From positions 112,351 to 176,350 of the forward strand of contig CAVXMT010000006.1 of the NCBI GenBank assembly GCA_963763105.1: a stretch of 64,000 nt of DNA, read 5' to 3'. Position 1 is the first letter of the stretch. Every line of letters starts with the position of its first letter. Shown piece by piece: positions 1 to 64,000 of this stretch. Both the position numbers and the translations under genes were made by a program. The notes beneath the pieces were generated by a model. The model was not told the origin of the DNA. It did no database searches and was given only the letters and a program-made list of their open reading frames with translations. The DNA is from an uncultured Candidatus Altimarinota bacterium (GTDB lineage Bacteria; Patescibacteriota; Gracilibacteria; BD1-5; UBA2023).

Positions 1-575
1 AGATGAAGCTCTGATATTATCTTCTGTGGAAGAAGAGATTCTTCAAAGAATATAATATCCTCTTCAAATCCTCCAACCTTCACCACATCAGATTTTCGAA
101 AAAATCGTGCTGACTCTATACGTGTCCCGACATAAAATGATCGCTCAAAATCACGAATCCTTACAAATAAGCCCTTCCCTACTGATCGTTCTGGAATTGT
201 CACTCAGCCAAGATCAGGATGAGATCCGAGGTGATCTATGCATTCTTCGAGAACCTGGGGACTGAGTATCATATCACTATCAATGAAGCAGAGATACTCC
301 CCTTTTGACTGTGATATTCCATAGTTTTTCTGCGTTGTCCTCTCGGATCACTTCTGAAAAAATGTATCTGTATATTGAATACCAATATCCCGCGTAGTAT
401 CCGTCGAAAAATTATCGACAATAATAATCTCAAAATCAGAAAAACTCTGATTCTGAAGGGAAATCAGGCACGATTCTAAGGTTTTAGCACTATTCTTTGT
501 CGGAATAATAATTGAGATTTTTGGATTATCTTTATTCATGGATTCAAAGTTCAGAGAGTATTTTCTCAAGTTCAT
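1..575 (-). CDS. Family 2 glycosyltransferase, 3' end runs off the window start. The start is more likely ATG at 538, which overlaps the upstream gene's TAA.
   Basis: N-terminus KISIIIPTKNSAKTLESCL..IIIVDNFSTD is a GT2 signature. The frame stays open through TGA at 348-350 (and a further in-frame TGA) down to nt 1 (..CFIDSDM..). Confidence 0.8.
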
Positions 576-1659
576 CAGTTTTTGTATCCCAATTCCCCAG
601 TCTTTTTACATATTCGAGACTTTGTATACTGAGCTTCTCATAGAAATCAGTATCACGAATAACTTCAGCAAGCTTCATTCCCATGCTCTGATAATCACCA
701 TCAGGAATGAGAAATCCATTCACTCAAGGATGAATACTGTCACGAAGCCCAGGAACATCATATCCAATCGCTGAAATTCCATAAGCATTCGCCTCGAGGA
801 TGACCAGTCAGAAGCCTTCTTTTTTTGATGGCACAAGTAATATCTTGTGAGGTGTAATAAAATCCTGCATTTTTTCATTATCGATATATCCAGAAAAAAA
901 TACACGATCCTCAAGATGAAGTTCTTGTATAATGAGTTTGAGTGTATGAAAATATCCTAGATCTTGATATGTGCCTGCAATATTCAGAATATATTCTGAG
1001 AAGTGAGAATCAGAATGAAAAAATACACTAAATGCTCGAATAGCATCTTCTACTCGCTTCACTGGCATAATTCTTCCTAAGAAAAGAATTTTCTTTTCCT
1101 TTTGAGTAAAATCAACATTTTGAATAGGCATTCGATCGCATACATTCTCTATTACCGAAATATCATTTCTACTAAATCAGAAATCATTTACGAGTTCATC
1201 TCGAGTAGAATTTGAGACTGTAATCGTAGTATATGATCGATATTGGCGAATCATAGAATGATATAATTTCTTTGCAAATTTTCCTATATATCAGTACTTC
1301 TGAAATTCATCATCACCAATATGGTGAATAAGAAAAAGTATTGGAATTTTTTTCTCATAGAGTGGAGAAAGAAGAGGCCAACCACCCGCCTCATCAATAA
1401 TAATATCAATATGATTTTGTTTCTTCCATTTTCTATACCATATCCACCCAAAAAGCCACGCTGTATGCATATGAAACTTCCTGATGATATGAATCCCATC
1501 AATGACTGATTCTCTCTCTGCACCAGGAAATGTACTCGCAAACCATATAACCGTATGTCCACGAGCAATGAGTCGTTTCGCATAATTATAGATTACAGTT
1601 TCTGCTCATCATTTTGATGGATGAGTGATGTCTTTCCATGTAAGAAAGAGGATATTCAT
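532..1659 (-). CDS. GT4/GT1-family glycosyltransferase
   Basis: N-terminus MNILFLTWKDITHPSKGGAE, where GG is encoded by TGA TGA. C-terminal EGFGLVILEANAYG motif. Stop is TAA. Confidence 0.85.
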
Positions 1660-1663
1660 ATGA

Positions 1664-2596
1664 TTAGTTCACTTTATTTCTAATAATATAGAGTGGTCGT
1701 CCGATGACTTCTTCATGAATATTTGCAATATAGAGCGCTATAAATCCAAGAGCCATAAGTGTGATCCCCATAATCCACGTATTCAGAATTATGATAAGAA
1801 CAATATTACTAAAAGCATACATCTGTGTCACGAGCTTATCGAAGACGACAAAAACTGCGAGAAGTGAAGTAAAAATAGTGACGAAGAATCCAAGATAACC
1901 GACAACCTTAAGTGGGAAAAATGAGAAAGAAGTAAGACTATGAAGTGCAAGTCGAAAAAGCATAGGATATACATAGGTTGCCTTTCCATATTCACGAGGA
2001 TTAGCATCGAAGATGAGAGGTATCCGAGAAAATCCGAGCCAATCGATCAATCCACGATAAATACGGTTTTTTTCAGAAAATCGGAGATAAGCATCGACGA
2101 CCTTTCTGTCGAGAAGACGATAATCAGTCGCTCCTGGTTCAAGCTTGAATTCTGAGATACGATTAAAAAGAGTATAAAAACATTTCGAGGAGAGTTTCTT
2201 GATCCAATTGGCATCATGAATTCCTGGTCGAATATTGTAGACGATCTCATATCAGGCCTCCCATTTTTCTATAAATTCTGGAATATGCTCGACTGGATGT
2301 TGGCGATCAGCATCCAGTGTAATAACCGCATCTCCAATAGAATTCTCGAGTCATGCAGTGATCGCGAGTTCTTTCCCAAAGTTTCGAGAGAGATCGATTC
2401 ACTTCACCCGAGAGTCCTTTCGAGAAAGCTCCACTATCTTTTCCCAGCTTCGGTCTTGGCTCCCATCATTCACAAAAATAATCTCAAAAATATATAAGTT
2501 CGATATTTTTTCAAGAACTTTCGAGAGCTCATCATAGAGAATCGGAATATTATCCTGCTCACGATATACTGGGATCACGAATGAGAGAGTTTTCAT
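1664..2596 (-). CDS. GT2 polyprenol-phosphate glycosyltransferase (DPM1/ArnC/GtrB-like) with C-terminal transmembrane helices
   Basis: FVIPVYREQDNI.., ..ITLDADRQHPVEHIPEFIEKWEAGYEIVY.., and two C-terminal TM helices. Three ORF fragments join in one frame through TGA. Confidence 0.85.
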
Positions 2597-2719
2597 GAAG
2601 AGAGATTAAAATGTGAGGTGTAAGAGATTTTTTTCTTTTCATTGTATAGGAACAATGAGAAAAGAAAAATAGAAAAGGAATATGAGAATCATAGGAATAC
2701 TTGTATCAATATGAATATT

Positions 2720-3346
2720 TCAGAAATAGCGTTGAAATGTCACAAGTGCAAGAGAAGGAATAAAGATATATATTCCATTCTTGAGATACCATAGAAATAT
2801 TTTCTGTATTTCAGAAAGATAGAGTTCCCATTCTGGTGGTGAATATCTCAGCCATTGATTTCTCTTCATTATACTCTGTATTCGAGGAGCAACCATATCA
2901 GATATACATCCAAACATGAGCCCATAAAAAACATACTGGGAAAATATACCCGCCATATTTCCTTCCTCGATAAGGAAAGCTATAGGAATAGCAGAAAGAA
3001 ACATAAAAACAATGAGGAAAAAAATGCGGATATTAAGAAGTGAGAATACTGATGTAATTCAAAGAATCAGAAGAAATACGATAGGAAAATCTATATGAAG
3101 ATATCAAATTAGGAAAAATGAAAACCAGACAAGAAGAAATCCCTGAAAAAGAGATGGATATGATGTTTTTTCTTCTTTCGGACTTAGAGCTATGTGTCTA
3201 TAGGCAGCAAAATAAATCGGAAGAAAAAGAGCAAGTACCATCGAAAAAAAGAGATCACTTCTTCCTATACCAAGAAAAAAAATATTTGTACTATCAAAAA
3301 AAATAAAGAGGATACCCGTAATGAAAAGAATAAGAAATGGTCGCAT
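2720..3346 (-). CDS. Hypothetical polytopic membrane protein
   Basis: Two ORF-track pieces share a frame and are joined by TGA codons at 3104-3106 and about 3059-3061. Hydrophobic throughout. I recognise no family. Confidence 0.5.
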
Positions 3347-3462
3347 AGAAAAATGAAGATAAGGAAATCATATACATATTTCAAAAAATACAAAGAAAGT
3401 AGATCAAGAATTTGCAAAAGAATTGCAGATACTTCAAATTTATCAATCAAGTATTGGCAAAT

Positions 3463-3867
3463 TTATTTCCTCTTATCCATTGCCACATTCGAAAGTCTAT
3501 CCGCTTCGAGATTCTGTTCACGAAAAACATGAGTGAATATAATATTCCCTCACCACTTCCCTATACTTTCACCAATCTGAGAATAGATCTTTTTGAGTTC
3601 GGCGTTTTTGATCTTATAGCGTCACGAGAGTTGCTCGATCACGAGCTGACTATCAGCACGCAGTTCGATCTTCGTCGCTCCAAGCTCGATCGCGCGATTG
3701 ATACCGAGAAGTGCTGCTGTATATTCTGCGATATTATTGGTCGCATGACCGATATATTTATGGCGTCTTTCTATCGGATTTCATTTGTCATCCATGATAA
3801 AAATCCCACACCCCGAAGGGCCAGGATTTCCTCTCGATCATCCATCTGAATAGACTATATATTTCAT
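3463..3867 (-). CDS. rnhA: Ribonuclease HI
   Basis: MKYIVYSDGGSRGNPGPSGCG...NNIAEYTAALLG...ADSQLVIEQL. Four in-frame TGAs fall at Gly-like positions. Stop is TAA. Confidence 0.85.
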
Positions 3868-3869
3868 AT

Positions 3870-4418
3870 TTATATTAATTCTTCGAGTCGAAGAAATTGC
3901 GGAGTGAGGTAGTATACGAGTGAAGCTGATCATTCTTTGACATCCTTCCATTCAAGAGTGTCAGGAAGAGACAGGACAGCAACCGATCATTTTTTCATTG
4001 ATGGAACTCCATCTCATGAGAGATATTTTGCAAAGTTTGTCAGATCATCATTGTGTCAGACGATCATAAGAATCGTCACATCTTTTTTGAGGCTCTTTAT
4101 GAGATTCAAGTGGATCAGATCAGAATCTCTCTTGGAGGCTGATCAGCCATTGTAGAGATTGCCGACATATTCTATTTTGAGATGCGAGAATTGTTCTATG
4201 AGTCGCTCTGCAGTTTGTTTTGTGCGCGTTGCTGGACTCGCGATGATCTTGTCTGGCTTCACTCCTATGAGTCTGAGATACCTCGCGACAAACTTCAGTG
4301 AACTCTCTCCTCTCTCTGAGAGTGGACGATCGAAATCCATACCAGAAAATTCTGAGAGTTCGAGTGCTTTCGCGTGTCGGACAAGAATGATCTGTTTTTT
4401 CTTCGTATTATGAAACAT
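3870..4418 (-). CDS. sixA: SixA-type histidine phosphatase
   Basis: ILVRHAKA..DFDRPLSERG...ILMIVGHNDDL, where the G of VGHN is TGA. The ORF-track start at 4505 is TTG, so I prefer the ATG at 4418. Confidence 0.7.
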
Positions 4419-4530
4419 AAGCGTATTATACACAAAAATACCCCCATACAAGTGGGAGTATTTCTTTCGAGTTGCTTTTTCTTTCTTATGGTTCCGAATT
4501 ATCAATTACTCATTTTCAATTCTCTATTAT

Positions 4531-5442
4531 TTACGAGTCTTTCATGCTTTCTACTCCACTCACGATTTCAGAGACTTCTTTTGTGATCGCTGCTTGTCGG
4601 GTTTTATTGTAGATGAGTGTCAATCATGTTGCCTTTTTGTCGGCACTATCTTTTGCATTCTTCATTGCGACCATACGAGCAGCATGTTCTGATGCTTTTG
4701 CTTCGAGAAGCGTCTCATGGACGATACCATCGAGGATGAGAGGAATAGTCATGGTGACGATTGTCTCTGCATCTGGCTCGATCGTATAGCTTCCCTCATA
4801 TGACTCTGCTTCGTATTTCTTCCCGACGACTTTCTCGAGAAAAGAAAAAATATCTTCTCTCTTGATAGGAAAAAGAGGCTTTATGACAGGAAGTTGGGTG
4901 ATCGCTGAGACATAATGATTGTAGACAATTGATACTTTCGAATATTTTCCAGAATCCCAGAGATTGATAATAGCTCGTACCATGCGACGAGAATCAGCTG
5001 CAGTGAGAGGATCTTTTATCTCATCTGAGAAATCAATACTCAGATTCTGTCCAGTACGAAGAATGAAATCACGAGCTCTTTTTCCTATAGTGATATAGTC
5101 ATATTCTCTTGTAAATGGTTTATCCAAGTCATCTCGAATATACTCAGTAGTTTTCTTGAAAATATTTGTATTATATCCTCCACAGAGTCACTTCTGGGAA
5201 GCGATAATCACGATAAGCTCACGCGTCGCCTCTGGGGCTCGAGAAAAATTCCCAAGTACCTCATCACTCTTTGCGACTTTCCCAAGAATAGAAAGAACAG
5301 CAAGAGCAAAAGGTCGAAATCCAACAACACTTTCTTGAGCTTTTTTCATCTTCACTGTCGAAATAAGCTCCATAGCTTTTGTGATTTTTCCAGTGTTTTT
5401 TACGGATTTAATTCGAGATTTGATTTCTTTACCTGATGCCAT
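4531..5442 (-). CDS. atpG: F-type ATPase gamma subunit
   Basis: N-terminus MASGKEIKSRIKSVKNTGKITKAME. C-terminus LTLIYNKTRQAAITKEVSEIVSG. Fragments joined through TGA. Confidence 0.9.
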
Positions 5443-5469
5443 AAGGATAATTTATAGTTTATAATTTTC

Positions 5470-6993
5470 TTATTTTTTCTCTTCAAAGAGTCGTGAGAAA
5501 TTCTCAAGGAATTCAGAAAGGAGTTTCTTTGTCTCATCAGAAAAATCTTTTGTCTCACGAATACTTGTAAGAATCTTTTCTTCCCGATCAAGAGCAAGAA
5601 GAAGATCATGTTCAAAATTACGGACATACTTCACATCAATCTTATCGAGATATCCTGCAGATCATGCAAAGATAATAGCCACTTGTTTTTCGAATGGAAT
5701 CGGTGAATAAATATCTTGCTTGAGAAGTTCGATCATACGCTTTCCTCGCTCAAGTTGTTTCTTGGTATCGGCATCAAGATCTGAAGCGAATTGAGAGAAG
5801 GCTTCAAGTTCACGATATTGTGCAAGAGTAAGTTTCAGAGTTCCTGCATTTTTCTTCATGGCTTTTGTCTGGGCAGATCCACCGACACGAGAGACAGAAA
5901 GTCCTATATTGATTGCTGGCTTGACTCAAGAATTGAAGAGTCCAGATTCGAGGAATATTTGACCATCAGTAATCGATATTACATTTGTCGGAATATATGC
6001 CGATACATCACCACCCTGAGTTTCGATAATTGGTAGTGCCGTCATAGATCCACCTCCGAGTTCATCATTTAGCTTTGCTGCACGCTCGAGAAGACGAGAG
6101 TGAAGATAGAATACATCTCCAGGATATGCCTCACGACCTGGTGGACGACGAAGGAGAAGTGACATTTCACGATAGGCATTTGCATGCTTGGTAAGATCAT
6201 CATAGATGATAAGTACATGCTGTCATTTGAACATGAAATATTCTCCCATAGTTGCTCCTGAATATGGTGCGAGCCACTGCATCGCAGCAGGTGATGAGGC
6301 TCCGGCAGAGACGATGATTGTGTATTCGAGAGCTCCTGCTTTTTTGAGTTCTTCAGCAATTGTGACGACTTTTGAATCCTTTTGTCCGATAGCAACATAG
6401 ATACACTTTACACCATTTCATTTTTGATTGAGGATTGTATCGATTGCAATTTGTGTTTTTCCTGTCTGACGATCTCCGATGATCAACTCACGCTGACCAC
6501 GACCGATTGGCACAAGTGCATCGATTGCTTTGATACCTGTAGCCAGAGGTTCATGAACTGATTTACGACTCATGACACCGGTAGCGACACGCTCAGCTGG
6601 ACAGTATTCGTTTGCCTTAATCTCTCAGAGTCCATCTATAGGATTTCCAAGTGGATCGACGACACGTCCAAGAAGTGCTTCTCAGACTGGAATTTCGAGA
6701 ATTTTTCCTGTCGCTTTTGCGATCATACCTTCACAGACTGTAGAAAATCATGAAAGTATAACGATACCGACATAGTGTTCTTCAAGATTCATGGCAACTC
6801 CCTTAGCTCAGCTATCAAATTCGACAACTTCATTGTAGGCGATATTTCCAAGTCAGATAACTTTGGCGATACCATCACCAAGATAGACGACTTTTCCAGC
6901 ATTGACACGATCTGGAGAGAGATCGACAGAATCAATTTGTTGTTCGAGTTCTTTTATGAGGCCCTGAGCGAGTTCTATGGCGGATTGAGACAT
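5470..6993 (-). CDS. atpA: F-type ATPase alpha subunit
   Basis: GDRQTGKT Walker [24 protein letters not shown], and [19 protein letters not shown] with G encoded by TGA. Length is 508 codons including the stop (507 aa). Confidence 0.95.
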
Positions 6994-7043
6994 AGGAAAG
7001 GAAAGTTAAAAGTATAGAGAAAAAGTTTTGAGGAAGAAATATT

Positions 7044-7394
7044 TTATTGTCTTACAAGTGATTCAAATCGTGCAAAGGAAACATCGACCATATCATCACC
7101 GACAAAAACGCGAACTCCTCAAGTAAGAAGAGGATTTTCTCGTACTATTGGTGGGACTGTATTTTTGTATTGAGGAAAGGAAACCCTGAGACATGCCTTG
7201 GCATAACGATCAACAAGTGATATATCCATACTTGGAGCATATTCAATAACTGCTTGATCTTCAGGTGGATTTGCTGGATCTATAAGATTCGCCCTATTTC
7301 CTATTTGTTTCATGGAAATACGATAATTCTTCATGATCTGAAGTATGTGCTCCAGTGTCTCACGAGAATACGATGAAAGATTGATTCATGACAT
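7044..7394 (-). CDS. atpH: F-type ATPase delta (OSCP)-like subunit, unusually short at 116 aa
   Basis: Sits between atpF and atpA. The C-terminus ..TGGVRVFVGDDMVDVSFARFESL resembles the delta C-terminal strand. The N-terminal helical domain is missing. Confidence 0.6.
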
Positions 7395-7397
7395 AGT

Positions 7398-7874
7398 TTA
7401 GAATTCGATAGTATTAGCATTTTTCTTGAGGAAATCAGCATTCACATCACTTGAAGAGAAAAGTTTTGCATTCATCTTCAGTGCAATATCAAGTACTTTC
7501 TTCTTCAGTTCTTCTGCCATAAGTTTGTGCTCAAGTGCGACATCAGCGAATCATTTTGTTCGAGCGACATCAGCATCACGCTGAGCTCTTTCTTCGATTT
7601 CTCTTGCTTCTTTGCGAGAGTTTTCTACGATCTCACTTGCGACCATTCGGGCATCGACACGAGATTGATCAAGAATTTTTTCTGCATCATTTTTTGCTTC
7701 TGAGAGTAATGCATCACTTTTAGCGAGTTTCTCCTCGAGATCTTTTCTTTTCATTGCCTCTTCATCAAGAAATTTTATGTAAGGAACGAAAAAGAATTTT
7801 CGAAGCACAAGAGCAACGATAATAAAATTGACAGCCTGAATAATAAACGATGAGAGGTCGAAGAGAGCGTCCAT
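7398..7874 (-). CDS. atpF: F-type ATPase b subunit
   Basis: One N-terminal TM helix followed by a long charged coiled region. Correct operon position. Extended through TGA at 7551-7553. Confidence 0.8.
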
Positions 7875-7946
7875 AAAAGAGAATTATAAATGTATGTATT
7901 TCACTTTCATCATTCCTACAAAGACAGGAATGACGAGAAAGAAAAA

Positions 7947-8141
7947 TTACTTAATAAGGAAAAGGGCAGCAAAGGCAAGAAGTCCTGGAACTTCACAAAG
8001 AGCAATTGCTGTAAGCATTTTTGCATTGATATCACCAGATGCTGATGGATTGCGACCAATAGCCTGCATAGCACCCATACCGATAAGACCAATACCGACT
8101 CCAGAACCAATAACACCGATAAGTGCAAACGCTGTGTACAT
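7947..8141 (-). CDS. atpE: F-type ATPase c subunit
   Basis: 64-aa hairpin proteolipid with GIGLIGMGAMQAIGRNP and a carboxylate in ALCEVPGLL. Confidence 0.9.
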   Translation of the reverse strand: MYTAFALIGVIGSGVGIGLIGMGAMQAIGRNPSASGDINAKMLTAIALCEVPGLLAFAALFLIK

Positions 8142-8249
8142 AAAAGAAAAAGTAAAAAAATAATGAATTCTATGAGACGTTACGGAGAGGAAGTGTCCGA
8201 TTTGGCTTTCTAGAAATCAAGGAAGAAAGTATTCTCTCTTCCCAAACTT

Positions 8250-9209
8250 CTAATGGTGATTATCAGGAAGAGATTCGCGTATATAGAGTGATGAAAGTGT
8301 CATAAATATATATGCCTGAAGAAATGCAACAAGGAGCTCAAAAAACCAAAATGGAAGAGAGAGAAGACGAAATCCTCCGCTTCCGAAATCTGGGATTTTT
8401 GATCCAACAAAAATAGCTACTCCGATAAGTATTGCTCCTACAAAGATATTGAGAAAAAGACGCATAGAGAGTGATCCAATACGGATGAATTCTCCAGCGA
8501 AATGAAGCCATCAGACAAATACGCTGACAATTTTTTCAGCAGTGGAATCTCCATGATAATTGAAAAGATAATGACCAAGATGATTGATAGGACCTTTGAG
8601 ATAAAATGCAGTGAGCTGTGCTACAAGAATCACAGTAAGAGAAAATACGAGAGTCGTGGAAAGATCAGAATAAATAGGACGAAGATAATGTCCGAGCCAT
8701 TCATCTTTCGAAATAATTACAAGCCAATCAGAAACAAGGCCCATAATATTTCCCAAAAATACTACCACCATTATTCCTCACAGGAGCCACATGTATCTTT
8801 TCGCTGCTTCTTTATCACCCAAAAGAGAAGTCGCATAGGCAAGAATACGAGCGACAATATCGACACCAAATGCTCGAAGTCTTGGAAAAGATCGTGTCGA
8901 AACAGCTGCATACATAAAAGCAACAAGTACAAAAAGAATTCCCATAAATATCCATGTCGAGAATATTGTATTGGTAATATGGAGTCATCCAATAGACCAC
9001 CCTTCAATTACTTCGCCTTTCGGCCCGAGAATATGAGGACCACTTTCTTCACTTGATGAAGCATGCTCTTCTCATTTTGACGGAGTCTCTGGAGTGATAT
9101 TTTCTGATAGAACAACCGGAGCCCCAATAGCCATTGCAGACTGCTCTACAAAACCAAATGTTGAGCAGAAAAGAATCGAGATGAGAATGTATCTAAAAGC
9201 GTGTCGCAT
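8250..9209 (-). CDS. atpB: F-type ATPase a subunit with a signal-like N-terminal extension
   Basis: C-terminus ..SLSMRLFLNIFVG...ELLVAFLQAYIFMTLSSLYI (the conserved Arg helix). Three fragments share one frame through TGA. Stop is TAG. Confidence 0.85.
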
Positions 9210-9312
9210 AGTGAAAATTTCGGTCGAAGTATATAAAAATGCTTTTCTTTTGCAAATCTTTTTTCATTTAAGAATTATTTTTGCTTCAAGAGAACTATTT
9301 CTTATACTAAGC

Positions 9313-10245
9313 ATGATTTCTACTATCATAATTTTATCTCCCCTTATGCCCTACCCTACCCTTGATCAAATAGTCCTTGATACTCTTCATCTCTATCAGA
9401 CAAAAAGAGATCTTCCAAAAATTGATTTTTCACTATTCCAAACACCTCTCGTTGTTGGTAGTGGAAATGGCTACTATACTGGGCGTATACTCTTTCGAAA
9501 CAGTCCTGCTTATTTTGCGTCTGAAGCAGAAGTCGAAAAAAAGCTCGAAAATATTCCCTCTATCACTAATGTCGTCGTCGTATCAGCGAGTGGAGAAAAA
9601 CATGCCCCAATTATTCTCAATATAGCCAAAAAATATAAGAAAAATACTTTCCTTATCTCATCAAGCGAGAAAAGTCTTGGAAGAGAAATTGCTGATAGGA
9701 GTATCATTATGCCAAAAATTCGAGAACCTTACACATTCAATACCTCCACTTATTTTGGTTATCTCTATTCTGAAGATACATCTCTAGATCTCAGGAAGCT
9801 CGAAGAATTTCTTTGTTGAGATTTCAAAAAAATCCTCGAAAATATATCTTTTCGAGAGTATAAAAGCTTTTTTATTGTACTTCCAGATGCATTTGTTCTT
9901 CTGAGAGAAATGATCGAAGTGAAATTCATAGAATTATTCGGGCGGAAAATTGCCCGAGATATATTCACCTATGAGCAAATGAAACACGCTACAACTGTCA
10001 TACAAGATGAATGAGAACTTTTCCTTTGTTTCTGAAATACAAGCGAGATAAAATATGGGAATAACCAGGTAAATCTTCCGATATTCCATGAATCAAGCTA
10101 TGCTGCAATGATGCTTATATCATACTATCTCGTCGGAAAAATACAGTCATCTCTTCCATCATATTTCATGAATTCTATCGAAGACTACTGTATTCGAGCA
10201 AAGCTTCAAAGTGGGTTTAATATTTCTCCTTGGGTTGAAGTATAA
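9313..10245 (+). CDS. Hypothetical protein with a possible SIS-like (sugar isomerase fold) segment
   Basis: The frame is open from 9313 through three TGAs to TAA at 10243. VVVSASGEKHAPIILNIAKKY resembles an SIS loop. This assignment is weak. Confidence 0.5.
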
Positions 10246-10269
10246 GTCACTCTCAATATTGATTGAACC

Positions 10270-10731
10270 TTATTCTCCCATCACCACACATCCTGTCTTT
10301 TCGAGAGCAAGATCAGCTTCCTTAAGTTTATATTTCTGTAGAGGGAGTTCAGAGATGCCCATATGAGTTGCAAGTTCATGAGCAGATTCCCCATAAGTGA
10401 CAATCATACGAGATTCGATTTTCTCTATAAGTGGAACACTGAGTTTTGATGTCGGCATGATAAGAATATCCAGATCTCAGAGAAAAGTAAGTCATTCTGT
10501 AGAGAGATCTCCAAGAATACTCGGAATATATCCGACACTATATCCTTCGATACGAAGTTGGTAAATCAGGACACCTGTATCTTCGTGTACGTAAGCAAGA
10601 AATCCTCATTTCTCATATTCTCATGGCATTTCGAGAGAAAGAGAATCAAGCATAATAGAATCTGGAAGAAATACGATACTTTTCTTCTCCGATTCAATTG
10701 AGAGAGTATTATTTTTGTAGAAGAATTCCAT
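10270..10731 (-). CDS. Hypothetical protein, 153 aa
   Basis: ATG at 10731. Four in-frame TGAs. Stop is TAA. Convergent with the preceding gene. Confidence 0.5.
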
Positions 10732-10778
10732 AGTAATGATTTTAGATTAGAGGAGATAGGAAATAGGTGAAACATAGT

Positions 10779-11129
10779 TTATTTTTTTGACTGGATAAGT
10801 CAAACAATCATACGAGAGATTTCATTTATCTCAGAAATCAAGGACTCGTACTCCAGAAGAGAAATAAAATGGAGACGATATGAAAGCTCTATCTGTGTCT
10901 CAATTTCTGCACAAGATCCACGCGCAATATAGAGAAAATGAATCTGATCTTTCAAAGTTTGTCGTGTATTTCATTCTGCAATATTACTCGCTATAGATAT
11001 TGATGATCTTTTAATTTGATCGACCAATCCATACATTTCTATTTTTGGAAATTTCATACATATACCGTAGATACTCTCTACAAGATGCATTGATTTTTGC
11101 CAAACCTTTAAGTCCTTAAAAGTATTCAT
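10779..11129 (-). CDS. Four-helix-bundle protein (23S rRNA intervening-sequence protein family)
   Basis: MNTFKDLKVWQKSMHLVESIY..FPKIEMYGLVDQIKRSSISIASNIAEG (the final G is TGA) is the family signature. Confidence 0.8.
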
Positions 11130-11192
11130 AATAATTTAGAATGCTAATATTTAATTTCTATCTCCTACCTCCTATAATCTTCTTCCTAGATT

Positions 11193-11642
11193 CTACATGA
11201 AATGTATGTTCTTCTCGAGAAACCCGACAACATCAGGTTTCAGAAAAACATTCTTGAGTTCTTCAGGAGTAAACCACTTGTATCCAATAAACCGCTCCTC
11301 TCTGCGAGGACGTGGTTCAGATTTTCCTGTATATTTTACGAGAAAAAGTGAAACTTCCTTATGAATGATCGGTGCACCTTCGAGATATCCAGCGATAAAG
11401 GAATAGGCAATCTTATTCATGAACTTGACGACTTCGAGATCCTTCTCAGCAAGACCAGTCTCTTCCGATATTTCTCGGATAGCTGTCTGCATGGCAGTCT
11501 CATTTTCTTCTATATGTCCTTTTGGAAGAACATACTCGAGTTCATTCCTTGCATTTTTCCAAGCAAGCATGAGAACTTGTATATGAGTTCAGATTTTTCT
11601 ATAGACCATACCGCCAGCACTCTTTTCATGGAGTTCTGTCAT
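11193..11642 (-). CDS. NUDIX hydrolase
   Basis: Nudix box GHIEENETAMQTAIREISEETG. N-terminus extended through TGA to the ATG at 11642. Confidence 0.85.
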
Positions 11643-11848
11643 AGTATTTATATATTAGGGAACAACTGTTTAGGAGTATATCGAAAAAGAAGGAAAAAGC
11701 AAGCAGCAAAAATCTCTTACGAAATCGATATATCATAGAAACAGAAAAATCATGAGAAAAGTTGCATTTTTCGATTTTTTTTATACCTTAGTCTAAGTTG
11801 CGCGTTCGCGTGTTTTCCATTGTCTCTTATCAACTTTCAATTTTTCTC

Positions 11849-12973
11849 ATGCGTTTTCGTATTGACACCGATATCTTCCGCAAAGCCATAGATGTAGCCA
11901 GTCATGCGACTGGAACGAACAATCTCACTCCCATTCTTGAGAATATTCTTATCGATGCAGGATACAAGAGACTTGTCCTCACGGGCAATAATCTCGAAAT
12001 GGCGATCGAATATATCGTCGAGGAGAAGGTCGATGTCGAAGTCGAAGGTCGTTTTACGATTTCTTCGAAATTCCTCACGGCATATATCGCTCTTGTGCAA
12101 GACAAAGAGGTCACAGTCGAGCTCGAAAAATGAGGAAGTCTCAGATTCACAACAGCTTCAAGTAATACAAAATTCAAAGGTGCAAGTGCAGATAAATTTC
12201 CTATCATACCAAATCTTGTCGCCAATACTCCCCTTCGAATAGAATCAAAAGATCTTAAAATTGCTATAGAAAAAACCCTCTTTTCAACTGCAGATGGTGC
12301 GATTCGCCCAGTACTTGCAGGAATATTTCTCCATGCAAATAAGGAAAAACTCATTTTTGCCTCGACTGATAGCTTCCGACTCTCAGAATTTATCGTGAAG
12401 ACGAATTCTCCTGAAAGCTATACTCCTGTAATAATTCCAAAAAAAACTGCTGCAGAACTCGCTCGTATCGTCAATGATGAAAATGAAAAAATGCCAATAG
12501 AGCTCTATTTTCATGAAAATCAGTTGCTCGCAACTCGTGGTAATATACGTCTTTCTTCAAGACTCCTTTCAGGAAAATTTCCTGAATATGATGGATTTTT
12601 CCCAAAAGAATTCATGACAAAAACGACAGTACTTCAGAGTGATCTTGTGACAAGTCTACGTCAAGCAAATCTCGTCGCCCGAGAAAACAACTACAATACT
12701 CGCATCAGATCTAAGCATGAGTGAGTGGTCGAAATCTCTACAGGAGATACGGAGGTCTGAGCATCAAGTATATCTATATCATGATCTGTGGAATGACAGG
12801 AAGATATCGTCGGAGTGAATGCTCAATATGTTCTCGAAGCACTCTCTGTAATACGGGAAGATTATGTCAGTTTTGAATACAAGTCAGCACTCTCGCCAAT
12901 CATTATCAAGTGAGTTCCTGGAGAAGATGGGAAGTATAGTTATCGTCACCTTATCATGCCACTCAAGATTTAG
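11849..12973 (+). CDS. dnaN: DNA polymerase III beta sliding clamp
   Basis: 374 aa with a three-domain clamp pattern (..LENILIDAGYKRLVLTGNNLEMAI.., ..STDSFRLSE.., ..YRHLIMPLKI end). Stop is TAG. Confidence 0.9.
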
Positions 12974-12976
12974 TCT

Positions 12977-13996
12977 ATGATCAATCAGCTTAATACTCTC
13001 GAATCTCGCGCTCTTGCGACACTTCCGACAATAGAAAGTGAAGAAGCACTCATTCTCTACAAAAACACACTTCTCTGAAAAACTGGGGAGCTCACAATGA
13101 TACTCAAATGACTCAAAGATCTCTCTCCGGAGGATCGTACGACTGTAGGAAAGCGAGCAAATGAACTCCGTGATACTCTCACGGAAGCCGTAGAAAATCA
13201 AAAGAAAATCATCGAGCAAAATACTATTCGTGAAAAACTCGGAAGTGAATGGGAAGATACGACAATACCTTTTGAGAGAAAAAAATGATCACTTCATCCG
13301 ATCACTCTTGTACGACAAGATGTCGAAGATACTTTTCGTCGTATGGGATTCGATATATACGAATCCATGGAAGTCACGACAGAATATCTCAATTTTGATA
13401 CCGTAAATGTCCCAAAAACACATCCAGCTCGAGATATGCAAGATACGTTCTGGCTCGAATGAACTGGGAATGTTCTCGCGACTCAGACTTCTTGTATGCA
13501 GAACCTCATCATGCGAAACAATACACCTCCGATTCGTGCGATCATTCCTGGACGTGTATTTCGAAATGAGGATGTCGATGCGACGCACGACAATACATTC
13601 TATCAAGTCGAGGGAATCGTTGTCGATAAGGGAATCGGTATGTGACATCTCAAATTCACTATCACGACCATGCTTTCAGATATTTTTGGAAAAGAAGTAA
13701 AAATCCGTATGCGTCCAGGCTACTTCCCTTTTGTCGAGCCAGGCGTCGAGATCGACTTCTCTTGTCCATTCTGTGATGGAGTCGGATGCAAGATATGCAA
13801 ATGATCTGGCTGGATAGAATTCATGGGAGCAGGACTTATTCATCCAAATGTACTTCGTGAAGGATGACTTGATCCTGAAGTCTATACAGGCTTTGCATTC
13901 TGATTTGGACTCAATCGTCTTGTGATGATAAAATATGGAATTCCTGATCTCCGCTATTTCATGAATCCTGATGTGAGATTTCTAAAACAGTTTTAG
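12977..13996 (+). CDS. pheS: Phenylalanine-tRNA ligase alpha subunit
   Basis: [37 protein letters not shown] and FAFGFGLNRL. I translated the whole gene line by line. About nine TGAs read as Gly. Confidence 0.95.
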
Positions 13997-14077
13997 AAAT
14001 AATATTCTTACAATAAATGGTTTAATATTTGCACATTTTCGAATTATTTGGTATAATACATGAAATAATTCTTGTTT

Positions 14078-15226
14078 ATGCTTGCACGTACAAAATATAT
14101 CAAATCATTTCATGAGCTTTTAGAGACTTCAGAAAAGCAATATATTGCAATAATTTGAGAGGAAAATATAGGAAAATCTACTTTTCTTGAGACACTCAAA
14201 GAAGATAAGGCGTTTTCAAAGAAAAATACACTCTGGATTTCTCCTGAAAATCTAGAGATTTCTAACAAAATCCGAATAGCCGATACTATCGAAAACATCA
14301 TTATTGATGGAAATGTTGAAAATATTTCTATTATTCGGACATTTATAGAATCCAAATCGTTCGAAAATACAGTTATCTTCATAAGTACGAAGAAAATCGA
14401 TGAAGTGAATACGGAAAATTTTCTTCTTCCATGAGTCAGTTTTCGTGAGTATGCGGAATCGGAAAGTATGCAAATTGATATCGGTAAAATTCTTTCTGGA
14501 ATTTCGGATGTTGAAAGACTTAATATTCTTCGTGATACATATATTCAGAGATGATATTTCCCACATCATATTGATGACCCTACCTCCATAGTCGAAGACT
14601 TTGATACAAAATGTACAATTATGAAAGAGGAATTGTTCGATAAGGAGCATGGAATTTTTATTGAGTACATGCGGACACTTGCAATGAACACTTGAAATCT
14701 TTTTAAGGCAGACCAATTGGCAAAACTTCTCTCCTTATCACGACGAAAAATCCACAAATATACTGAAATTCTGATGAAACATAATGTTATCAAAGCAATT
14801 GGTCCTTGGGTCGAAAATGTAGAGACTGAGACGTCTCGTCATGTGAAGATATACTTCTCTGATCTTTCCTTCATGAAGTCACTTCTGGGTGACCTCTATT
14901 TTCAAGGACAAATGAAACAATGAGTCATCGAAAATTTTGTTTTTCTTGAAATTGAAAGGAAACTTGGAACATCACATAAAATCCATTTTTACCGAAAAAA
15001 ATCTGGTGCAGAAATTTCTTTTGTTCTCGAAAATATCGAAAATACCATGCTCACTGTAATTGATGTGAGTCAGAAGAATGTGAATACTCCTTCCCAAGCT
15101 CTCAAATCATTCGATACAAGTTATCATACTCGTGTCGAACGCTATATGATTCTCAATGAATCAATTGCCATGAAGAAAGATATATGATGAGTATCTCTTC
15201 TCATCCTTCCTCATATCGCCATATAA
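14078..15226 (+). CDS. AAA+ ATPase of the DUF4143/COG1373 type
   Basis: IIGEENIGKSTFLE degenerate P-loop, a winged-helix-like middle (LSLSRRKIHKYTEILMKHNVI) and a restriction-fold-like C-terminus (..GAEISFVLEN..). Confidence 0.65.
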
Positions 15227-15381
15227 ATCGAGCTCTTTGCTCGATTTTTTCTTTACTTTTTTCTATTGCTTCATAGACTAATCGTGAACTCATTATCGAT
15301 TATTTATTTTTAGTTTTCGATACAGGAATTTCTTCTGTATCTAAAAATTATTCATTATCAATTACTAACTATCAGTTGACT

Positions 15382-16572
15382 ATGCATCTCGTCATTATGG
15401 CTGCAGGAGAAGGCTCGCGCATGCGACCTCTCACAGATACAACTCCGAAACCTCTCATAAAAATCTGTGGAAAAACAATTATCGAGCACAATATAGAATC
15501 TATTGTCGAGCATTTTGATGAGATTTATATGATAGTAAAGTATAAGAAGCATGCATTCGTCGAGTATTTTGGTACTCATTACCGATGAAAGCCAATTCAC
15601 TATATCGAACAAATTGATACTTCTGGAACTGGTGCAGCAATCCTGTCACTTGAGAGGAGAATTACAGGAAGCTTTATCGTCATCTCCTGAGATGATCTCT
15701 ATGATGGAGAAGATATATTGAATCTTGCACAAATAGAAGGCCATGGAACTCTCTGTAAGGCTGTCAATGATCCAGAGAATTTTGGAATATTCACACGAAA
15801 TAATGCCGGAAAACCCACAGGAATAGTAGAGAAACCAACGAATCCTACTCTTGGAAATCTTGCGAATATAGGAATACATAAGCTTGATAGTGGTATTTTT
15901 CTCCTCCTTCGGAATATTCCACTCTCCTCACGTGGAGAACTCGAGATTACTGATCTTATCCATATCTATATTGAACATGGAGGATATAGTATCGTCGAAG
16001 CTGTCGGTCGATGGATTCCGATAGGCTATCCATGGGATCTTCTGAATGCTAATGATCTCATCATAGGCAACTATATAGAAAGTGTCAATAAGTGAGCGAC
16101 CATCGAACCAAATGTGACAATAAAAGGAAATGTCTATCTCGAAGAAGGTGTCATACTCAAGTCTGGAACATATATCGAAGGAAATGCTTATTTTGGAAAA
16201 AATGCAGTGATCTGACCAAATAGCTATATCAGAGGAAATACAAGTATAGGAGCCGAATCAAAAATCTGATCTTTCGTCGAATGCAAAAATACCTATCTTG
16301 GTGATCACTCAGCTATACCTCATCTCTCGTATTTTGGAGATTCTGTGATCGGAAATAATGTCAATATTGGTGCTGGATCAAAAGTAGCCAATCTCAGGCA
16401 TGACCATGCAAATATTCGAGTCAAAGTGAAAGATAAACTTATCAATAGCTGAAGAAAGAAACTCGGAACTGTCATTGGCGATGGAAGTCGTCTTGGAATC
16501 AATACAACTATCTATCCAGGAAGAATAATACCAACCAATGGAGCAACTATCCCTGGTGAGATCGTAAAATAA
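15382..16572 (+). CDS. Bifunctional sugar-1-phosphate nucleotidylyltransferase / left-handed beta-helix acetyltransferase (GlmU-like)
   Basis: [23 protein letters not shown]-transferase motif. The C-terminal half consists of hexapeptide repeats. Confidence 0.85.
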
Positions 16573-16704
16573 ATTCAGAGACAGATCCTCACTTTTTCGA
16601 TGTATTTCTCGGAGAAATCGAAAAAAGAAAGCCTAGTAAGAAATATGGATGTCTACTCCTTCAAGATCTGTAAGAGTATCGATAAGGAGTGTATAGTAAG
16701 TATT

Positions 16705-16926
16705 TCAATTCTTATGCACAGTACTGAGATGCTCCTTGAGAAGATGATTTTCTTGTATGATAATCTTTTCTATAGATGAATCTCTAAGTACATCATAGAG
16801 AGCATCGAAGTTCCTTCCAAAGATATTGGCATCAAGATGAAGTGAAGAGATAATCCCATCATAGAAAGTCTCGAGTGAAATAATATCTTTCCCTGAAAGT
16901 GTAAGTGAATTCATAGAATACATCAT
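16705..16926 (-). CDS. Barstar-family ribonuclease inhibitor (about 73 aa, start uncertain)
   Basis: LSGKDIISLETFYDGIISSLHLDANIFGRNFDALYDVL parallels barstar [37 protein letters not shown]. Confidence 0.65.
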   Translation of the reverse strand: MMYSMNSLTLSGKDIISLETFYDGIISSLHLDANIFGRNFDALYDVLRDSSIEKIIIQENHLLKEHLSTVHKN

Positions 16927-17069
16927 AGAGAAAAACTTGCTTTTTGCAAAAAGATCATATAATCCATGCACGTCCAAGTACACGTGAAATGTGGGAGTTC
17001 CTAAGGCTATCCTGGTCAGAGAGCCAAAAAAGAACGATTGGACCAATTTATTTTTTCACGTTTTTTATT

Positions 17070-17765
17070 ATGTCTACGAAACATGGCAAGAAATACAATC
17101 AGGCAGTTGCCCTCATAGAGGACAACCGAGCCTATAGTATCAAGGAGGCTGTCGAACTTCTCGAACGCACCAATACAGTAAAATTTGATCCAACGATCGA
17201 AATTCACTTCAACCTCAATATCGACCCTCGCCAAGCTGATCAGCTCGTACGTGCGACTCTCTCTCTTCCTCATGGAACTGGTAAGACCAAGCGTATCGGT
17301 GCCTTCACTGACCTCGGTAACGAGGCAGAGCTCAAAGCTGCAGGTGTCACTGTCGCAGGAAATGAAGATCTCATCGATGCTGTACTCCAGAATAAGATCG
17401 AGTTCGACATCGCTATCGCGACAACTGGTATGATGAAGAAGATGGGTAAGGTCGCAAAGGTTCTCGGACCAAAGGGTCTTATGCCAAATCCAAAAGCTGG
17501 AACTGTCGGTGATGATCTCATCGCTATAGCAAAGGAGCTCAATGCATGACGATTCGAATTCAAAAATGATAAGCAAGGAAATGTACACTCTATTCTCGGA
17601 AAGCTCTCATTCGGTACGAAGAAGCTCGAAGAAAATCTTACATTCTTTATCGCTGCTATCAAAGCAGCTCGTCCATCTGGACTCAAGAATGGTGCATGAT
17701 TCTCCAAGAGTATCTATATCTGTAATGCTATGGGGCCTGGTATCAAAATCGATATCAATCTCTAG
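17070..17765 (+). CDS. rplA: 50S ribosomal protein L1
   Basis: MSTKHGKKYNQAV...VRATLSLPHGTGK...MGKVAKVLGPKGLMPNPKAGTV. Two TGAs. Stop is TAG. Confidence 0.95.
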
Positions 17766-17846
17766 TCTCTCCCGTACCTGTCATTGCGAGGTACGAAGCA
17801 ATCCATGTTTCTGAATCATAAAGCTTTCTAAAAATCAGGTCAAAAA

Positions 17847-17875
17847 AATCTCTCTAGAAATAGAGAGATTTTTTA
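17847..17875 (+). terminator. Rho-independent terminator after rplA
   Basis: 9-bp stem aatctctct / agagagatt, 6-nt loop, then a T-run. Confidence 0.7.
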
Positions 17876-17922
17876 TTATAGTTTATTTGTTGAAATAAAC
17901 TATATATGCTAATATACAAGGG

Positions 17923-18459
17923 ATGTTACTATTTATAAGAATTATGGATACTATTAACTCTTCTGACTGAAAAGAAAGTCTAATTAGTTTAGATAAACTA
18001 ATTAGACTTATCGTACAAGCAAATTGAAAAAGAATTTCCGAAACAATTGAATACACTACATGGCCAGTAGATATTTTTAAGAGAACATTTGATAATTTTA
18101 GATTAACCAATCCATGAAAATTTAGATTTATCCAATCACAATGAATTATTATAGATCTATGAAATGGCATGTTTAGACCAAAACCTATAGATATGAAAGA
18201 ACTATGATTCCATACTTATATATGAATCGATTTCTATCATAAAACTGATACTGATGTAATAAAGGACTGAATTCGGTATATAATGAAAAAATGAGATTTC
18301 TTTTGAATCCTTGAAATTTTACCAAACGAAAGCATTCCATGTATACACATGGCAATGATTGATGGTTTTATACTAAATGGCGAAGAGGAGAAGCTTTTGG
18401 AACTACTAAATAGAAAACTTGCAAAAGAATGATCTATCGTTTACTGAGATAGTTTTTAA
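17923..18459 (+). CDS. Hypothetical small protein with class I SAM-methyltransferase-like motifs (alternative start 17944)
   Basis: Open frame with 11 in-frame TGAs. GIIIDLGNG (motif I-like) and YIGIDF. Stop is TAA at 18457. Confidence 0.5.
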
Positions 18460-18460
18460 A

Positions 18461-19051
18461 CTACCCCCTCCCCTTAAATGCTGATAGGAGCGTAATCTCA
18501 TCAGCATATTCGATACTTCCTGCATGAGGAAGTCATTTTGAGAGACGAGAGATTTTTACACTTCTTGGCATATGCTCGATCGCATAGAGCGCTGTCGCTT
18601 CTCATTCGATATTTGGATTGGTCGCAAGGATAATTTCTGCGATCTCTCTATCTTCTCCGACTCGAGTGAAGAGGCTCTTGTAGTTCAGCTTATCTGGCAT
18701 CACTCCTGCTATTGGTGATATAGATCCTCAGAGGACATGATAGCGGCCATGATAGACTCATGTTCTCTCTATTGAGACCATATCGAGATAATCTTCGACG
18801 ATACAGAGAACTGTCTGATCACGCTTGGTATCATTGCATATTTTGCAACGGGGAGATATGACATCCGTCATTCCATGACACACCTCACATTCCATAAGAG
18901 AATCATGAAGTGAATCAAGAATCTTCGCGAAATTCTTCACATACGCACGATTCGATTTGAAGAGAAAAAAAGCAAGCTTCGCTGCTGTCTTCTCTCCAAT
19001 TCATGGCAAAAAATGTATCATATCTATGAGTCGCTTGAGCGTTTCTGGCAT
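18461..19051 (-). CDS. recR: Recombination protein RecR
   Basis: LIDMIHFLPGIGEKTAAKLAFFL helix-hairpin-helix (G is TGA), a C4 zinc finger CEVCHG..CKIC, and a Toprim segment. Confidence 0.9.
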
Positions 19052-19142
19052 GAATACTGAAGACTAATAGTTAAAAACCAATAGCTAATAATTTGAGAAA
19101 GGAGCTAAACTTCGCTGTCTATTATTAGGTATTCGTCATTAG

Positions 19143-19508
19143 TTATTCGTTTCCTTGAAGTTGCTGTCATTTCATCACAAGAAACCCAGGACGATCGACC
19201 ATTTGCATAGAAGAAATAATCGAAGAGTTCATCACTGAACCGATAGCTTGACCTTCTGCGATACGGATATCGAGAAGATTTTCTTGAAACGAGAGTTCTC
19301 GGTTTTTTACTTGAAGGGAACGGATATTGTATCACTTTGTTGCATTTTCATTGAGAATCCAGACGTAGTAGACACCGAGAAGTGCTATCATCACAATAGC
19401 GAGAATATACGTCTGTGTAAATGAGAGACGGTAGTGTTCACGCGCTGCTTTTCTCTCTGAAAAGAAAGGAATATGTCATTTTTTTGCGACAAGGACGTTG
19501 GCATTCAT
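19143..19508 (-). CDS. FtsL-like single-pass membrane protein
   Basis: Lies immediately downstream of rsmH. One TM helix (ILAIVMIALLGVYYVWIL) followed by a coiled segment. Confidence 0.5.
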
Positions 19509-19518
19509 ACAATGTTTT

Positions 19519-20445
19519 TTAGATTTTTTGGATAACTCGCATTTTTGCACTTCGACTTCGAGGATTTCTTTCTATTTCTTCTGGAGTTGGTATGATTGGT
19601 TTTTTTGTATATTTTCGAAATTTTGCTTTTTCTCGGATCTGTCCAGTCGTATCATCGATCACATCGTCAAGATATGGTGCAAAAAGCTGTTTCACGAGAC
19701 GATCTTCGAGTGAATGAAATGTAATAACTGCAAGAAGTCATCCATGATCGAGAAGCGAGAGAGCATCTCTGAGTGATGATTCTATATGAGAAAATTCATC
19801 ATTCACGGCAATACGAAGCGCCTGGAAGACACGAATGGGAGATTTCGGATCAAAACTCGATGTCTCTATGAGAGAGAGAAGTTTTCCTGTCGTGTCGATT
19901 CTATATTCTTTCCGGGCTTTGACAATAGCATTTGCAATAAACCATGATTTTTTCTCTTCGCCATAGAGAGTAAAAATTCGCACAAGATCATTCACTTCAG
20001 TATTCATGACAATATCTTCTGCTGTCTTTCCTTTCGTACGATCGAATCTCATATCGAGTGGTCCATCGAACCTGGTAGAAAATCCGCGATCTCCTTCATC
20101 ATAATGAACACTACTCACTCCGAGATCATAGAGAATAAAGTTCGCTTTCGAAAGTGAATGTCCTGAAGTCACTGAAATGATATCCGAGAAACTCGCATGG
20201 ATACAATATTTTGGAAGAGATGGATTGATATTATCAAGATATTCTTTTGCTCGTATGAGATTTTCCTTATCACGATCAATACCCAGAAAAACATCCGAAT
20301 CTGAAAGTTTCTTGCATATCTCGCTTGCATGTCATCCGAGACCAAGTGTCGCATCAATAACTATTTTTTTTTGATTCGAAGGAAGAGAGGAGAATATTTC
20401 TAATACGGCTTCAAGAAGAACAGGATCATGAAGTGAAGATGGCAC
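19519..20445 (-). CDS. rsmH: 16S rRNA (cytosine1402-N4)-methyltransferase
   Basis: [19 protein letters not shown].., [10 protein letters not shown], and [11 protein letters not shown]. Apparent GTG start at 20445. Confidence 0.9.
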
Positions 20446-20677
20446 AAATATATATAAAAACAAGAAATATCGCGAATAGAAGATAGTCTCTTTTCTATTT
20501 TTGTCAAAACAAAATTCCCTTCTTTTCGTAGCGTTTTTTTTCGAATTTTATCTTGAAGAAATAATTATTTTAATTATTAATATAAAGTATTTTAGATATT
20601 TTATACAAGTTTTTTACAAAATTTGTATAATTTTTGATGAGATTCTCACAAAAAATGTGTAAAAACTGGTTTTTCGT

Positions 20678-20705
20678 TTGAAAAAATGACATTTTTTTCT
20701 ATAAT
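20678..20705 (+). promoter_or_regulatory. Putative sigma70-type promoter (TTGAAA-16 nt-TATAAT) that would give a leaderless LCP mRNA
   Basis: The -10 hexamer ends 6 nt before the ATG at 20712. The 260-nt region upstream looks very AT-rich. Confidence 0.3.
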
Positions 20706-20711
20706 TCGCGC

Positions 20712-22328
20712 ATGTCAAAATTCAAAACAAAAAAGCTTTCGATAAAAGAGTCTGTCCTCTCTCCAAAATCAGAAGAAATAGTCATAGAAAAGACCAAAAA
20801 GAAATGGTTTTCCTATAAAATAATTATCGCTCTTGGTATTCTCATTCTAAGTCTTTTTTTTGTTATTCAAGTTGCTACAAAAGCATTCCAATGAAACATG
20901 AAGAATGGATCAGAAAACTTCGTGCCAAGTATTGTCGAAGAATTTGTAGCAAAGAAAGTAGAGTGAACGACGAATATCCTCATTGCTGGAATAGGATGAA
21001 AGGGTCATGATGGAGGTGAACTCACCGATTCTATTATGCTTGCATCACTCGATGGTGCCACACACCATGTCACACTCCTTTCGATTCCGAGAGATCTCTA
21101 TGTATCATACCCGAAAGAGAAATGATCTGGTCGAGTCAATACCCTCTATGATATGGGAAGGTCGAATAATGTAGGAATTACATATCTTGCTGAAAAGGTC
21201 AGAGAGATTACATGACAACCTATAGATCACTACATTGTCATTGATTTTTCTGGATTCAAACAAATTATCGATATTCTCTGAGGGGTCACGGTCGATGTAC
21301 CAGAAGATCTCACTGATAGAGAATATCCTGATTATAATTGGTGATATATTACATTCTCCGTGAAGAAGTGACTTCAAATTTTTGATGGTGAGACGGCTCT
21401 TCGGTATGCTCGTAGTCGTCATTCGACAAGCGATTTTGATAGATCAAATAGACAACAACTCATTATCAAAGCTATCAAAGAAAAAGCCGCAGATCTCTGA
21501 TATATCACAAATCCTGAAAAAATTGGTGAACTCTATAATGCAGTCATTTCTCACCTCGACACTGATATGAGTATTGCAAAAATGGCAGAATTTGCTCTTA
21601 CATTTCGTGATATAAAAAGTGAAGATATCGGAATTGTTTCTCTCTCAGATACTTGTCTTTCTTTGACAAAATGTACTCCATGAAGCTATCTCTATGCTCC
21701 AAGTCGAGAACTTTTCTGATGAGCTGCCGTGATCATCCCAGAAAATGCACATGCAAATAAGCTCAGCTATTATGACGATATACGACGTTTTGTGGCAATA
21801 ACTTTCCAATTCCCAACTCTGAGACTTGGGGAAAGAAATATTGTTATTGTGAGTGACGTTTCTATGAGAAAACGTGCTGAAGAGATTGGATTTGGCCTCG
21901 CAAAGCTTGGACTTCCCTTCTCATTCGAGAAGACACTTACAACCAGTGGATCAATAGAAAAAAGTCATATAAATATCTATTATCATAGTGATTTGGATGT
22001 TGGTATTTCTCCAAATAGTCCGAGCGTTCTTGCTCTCAAAAATATTGAAGAAGCAATTCCTTATACATTCGTCGACCGAAATGAATATATCAATACTTCT
22101 GGACCAAAAATAGAAATTGTCCTTGGAAAAGACGCAAATGAATACTTTACATTATTCAAAAATCCGTATTATCTTCCTATTGCCCCAAAGGCAAACGTAT
22201 CAGGTGAGATTTGAATGAATTCTGGATGAATCCTCTCAAAAAACTCTTCATGACAAAAAATCCAACCAGCTCCGCAAAGAATTTCCTGAGAAAATAAAAT
22301 TGTCCCATGAGAATGGGAAAACTTCTAG
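20712..22328 (+). CDS. LytR-CpsA-Psr (LCP) family protein with a C-terminal extension
   Basis: N-terminal TM helix, ILIAGIGGKGHDGGELTDSIML, LLSIPRDLYV, and ALRYARSRH. Translated continuously. Stop is TAG. Confidence 0.85.
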
Positions 22329-22352
22329 TTTCTTATACAATTATTTCTCTCT

Positions 22353-25300
22353 ATGCAGCACTCTCGAAACCCTGTGCAAAATACCTCTTCATGGTTTTCT
22401 TGGAAAAAGATTTTCTCACTAAAAAATATTCTTCGATTTTTTGGAATATGCCTTATTCTATGAGTTGTTGGAATCGGACTTACATGGATTATTTTCCTTC
22501 GAGGCGTTCCTTCGATCGAATCTCTTGAGCGTGGAGATTATTTTTGAGAAAGTACGGTAATCTATGATAAAGATAATAATCCTATATATACTCTCTTTAC
22601 GAATGGAAAACGCACATACGCAAAGTACAACGATATTTCAGAAAATATTATTAATGCTATGGTTAGCACAGAGGATAAGACATTTTTCGAAAATCCTGGT
22701 GTTGATATCAAATGACTTCTTCGTGCTGGAATAAACTATATTAGCGGAAAGACAGATCGAATTAAAGGAACTTCTACTCTTTCACAACAACTCATCAGCT
22801 ATACACTCCTTTCCAAGGAACGATCTATCAAGAGAAAAGTACAAGAAGCATATCTTTCATATGCACTCAATAATAATTACTCTAAAGAGAAAATACTAGA
22901 AATGTATCTGAACGCTATCTCTTTCTGATATAATGCCGATGGAATTGAAGAGGCATCAAAGACATATTTCGGAAAGAGTGCGAAGGATGTCTGACCACTT
23001 GGAGCATCGATTCTCGCTTCCCTTCCAAAATGACCAACATACTATTCTCCATACCTTCATAGAGATCGAATAATGTGAAAGGTATATGTCTATCCCGTAG
23101 ATGATCCTTCGAGTAGTATTTCTCTGGATACTATTCTAGCAAAAGAACAGTATAAATCACTCTATAGTAGTTTTCGATCATACTTGAGTGGAATAACAAT
23201 CGCAAGTAATAATGGTTCAATGGATATCTGTGGAGTAAATGTATCATATATTCGAGATACAAAATTCACTCCAAATAAAGAATGATGTATAAAAATCTGA
23301 CAAGATGATCTCCTTCTATTTTTTGGAGATATAATTATTCGAGAGAATATGACAGCATCATGAACAAATGGAAATTTTGCCCTTGAATATACTATAGGAC
23401 GTAAGGATTTTGTCGCTTCTCGCATGCTTGAAGATGGAAAAATCGATGGAAAAATCTTTAAAAATATTGTCTATGATGGACTCGAATTTACATTCAAAAA
23501 ATATAGTGAAAATATTCGATATCCATATTTTGTAATGTATATCAAAGAATATCTTGAGTCAAAGTATGGGAAAGATATTGATGTAACTGCTGGACTCAAG
23601 GTATATACTACCATTGATCCAAAGCTTCAAGATAAAGCGGAGGAACTCGTAAAAAAGCAAGTTGCTATAAATAAAGCACAATATGGCGCTACAAGTGCTG
23701 CTCTCGTGAGTATGGATAATAAGAGTGGTGGAATACTCTCAATGGTATGATGACCCGATTATTTTGACATAGAAAATGGAGGAAATAATAATATGATACT
23801 TGCGAAAAGACAACCTTGATCCTCATTTAAGCCAATTATCTATGCTCTTGCAATTTCGAAATATCCGATTGGACCAGAAAGTCCTGTAGCTGATGTAAAA
23901 ACAAGTTTCTGAAAGTATATACCGAATGATTATGATAATACATTTAAGGGTATTATGCCACTGCGAAAAGCTCTTGCTTGGTCTCGGAATATCCCTGCAG
24001 TAAAAATGTTCTATCTTGCAGGAAAAGAAGATGAGATAGTAAAATTCTGAAAAAGTATTGGACTTTCAACACTTCAGGAAAATGCCTGATATTGAGCACC
24101 TCTTGCTATTGGTTCTGCAGAAGTACGACCTATAGATCTTATGCAAGCATATAGTGTTCTTGCAAATGAATGAGTAAAACATGATGTCTATGCGGTAGAA
24201 AAAATTGAAGACAGTGATGGAAATATTTTGGAACAACATAAGGTTGTGGATTCTTCCCCATTATTCTCCCCTGCTGCAGCCTATATAACTACAAAGATTA
24301 TATCTGATGCGGATTCGCGGCCTGAAGGTTTTTGGAGGAATGCACTTACCATATCTGGCAGGAATATCGCAGCAAAGACCGGAACATCAAATAAAGAAAT
24401 ATGAAAAGATAAGATTCTTCCTCGCGATCTCTGGACTGCATGATACTCTCCACAAATTACGACGGTTGTATGGGCAGGGAATGTCTCTGGAAAAGAGACA
24501 AAGTGAACATGTGATGGACTCAATTGTGCTGCAGGCATATGGAAACCCTATATGGAATTCGCTCATAAAGATCTTCCAAAAGAAGACTGGAAAAAGCCAG
24601 ATGGCGTCTATAGCTATGTCATAGCAAAAGCAAGTGGAAAGCTTGCTACTACAGACACTCCTGATGATCAGAAAATATCCACAATAATGGCTGTAAAACT
24701 CACTGAATACGATAATGGATTCAAGGAAGAGAAAGTTGATACTCTCTGCAATGGTCCAGTCTCCGAGAATACTCCTCCTGGAGCTATAGGAACTCTATTA
24801 ATTCCAAGTGCAAGTCCAATTATTGATGGATATGACCCTGCTTGGACTGTTGGATTTTTCGAGGCAATCAATGCTATAAGCAATTGAAGTGGAGCTACAT
24901 CACCCATTCCTCGGTCAGATAAACCATGCGAGAGGCCAGGCGGTCCCGGAAACATTTCTATCAGTATAAATATTGCAGGAATCAATCCGAATGATACTAC
25001 TGAAGGGAAGAAAATCATCGAAGCATCTTGGATCGGTGACCGTCCTATCAAAAGCATCAAAATAAAATATGCGAATGAAGAAAAGCTTTCAAATGTATTT
25101 GAAAGCTGAGCAAAGATGACTGGATCAGCTCGCACAAGTATTGATCTTAAAAATGGTGATCATACGTTTATCGTCGAGATTAATGATATATATGGATTTA
25201 CTTATACGGAATCAAGAACCATCACTATAGGATGAATATCAAATAGTGGATGAAACCCGACTATAGCCCTTATTAATCCAAAAGAAGCAAATCCAAAAAT

Positions 25301-25544
25301 TAATCTCTATAGTGGCGATAATTTCAATCTCCGTTTTAGTGTCAATATTTCAACTTCAGCGCGAGAGATCGCAATCTTTATAGATGATAAAGTAGTTCAT
25401 AATGCTTCTGCGTGAGATCTTTTTATGATTCCAATTACTTCATCTTGACTCTCAGTATGATCTCATGTCCTTCGTATACAAGTGCTCGATGGAAATATGA
25501 ATAAGGCAGAAAAAAATATTCAGTTCACTATCCTTCCCAGGTAA
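22353..25544 (+). CDS. Class A penicillin-binding protein (glycosyltransferase plus transpeptidase) with a C-terminal extension of about 220 aa
   Basis: GT51 motifs STEDKTFFENPGVD and GTSTLSQQL. Transpeptidase motifs GSSFKP (G is TGA), SRN and KTGTS. All 1063 codons were checked for TAA/TAG. Confidence 0.9.
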
Positions 25545-25554
25545 TTTTTATATT

Positions 25555-26232
25555 ATGCAATTCTCTCATGTGAGTCTCGCTTATGGCGAACGAACAATTA
25601 TTAGACATATGAATCTCTCTATAGAAAAATGAGAATTTGTTTTTCTTATAGGAACTTCAGGAAGTGGAAAAACAAGTTTTATCAAGTGACTTATTGGGGC
25701 ACTAAAACCAAGAGAATGATATATCATGGATACAAAATGAAGAGATATTTATCTTCTGAATTCTTCTGATCTTCTCTCTTATAGACGAACTATTGGTGTT
25801 ATATTTCAGGACTTTAAGCTTCTTCCTCGAAAAACTGTTAGAGAAAATGTTGCATTTGCTATGGAAGTTTCTGGATACGATGCTCGAACTATCGCACACC
25901 GAGTTCCTGAAGTTCTTGCCCAAGTCGGACTTCTGACAAAAAAAGAAAAATTTATAGAATCACTCTCTGGATGAGAGCTTCAGCGAACAGCCATAGCACG
26001 AGCACTTATTCATAATCCAGAAATCATTATCGGTGATGAACCGACAGGAAATCTTGACCCAAAGAATGCTGAAGAAATTATAGAACTTCTCAAGGAACTC
26101 AATAAGATTGGAAAAACTATTATTATTGCAACGCATGATGATAGACTTGTTAATAGTCTTAAAAAACGTGTTATTGCTTTTTCTGATGGAAAAGTAGTTT
26201 CTGATGAGTATCCATGAACTTATATCCTCTAG
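25555..26232 (+). CDS. ftsE: Cell-division ABC ATPase FtsE
   Basis: GTSGSGKTS Walker [16 protein letters not shown] (G is TGA), and [11 protein letters not shown]. Confidence 0.85.
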
Positions 26233-26235
26233 ATT

Positions 26236-27786
26236 ATGCTCGACCCAAAAGAGTCTCTCTCTCGAAAATTCATCACAAAATGAGCTTGGCTTTATGCTTT
26301 TGTTTTTATTACTGCTCCTCTTGGATATGTCATGAGGATTATCCTCACGTGAGAATTGACACCGGAAGAGATTGGAATAATTTATGGAACTATTTCACTT
26401 TTAGCACTTGTTGGAGTATATACTGACTTTTGACTTACTGAAAGTCTCAATTATTTTCTCCCAAAATATCTCATAAAGAATGATTACGCTCGATCGAAAT
26501 ATCTTCTTCTTTTTACCCTCATTGCTCAGGTAAGTACAAGTACGCTTGTAAGTTTCTGACTTTATTTTTGAGCTTCTTTTCTTGCACAAGAATATTTCCA
26601 TACACTACATGCACAACCCGTAATACAAATATTCTCATTCTATTTTATAGGTGGTCATATATTACAAGTTATTAGTACATTTTTTAATGCGATTCAGAAT
26701 GTTAAATTACAAAAAAGCATTGAGCTCTTCCGAATGATAATGACTGTATGAGGAGCGCTTATTCTCTTATTTTCTGGAAACGGGAACATAGAGACGTATT
26801 CATGGATTTGGATACTGTGACTCTATTTCTGACTTATTCTTTGATGCTTCATTTTCTACTTCTCATATTATAAAGTATATCTCACCCTTCCTATCAAAAA
26901 GGATCTTATCCTCCGAAAAGATCTAATTCATTATTCTCTTTGAACACTTTTCTCTGCTAATGTAAGTACAGTGCTCCATCAGCTCGATATGCAATTTGTT
27001 ACCTATTTTTTATGAGTATATGATACTGGTATCTATTCCATATACTTAGCACTTGTAGGAATTCCATTTATTTTCCTTTGACCTCTTATTGGATTTCTCT
27101 ATCCGGTTATCTCAGAAATCTGAGGGCGTTCTGAATTAGAAAAAATAAAGACGATTTATTCCATCTTTTCGACTCATCTTTCTATTATCATGCTTTGGAT
27201 ATCAGGAATTTTTTTTCTGATCGGATGAGATATAGTCACCCTGCTCTTTTGAGAAAAATTTATTGAGTCAGGGATCGCACTTGCATTTATTGCACCTTTT
27301 CTTTTTCTCAATGTCTTGATTCAGATAAATTTCCAGATTCTCTGATGACTCGGGTACGTTAAGAAACGTATAAAAGTGCTTATTTGGACTGTTCTCTTCA
27401 GTGTACCCGTAAGTCTGATTTGTATTCTTGGATATAAATATCATTCTATTCCATTTCCAAGTGGATCTGCTGCAGCATCATTCGCTGTTGGAATCTCATG
27501 GGTATTATTATGGGTACTCAGCTATAGAGCAGTCCGCGAATATGCCCATTGATTCCTTTGGTGAATATTCTCTAGAAATTTCATTATTGTTTGGATTCTC
27601 AGCATTCTCCTCACTCTATTTCCATTCTATAAAAATATCCATATGGGATTCTCAGGAAGATTTATCTCTCTTCCAGCAATCTGATTTGTTTTATTGGGTT
27701 CTTTGATTATATTTCTTGTGGTGAATTTCCGACAAATAAAACAGTTCATGCAGACAATCCGAAATGTTCGTAATTGAAATCTTTAA
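26236..27786 (+). CDS. MOP-superfamily flippase (Wzx/SpoVB/MurJ-like)
   Basis: 516 aa with at least 12 predicted TM helices. LTPEEIGIIYGTISL is a typical polysaccharide-biosynthesis N-terminal motif. 21 in-frame TGAs. Fully translated. Confidence 0.75.
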
Positions 27787-27804
27787 ATAATCTTCTTTTT
27801 CTAT

Positions 27805-30800
27805 ATGGCTCAACTTATTTTTGCAAGTATTGGATTTGTTGTCTGGGGTATTTCTATAATACTCATGTATTATTCAAAATCTTATAGTGGTATTGATCAT
27901 ATAGAATCAACGACAAATTTATGAGGATATCTTATGACTATTCTCTTCTTTTACGCTATTTATAAGGGATATACGCTTCTTCTTTCTCCAAAGAAGAAAA
28001 TAAAAATCTGATTCTTTGGCATTCTCTGAGGAATTTTCTTACACATACTCATACTCTCATGATTCTATTCTTCTTTTCCTGAGGTGGTACAAAGCCCACT
28101 CATGTGATGAGCTATTCCAAGTAGTGTCACGCTTTTTATTCATATCATCTCTCTTCTTATTTATCCTCTCATTCTTGTCTTTTTGACTCGAAGTGTAGGG
28201 TACACTCTTCTTCATTTCATTTTCCAAGATTGGAGAAAAGAGGATATGCGTATCAGAGTAATCATAGAAATATCTCTTGGATTTCTTATATTTAGTAGTT
28301 TTCTTTTGATATTCTGAATGTTTTGAATGTATAATCTTAATACGCTCTACATTATACTCGGGATAATGACTATGATAGGATATCGCTGACACAAGGAAAC
28401 CTATCAAGATATAAGAACACGCTATGTTGAGATAGAGAATCATAATCTTGATGGATCTCTCATAGAAACCATGAATCTTAAGCTCATTTCTATAGAATTT
28501 TGATTCTTATTTCTGACACTTATTCTTAGTGTTTCTCTGATCAATATAATTCGTCCTATGCCTATTGGCTGGGATGATCTTGGGGTTTATATGAATATTC
28601 CAAAAATGATAGCAACTTCCTGAGAACTTCTTCAGTGAGGCGGTCTTTATCCATGGCAACTTATTACAGGAACATGATTTTTCTTTTCCTATACAGCAGC
28701 TCAGGCATTTTTCGTCAATCAGCTTGGATGAATTCTTGCTGTCATGGCTCTTATATGTAGTCTCTCATATATCTTTGAGGGGAAGAATAGAAAATCTCTT
28801 CTCTCTCTTCCTGTTCTTCTTGCTGCAGTCTACTATGTCATGCCAATGACTGTTTTCCAGCAAGCAAAAGATATGAAGCTTGACCCTGCACTCTTGTTCT
28901 TTAGCATTAGTGCTTTTATATGAATCTTTTCTCTTTGGAAAGAAGAATACACAAACAAAAGAGTCTTTACTATTCTTTTTATTTCTGGTCTTCTCGTGGG
29001 ATTTGCTTTTTGAGTGAAGATAACAACACTCATGCTTATTCTTTGAGGACTCGGGCTTATTGCCTATAGATATCTTTCATTTCTTGGATATATCTGATTC
29101 TTTTCTTTTTTCATCGCTCTATTTACCTATTGAAATCTCTGGGCAAAACTGAATGTAATATTACCAAATGATTCACTCTTTATAAGAAGCACTACTCTTA
29201 TATTTTTATTTATTGGTATTATATCTTTTGCATGGGCCATCTATTCTCAGAAATCAAAACAATGACAGTTTTATAATTGGCTTATTGCAAGTATCGTTTT
29301 TATTCTTGGAATTGTGGTAAGTCTTTCTCCTTGGTTCATTAAGAACTATCAAGAAGCTCAAATACTCTCTATAGACAGTCTTATTGGATGATCATGATGA
29401 ACTACTCTGTATGATTACAAGCAGTTCTATACAAAGGAGGAACTTACCATTATAGAAAAGCAAGCCATGGAATGAATAACGAAAGATGGGCAATCCCAGA
29501 ATGAAGACATGGGAAGATATTTCTGATATGATAGTGGTATTAATAACTATCTCAAGCTTCCGGCAAATCTCACTTTCCAGAAAAACCAAAGTGGTGAATT
29601 TACGGATATTACTTATATATTCCTCGCTCTTGTTCCATGACTTCTTCTTTTTGTACGATCACGAAAATATATTTTCTTGTATACTGGAGCTATTCTTCTT
29701 TGAGGTATGTTGTTGTATTACTTTATACCGACAACATCAGCATCGATTACTGCACTTTTCAATACTATTAGTCTTGGGAACTGACTCTGATATGCAATCA
29801 TACTTTGACTCAATATTCTTTATCTCACTCTTGCTCATTATTTTATCGAAGATAGTCCTCAAAATAAGAAACTCAAAGATATTCTTATGTTTATGTGAGT
29901 ATATGGATTTATTTTTATGATAAGTGCCTTTGGAATTGTCTGGTATGGTATTATGATTTACTTCTGATTCTTCCTGATTATTGGACTCTCAGCAACTTCA
30001 TTCCTCGAATATGACAATGAGGAAGAGAAAAACAGTGATCTTATAGGAATAAAGCTCACTCTTGCTGCTATTCTTTTTATCTTTATCGCCGTTTATTTCT
30101 TTCGCTCAGGACTTCCTCATGCGTGGAATAATCTCAAGAGTGCTTATTATAACGAATATAAATACAATATACTTTCCCAAGAAGAGTCTATCTTTGCTTA
30201 TAGAAGTGACTACCTCTTACCTATAGCTACGATGAATCTCAAGGATATTGGAAAACTCTTTGATTGATTTGAAGGGAAAATGGTGTCAAAAGAAATGAAG
30301 TCATTCGTAGCAAGTCCTGAATTCAAAGATGTAGATATTGAGAAACTTCATTCTCTTATTATGCAATATAGAAATTCAAAAGATGCCTCCATGAGAAAAG
30401 ATATGCATACACTTGGTCAATATATCTACTCTTATATTCTCTATCCACCAAAGGAAAATAAAAATACAGGATGAATCTATAGAATTGGTACATTTATGAC
30501 ATATCTTATCAATGATAATAGAAAAAGATATTTAGAGGATAGCCTTATTTCTACATTCGGTGATTATTTCTATAATAAGAATCCTGAAGTGACTATCGAT
30601 CGTATGAAGAAGGTAGGACTCAAATATCTTCTCATGGATCTCAATGCTGCGACTATCGATCGTGATCCTCGTAGGGCCCTCACGACACGATTCGAGAAGC
30701 TTCTTTTGACGACAACTGCAAAAAATCTGAGACTTGTCCGAACTGATAATTTCTGTCTTGAGCTTGCAATTAATGAAAGGGCAAAATGAAAACTAGAGAC

Positions 30801-31146
30801 GGATCAAGAATTTATCGATATAGCAGGAACAAACTATGAGTCATATCGTGATGGTAAGAGTATAAATAGAGGCCAAAAGATGGCACAATGTCAGGCATAT
30901 ATCATCAAAATGATGAATGATAATACCATTGCTGATTATCCAATTATTGAGACTATAAAAAAAGAAATTGTTGCAGCGAATGCAAATCAAGATGTTAGAA
31001 AAATCCAAGAAATTCTCACAAAATACACTGGACAAAGCTGGTTTGCTCTCTTCGAGATTATAGATACTCCAGCATCATCTTCATTATCATGAAGTGGTAC
31101 AACAGCATCATGAGCAATTTCTTCTTCATCTGGAAATACAAAATAA
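27805..31146 (+). CDS. Very large (1113 aa) polytopic membrane protein, possibly a GT-C-fold glycosyltransferase, with a soluble C-terminal domain
   Basis: A single frame free of TAA/TAG, checked codon by codon. The many TM helices carry a loop RPMPIGWDDLGVYMN. A Ser/Gly-rich tail ends at TAA. Confidence 0.7.
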
Positions 31147-31177
31147 ATATCTCGAACCTCTCAAAAAAACTCCCAGA

Positions 31178-32468
31178 CTATTCTGGGAGTTTTTGTATAG
31201 CCTCACGAAACTGATTCGCTCGATCAAGATAGTCTCGAAAAAGTCCAAAGCTCGCACATCCAGGCGATAGCATAAGAATATCTCCATCACTTCCCTGTTT
31301 ATAGAGCCAACTTACTCCATCTACGAGAATATCTGTACTCAAATAGGGAATATTCGATTGTTTGGCGATTTCGATAAATTGATTCTTTGTCGCACCAATG
31401 CATACCATCGCCTTAACCCGAGAAACAAATAATGGAGCAAGATAGGTAAAACTATCTCATTTATCAGAACCTCAGACGATCAATAATAAATTATTCATTG
31501 TCCATTGTCCATTGTCCATTGGCATATATGATCCAAGTGCTGCCTCAAGGCTCTGACTTGAAGTTGACTTTGAATCTTCGACAAAAGTAATTCATCTTTT
31601 TTCTCCAATAGTTTCTAATCTATGCGGAAGGTCACATAATCAATTTTAGATACTCTTTTGTGCGTTTTGAGCATATCTTCATCTCATTCATGACAAGAGT
31701 GCTTGCGAGAATATTCATTGCGTTATGCTGCCCCGAAAAATGCGTCTCAGAAAGGAGATATCTTTTTCTTCCAGATATTTTTATATTCTCACCATCAGTC
31801 GAATCCCGAAGAGAAATATCGTTTCCAAACGTTCGAATATTCTCTGGTATATTTATATTGAGTTTATTTTCTCATGCAAACTTAATTACTTGATTATTGA
31901 TAATAGAGCTTTTTTTTGTATGATGAATGAGATTCATTTTCGCATCAAGATATTCTTGAATATTTCCATGCCAATTGAGATGATCAGACTTGAGATTGGT
32001 AAAAATCGAATATTCTGGCGAAAATCTCTCGAGTGAATATGACATGAAGCTCGATACCTCTACGACGATATATCCTCGTTTTTGCTTCTTCGTGAGAATC
32101 TCCCGAACAGTCGCAGAAAATGGGATATCAAAATTCCCCGAAATATAGACTTTCTTCTCTCCGTATTCAGCCTTCAGAAGATTATAGAGAATCCATGATG
32201 TCGTAGATTTGCCATCTGTGCCAGTAACTGCTATAATGGTGAAGTCCTTTGGTAAAAATTGATATGCGAAATCAAGCTCCGAGATAATCTTCCCACTCTG
32301 ATAGATCCTATGAGATGCAGGAACTCCTGGTGATGGAATAATCTTCTCATAGCGATCAAATGAACTTGGCATATCACTATCATCATGAATCTCATACGGG
32401 ATTCATCGAAAATCACAGAGAGCTCCAACAGCAGAGCCAACTTTTCACTTTCAGTAAATCAATGTCAT
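31178..32468 (-). CDS. murD: UDP-N-acetylmuramoylalanine-D-glutamate ligase, interrupted by a +1 frameshift near 31634
   Basis: The N-terminal part (GTDGKSTT, ..NLKSDHLNWHG..) is in one frame and ends at TAG 31620-31622. The C-terminal part (LPHRLE..EDSKSTS..LSPGCASFGLF) is in the +1 frame. Total length is 3n+1. Confidence 0.85.
31496..31521. repeat. Heptanucleotide tandem repeat (CATTGTC) x3 plus a partial copy, inside murD
   Basis: Read directly from the sequence. It encodes ..PMDNGQWTM.. in the murD C-terminal frame. Confidence 0.9.
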
Positions 32469-32512
32469 AGATTTTACTATAATGAGTTTACCTCAAAATC
32501 AAAATATTTCAT

Positions 32513-34186
32513 ATGCAAAATAAGTCTGTAGAACATAATACTGATGAGGAAGGAAGCTTAACAAGTAGAATTGATCAACTCAGGTGAAGTATTAGTGAAC
32601 AAACTATAAAAAATACGGAAGATCGTTATAGCAAGATATGTTCCATAACAACCCTTGAGCAATTGAAGTGAGAAATTCGTAGATGTTTTCCAAAAAATGA
32701 GCATAAAATAATTAGAGATTTTTTTATAGACCATCCGGTATGCTGGACTGACATGCAAAGAAAAATTCATGCCTTTAAAAAGTATGACAATGAAAAGAAG
32801 AGGTGGTATATAGAAGATCAACATCTCTGAGATATATATGCATCATTTCTTATTCGTGGAAGAAAGAGTGACATATGAGAAAAGCTTCGTGTCTTACTCC
32901 CAGTTGCTGTTACCGAAAATCAAGAGCTTATGATATTTGCATGAGCTCAGCCTTCTTTGCTGGATGAATGATGATTCATGTTCAGTAAAATATCTTCAAG
33001 AAATAGAAAATGACATATCAAGAAACTGATATCAAATTGATTGATTCGAAATCTGGATAACTTTACATATGAGAACGTCGGTGACTATATAACTACCATT
33101 CTTCCAAAACTTCTCTCTAGCATAAAAGAAATATTTGGTAAAAATATCCATCTCACCTATTGTAAAACATTTGATGATCTAGTACGAACGCTTGATAAGA
33201 TGCTTGCATCATCGCATGGGGAAGAAAGAGAAAATGCCTTTCGTTTGATTCAGTCATTTCATGCATGGTCAAGTATTGAAGAAATAGAAAGATTCCATAC
33301 TCTTGCTCGAGAAAAGATAGAGCAGATACCAAGAAAGCTTAAGGAACTGTGATTTATTATAGAATGAGATCCAGATATTGTGAGTCATAATGATGCAACC
33401 ATATATCAGTCAAGAGTAAATTATCAATGAAAATCATATCGTATTGAATGGAGGGTCAAAACAGTCAAGAGCATACTACAAAAGATGTGGGAAACTGAAG
33501 AATATACGAACAAGGATGCTATTAGAGATATGATATGAATATCCATCATCTGGGCAGATGATACTCCTCTTGATGAGAAAAAAAATATCATCATACGATT
33601 TTGAAAACTTATGCCTGACTTCTGATATTTACTCAAAGATAAATGATGACTATGAGATGAACTTCAATCCGTCACAAAATCTCTCAAAGAACATAAAAAA
33701 AATCCAGTGCATGTGTCATTCAAGTTAAAGGATACTTCAAATCCTCATATCAAAAATACAAGTATAAGTGGTTTTGTATCGCTCTGATGAGAAAATCTCT
33801 GAACTGAGATTCAGTTTTCAAATGAATCATCTGCTGATTGGAAGAAGAAAGATGATCAAGTATATAAACCAAAAGGGATGCTCAAGGTTCTCATGCGTGG
33901 ACCAAAGTTTGCCACTCCAAAGGATTGCTATGACCTTATCAATGAACGAATCAAGCCAGGAACTCTCGCTGAACTACGACACGATAGTATCAATTCTATG
34001 ATCTTATCATACATAGAGAATGAGAATTTTCTTATTCCCCATGTTTCTGAAGGTGCTAAAGAACTACTCATAACTTGTATTGCAAAGGAACAAGATTTTA
34101 AAATCAGATTTCCAAACATGCAAAGATGTAATAAATGAGATAAATACTACAGCAAAGTGAAAAATCGTATATCCCAGCTAAAGTAG
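32513..34186 (+). CDS. Large protein with a divergent RelA/SpoT-type nucleotidyltransferase (alarmone-synthetase-like) core
   Basis: 557 aa. IEWRVKTVKSILQKM, AIRDMIGISII, ..GTEIQF.. and ..QVYKPK follow the RVKS..SI..K / D..G.R / EIQ.RT / YK order of RelA_SpoT domains. Confidence 0.6.
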
Positions 34187-34861
34187 ATCTCTCCTTTTCA
34201 TCCACCCGTGGAATTTTCGCGCTGCCTTCTTCCCCGGATCGATAATGTCTGGAGTCTTACTTTTGTGAACTTGTTGCCACACTCACTCGATACTCCCACA
34301 AATGAGAGGATAGTGCGTGCATCCAAGCACTAGTGCCTCGATGTCTGGAGAAAACTGAGATAAATATTCCTGTAATAATAAATCAATTTCTTCTCAGGAA
34401 GTAATTCCTGCCTCGATAAGCTGTACAAGTCATGGTGCTCCGACTTCCTCGACAATTACACTATCGTCAAGAATATGTACTCGTTCTTTGTACATTCGTG
34501 TTCGTACTGTCGCCTCCGTCGCAAGGACTCATACTTTTCGATATCATCACTCGACTATAGCTTCAGCACCAGGAACAGTGACCCCGAGAATATGTCGTCC
34601 TACAAAAACTTCTTGCTGTATCCAGCGAAGCGCATGAACACTTGCCGTATTACAGGCAAGAATCACAATATCAGCTCATCGTGCATGAAGTCTTTCTACA
34701 CCTTTTTTGGTCAATGCGCGAATTTCTTCTCCATCTTTTCATCAATAGGGTGCATTCTCCCTATCCATTTCGAGAATCATTTCTATCTCAGGAAATTCCT
34801 TCTGGAATGCTTCCATGACTACCTTACCACCAAGTCATGAGTCAAAAAATCAGAGAATCAT
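34178..34861 (-). CDS. murI: Glutamate racemase
   Basis: ILGFFDSGLGG (two TGAs), ILACNTAS and LGCTHYP. Stop is TAG. It overlaps the convergent gene's 3' end by 9 nt. Confidence 0.9.
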
Positions 34862-34868
34862 AGAACAA

Positions 34869-35225
34869 TTAAAAGGATAATTCTTGGGATATAAGTCATG
34901 ATAGATCTGGCACAGAATCCATTTCGAGTATTCACTTTATGAATCGTATATTTCAATCTCTATCTTCTACAAGAACTCACATATGTAATGGCCTGTTTAA
35001 GCTTCTTAGGGTATTCTTTTTGAGTTGTTCGCTCTGCAGGGCAGAATAAGGGAAATCAGAACTCTGCTTTAATTCAAGGATATCAGCTACTTTCTCTATA
35101 GACTTTCCCTGAATAGCTAAAATATTCTTAATTTCATCAAGAAATAATTGATATCTCGTAAGTCAAGCTTGGGTAAGTGTATCTTTCCACTCTTTTGGTA
35201 TCTCGTCGACTGATAGAATTCTCAT
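34869..35225 (-). CDS. Hypothetical protein, 118 aa, immediately upstream of murI
   Basis: Open frame with four TGAs. Stop TAA lies 7 nt before the murI ATG. No family recognised. Confidence 0.45.
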
Positions 35226-35254
35226 AAAAAATCAAGAAATTTGATTTCTTGATT
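35226..35254 (-). terminator. Perfect 11-bp hairpin with flanking T-run after secD
   Basis: aatcaagaaat-ttg-atttcttgatt, with A5/T4 runs on either side. Confidence 0.6.
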
Positions 35255-35279
35255 TTAGTGATTATATATTCTTTAGCAA

Positions 35280-37020
35280 CTATTTTGTAATTCCTATAAA
35301 GAGTTTTGTATTCTCGCTCATCATGCGCCCAACAGCAATGATAAGTATTCGAGATACCCACATAGCAGTAAAGAGTGAAAGAACGATACCAAGACCAAGC
35401 ATGAAGCCAAATCCCTTGATGAGCGATATACCAAAAACATAGAGAATAATCGCGGAAGTAAGTGATGTAATATGTGAATCCCAGATTGCTGTCCATGACT
35501 TTGCGAATCCTACAGTAGTCGCCTTCTCAAGATGCATATTTCCACGAAGTGCTTCCTTCATGCGCTCAAAGATAAGGATATTTGCATCGATAGCAAGACC
35601 AATAGAGAGTATCACTCAGGCAATAGAGGCAAGAGTCAGCGTCACTCAGAATCACTTCACAAGAGCAAGAAGAATGAGAGAATAGACTACAAGAGCAACT
35701 CCAGCAAGAAGTCATGCAACTCGATAAAAATAGACAAGAAGAATAACGATCGCAAGAAGTCCGATAAGTCCAGCATAACTAATCTGAGAGAGTGCATCTT
35801 TTCCGATTTTTGCATCGATCGTACGCTCACTCGTGAGAAAAATCGGTGCTGGAACGATACCAGTATTGATATTGTTGGCAAGAGATTGAGCATCGGTGAT
35901 TGTATACTGTCCTGTGATAACTGCTCGACCATCTGAAATCACCGACTGAACTGTCGGTGCTGTGAGAAGTTGTCCTCCGACAAATATTGCAATCTTTTTT
36001 CCTATAAGTCTTTTTGTAAGCTCAGAAAATATCTTTTTTCCATCATCATTGAAAATAAGGTCTATCTGTGGTGCTCCAGCTTGAGTAAATGAAATTCCTG
36101 CTCGAGTGAGATATTTATCTCCAAGAACTTTTCCATCTGCAGTCTTCGCTGGCGTCCAGAGACTTGGTCGCTCGTCGATATAGATGACAGAATAATCATA
36201 TTCTTTATTATTGACTGTTGTACCACTCGCATCAAGTGATGGTACATCATAGCGTCTCTCAAGAGATACGATTGCATATCCTCCAGGACCACGAGTTGAG
36301 CCACTTGCGCCGATTGTTTCTTGTCATTGGACATACATCACAGGAGAAATATATGGAATGGTAACTGTATCCATATTAGTAAATCGTAGCTCTACAGGAA
36401 GAGCTCCGCTCGCAGTATTGTATCCGACATTTTCATATTGATCTCGATACTTTGTCCCGACAGTAGCAAAAGGCGTCGTAGAAATCTCAGTTGAAGCTTT
36501 ATCTGCTATTTCTCTTCGTGCTTTTTTATCTACATTAGTGATTTCTATTTTCTCTTCACGAAATTCGAGTTGTACGACTTTTCCGATGGTATCTTTTGCT
36601 CTCGCAATATCTTCTGCATTCTTCATTCGTTTTTCTTCGATGGAAATATTTCCATAATCTTTCACTGGTATCTGGACGATAAGATGAGACTCTCCAGGCC
36701 CATACTGTGCCGTCGTGATAGTCGGCTCTTCAAGTCCAAGACTTCATACACGTTTATCGACGATAGACTTCAGAGGTATCGACTATAGAAGATTCTGATA
36801 TTTGTGAAGCATTTGCACCAGTCTGAGTATGAATAAGTGAGAGATCAACCTTGTAATCGAGCTCGACACCACCATAGAGATCAAGTCCGAATTTATATGG
36901 CTTGATATATTGGCTTATCATTTCTGGAAGAATAATATTGTATTTTTCCCATGGAAATACGTAGAGAAGAGAAACTGTAGCAATCACAAAGATAAAAGTG
37001 AGTCGAGGAGCGAGACGCAT
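35280..37020 (-). CDS. secD: Protein translocase subunit SecD, interrupted by a +1 frameshift near 36757-36782
   Basis: The N-terminus (TM1 plus GLDLYGGVELDY) is in one frame and ends at TAA 36754-36756. The rest (SIVDKRVGSLGLEEP..LEFRE..GLAIDANILIFERM..) is in the +1 frame. Total length is 3n+1. Confidence 0.85.
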
Positions 37021-37170
37021 AAGAAGAATATAATAAGTAGAAAACTTCGTGATTATAGAAAAACTCTATTTTTTTGCAAGAAAAAAGGAAAAGTGCTATG
37101 ATCAATGAGTTATTCAGGTTTCTCATTCTCTCTAGATTCTTCTTTATTTATTATTAATTATCCATCTTCT

Positions 37171-37800
37171 ATGTCACTCATTGAACAGGCAAAATCCTAT
37201 GTCTTCGATATTCTCAGGAAGTGTGAATCATATCCAATATCACAACCCTCACATACCCAGAGTGTTCTTGATCGTGCGACATATCTCGCTCTTGCAGAAT
37301 GAGTCGATGGAGAAGAATTCGAGGATCTTCAGCTTGGATGTCTTTTCCATGATACTGGATTCACAGAGCAATATGAGAAAAATGAATATGTCTGAGCTCG
37401 TATCGCTCGAGCTTGGCTCAAGTCACATAGTCACAATGAGAAACGTATCGCAAAAATAGAAGGAATTATCATGGCGACTGTCCTATTTGCAAAGCCAAAA
37501 ACACACTTAGAAGAAGTAATCCAAGATGCCGATCTTGATAATATTGGAACAAAAGAAGAATTCTACTATTCACTCAATTATCTCGAAGAAATACGAACTA
37601 TAGGACATATCAATATTTCTGATTGTTCCTATTGGCAATTTGTCTATACACTCCTCACACGATACAAGTTCCATACCAAGACTGCAAAAAGCGAACGTCA
37701 TGATCAACAAATACGCGATATCGATCACATGGAAAAATTCATTGCTATGATTGGCTGTGAGCTTCCTACACGAGAATGAGTCAATATGCACAATATATAA
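37171..37800 (+). CDS. HD-domain phosphohydrolase
   Basis: ..LGCLFHDTGF.. and ..VIQDADLDNIG.. form an HD-superfamily metal-binding pattern. Confidence 0.75.
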
Positions 37801-37804
37801 AACA

Positions 37805-37829
37805 AAAACTCCCGAATTCGGGAGTTTTT
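37805..37829. terminator. Palindromic bidirectional terminator
   Basis: aaaactcccg-aatt-cgggagtttt. Confidence 0.75.
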
Positions 37830-37854
37830 CTTATATATAAATTACATAAACATT

Positions 37855-38070
37855 TTACCGCTTATTCCCCGTATTGCTTGTCAAGATTGATTCATCTGCA
37901 TGAGCCCGAGAGTGACGTTGTCTCTTATTTTTGCCATTGGTCCTTGTAAGAATGGATCTGATCAGAGATTCAGAGTAGGAATAATATTTCCTGTGTTTAC
38001 AGCAACATCTGATTTCTTCCAGTTTGGTACATCTGTTGAACTTGCATATGGCCAGCTCGAATACCTTCAT
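37855..38070 (-). CDS. Possible small basic Cys-rich protein (71 aa)
   Basis: An ATG-to-TAA ORF with no TGA. The base composition looks coding-like in a genome whose true spacers look very AT-rich. No homology recognised. Confidence 0.25.
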   Translation of the reverse strand: MKVFELAICKFNRCTKLEEIRCCCKHRKYYSYSESLIRSILTRTNGKNKRQRHSRAHADESILTSNTGNKR

Positions 38071-38217
38071 TCCGCAGAATCTGCACCCTTATAGAACACT
38101 CGAACTTGCTTGGATACTAGAGTAAGCATGGGAAAGAAGATAAAAAATATGAACACATTTATTGTACGATATTTTTCATATTTGCAACTCAATCTTCCAA
38201 AGAAAGATACAATTTTT

Positions 38218-38245
38218 TTGACTTAGAAAATAGCACGTATATAAT
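38218..38245 (+). promoter_or_regulatory. Putative groESL promoter TTGACT-16 nt-TATAAT
   Basis: Near-consensus hexamers about 80 nt upstream of groES. It overlaps the CIRCE-like repeat. Confidence 0.5.
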
Positions 38246-38256
38246 TCACGTGCTAA
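38230..38256 (+). promoter_or_regulatory. CIRCE-like HrcA operator
   Basis: ATAGCACGT-N9-ACGTGCTAA compared with consensus TTAGCACTC-N9-GAGTGCTAA. The 9-nt spacer is conserved. Confidence 0.7.
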
Positions 38257-38326
38257 TATTTTTCTTCTTTTTGGATTTATTAGCATTTCTTTTATACTTT
38301 ATTTCTATTTTCTAACCTCATTTTCT

Positions 38327-38641
38327 ATGACCATTTCCCATGATATGATCGAGAAGATCACTCCCCTTTCCGATCGTGTCCTCCTGCGTCCGATCGATGC
38401 AGACAAGGTCACGGCATCAGGAATTATCATTCCAGACAGTGCGAATAAGGAGCGTCCTTCACTCTATGAAGTCATCTCTGTCGGACCTGGAAAGACTGAT
38501 AAAGACGGTAATCTTCAAAAAATCGACCTCAAAAAATGAGATCGAGTCATCAGTGGACAATATAGCGGTGACGATGTGAAAGTCGGAGATACTACCTACA
38601 AGATCGTCGCAGCGGAGTATATACTGGCGAAGGTTAATTAG
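38327..38641 (+). CDS. groES: Co-chaperonin GroES
   Basis: ITPLSDRVLLRP...ASGIIIPDSA..., extended through TGA at 38537-38539 to TAG. Confidence 0.95.
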
Positions 38642-38903
38642 CGCTATCCGGTTCCCAATACCTACATCTATCAGTTGATTTTACTACTTTTGGCACTTGT
38701 CTGGGTGATGGATCCATTCGGAATACCTTCTGAGTAACACTATCAATAACCAGGAATATCTGATGATATTTTCCCCATCTCGGAATATAATTCTTTGGTT
38801 CACAACAGAATCATGATTCTCAACCACCTGACATGAGATATGTATCGCAATTTATACAATGGCGTTCATTCATCGATGTAGATACTCTCACAGTTTCAGT
38901 CAT
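38634..38903 (-). CDS. Antisense 89-aa Cys-rich ORF inside the groES-groEL spacer
   Basis: ATG at 38903. Two in-frame TGAs. Stop TAA at 38634-38636 overlaps the end of groES. Contains HCINCD...FCCEP. The spacer composition looks coding-like. Confidence 0.3.
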
Positions 38904-38962
38904 AAAGAACTTGATTACTTAAAAATAATAAATTTTAATTCATTTTAACTATAAATTAATAT

Positions 38963-40603
38963 ATGTCAAAAAAAATTCTTTTCTGAGACGAAGCTCGTCT
39001 CGCTATGTTCTCCGGTATGGAGAAGGTCGCAAAGACTGTATCCGCGACGATCGGACCAAAAGGTCGTAATGTGATTTTCAGTAAATCATATGGCGCACCA
39101 CAAGTCACCAATGATGGTGTCACGATAGCCAAAGAAATCGAGCTTGAAGACAAGATCGAGAATATGGGTGCCGAGCTCATCAAAGAAGCAGCATCCCGAA
39201 CGAACGATGCAGCCTGAGATGGAACTTCGACTGCTACTCTTCTCACCTATGCTATGGTGAAGGAAGGTCTTCGTGAGATTCGGTCAGGAATCAATGCTAT
39301 CGAGCTCAAAAATGGTATGAAAAAGGCGGGTTCTCTCGTGGTAGCTGAGCTTGCTCGAATGAGTAAAGCGCTCAATTCCCAGGAAGAGATCGAACAAGTC
39401 GCGACTATCTCCGCTCAGGATTCTGAGGTCGGACAGATTATCGCTCGGGCGATGGAAAAGGTCGGAAAAGATGGAGTCATCACTGTCGAGGAAGGACGAA
39501 CTTTTGGTCTCGAAGTCGAAGTGACTGAAGGGATGAAGTTCGATAATGGCTACATCTCCCCATATATGATCACTGATGGTGAGAAGATGGAATCACGAGT
39601 CAATGACGCCGCTATCCTCATCACCGACAAGAAAATCTCATCACTCAAAGATATTCTCGGAGTCCTCGAAGCCCTCGCACAAAGTGGAAAACGTGAACTT
39701 GTCATCATCGCCGATGACATTGATTGAGAGGCGCTGACAGGAATCATTCTCAATAAACTCAAATGAGTCCTCACGGTTCTCGGTATCAAGGCTCCAGGAT
39801 TTGGCGATAAGAAAAAAGAAATGCTCAAGGATCTCGCGATCCTCACTGGTGCGACTGTCATCACCGACGAGACGGGGTATAAGCTCGAGAATGCTTCTAT
39901 CGAGCATCTTGGTCACGCAAAGGCAATCGTCTCAACAAAAGATAATACGACGATCATCAGTGGCGCTGGAGACAAACATCTCATCGATTCACGGGTTCGA
40001 GAACTTCAGACTCAGATCGAAGCAAGTAAATCTGACTACGATAAAGAAAAACTCGCAGAGCGAATCGCAAAACTTGCTGGTGGTATTGCCGTCATCAAGG
40101 TCGGTGCTGCAAGTGAAGTCGAGATGAAAGAGAAAAAACTCCGAATCGAAGATGCTCTCAATGCAACCAAAGCAGCGGTCGATGAAGGTATCGTCGCTGG
40201 TGGTGGTGTCGCACTTCTCCAAGCATCGAAAGTCCTCGAAAAAGCAAAACTCACCAAAGAAGAAAAAGTCGGTGCAGATATCGTCGCTCGCGCGCTCTCC
40301 TACCCTGTCCGCCAGATCGCTGACAATGCAGGAAAAGAATGAGCGGTAGTAGTGAATGAAGTCACAAAAAGCTCAGATCCTCACTATGGATATGACGCTG
40401 CAATGGATGAATACAAGGATCTCGTGAAGGCAGGTATCATCGATCCGACAAAGGTTGCTCGCTGTGCCCTCGAGAATGCTATATCTATCGCAGGAATGTT
40501 CCTCACGACAGAAGCACTCATCGTCGATGTTCCGAAAAAAGAAGAACAAACAATGCCTCCAGGCGGATGAATGGGAGGTATGGGTGGAATGGGAATGTAC
40601 TAA
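38963..40603 (+). CDS. groEL: Chaperonin GroEL
   Basis: Full-length match, including the ..AAGDGT.. motif and the GGM tail. All six in-frame TGAs fall at conserved Gly positions. Stop is TAA. Confidence 0.97.
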
Positions 40604-40622
40604 GAAATGCTTCTCATAATAA

Positions 40623-40657
40623 TAAAGCACAGACGTTATAAAAGTCTGTGCTTTATT
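40623..40657. terminator. Terminator hairpin shared by the convergent groEL and the HEPN-like gene
   Basis: aaagcacagac-9 nt-gtctgtgcttt followed by a T-rich run. Confidence 0.7.
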
Positions 40658-41537
40658 TATTTAGTAGATCCTGAATTTTCTAACAAAAGTCCATGAATAT
40701 ATGTGGCTAGCTTTCATAAAGTTAAATCCACTTTATGAAAATCAATATCTTTAATATTTCATCTTCATTCTGATTCATGAAACTCAGTATTTCTAAAACG
40801 TACTAATCAGTCTAAAGAATTAGCCCAATTCCAGCCTAGACTTTTGGATCCAAATTTTAACATTTCTCCCAATGGTGTATAAGGGCCCAATAGCTTTCAT
40901 GTATCATCTTTAAATTGTTTAGCATGAAACAAAAATAAAGTTTTTTTTACTAGTTTTTCTATTCATATAGTTAGCGAATATAGTCAGCCTATTTCATCTC
41001 ACATATTCATTCTATTGATACTATCTGAGATATGCTCAGATGGTATACGGAAACATTCTCACTTCTTCAGATGAGTAATTCCTAAAAGTTGAGACAAATT
41101 TTGTAGTTTAAATCGACTTTTCATTCATTGATTATTTATTTCAGATTCCTTCTTAAATCTATCACTTATGGCTGATTTCATAAGTGGAATATACTCAATC
41201 AAATTAGTGGAAAGCTCAATAAATTGATTACCCTTTAATAAGGCATCTAACTCTCTGTCTATTACATCAATTTCCTTTGGAATTTTAAATATCTCATGAC
41301 ACACATAAAAGAATTCGGACTTTGCATTCTCTTCAAGAGAGTCAAATTGTTTTTCATCGATTAATCTTTCAAATCTAACTATTGTTTCATAAGCAAAGAA
41401 GCATTCATCTAATGATAGTCGTGAAACAATTCAGAAGATATGCCAGTATTCGTTGTCTTCTTTATTAGTCACGGTATCTCAAAAATCTGATGGTACAGTT
41501 ATACTATTTACTCTACTAGAGGTTATAGCACGAAGCA
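40656..41537 (-). CDS. Orphan alpha-helical protein with a C-terminal HEPN-like Rx4H motif
   Basis: 293 aa, verified codon by codon. ..SLDGLVRFRNTEFHES.. (RNTEFH is Rx4H) near the C-terminus. Ten TGA codons. Stop is TAA. Confidence 0.55.
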
Positions 41538-41645
41538 TGTAACTCAATGAGGTAAGTAATTTCTTAAGTCATAAAGATTGACGATTTAAATTTCCTAGAT
41601 TACCAATTGATGCCATACATATTTTATTTACAAGAGTATTATTTT

Positions 41646-42041
41646 CTATTTCTTCATTCTCTCTTTGATTCTCCTCATTACTTCTGTTTTCATTTCTTCG
41701 CTATGGGTTCCATGCTTGAAGAGTGTGAGAAAATCATCCTTCAGGAATACCTGAAGCTCAGCATCCTCAGCAACTTCAACAGTAGCGGTACGTGGCTCGT
41801 CGGTAATAAGAGCAATTTCTCAGAAAAATGATCCAGGACCAAGAATAGCGACTTCTTCTCCACCTTGTGTGACTCGGGCGCTTCATTTTACGACATAGTA
41901 AGCACAACCATTTGAGGCATCACCTACAGTAAGTATTCGTTCACCTGCCTTACGATATTGCGTCTGACTCATGAGAAGAAAGAAAGATATCTCAGATTCA
42001 GAAAATCCATCGAAAATATAGAGTTTTGATACATCGGACAT
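41646..42041 (-). CDS. Stand-alone cyclic-nucleotide-binding (CAP_ED) domain protein
   Basis: LGPGSFFGEIALITDEPRTATVEVAEDAELQVF is the canonical cNMP-binding phosphate-binding cassette. Confidence 0.85.
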
Positions 42042-42154
42042 AAGAGAGAAATTAGGATAGTTCTATACTATCAGAATTCTCAAAAAAGTACAAATAAAAA
42101 ACCTCCTTCGAATGAGAAAGAGGAATTATTATTATACTTTCAGATTTTCACAGA

Positions 42155-43264
42155 CTAGAATCCAATCCAAGAACTATCAATTACTTCTGATTCTGTAGTT
42201 GTAGAAGCCACTTCTTCCTTTCCTGTATTTGGATTGTCGACACGCTGAGCACGATCAGTAGTGAGATAATCAGATCGGATATATCCTCGGATAGTTCCTT
42301 CATCATTTCGTACTTCTGACCAATTATCTACTGTAGCGACAACATACATTGATGTACCATTTCCAAGAGTTGTGACAATCGGAGCAGTGTACCATGGATT
42401 TGAACGGACATTCACATAGCGGACATTCACATGAACAAGATCACTCCAATATGCCTGATCTGCTTGTTCAACACGGACAAGATCATTAGCATTCGGATCG
42501 CGAAGATATTTGCTTGCCGTATATCCATTTGCCTTTCATGTTGTATCAGCCTCTACTGTATTCTCTTGTGTATCAGTGACGACTACATTGGCTCCTTGTA
42601 CTTTTACCCATCCAGTTTCTTTTCCAGAGATGACAACTGCATCATTGTTCATGAGATAGGCATTTGTCTTTGCTTGCATACTTGCTGCCCGACGCATACG
42701 AACACTACGAATGACCTTTGCAAATCGAATACTTTGCTCTTTGAGTTGCTCGATTCGATAATTTACAATATCAGTAGAAGCAAGATCGAGAAGTGGACCA
42801 TGAGAAAGATCAATACCAGGAAGAGACAAAACTATCTTTCAAGTTGCAGTGGAAGAAATACATCCAGGAAGATTTGATCCAGTATGACTGATCGCATATG
42901 TTCCTCCAGAAAGAGTAAGTATCTGTGTTCCATTACAATTTGTGACTGTATGGGTAATAACACCTCCAGAGTTTGTAGTTCCTGTATTCGTCATTCCAGT
43001 ATTTACTAAAACTGTTCCAGTAGAGGCAGTATTAACATTCAATATCACTGGGGTTGTAGTCTGAATTCTTGTTGTATTGATACATCCAGGAAGATTTGGT
43101 TCGACATGACGAACTTCAAATTGTCCGACACTTACTCGTATGACCTGAACTCCAGTACAATTGGTAATGACCGACACTTCTTGATTCCCCATACCAAGTG
43201 CTGTATCAAGCGCGAGAAAAAAAGCTGAAAGGCCGAGAATTACGAGAAGCGAATATTTCGTCAT
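42155..43264 (-). CDS. Secreted protein with a duplicated Cys-containing module and SH3b-like domains
   Basis: Signal peptide MTKYSLLVILGLSAFFLAL. Repeats NCTGVQV..NLPGCINTT and NCNGTQI..NLPGCISST. The C-terminal VNVRSNPWYTAPIV..GYIRSDYL is SH3b-like. Confidence 0.7.
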
Positions 43265-43453
43265 AAAGAAAAGTAATAAGAATTAAACTTTCTTTATATT
43301 ACTAATTATTTTATAATGTCAAATTTATCTTATAAAATCTAAATACTCTCTTGCAAAGAGGGCTTCTACTGTATACGATATTGATGCGACTACTTCCACT
43401 GAAACTCTAGTTTCTTTTTTACGGTGGTAATATAGAGCGTTTTCTTTTTCTTG

Positions 43454-45967
43454 CTATCGAGCAAGAGTATCAGCAATGACATCTTCAATCATATCTTGAA
43501 TATATCGTCTTACTGGACGTGCGCCATATTCTGGATTATATGTCTCTGTGACAATATGCATGAGAACCTTGGGATCATACGTCATTACTATTCCAATTTT
43601 TGCGAGCCTATCTGTAAGCTCAGAGAGTTGAAGTATGACAATGGCTTTGAGGACTTTTTTATCGAGAGGATTGAATACGACTGTTTTATCGATACGATTG
43701 AGAAACTCTGGAGCAAATACATCAGAGAGTCATTTGAGAACACGTGCACGAATCTGTTCATAGTCAGCAATAATTCTTTCTTCTTCTCATTCTGTCGTCG
43801 CGAATCCAATTTTTTGTGCCTGACTATTGAATTCTTCTGATCCGAGATTGGAAGTCATTATGAGGATAGTATTTTTGAAGTTCACAGCCCTTCCCTTCCC
43901 ATCAGTGAGAGTTCCATCTTCAAGAATTTGAAGAAGAAGATTATAAACATCAAAATTTCATTTCTCGATCTCATCAAAAAGCACTATAGAATATGGTTTT
44001 CTTCTGACTTTCTCAGTAAGAAGTCCTCATTCTTCATATCCGACATATCCTGCCGTAGTACCGATAAGCTTCGATGCGCTTGATTTATCTTGATATTCGC
44101 TCATATCAATCTTGATAAGAGCCTTTGAATCAGAGAAAAACTCTTCAGCAAGGACTTTCACAAGCTCTGTTTTTCCGACTCCTGTAGGCCCAAGAAAAAG
44201 AAAAGACCCAATAGGACGATTCGTATTTGAAATACCGACACGAGACCGCTTGAGTGATCCTACAATAGCATCAATTGCCTGATCTTGTCCAATAATTCTT
44301 CTCTTCAGTGTCGTTGCGAGTCATCGAAGTTTTGAAAGATCCTCTTTTTCCAGATTCTTAAGAGGTACTCCTGTCATCTGATGGATCACTTTTTGAACAT
44401 CTTTTGCAGTAATATGAAGACGATTCTTCCGAGGAATTACTCGTTTCTTCCGTTTATCATCAGCTTCATTGGAAAGCTTTTCCATTTCACGACGTTTCGC
44501 AAGAGCTTTTTGGTATTGCTGAGAGATAAGAAATCATTCGATTTCTTTTTGAATTTTCGCCATATTTTCCTTAATCTCCTCAACCTCTGTCGTATCGACA
44601 GAATATGTCATACTCTTCACACTACATGCTTCGTCGATAAGATCAATCGCTTTATCTGGAAGAAATCTCTCAGTGATATAGCGAGTCGAAAGTGCGACGG
44701 CATCCTCTACAGCATCATCATCGATGATAAGATTATGAAATTCTTCGAAAGAGGCACGAAGTCCACTAATAACTGCGATCGCAGTATCAAAATCTGGTTC
44801 CGCAACATCAATCTTTTGAAATCTTCGCTCGAGAGCACTATCTTTTTCTATATACTTTTGATATTCATTCATTGTCGTTGCACCGATAAGACATATCTGG
44901 CCTCGAGCCATAGCAGGCTTCAGTATATTTGCTGCATCGAGTGTCCCTTCAGCTCATCCAGCTCAGATAATCGTATGAATCTCATCGATAAAAAGAACCG
45001 TCTCATTTTCGAGCTTGGAAGCTTCATCGATTACTTGTTTGAGTCGTCACTCGAATTCTCCCCGATATTTCGTCCCAGCAACCATAGCCGACATATCGAT
45101 CGTGATAATACGCTTATCTCTCATAGCAAAAGGAACTTCTCCAAGAGCTATACGGAGAGCAAGTCCTTCGACAACAGCCGTCTTTCCAACTCCAGGATCT
45201 CCGACAAGACATGGATTATTTTTTGTTTTTCTATTCAAGATAGAGATAAGTCGATCAATCTCCATATCTCGTCCAATGATAGGATCAATCTTCCCTTCTC
45301 GAGCACGGATAGTGAGATCAGTCCCAAAAAAATCAAGCGCTGGAGTTTTGGAATCTTTTTTATCTTGAGGTTTATTTTGAGAAAATGGATTTTGAGCATT
45401 TATTGAACCACTATTGTCTGATTTTTTATTTTTTTCTCAAAAATTGTCTTCAAGCATTTTCATAATCTCATCAATAGGAGCAAAGATACCATCCGCATGA
45501 TCTCATCAAGTGACACCAGCTCAAGCGATAAGCGTATTGATTTCGACAACCTGTGTTTCAAAGTCCTTTGGGGAAATTCCTACAAAATCAAGAAGCTGAT
45601 AAAACCAATTCTCTGTCTCAATACGAAAGAGCGCAAGGAGAAAATCTTCAATACTTGCCTGTGATTTCTGAAAGCTTGCTGCCACTTTCATACTCATGAC
45701 AATAAGGTTTTTGACCCGATCAGAAATACCGATATATGTCCCATCTCGTGATGTCTCAGCAACAAACGGTGGACGTGAAAGAACATCAATAATAATTGCT
45801 TCATTGAGTCAAAAACTCGTAAAAAGATCATATATATTTCCTGATTTTATTGATGCAATTTGAATAATAACATCTTCAGGAAGGATGTTCATATGCCCAA
45901 ATTGTCGTACACGATTCTCTGCAGCAAGCATGATTCCTTTATATTCTTCATTGAATTGATTCAACAT
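43454..45967 (-). CDS. clpC: ATP-dependent Clp protease ATP-binding subunit ClpC
   Basis: Two AAA modules ([15 protein letters not shown] and [12 protein letters not shown]), a short middle coil, an IGF loop (AQKIGFATT) and a Clp_N region. 837 aa. Stop is TAG. Confidence 0.9.
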
Positions 45968-46214
45968 GAGAGCAAAGCTTAGTTTTTAAAATAAATTTTT
46001 TTGTCAAAAATATGTGAAGATTGTATCCAAAAGAAAGATCTTTTCAACTTCATTACTCCATCATGATACCAGTTTTCTTATGAATAATCGAATATTTTCT
46101 CTTGCGAAATGAGAGCTTTCATGACTGCTCTATCCTTGCTTTCTTTTTGGAATAGCTACAATGTACTTAACTTCGCTCTATTATGAGTTTTTTATTCCTA
46201 ACCTTTCATCAATT

Positions 46215-46880
46215 ATGCATCTCCTTCTTGTAGAAGACGATCAGGGAATTATCACTCCTCTTCGCATATATCTTGAACAATCTGGTCATAGCGTAGCAAT
46301 CTGTTCCGATGGTCTTATGGCACTTGATGACTTTACTCGAGAAAAACCGCAGCTCGTGATTCTTGATATTAACCTTCCTGGAAAGAACTGAGTCGAGATT
46401 TGTCGAGAAATCAGGCTCATATCAAAAATTCCTATTATTATTCTTTCTGCAAGGGAAAGTGAAGATGATAAAGTCGCTCTTCTCGAACTCGGGGCTGATG
46501 ATTATGTCGCGAAACCATTTTCTCCTCGGGAACTCGTTGCTCGTATCGCAGCTGTCGCAAAGCGTGCAGAAGAGAAAAAAGAACCAAAAAATGGAAAAAC
46601 TGTCATCTTACGAAATATAGAAGTTGACACAAAAAGTCATATTGCAACTCTTTCGGGTGAAGAGCTGAAACTTACAAAGACTGAATTTTCTATACTTGAA
46701 TATCTTATCCGTAATATGAAGGGGGTGATAAAACGAGAAGCGCTCATGAAGGATATCATCTGATATGATAATTATCTCTATGATCGCACAATTGATACTC
46801 ATATAAAGAATCTCAGAAAAAAACTCGAAGGCGCTATAGAAATAGAGACGATCAGAGGAGTAGGATATCGAGTAAGATAG
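46215..46880 (+). CDS. OmpR/PhoB-family response regulator
   Basis: MHLLLVEDD..VILDINLPGKNG.. receiver domain plus a winged-helix C-terminus ..IRGVGYRVR. Confidence 0.85.
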
Positions 46881-46933
46881 TATTGTTTGCAAAAAAGAGA
46901 GAGTCCAATAGAATACGGAAGTTATTTTTTTCT

Positions 46934-48190
46934 ATGCTAAAAATTATCTGACCTCAATCTCTTTCTGGAAAAGTAAAGATATCTGGATCCAAGAATGCAG
47001 CTCTTCCACTTATTGCGGCTTGTCTTTTTCATGAGACTTCTCGACTTGAGAATGTTCCCCGTATAGGTGATATACTCACTTTTATAGAAATAATTAAATC
47101 GCTTGGCGGCAAGGTAAACTTTGAGGGAAATACTCTCGAAATGGATACAAAAAATCTCACAAAAGATACACTTGATACTGACCTTGTACGAAAAATTCGT
47201 GCAAGTATTCTTCTCTTCCCAGCACTTCTTGCTCGATTCTGATCACTTGAAATTCCTCATCCAGGATGATGTGTGATCGGAAAACGTCCTGTATGAGATC
47301 ATGTACGAGGACTTGAAGCTATCTGATATTCTTATGAAGGAACCGAGGAAGGGATGCGATTCTCTGGAGTAGCTCGAAGCGGGAAGGTAATTTTTTCTGC
47401 AGGATTCGCTGTGACTGCAACTGAAAGTCTTCTCATTGCAAACGCATGGCGTGATGGAATTACAACAATCACTATGGCTGCGATCGAGCCACATGTAGTC
47501 AATCTTATTGATTTTTTGCGAGAAGCATGAGTAAAAATTGATCTCTCATATGATCATGTGATCACAATTCATGGAGAAACACTTATTCCAAAACACGTCA
47601 AAGGAAAAGTAGTTGCTGATTATATCGAAAGTGGAACATTTGTCGTACTTGCAGCCCTCACCGCTGAGCCATCAATCGTAATAGAAAATGCTCGAATTTC
47701 CGACCTTTCTGCATTTCTCGAGAAGTGTCGTGAAGCTGGAGTGCGATTTGATCTGAAAAGCGAAAAAGATGAAATCATCGTATACAATTCTCGTACCAGT
47801 CTTCGTGCAATCACACTTCAGACGAATATTTTTCCCGGATTCCCGACAGATCTCCAATCCCCATTTGCTCTCCTCCTCTCTCAATGAGAAGGAATATCCC
47901 GCATCCACGAGGTTCTTTTCGAAGGAAGGCTCAATTGGCTCGTCGAGATCGAGAAAATGAAATGACATATTGCTATCATGAATCCTCATGAAGCGCTCAT
48001 ATTTGGGAAGACTCACCTCAGAGGAACGACTGTATCGAGCTGGGATCTGCGCGCCTGAGTGACAATGATCATTGCTGGAATGATCGCACGAGGTGAGACG
48101 CTCATCACGAATGTAGAATATATAGAACGTGGATATGAGAATATTGTAGGGAAAATCCAGAAGCTTTGAGGTATAATCGAGCAAATATAG
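46934..48190 (+). CDS. murA: UDP-N-acetylglucosamine 1-carboxyvinyltransferase
   Basis: ISGSKNAALPL, the active-site segment HPGGCVIGKRPV, and ..FPTDLQSPF.. 418 aa. Confidence 0.93.
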
Positions 48191-48210
48191 TTCTATAACT
48201 GTACGTTTCT

Positions 48211-48402
48211 ATGGGATATTGAGATTTTGCTCCACCGAGCGGACATCATTCAAAAAAACCTCTCACAAGAAGTCAGATAAAAAAACTCCAACAAGCGTAT
48301 GCAAATGCTGGGGCTATCACTGAGGAAGTAAAATCACTTGAGAAAGAGGAACAAATGAAGACTAAGAATGAAATCGAAAATGACTTACAATTGCTATTTT
48401 AG
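48211..48402 (+). CDS. Small hypothetical protein (63 aa)
   Basis: ATG-to-TAG ORF with one TGA. Charged and helical. Uncertain. Confidence 0.3.
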
Positions 48403-48421
48403 CCAAAGAGATCATTTATCT

Positions 48422-49525
48422 TTATTTTTTCCACCTCCAACTCTCGATGTATTTCATACTAAGTCGAGCAACTATAAGTGATACAATAACTACAGTCATA
48501 CTGAATAAACTCCACTCAAGAAATGAAGTCGAAATATGGTGAAATAAAAATGTAATAAGAATACTAATGATAAGCCCATGCCAGAGATAGAGGCTATATG
48601 ATATTGCTGCAAGATAAAGGAAAAATCGATTATCTATGAGAACTCAAATGTATCGAGAATAGATAAGTGAGAATATTGCAAGTGCCCAGAGTCATGGAAC
48701 AAGAGGAAATCTGTATGGACTCATCGGGTATGAATATGCAAGATCTGGAGCTCACCGAATGATCCAGAGATAACTAAATATTGAAATTGTCGAAAGACAA
48801 AAGATAAAATCCCAGATACAATTTTTTTCCATATTTCGATACCAAGTGACTATTCCTCCGATACATATCCCGAGAATCGAATAGAGTGCAAAGATGAATG
48901 GACTATAATGAGGAAACCACACAGAAACTATTCCTGAACCAGGAGACCACGGAAGTGAGACAAAGAGTGAATGAAGAGCAAGAAAGAGAAAAATATAGAA
49001 AAAAACCACTGGAATGATATATTTTCGACTCACACGAGTGAGTCCGAGCATCATGACAATAGCGAAGAGATATCCCATCATATCATATCCGATGAACCAA
49101 AGTGGCCCATTCACAGCACTCGGAAAAAATGTCATTGGAGATATCCAGTTCAGGAAAGTAAGTCAGGAAAATAGCGATATAAGACTATCTACGTTGTATC
49201 ATGAGAGATAGATACTCCAGAGAAATGAAACAATAAGTGCGATATAATACACGGGGGCAATACGCCGCCATCGGTCAACGATGACTTTACGAGTATTTGG
49301 AATCTGAGCATCATGAAATATGGATTCCCAATATCCGAGTGAGCGCAGAAGTCCTGTGAGAATAAAAAAAACTGCCACCACTACTGGAAACATATTGAAA
49401 TACATATAGAAATCCCAATTCCACTGTGAGAGTTCTTGTATAGGACGAAGTTGCTGAAGATGATAGAGGACAATCATGAGTGCGACGAGGCCGCGAAGTC
49501 ATGATATTCAATCAAGTTTTTTCAT
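48422..49525 (-). CDS. Acyltransferase family 3 membrane protein (OatA/O-acyltransferase-like)
   Basis: MKKLDGISGLRGLVALMIVLYH family-3 N-terminal motif. Multiple TM helices. Fragments share one frame through TGA. Confidence 0.8.
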
Positions 49526-49622
49526 AGAAAAGATACTAATAAGAAATCAAGTTTCTGCAAATCGAGCTCGACTTATTTATTTTTTTTCATAGAATCCATC
49601 CGTTATTTTTTCTTATTTTTCT

Positions 49623-50558
49623 ATGTCTTTTCTTATTTCTGGTTCTGTAGCATTTGATATCATCATTCAGACTGTCTGAAGTTTTCGTGCCCAAGATAAT
49701 ACAACCAATACTGACCTTCATCTTTCACTTTTTTCTCCACATATCCGAAGAGAATACGGTGGGACTGCTGCGAATATCGCCTATTCCCTCGCGCTTCTAG
49801 GTAAGTCATCACATATCATTGCAGCTATCGGTGAAGATGGTCAGGATTCACTCACACGATTGAATGAAATAGGGATCAATACAGAATTCGTAAACATTGT
49901 TCCATGAAGTTATTGTCCACAAGCCTATATCCTCCGAGATGAATGAAATGGTCAGATCAATACATTCCATGCTGGGGCTATGAGTACATCAGGTGAACTG
50001 AGTCATGGCAATGTACATTTTGATTATGCTATCGTTGCTCCAGATTCGAGAGATGGAATTTTGAGAAGAGTGGCAGAGTGTACATCTGCTGGAATATTTA
50101 CTATTTTTGATCCAGGACAAGCAATGGGACTTTTCTCGAGCGAAGAGCTCAGAACTATGAGTATACAAGCGAATATAACCATTATGAATGAGCCTGAGCA
50201 AAAACAGTTTACAGAAATAGTAGGAGAGGATTTTGTCGATATTTGTCGTGCTCATGGCAATACTGCGATTGTAACTCTCGCAGAGAAGTGATCGTGCATC
50301 TACCAATGAGAAGAGAGAATCTCGATATCTGGAATATATACAGCGAATATTGTGGATGCTACAGGCTGTGGTGATTCCTATAGATCAGGACTTCTCTACT
50401 GACTCTCTGAATGATGGAATATAGAGAAATCATGTCAGCTAGGAAGTATTATCGGTGGTATAAAAATACAATCCGTCTGACCACAAAATCATACTATTGA
50501 TAGAAATATTGTAAACGCAATAGGAGAAAAGGAATTTGGAGTAAAATTCTTTGATTAA
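49623..50558 (+). CDS. PfkB-family carbohydrate/nucleoside kinase (probably adenosine kinase)
   Basis: ..REYGGTAANIAYSLALLG.. and ..DATGCGDSYRSGLLYG.. are PfkB signatures. Adjacent to ahcY. Confidence 0.8.
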
Positions 50559-50609
50559 AATCCATTCTTTCATACAATTCGCCCGTTCTATTTTTTCAAA
50601 ATTTCACAC

Positions 50610-51998
<1,389 letters not shown>

Positions 51999-52010
51999 AA
52001 GTAAATAAAA

Positions 52011-52045
52011 AAATCCCGCACCTTGGTAAAGGTTGTGGGATTTTT
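52011..52045 (+). terminator. Probable terminator after ahcY
   Basis: Imperfect GC-containing hairpin aaatcccgcacc...ggttgtgggattt followed by a T-run. Confidence 0.5.
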
Positions 52046-52058
52046 CATTCAGAATATA

Positions 52059-52364
52059 TTATTTGCCCAATTCGACAGGGATATTTTCGGCAATATTCTT
52101 CATTCATGGAATCTTCTGAGCTTGATTGCGAATTGTCTCCGGCCTACAGTCAATAATAGGTCATTTCCATTTATCATCACTATCAGCTAATTCTAATATA
52201 TTATTAGCACATTTTGCCGCAAGAAATCCAGATAGGGATTTCGTTTGAAATGATTTCGGATTATCTAGTGGTCATTCTATTTCTGTATTCATTGAAGATC
52301 TTCAGCATCCACTCAATGCGCCAATCATAGCAACTGCTGATCCCACTTTCTGAAAAGAATTCAT
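52059..52364 (-). CDS. Small putative lipoprotein (101 aa)
   Basis: The signal peptide ends in the lipobox-like ALSGC. Four TGAs. Stop is TAA. Confidence 0.45.
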
Positions 52365-52374
52365 AAATATATAA

Positions 52375-53127
52375 GGGTCTAAACCAGTTACGGGTTAAAT
52401 TTTCTGAGTAATTTTAAGATTTCTTTATAGATATCTTTTCATTGTATACGACAATTATATCGAAATTCAGATTCTTTCAAGAAGTAATAAAAGTAAGCTT
52501 TCTTGATTCAATTGAATTGAGAGAGTCTTCTTTTTGTGAAGCTCCAAAATGACTCAATTCAGTTAATATGCTGGTTTCATCTCGCAAACTCATTGGCTCC
52601 ATGATGTACTCTGTAGTGTTTCTCATATCCAATATCTACCAATCCATCATATGCAGGCCAACCATCACTATTGATCTCAGTATCTTCAATCTTTACTTTT
52701 CATCTGATAATTGGAACCAAAGTTTTAGCTTTCACATCAGGAACTATCTCAGTATAGACTTTTCCATTTCTTTTGAGGAGTCCAAATACTATTGTCTTCA
52801 TTCCAGCTCATCTTCATCTCTTTCATCTCACTCTAGTGGGTCAGAAATAACTTTCATCTACCTCAATAGAACCTGTCCATATTTCTGCTTTTTCTGCTTC
52901 ACAGAGAGCTGAGATAGCTTTTCTGATATATCTATACCAATCTTGAGTAGTTTTAGGATTAAGTCATGTTAGATTCGCTGTAATATCTGAGGTAAAATCC
53001 AGAGAAAAATAGCGAACTATTTCTCTTATTTTTGCATCTCAAATTCGTGATTTTTTTCGATAGAGAGTTTTTCTGATCATAGAGCCAGTATATGGGGTAA
53101 AGAATTACCGTCAACTGGTTTAGACCC
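52375..53127 (-). mobile_element. IS1595-family insertion sequence (small, IS1016-like size) with terminal inverted repeats
   Basis: Inverted repeats GGGTCTAAACCAGTTACGG and CCGTCAACTGGTTTAGACCC (one mismatch). Flanked by direct TATATAA at 52368-52374 and 53128-53134. Confidence 0.85.
52388..53080 (-). CDS. IS1595-family DDE transposase
   Basis: ..IEVDESYFGPTRVRGKRGRGAGMKTIVFGLLKRNGKVY.., ..INSDGWPAYDG.. and ..HINGIESFWSFTKRRL... Several Gly residues are encoded by TGA. Confidence 0.85.
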
Positions 53128-53256
53128 TATATAATTAGGAAACTAAAATATAACTGCATAATACTCTCTCTCTCTGTATTGTCAAATATATTTTTTATAT
53201 TATTATATTTTTTTCTTTCAGCTCGACTTTGTTCTCGATTTTTATATGATACATAT

Positions 53257-56200
53257 ATGAAAGATATTCAAGATATTCTCGCATCACTCAATCCTCGCCA
53301 ACGCGAAGCTGTAGAGACAATCTATGGCCCAGTACTCGTGATTGCCTGACCTGGAAGTGGTAAAACACAGATTCTCTGAGCAAGAATAGCCAATATTCTT
53401 CATGAGACAGACTATTTGCCGTCGAATATTCTCTGCCTTACCTTTACAGACAACGCTGCTCGCAATATGCGAGACCGTCTTGCCCAAATGATTGGGCATG
53501 ATGCCTATCGAGTCGCGATCCACACATTCCACAGCTTTGGAAATGAGATACTTGCTCGTTATCGGTATCTCTTTCGAGAATATACTGACTCTGGAACTAT
53601 CGATATGGTCACGGCTTCCAAGATTCTCGATGAGATTCTCACTCCGCTCCCATGGAATGATCCATACAAGCCAGGAATGCGTGCTGGAGAGACAATTCAA
53701 GAAATTCTCGGGCGTATTTCTGATCTCAAGAAATGAGGTATTACGCCAACTCTTTTTCGTATGATTCTTGAGATAAATAAGAGAACTATCGATATGCTCG
53801 CTTCCATTCTCAAAACACACTTTGAGAGAATCGATGCTCTCGGTCAGAAGAAAGAAGAAAAACTTCAAAAAATCGAAATATTCAAAGAAATGACAAATTC
53901 GGTTCAACATTTGTCCGAATATGAGAAAATATGAGGATATGATAGTCTTCTCAGAACAATCCAACTCGAACTCGATACTGCCTGGGAAGAATACGATGGA
54001 GAATCAAGTACAAAATTCCTCACAGCATGGAAAGAATCATGGACAGCAAAAGATTATAATGGCAATCGAGTTTGGAAAGAGTCAGAAAAACTCAAAAAAC
54101 AATTCTCTCTTGTGAATATCTATGAGGCATATCAGTCTCGACTGGAAGAGGAATGACTTGTAGATTTCTCGGATATGATCCTCAGAGCGATCGAGCTCGT
54201 CGAGCGTGATCCAACTGTACAAGCCAATCTCGCAGAACAATACCAATTTATTCTTATCGATGAATTCCAAGATACCAATGAGGCTCAGATGCGACTCGTG
54301 AATGCTATCCTCTCTGTCGATAGCAACAATCCCAATATATTCGCTGTCGGAGATGATGATCAGTCTATCTATAAGTTCCAATGAGCAAATATCAAGAATA
54401 TTCGCGACTTTCATGAACGATATGAAGATACTAAGCTTATCATTCTTGATACGAATTATCGATCGACATCTTCCATTATTGAGTCTTCTCGGGCAATTAT
54501 AGAATCAGAATCGTCCGAAATATCAAATATATTCCCATGAGCCACCAAAGAATTCAAGTCAAATTCTGGAGAATGAGGTGCTGTTGCACAATATTCTTTT
54601 GATACAGAGCTCCATGAGATAAGTTTTATCATCAGAGACATTGAGCAAAAAATACAATCTTGAATCCATCCAGAAGATATCGCTGTCATCGTAAAGAAAA
54701 ATAGATCCCTCGAAACCATCGCAAAGTGACTCATTTCCCTCGGAATGCCTGTCAGTATGAGTAAATCAGAATCTATTTGGGAAGATGAGATTATTATTCT
54801 TATACGAAATATCTTCAAATATCTTGCATCACTGAATACTCATCAAGAGCAGAAAGAAGTTCTCATCGATATCATCTCGCATCCATGCTGGAATATACCT
54901 AGACTCACTCTCTGGCAGATCTCTCGTGACATCTATCATGCACGCCGTGAAGATAGGAAGAGCTGGATCGAACAACTCTCAGGTCATGAAATTCCTGAAA
55001 TTCGTGATTTTGGATGTTTTCTGAAAGAGCTCTCAAATATGAGTGAATATACTCGTCTCGAAGACCTCACTGATGCTATCACTGGAGCATCTTCACTCGT
55101 ACTTCCAGATGAATATGATGAAGATGCTCGAGCAAATCCTTTCCAAATATCTCTCCTCTCGGGAGAGAAGAAATCCTATATCTCTCCTCTCTATACTTAC
55201 TTTTTCGGACAATTATGAAATCATAATGGATTAAATAATGAACAATATCAGAAAAAGGCTCGCTCTCTCGCGAATATCAAAAAACTCACTGATGAGATCA
55301 GAAACTATAAGAAACAAAAACCATATCTCATGCTTGAGGATGCCATAGAGCTCATTTCTATGATCGAGAAATATGAGATCCGCATAGAAACTTCTCACCT
55401 CATCGGAAATGAGAAAAATGCTGTGAATCTTATTACTACCCACAAAGCAAAATGATTGGAATGGGATCATGTCTATGTGCCATTTTTGACAAAGAGGGAA
55501 TACAAGCTCTGAAAAATATCAGGATCAACTCTCCCGAAGAATCTTCCTCTCGAAGCCGACAAAGATGACGATGCGGACATAGGACGACTCGTCTATACTG
55601 GATATACCCGAGCACGATCATCACTCACCGTGAGTTATTCGAGTCAGAGCATGGATGAGAGAGTAAATGAATCACTTTCTTGTATCGGATCTGAGAATCC
55701 AGAATGGAAACAAAGAGAAGATATTACTCCTTTCACACTTTCTGAAACACTTGAAGATGCAAGTCATTCCCTCTGGAGTCTTCCTTATGAGGACAGCGAA
55801 GAAGACTTTCTCAGAGATCGTATCGAAAAGCAATTTATTATGAGTGCGACAGCGCTTCAGAATTTTCTCGATATCACCAGTGGCTGACCGACTCATTTTA
55901 TCGCAAATAATATCCTCAGATTTCCATGAGCCAAGAATATTGCAGGCTCATATGGATCTGCGATGCATGCCGCTCTCGAGAATTTCTTCACAGACTACAA
56001 AAATAATAATTCCTACAAGAAAGAAATTCTCTTTACTTCATTCGAAAAAAGCCTCAAAGACGAGGGATTCGAGAAATCTATCGAAAATACCTGGCTCGAA
56101 AAATGAAGAGAAAATCTTGAGGCACTCTATACTGAGCTTGTCGGAAAATCCTATGGAGAACTCTCCCTTGAGAAAGACTTCAGGACAGAATGAGGTGGAG

Positions 56201-56643
56201 TCTGGCTCTGAGATATTCAACTCACTGGTAAAATAGATCGTATCGAACGACTTGCCGATGATACTCTCATAATCACCGACTACAAAACAGGTGGTGGATT
56301 CGATAGCTTTGATGGGAAATGAGCCGAGTATGCAAAACTCAAACAGTGGAAATATCGACTCCAACTTGCTTTTTATGCAATACTCTTCGAACTCTCACCC
56401 CGCTATCGTATGTTCCCGAAAAAACAATTCGAACTCTTTTTCATAGAGAAGAATCATGATGAAAATAGGTTCCATCGAGTGACAGAGTACATTCATGAAG
56501 GGGAAATCGAACGAACAAAATCTCTTATCAGAGCAGCTACTGACTGTATACGTACTCTCAAGTTCCCAGATATGAGACAATATCCTCAGACGGTAGAGGG
56601 GATACGGATGTTCGAGGAAGACTTATTAAATTGACTTGTATAA
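53257..56643 (+). CDS. UvrD/PcrA-type superfamily 1 helicase fused to a C-terminal RecB-family PD-(D/E)xK nuclease
   Basis: AGPGSGKTQ, LIDEFQDTN, YKFQGA, TTHKAKGLEWDHVYVP, then GKIDRIE..LIITDYKTG..LQLAFY. 1128 aa. The frame was checked line by line. Confidence 0.85.
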
Positions 56644-56714
56644 GTGAGGTTCTTAGAAATATCAATAACTTTATTATTTGATCAAAGAATGAATAATAGC
56701 AAGAATCTTGCTTC

Positions 56715-57266
56715 CTATAGTCTTTTTCTTACCCACCACCAGAAAAGTCCAAACACTGCACCCGCAGCATGCCCTACAAGACTAATGCCAGGAATAAGCC
56801 CAATACCAATATTGATTATAAGCATGATGAGAATCTGATTCGTCATAGGGTGTCGAATCGTCTGCAAATCCATATAAAGATACGAAAGGAGTGCCATACA
56901 GAATCCTGATATTCCGATCGTCAGAGCAAGAGGGGCAAGGAAATAGAGTGCAAGAGCAATAAAGAGAGTTGTACAAATAAAGAAAGCTATAAACCGATCC
57001 CGACTCATGCGACTCTCAACAAGAGGACCGGCAGTATAGAGAAAATAACTATTCATAAAAAGATGAATAAGATTCGCATGAATGAACTGAAAAAGTGTCA
57101 CCTGGGCAACAATAGAAAATATATCTCACCTGAGGATATGAAAGGCATGGAATCCATACATTCCCTGAAAGGTCGGAAACATAAATCCAATAAAAGATAT
57201 AATTGCGGAAATTGCTATAAGAATATGGGATGTATATTTTCTTGGATCAAAAAAGAAAGAAGGCAT
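56715..57266 (-). CDS. Rhomboid-family intramembrane serine protease
   Basis: ..HANLIHLFMN.., catalytic GISGFCMAL, and ..GHAAGAVFG... Confidence 0.8.
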
Positions 57267-57333
57267 AAATGAAGATATTAAAAAAATCCCTATATTTCTA
57301 GAAGGATTTTATAGATTTTTTTCTGAAAAACAA

Positions 57334-57597
57334 TTACTTTCTGAGATCGAGCTTACCGATGACTTCAGCATAGCGAACTTCGTCTTTTTTCTTGAGATAA
57401 TCAAGAAGCTTTCGACGCTTTGCTACCATCATGACGATACCTCGACGTGAGTGATTATCTTGCTTATGAAGCTCGAGATGAGACTTCAAATTCTCGATAC
57501 GAGAAGTAAGAATAGCGACCTGAACTTCTGGAGAACCTGTATCGCCCTTGTGTGTAGCGAACTTCTCCATGAGAGATTTTTTTTCTTTGTGATCCAT
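57334..57597 (-). CDS. rpsO: 30S ribosomal protein S15
   Basis: ..[36 protein letters not shown].. An intact ORF with no TGA. Confidence 0.95.
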
Positions 57598-57696
57598 AAT
57601 ATGAAAGAAAGTATTTTGAGATAGAAATTGTCAGACCAGAAAATACACCAGTAAGACCTCCACAGTATATGGAAAGGCTCTGGAAAAGCAAGTTTT

Positions 57697-58446
57697 TTAC
57701 CCCTTCTCACAAAAATCCCAGATAAAACGAAACCACGTTCGATAGCTCTCTGCAAGATCATGATTGATCATGACGAATATAGATCCACTCTCACCGAAGT
57801 TCCCAACTCAGGTAGAGTTGAATGTGACGACATAATCTCAAAATACATCTACCACTCCACTTGTCTCATATCCAAGCGGAAGGAATCGATATTCTCAAGC
57901 TGCAGTTTTCTGTATATCTTCACGCTCTCGTACACGCGGATCAAATATAATCTGTACTATTTTACCATTGCGCTTCAATGCTGATTGAAAATGTTCTTCG
58001 AGTGAGAACGATAATCATGGGGTCATCCAATTCCCCTTGGCGCCGAGAAAGTACGTATCCTCCGCTACTCGAGTCATATCCAGCATATAGTTTTTGTAAC
58101 CTTCCAGTCACCGGTAGATAAATGCGGCCTCTTTGTGTTCTCCACTTTTCGCACGTATTTGTTCGAGGTATGGGAGGATTTTCTTCACTGTTTGTTCTTT
58201 TTGTTCGATCATTTCGAGAAGTTTTCTGGGGTCCGTCGCAACATAGAGGTTTTCTTTTTGTCCGAATATCGGAAAAATAATCCCCTTCTCTACAAGTCGC
58301 TGGAGAGTATCATAGATGCTCCGTCTATGAATCTCCGAGTGTTTTGAAATCTCAGAGACACTCGCTTCACCAATCTCGAGGATGGATTCGTAGATAGTCG
58401 CCTCATTGTGAGTCATACCGAGCTCAGCTAATTCTCTTTGAAACAT
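57697..58446 (-). CDS. TrmB-family transcriptional regulator
   Basis: N-terminal winged helix ..EATIYESILEIGEASVSEISKHSEIHRRSIYDTLQRLVEKG.. The C-terminal domain was translated codon by codon through five TGAs to TAA. Confidence 0.8.
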
Positions 58447-58615
58447 ATATTATAAAATAAAGTTATAAATTGTATTTATCTATTTTTTATTGTCATACTG
58501 AATTACATTCTTATATGGTGCTATATATCACCATATCGTGATATTTACCACTCGTACAAACTAATTATAGTACAAAAGTCTAAAAAAGACAAATTTATTA
58601 TTTTATTTTTACTTT

Positions 58616-59191
58616 ATGGAAAAGATACAAACCATCAACATCATCCGTACTGGGTGAAGCGCTGATCATATATTTAATGCAGAACAGGAAAAAACTGACT
58701 TCAGTCTAAATCATTCCCCTGTATTAAATACTATAAAAAGGATAATGGTAGGTAGGACTGACGTTACACTCAATGATTTGCGTATATGTGGAGTAAATAG
58801 TGATAATCTTACCTCCGACCTTATACGTGAAGTTATCTCTAAAGTTTGCTGTCTTCACGGTACGGAAAGCCGTATTATTATCACTAGTGGTACATGAGCA
58901 TTATCCCAAATCGGAAAAGCTTTGAACGAATCATGAGCATTAAGGACGACTGCCCAATACTATTATAGTGTACCTCGAGTAGTACAAGTGGCTGCAAAAC
59001 TTCCTTGATACTTATGAACTAGTGGTGACCTGACAACGCAACTTATTATAGCATTCAGCCTTATAACTTCTACGATGATGACTCCATGAACTCATGCTAT
59101 AGTTGTCTGATGACAACTTATAAGTTACGATGAATTAAAAAATAATCCTAATGTAATTGACCTTCCGGAAGAGAAAAAAGTCATTGTATAG
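58616..59191 (+). CDS. Hypothetical protein with weak asparaginase/glutaminase-like motifs
   Basis: ..IIRTGGSADHIF.. and ..IIITSGTGAL.. are reminiscent of TGGTIA / HGTDT. 191 aa. Divergent from the TrmB gene. Confidence 0.4.
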
Positions 59192-59219
59192 AATCTAGCC
59201 TTCCATAATTTACACTACT

Positions 59220-59837
59220 ATGAGTATAGCTCCATCAAATGCATGAACGGAAGATCTTGACACCTTATTTCTTGAAGGAGCAATGAAGACGAGGTCTTGA
59301 GGAAAAACATCACCAGAATCTCAAGATTATATGGAATCCTACAAACCTATCGTGGAGGATCCTATTTTCGCAGATGCCTTTGATAACGCTATTAGAGCTA
59401 TGGGTGCTCGAATAGTTGAGAGAATATTGTGAGAAAAAAATCATAATCCTCAAAAAACAACACAAAATGTAACAAAAACCGTCACTAAAAATATCGATCT
59501 ACTTCTTTCTATATCACCAGAGCTTGCTAGAGAATGCATACGTGACAATGGTGATTTTTCCAGGAAGGTAAAAACAACTCTGGCTGTCACGAGAAAGGTA
59601 ACAAAACCTTTTAGAATCGCAAATGTACGTACCGATATAAGAACTGCAGATTGAGAAAGTAGAATATCTGAATACTCTGAATCAGATTTTAAAGCCGATA
59701 ACCATTGGTCTTCAAAAGAAACACCCAAAAAAAGAGTTCCATACGAAGGAATACGACTTTGAATATCAGTATTACTCACTCGTAAGTTTACACATGAAGA
59801 AGCTCTTAGGCTCTTAGATAGGTGTCATAGAGGATAA
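59220..59837 (+). CDS. Hypothetical protein (205 aa)
   Basis: Open frame with five TGAs, 28 nt after the previous gene. I judge the antisense ORF-track entry 59450-59779 to be a shadow. Confidence 0.45.
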
Positions 59838-59840
59838 CTA

Positions 59841-59874
59841 AATATTACAGCACCTGCCTCAGCGCTGTAATATT
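59841..59874. terminator. 11-bp hairpin between convergent genes (overlaps the hrcA stop)
   Basis: aatattacagc-12 nt-gctgtaatatt. Confidence 0.5.
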
Positions 59875-60543
59875 GAACGCATAGTCCATCATAGTCGAAC
59901 CAAGAATACCGAGATAGCCAGAATATCCATTGATCTCTATTCGCTTCACGATCATAGTCGAAGACTCAAGCTCAGGAATGATATTCTCTTCTCAGATAAA
60001 CGCAGATACTCGAGGTCCGACATCAAGTCAATCCAAGAGGCTGATAAATTCATGCTTATTTTCGAGACATTTGATAATCTGATATTTCTCCTCTCCGAGA
60101 ATACCCTTGTGCCGTTCGAGATAATTCGAGAGACCGAGATAATACGATGTCTCAAGCGCGGGAATGCACGCAAAAGTAATCTCACCAGTGATCTTCGTGA
60201 GACGAGCAACAAGACTATAGAGAGTATCGTCAATACGGTTATTTTCGAGCTTTTTTCTATGGAGTTCCTCTGCTTCGAGAAATACTTGAGGCATCGTCTC
60301 CATAAGATAATCGACAAATACACGAAGTCCTCTGGAAGTCGGAAGTCGTCCAGCCGAATTGTATGGCTGAAAGAGGAGTCCCATCTTTTCAAGACTCATC
60401 ATATCATTGCGAACTGTGGCTGATGAGACTTGGAGATCATGCTTCTCAAGAAGGGATTTTGATCCAGTTATCTCGCCAGTTTTTATATATTCTTCGATAA
60501 TGTGCTTGAGAATCTGAATCTGTCTCAATTGTATTTTTCGCAT
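59845..60543 (-). CDS. hrcA: Heat-inducible repressor HrcA, short form (232 aa)
   Basis: ..ITGSKSLLEKHDLQVSSATVRNDMMSLEKMGLLFQPYNSAGRLPTSRGLRVFVD.. and C-terminal ..GYLGILGSTMMDY... Confidence 0.85.
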
Positions 60544-60555
60544 ATTCGAATATTT

Positions 60556-60993
60556 TTATTTTTTAGCCATTGGCTTCATGAGTTTTTCTACCTTCATAGA
60601 TACTCCATGATGTCCTATGATCCTTACCTTATCACCTATATTCACTTCATCATCTGATTCGATAAGATAGTCAACTCCATCGAGAGAAATCTTTAGATCT
60701 GTTCCTATTTTTTTCACACTTCGAGTAAGTCCTATATATTGATCCATTCCTTGTGGCGTGTCAGGAGTATGTGATACAAGATACTTCGGAAGGAGAAATG
60801 CAAACACAGCACTCGAAAAGACAAAAATCACCGCATGAAGAATCTGAAATACTGTATCTCCAGAAAAATAAATATAGAAAGCAACTATTCCACTCGCGAG
60901 TGCGATAGAAAGTCAATAAAAAGTAGCCGTCAAAAGTTCAAGAATGATAAATCCAATAGCAAGACCAATCCAGAAGAGAAGAATAGAAGACAT
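60556..60993 (-). CDS. NfeD-family membrane protein
   Basis: TM helices followed by a C-terminal OB-like ..GDKVRIIGHHGVSMKVE.. Lies in an operon with the SPFH gene. Confidence 0.75.
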
Positions 60994-61020
60994 GGATAAA
61001 TAATGGTTAATTGATAATTG

Positions 61021-61374
61021 TTAATTTTTTGATTTGGAAGTCTTTAAAATAACACAGAGTAATTTTATAACTTCTAGAATATCACTCTCAAGAGACTGAT
61101 ATTCCGCTTCTGATATATAATCAGTATCTTTTAATAGCTCAAGCCAATATAATGTTTCATCAGCTTCTTTTTGTGATATACTAAGTTTATGGATAAAATC
61201 AGCATTGCTCTGAGCATTTTGTGCTTCTCGAATATTTGCTCAAATAGAGGTACCACTTCGGATAATTTGTTTTGAAAGAATATATTCTTTCTTATTTTCC
61301 ATAAGAGAGTTTCCAAGACGAACGCTCCGAATGGCAAATGCATAACTTTTTTCTTTAACTGGATTTGGTTTCAT
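61021..61374 (-). CDS. Four-helix-bundle protein (23S rRNA intervening-sequence protein family), second copy
   Basis: ..SYAFAIRSVRLGNSL..ILSKQIIRSGTSIGANIREAQNAQSNADFIHKLSISQKEADETLYWLELL... Confidence 0.8.
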
Positions 61375-61397
61375 AATTTACAATTTGCCATTAACAA

Positions 61398-62276
61398 TTA
61401 AGAATTCTTCCCAAATATCTTCGAAACTCATGCAAGAATATCTGAGTCAAGAATGTATTTTGTATTTTGTCCGAGAGCATTCTCTATGACTTTGAGTTGT
61501 TCCTTTGTGATAGCAGCTCACTTAAAAAATGAAACCGCAGCATTTGCTTCGAGTTCGAGAGCTTTTGCTTTTGCCTCTGCTACTGCGACCATAGCACTTG
61601 CTTCACCTTGAGCTCGGAGAAGTTGGGACTCTTTCGCACCTTCTGACTGGAGAATCTGAGACTGTTTGTCTCCTTCACTCTTGGTAATAAGTGACTGCTT
61701 GTATGCTTCTGCCTCGAGGATGACGGCACGCTTCTCTCGCTCTGCTTTCATCTGCTTACTCATGGCATTCTGTATATCCTCTGGTGGATCGAGACGCTTG
61801 ATCTCGACACGGAGAACCTTGATTCCCCACTTCCCTGTCTCACGATCGAGCGATTCGAGAAGTCGACCATTGATAAGCTCACGATTCGAGAGTGTCTCAT
61901 CGAGACTCATCGTACCGAGTACACTACGGAGATTGGTCTGGGCAAGATTCACGACTGCCATGAAGACATTATTGATATTGTATGTTGACTGCTGTGGATC
62001 CATGATCTGTACATAGATGACACCATCGACTGCCATACCGACATTATCCTTGGTAATAATCTGCTGCTCTGGAACTGTCACGACCTGTTCTCGAACATCG
62101 ATCTTTCTCACAGTCTGTACTCATGGAATGAGAAAAAAGATACCAGGACCGACGGTATCCGTATATTTTCCGAGGAATTCACGAAGTCCGACTTCTCACT
62201 GATTTATCTTTCGAATAAACATCGGAATGAGAACAGCTAGGACCACCAGGAGCGTAATAATTGTTGAGACGTCCAT
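61398..62276 (-). CDS. SPFH/band-7 (stomatin/prohibitin-like) protein
   Basis: N-terminal TM helix followed by ..ITKDNVGMAVDGVIYVQI..NLRSVLGTMSLDETLSNRE..WGIKVLRVEIKRLDPP... Confidence 0.9.
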
Positions 62277-62340
62277 AGAATTGATTTGATAAAAAAATAA
62301 AAACACTATAATCGTATGAATTTCTGACCAAAAAGCAAGC

Positions 62341-63339
62341 ATGCCTACAAATATAGTCGCTATCGGTGGAGGAGCTGGAACATTCAATGTTCTCTATGGG
62401 ATAAAACGGAATCTCGACTACAATATTTCTGCTATTATTTCTGTGGCAGATAATGGTGGTACGACTGGTGCCATCCGTGATAAATATGGAATTCTCCCTC
62501 CTGGAGATATGCGCCGCGCAATCGCTGCTCTCGCAAAAAATACTGATATGGTACGAAAGATGTTCGAATATAGCTTCAAGGATGAGGAATGAGTCATCGG
62601 AAGCAATAAAATCGGAAATATTCTTCTTACAGCTCTCGTCGATATTACTGGAAGCTTCGAAAAATCAGTCGATACACTCTCAGAAATGTTCGATGTACGA
62701 GGTCGTGTCATTCCTGTCACACTTGAAGATGTCCATCTTGCTGTCCGATTCGAAGATGGAACTGAAGTCATCGGTGAGAAAAATATCGATATATCTGATA
62801 AAAATCCTGGGGAACGTACACACAATATCGATCAAGATATCACTGATGCCTGGCTGGTATGAAATAGTGGGAACCTCAATCCCAGGGCTCGTGAGGCAAT
62901 ACTCTCAGCTGACTACATCGTCATTGGTCCTGGAGATCTCTATACAAGTATCGTTCCAAATCTCCTCTCCAAGGGCATGCGTGAAGCTCTGCATGCAAGT
63001 AGTGCAAAGATAATCTATGTCTGCAATGCTATGACGAAACGTGGTGAGACGACAAATATGGAAGTGATTGATTTTATCGATACAATCGAGCGCTACATCG
63101 ATCCTGGAAAGCTCGATTTTGTAATCGTAAATAATGGTATAATCTCAGATGAAGTCGTGACAAAATATAAAGCAGAGGAAAATAAAAAACCACTCAAAAT
63201 CAAAGATATTTCCCTATTTCTGGATAAATCCTACAAAGTCATCGAACGCGATATAGTCAATGATGAAGACTATGTGAGACATCACCCATTCAAGCTTGCA
63301 CAGATACTTGAGGATATTGTAAACGGATGGATAAAATAA
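62341..63339 (+). CDS. YvcK/CofD-family (UPF0052, gluconeogenesis factor-like) protein
   Basis: IVAIGGGAGTFNVLYGIK, ..SVADNGGTTG..PPGDMR.. and ..IGPGDLYTSIVPNLL... Confidence 0.85.
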
Positions 63340-63583
63340 TATTGACTTATACTAAATATACATTATTATGATTATATATAAATGAATATCTACGATATTT
63401 CCATTAGCCTACGATATTCTTGTTAAGTCTCTTCGAGTTAAAAACAACGAAGACTTATGTCGATTAGATATTAATCCAAGTGTATTTGGGAAAATTAAAA
63501 CAGTAAACCCTGACGGTCTTGCAGGATACTTTTGAACAAAGAGGACTTGAATATGTCCAACTGGTCTGTGTATGTAAGGCTAT

Positions 63584-63910
63584 ATGAATAATTACTGGAG
63601 AGGATCCTATATTGAAGATGTCATACTTTATGAATGATCTCATGTTTGGAGTAGATGCATGGTTTACTATATGAGGTCGTCGGATTGCGTGGATGTAACA
63701 TGAATAGGTTCCATGGCAGGGAAATCAATCCAGCATGATAGCTATGTAGCCCAAGAAAACTATGTATCTACTACTTATTGAAGATGAAGAAGTTGATATA
63801 TGAGCGATAGAATATGACGAATTATCATTGCGATGCCTCCAAAGATTACAGATTTGCTCAAGGAATATCATCTGACAAGACTGAATCAGTTAGACAATCA
63901 TACCACATCT
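63584..63910 (+). CDS. Low-confidence ORF (108 aa with TGA as Gly) in an otherwise stop-rich terminal region
   Basis: The only frame open for more than 100 codons here. It is preceded in the same frame by a 69-aa ORF (63368-63577, one TAA apart) and overlapped by ORF 63814-63999. Confidence 0.2.
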
Positions 63911-64000
63911 TAGAAAATCATGACAGAGTCTTGTATTACGTGAGTTTTAAAGAAGCTGAATCAACTCCTGTAAATCAAACTAATCCCTCACCACAATAGA

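Follow-up and report, generated by a model that had tools for sequence, protein, structure and literature searches.

It has been known since 2013 that Gracilibacteria and SR1 read UGA as glycine, a documented variant listed as NCBI table 25. In Gracilibacteria and Absconditabacteria, the reassignment is accompanied by a tRNA with anticodon UCA that carries glycine identity elements (G1:C72, C2:G71, G3:C70, and U73) (PMC8629427), and an additional tRNA-Gly(UCA) was described in SR1 (PMC3812714). The prfB gene was undetected in all BD1-5 genomes, and the same paper refers to proteomic work by Hanke et al. as having validated UGA as glycine in Gracilibacteria (PMC6851277). The DNA analyzed here, a stretch of 64,000 nucleotides (the window, positions 1 to 64000), very probably comes from a member of the Gracilibacteria (BD1-5, CPR/Patescibacteria) whose genome follows code 25, with UGA read as glycine, UGG as tryptophan, and UAA and UAG as stops.

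The window contained a single stop-to-stop open reading frame (ORF) of at least 300 amino acids when TAA, TAG, and TGA were all treated as stops, versus 54 when only TAA and TAG were. Freeing TAA instead produced 2 such ORFs and freeing TAG produced 1; the jump was thus seen solely on freeing TGA when each stop codon was freed in turn. Table 11 yielded just 12 ORFs of at least 170 amino acids in the 64 kb, and codes 4 and 25 gave identical ORF structures. A sequence-only reading of the same DNA had proposed comparing ORF lengths under tables 25, 11, and 4, and the expected difference appeared as 54 long ORFs with TGA as a sense codon versus 1 without. Genes were called with TAA and TAG as stops and scored by codon usage, which gave 58 genes covering 86% of the window. 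A greedy call based on length only was discarded after roughly a dozen of its picks proved to be antisense shadow ORFs (such as those at 4198 to 5457, 12656 to 13843, and 43556 to 45982).

The 58 genes comprised 18,277 codons, including 366 in-frame TGA, 169 TGG, and 983 GGN codons. TGA occurred in 56 of the 58 genes and made up 2.0% of all codons and 27% of glycine codons, in DNA of low G+C content (37.6%). Glycine content was 5.4% from GGN alone and 7.4% with TGA added. Every complete gene closed with TAA (34 genes) or TAG (23 genes) and none with TGA, as had been reported for the genes rebuilt in the sequence-only reading. Along the genes, TGA was distributed uniformly with no 3' enrichment, and it fell within the last three codons of 4 genes (about 3.4 expected by chance).

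The amino acid assigned to TGA was evaluated by a profile-type test against eight homologues with solved structures (PDB), all natural proteins from standard-code organisms. Glycine was found opposite 38 of the 76 aligned TGA positions. The log-likelihood was highest for glycine (-175.8), followed by serine (-226.6), a lead of 50.8 nats, and glycine was favored over a random column by 32 nats; the alignment of TGA with homologue columns suggested earlier thus returned the proposed amino acid. TGA is therefore a sense codon in this window, with glycine far ahead of other assignments.

Individual genes showed the same assignment at recognizable motifs. Codon-by-codon inspection bore out the placement of TGA at the motif glycines of eight proteins named in the sequence-only reading: atpA (5470 to 6993, minus strand), in FNS-TGA-VKPAIN (TGA at 5926 to 5928), opposite a glycine of the Bacillus PS3 alpha subunit, as were 6 of its 9 TGA codons; recR (18461 to 19051, minus strand), in LP-TGA-IG (19001 to 19003); an ftsE-like ABC ATPase (25555 to 26232, plus strand), in the signature LSG-TGA-E (25972 to 25974); murI (34178 to 34861, minus strand), in FDS-TGA-LGG (34835 to 34837), with 6 of 11 TGA codons matching glycine in Aquifex MurI; a class A penicillin-binding protein (PBP; 22353 to 25544, plus strand), in RQP-TGA-SSFKP (23817 to 23819), with 28 TGA codons and glycine at 6 of 14 aligned positions; ahcY (50610 to 51998, plus strand), in GYGDVGK-TGA (51384 to 51386); a UvrD/PcrA-like helicase (53257 to 56643, plus strand), in A-TGA-PGSGKT (53347 to 53349), with 20 TGA codons and glycine at 5 of 9 aligned positions; and a GT4 glycosyltransferase (532 to 1716, minus strand), in PSK-TGA-TGA-AE (1606 to 1611). 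The match was also found in murA (46934 to 48190, plus strand), where 6 of 10 TGA codons corresponded to glycine in Haemophilus influenzae MurA; in pheS (12977 to 13996, plus strand), where 3 of 8 corresponded to glycine in Pseudomonas aeruginosa PheS; and in a clpC-like AAA+ chaperone (43454 to 45967, minus strand), which contained 14 TGA codons with glycine at 3 of 9 aligned positions (motifs HTIIxAGxAEG and GYEExG). For groEL (38963 to 40603, plus strand; TGA at 38984, 39215, 39725, 39764, 40340, and 40568), the claim that all six TGA codons fall on conserved glycines held for three, at residues 85, 255, and 268, which lie opposite invariant glycines and include NDAA-TGA-DGT at 39215; the other three occupy variable positions, and the glycine of PGFGD is encoded by GGC.

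Orthologues from about 44 related loci covered 224 of the window TGA positions, and the majority codon in relatives was TGA or GGN at 163 of these. GGN was present in at least one relative at 133 of the 224 positions, and TGA/GGN was conserved in relatives down to approximately 60% identity. The ORF jump on freeing TGA recurred in every related Gracilibacteria locus, and a Saccharibacteria locus used as a control showed no jump.

Lineage assignment was consistent with these results. Of the 36 relatives recovered with the YvcK-like protein (73 to 98% identity), nearly all carried Candidatus Gracilibacteria in their titles; of 37 related genome loci, 36 were of the Gracilibacteria type (protein identity, 73 to 98%), and MurD homologues were labelled Candidatus Gracilibacteria by NCBI. 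The nearest genomes were Candidatus Gracilibacteria metagenome-assembled genomes (MAGs) with identical recoding. In the gene set, CGA was represented by 231 codons (126 per 10,000) and CGG by 40 (22 per 10,000). CGA was aligned in homologues with arginine 20 times, lysine 13 times, and tryptophan never (n = 53), CGG with arginine 5 times and tryptophan never (n = 11), and both codons were exchanged with CGN/AGR codons in relatives. A leave-one-codon-out test over all codons had made CGA appear lysine-like; a reassignment of CGA was rejected given that arginine was its commonest partner and given its exchange with CGN/AGR in relatives, and a CGA/CGG-to-tryptophan variant was rejected given that both codons were common and neither was ever aligned with tryptophan. 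By these codon comparisons, CGA and CGG are read as arginine, and the extra Absconditabacteria reassignment is absent here. The placement in Gracilibacteria or Absconditabacteria made in the sequence-only reading was right, and arginine at CGA/CGG fits Gracilibacteria and not the Absconditabacteria variant of PMC8629427.

The recoding extended to a mobile element. An IS1595-family insertion sequence (52374 to 53128, minus strand) was bounded by perfect 16-nt terminal inverted repeats and flanked by TATATA, and its transposase (52388 to 53080; PF12762, E = 2.9e-25) contained 11 TGA versus 8 GGN codons, in agreement with the earlier observation that the transposase also uses TGA for glycine. Such a transposase could be produced only in a code 25 host. 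Going by published work on the lineage, UGA would be decoded by a dedicated tRNA-Gly with anticodon UCA, and release factor 2 would have been lost, leaving no termination at UGA. No tRNA genes were found in the window (ARAGORN and Rfam) or in 45 related loci (ARAGORN), and a regular-expression search of the window and of 634 kb from related loci returned no release factor GGQ motif.

TGA was not equivalent to GGN in its placement. In the distant homologues, glycine was matched at 50% of TGA positions versus 73% of GGN-encoded glycines (Fisher's exact test, P = 3.5e-4), and each individual GGN codon (67 to 80%) exceeded TGA; TGA was thus preferentially located at less conserved sites. Some TGA codons were opposite conserved residues other than glycine, such as Glu in YRGEFE-x-RLK of ClpC and Asp in RPV-x-DH of MurA. 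TGA accounted for 16% of glycine codons in 14 core genes versus 31% elsewhere (P = 1e-8), was absent from atpE and rpsO, and reached a share of 58 to 69% in the insertion sequence transposase and one hypothetical gene. This distribution allows a tentative and rather doubtful suggestion, drawn from codon usage, that UGA ranks second to GGN as a glycine codon (a second-class codon), avoided in core, highly conserved genes and at invariant glycines and dominant in mobile and fast-evolving genes. If so, decoding by tRNA-Gly(UCA) would still be slower or less accurate than decoding of GGN, and reassignment would be full as to meaning and still incomplete as to fitness. A related reading, in which UGA is mainly glycine but is imperfectly decoded (slowly, ambiguously, or with some misreading or drop-off) and is selected away from critical sites, is very unlikely, even though the potential ambiguity of UGA versus UGG through U34 wobble (PMC8629427) would favor it together with the distribution above. 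The TGA share dropped as gene G+C content rose (Spearman's rho = -0.38, P = 0.006), AT mutation pressure or the usual link among conservation, expression, and preferred codons could account for a large part of the pattern, and CGA behaved alike among arginine codons. AT mutation pressure combined with ordinary codon bias would fit the TGA pattern just as well.

Assignment of UGA to tryptophan, as in the Mycoplasma-type code 4, is highly unlikely and is refuted by the alignments. Its predicted ORF structure does not differ from that of code 25, and it is what automatic gene callers choose: the contig's own MurD fragment in the protein collection carries tryptophan at every TGA, and Logan/ENA relatives are likewise stored with W at TGA. 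However, tryptophan was found at 0 of the 76 aligned TGA positions, and its log-likelihood (-269.2) was 93 nats below that of glycine. TGG occurred in no relative at any of the 224 window TGA positions (approximately 44 loci). Conversely, 89 of 103 window TGG positions remained TGG in relatives and TGA appeared at 1, with aromatic codons as the replacements. Tryptophan content was 0.9% from TGG (0.92% of codons) and would rise to an implausible 2.9% were TGA tryptophan. The sequence-only reading was thus right that TGG is still tryptophan and that the code is not of the Mycoplasma type. The distinction between the two codes has practical consequences. Table 11 shreds the genes of this window, and the warning that a standard-code annotation would be badly wrong is illustrated by a public Logan assembly of the same organism (100% identity across 5.4 kb), in which AhcY was called as three pieces under table 11. 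Table 4 is the usual automatic fallback; under it, ORFs look fine while 366 glycines in 64 kb (27%) become tryptophan, including those of the P-loop, GroEL, and Mur-ligase motifs, and such errors carry over into family alignments, predicted structures, and functional calls. The value of this case is accordingly practical, the biology having already been established: automatic pipelines break or mistranslate the genes.

Single-base frameshifts were present in two window genes. In murD (31178 to 32468, minus strand, in two frames), an extra C directly after ATG TGA (near 31645) shifts the frame ahead of the conserved G-LPHR motif, whose glycine is itself encoded by TGA, and a TAG comes after the insertion; a hypothetical gene (63507 to 63913) was frameshifted versus a relative. 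The claim that breaks are always TGA thus stood for the gene set, in which 366 TGA and no TAA or TAG interrupted the frames, and failed at the murD insertion and the TAG that follows it. Although these frameshifts would favor a reading in which UGA is still a stop and the many in-frame TGA codons reflect sequencing errors, pseudogenes, or read-through, selenocysteine included, that reading has a negligible probability, as the interruptions are exclusively TGA and spread over nearly all genes (among them groEL, atpA, pheS, and dnaN), no gene needs TGA as a terminator, and selenocysteine and pseudogenization are ruled out by frames kept across TGA codons, by synonymous exchange of TGA with GGN in relatives, and by the lack of a SECIS element, given zero Rfam matches of any kind in the window.

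Among known systems, the window is closest to NCBI table 25 (the Candidate Division SR1 and Gracilibacteria code), with which it shares UGA as glycine, UGG as tryptophan, and UAA/UAG stops, as well as low G+C content and recoded Gracilibacteria MAG relatives; among these features, no difference was found. It shares a sense UGA and its ORF map with table 4, used by Mycoplasma/Spiroplasma and some endosymbionts, but the amino acid differs (tryptophan in table 4 and glycine here), as does the published route, which is a tRNA-Trp that also reads UGA in table 4 and an extra tRNA-Gly(UCA) for the glycine reading. The Absconditabacteria (SR1) variant described by Shulgina and Eddy in 2021 (PMC8629427) has UGA as glycine in common with the window but also reads CGA and CGG as tryptophan, whereas CGA and CGG in the window face arginine or lysine and never tryptophan.

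Stop-to-stop analysis of the window (64,000 bases; G+C content, 37.6%) yielded 1 ORF of ≥300 aa with the three standard stops and 54 with TAA and TAG only, as anticipated by the sequence-only reading, which had taken TGA to be a glycine codon (code 25). Only 2 such ORFs resulted when TAA, rather than TGA, was treated as sense, and 1 when TAG was. Under the standard code, merely 12 ORFs of ≥170 aa were found, several of which were antisense junk. Treating TGA as sense also opened very long antisense shadow ORFs, such as 43556-45982 (+), 4198-5457 (+), and 12656-13843 (-), the longest of which (808 aa) lay opposite clpC; picking genes by ORF length therefore fails, and codon-usage scoring is needed. 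Log-odds scoring of codon usage gave a set of 58 genes, which together occupy 86% of the window; the genes for RNase H and FtsE, along with a 299-aa ORF (9349-10245), were added by hand. The 58-gene set contained 18,277 codons, including 366 TGA (2.0%), 169 TGG (0.92%), and 983 GGN (5.4%) codons. TGA was in frame in 56 of the 58 genes and evenly distributed along them (29 to 43 per decile of gene length across all ten deciles), and all complete genes ended, as had been proposed, in TAA (34) or TAG (23). TGA fell among the last three codons in 4 genes, compared with about 3.4 expected by chance, and there was thus no sign of residual terminator use. Summing GGN and TGA gave 7.4% glycine with 0.9% tryptophan, both ordinary values; counting TGA as tryptophan gave 2.9% tryptophan.

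Pfam and PDB searches revealed an ordinary bacterial gene set, including ATP synthase subunits a, c, b, alpha, and gamma (with a small ORF in the delta position), GroES, GroEL, ClpC, SecDF, DnaN, PheS, RplA, RpsO, RsmH, RecR, MurA, MurD, MurI, a class A PBP, an LCP protein, FtsE, AhcY, a UvrD-like helicase, HrcA, and glycosyltransferases. Two genes had no Pfam match: a hypothetical gene (32513-34186, +; 557 aa, 22 TGA codons), an orthologue of which has a weak RelA_SpoT (PF04607) match on record, and a hydrophobic putative membrane protein gene (27805-31146, +; 1113 aa, 37 TGA codons). The placement of both adjoining murD was kept in relatives. Two paralogous genes encoded 23S rRNA-intervening-sequence proteins (PF05635) at 10779-11129 (-; E = 4e-38) and 61021-61374 (-; E = 7e-29), and an orphan barstar-like gene (16633-16926) had no adjoining barnase. 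In rsmH (19519-20463, -), the second glycine of the SAM-binding motif GLG-G-H was encoded by TGA. No ATG was present 5' of the conserved N-terminal half of this gene, which likely starts at GTG 20445 or TTG 20463; ATG-only start rules cut it down to the C-terminal 177 aa.

TGA was found at the expected place in every motif quoted in the sequence-only reading except PGFGD of GroEL, in which the glycine codon is GGC. The accompanying claim that all six GroEL TGA codons fall on conserved glycines held for three, which face an invariant glycine, and failed for the other three. Eight window proteins were each aligned to the best-matching natural homologue with a solved structure, and the aligned columns were pooled; because all of these homologues came from standard-code organisms, the comparison was not circular. 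TGA columns (n = 76) faced Gly in 38 cases (50%) and Trp in none, in line with the proposed reading; D (6), A (6), S (5), R (3), and a scatter of other residues made up the remainder. GGN columns (n = 224) faced Gly in 164 cases (73%), and TGG columns (n = 17) faced Trp in 4. When candidate amino acids for TGA were scored with substitution frequencies from the same alignments, Gly had the highest log-likelihood (-175.8), compared to -226.6 for Ser (the runner-up), -269.2 for Trp, and -207.9 for a random column. A leave-one-codon-out test over all codons again assigned TGA to Gly, with a margin of 50.8 nats.

Comparison of the YvcK-like protein (62341-63339) with one genome per GTDB species recovered 37 loci, 36 of which had 73 to 98% identity and were nearly all titled Candidatus Gracilibacteria, supporting the earlier placement in Gracilibacteria or Absconditabacteria. 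Eight further loci came from a MurD protein search and look-ups of its matches. Freeing TGA produced the same jump in ORF length in all Gracilibacteria loci of ≥8 kb from the genome scan and none in the only Saccharibacteria locus. In codon-level orthologue alignments, 163 of 224 window TGA positions were mostly TGA or GGN in relatives; GGN occurred in at least one relative at 133 of the 224, and TGG occurred in none. Conversely, 214 of 586 GGN positions had TGA in some relative. TGG positions (n = 103) mostly remained TGG (89), with changes to Phe/Tyr codons and TGA at 1 position, consistent with the claim that TGG still encodes Trp. TGA therefore behaves like a glycine codon synonymous with GGN, and TGG like a tryptophan codon. 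The nearest GTDB representative had 89% nucleotide identity across 2.1 kb, and the species is therefore probably absent from GTDB representatives. Six third-party-annotated MAG contigs from five isolates (L003, L005, L010, L028, L036, and L038), titled "uncultured Candidatus Peribacteria," had 74 to 87% identity to the YvcK-like protein; in the four tested (≥8 kb), long-ORF content on freeing TGA rose greatly (L005, L010, and L028) or about twofold (L036). The label of these contigs is probably wrong or from a different scheme.

TGA use was uneven: its share among Gly codons was 16% across 14 core genes versus 31% elsewhere (P = 1e-8). The share was 0 in atpE and rpsO and 7 to 12% in groEL, groES, rplA, secDF, and ahcY but rose to 58% for the IS transposase and 69% for the hypothetical gene spanning 32513-34186. 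TGA also lay at glycine positions that are less conserved than those of any GGN codon, facing Gly in distant homologues in 50% of cases versus 67 to 80% for the individual GGN codons (P = 3.5e-4). Imperfect decoding of UGA could explain this unevenness, but AT pressure with ordinary codon bias is at least as likely an explanation, because the TGA share fell as gene G+C content rose (rho = -0.38) and CGA behaved among Arg codons as TGA did among Gly codons.

Two genes in the 64 kb were frameshifted. In murD (31178-32468, -), an extra C directly after ATG TGA (31620-31660; ATG TGA C/CTT CCG CAT) split the gene into two frames, and its public product is a truncated 282-aa piece. A related locus with 92% nucleotide identity (L039, SRR25490534) lacked the extra C and encoded an intact 429-aa MurD (...T-G-LPHRLE..., G encoded by TGA); either the assembly is wrong here or the gene has recently become a pseudogene. 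Within murD, the 7-nt unit CATTGTC forms a perfect tandem array of 3.7 copies (31496-31521), which encodes MDNGQWTM and is also present, slightly diverged, in L039. Three copies (21 nt) preserve the reading frame and add about 7 residues relative to Escherichia coli MurD, and a one-copy change would shift the frame. The last 660 bases of the window seemed noncoding but hold a TGA-rich hypothetical gene (63507-63913, +) in two frames (63507-63698 and 63578-63913), which is a single ORF in a relative (L002); one base is deleted from the window copy near 63690.

A 755-bp IS1595-family element (52374-53128) with perfect 16-nt inverted repeats and TATATA on both flanks was not found in syntenic loci of relatives; a related transposase adjoins groEL in another locus (L040). 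As previously described, the transposase uses TGA for glycine (11 of 19 glycines) and could therefore be produced only in a code-25 host. A Logan contig (L001, run ERR12037365) with 100% identity to positions 47018-52402 stops 29 nt into the element, suggesting that the genome carries more than one copy of it, probably several. On this contig, AhcY was annotated under table 11 as three gene calls (183, 60, and 169 aa). The window's own MurD fragment (P0023; 31620-32468), recorded on a contig of 271,435 bp, was stored in a 5.8-billion-protein collection with W at every TGA, as were P0001, P0002, and other Logan/ENA MurD relatives, reflecting translation with code 4 (TGA as Trp); NCBI Gracilibacteria entries for MurD homologues carried G. 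The warning that standard-code annotation of this contig would go wrong was thus justified, and both table-11 splitting and code-4 mistranslation occur in public data. Across the window, code-4 translation would turn 366 glycines into tryptophans.

No tRNA gene or Rfam match was detected in the 64-kb window. The related loci (L002 to L046; about 630 kb, largely syntenic) likewise had no tRNA gene, and no release-factor gene was present in the window or 634 kb of related loci. Decoding of UGA would fall to a UCA-anticodon tRNA-Gly bearing glycine identity elements, as described elsewhere (PMC8629427; tRNA-Gly(UCA) also in PMC3812714), and prfB, reported as undetected in all BD1-5 genomes (PMC6851277), is predicted to be absent here. 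UGA as Gly in Gracilibacteria was validated by proteomics in Hanke et al., as stated in PMC6851277. The code-25 observation is confirmed and its interpretation supported, as a textbook case in a Gracilibacteria genome; the reassignment is already known, both as a phenomenon and within Gracilibacteria, and the interest is practical, for annotation, rather than conceptual.

Shulgina and Eddy (PMC8629427) reported that in Absconditabacteria CGA and CGG, too, are reassigned to Trp and that CGG is possibly Trp in some Gracilibacteria. Both codons were common in the window (CGA, 231; CGG, 40). Such a reassignment was ruled out here by the lack of Trp partners (CGA, n = 53: Arg 20, Lys 13, Trp 0; CGG, n = 11: Arg 5, Trp 0) and by interchange of both codons with CGN/AGR codons in relatives. 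Unlike in Absconditabacteria, CGA and CGG are ordinary arginine codons in the window.
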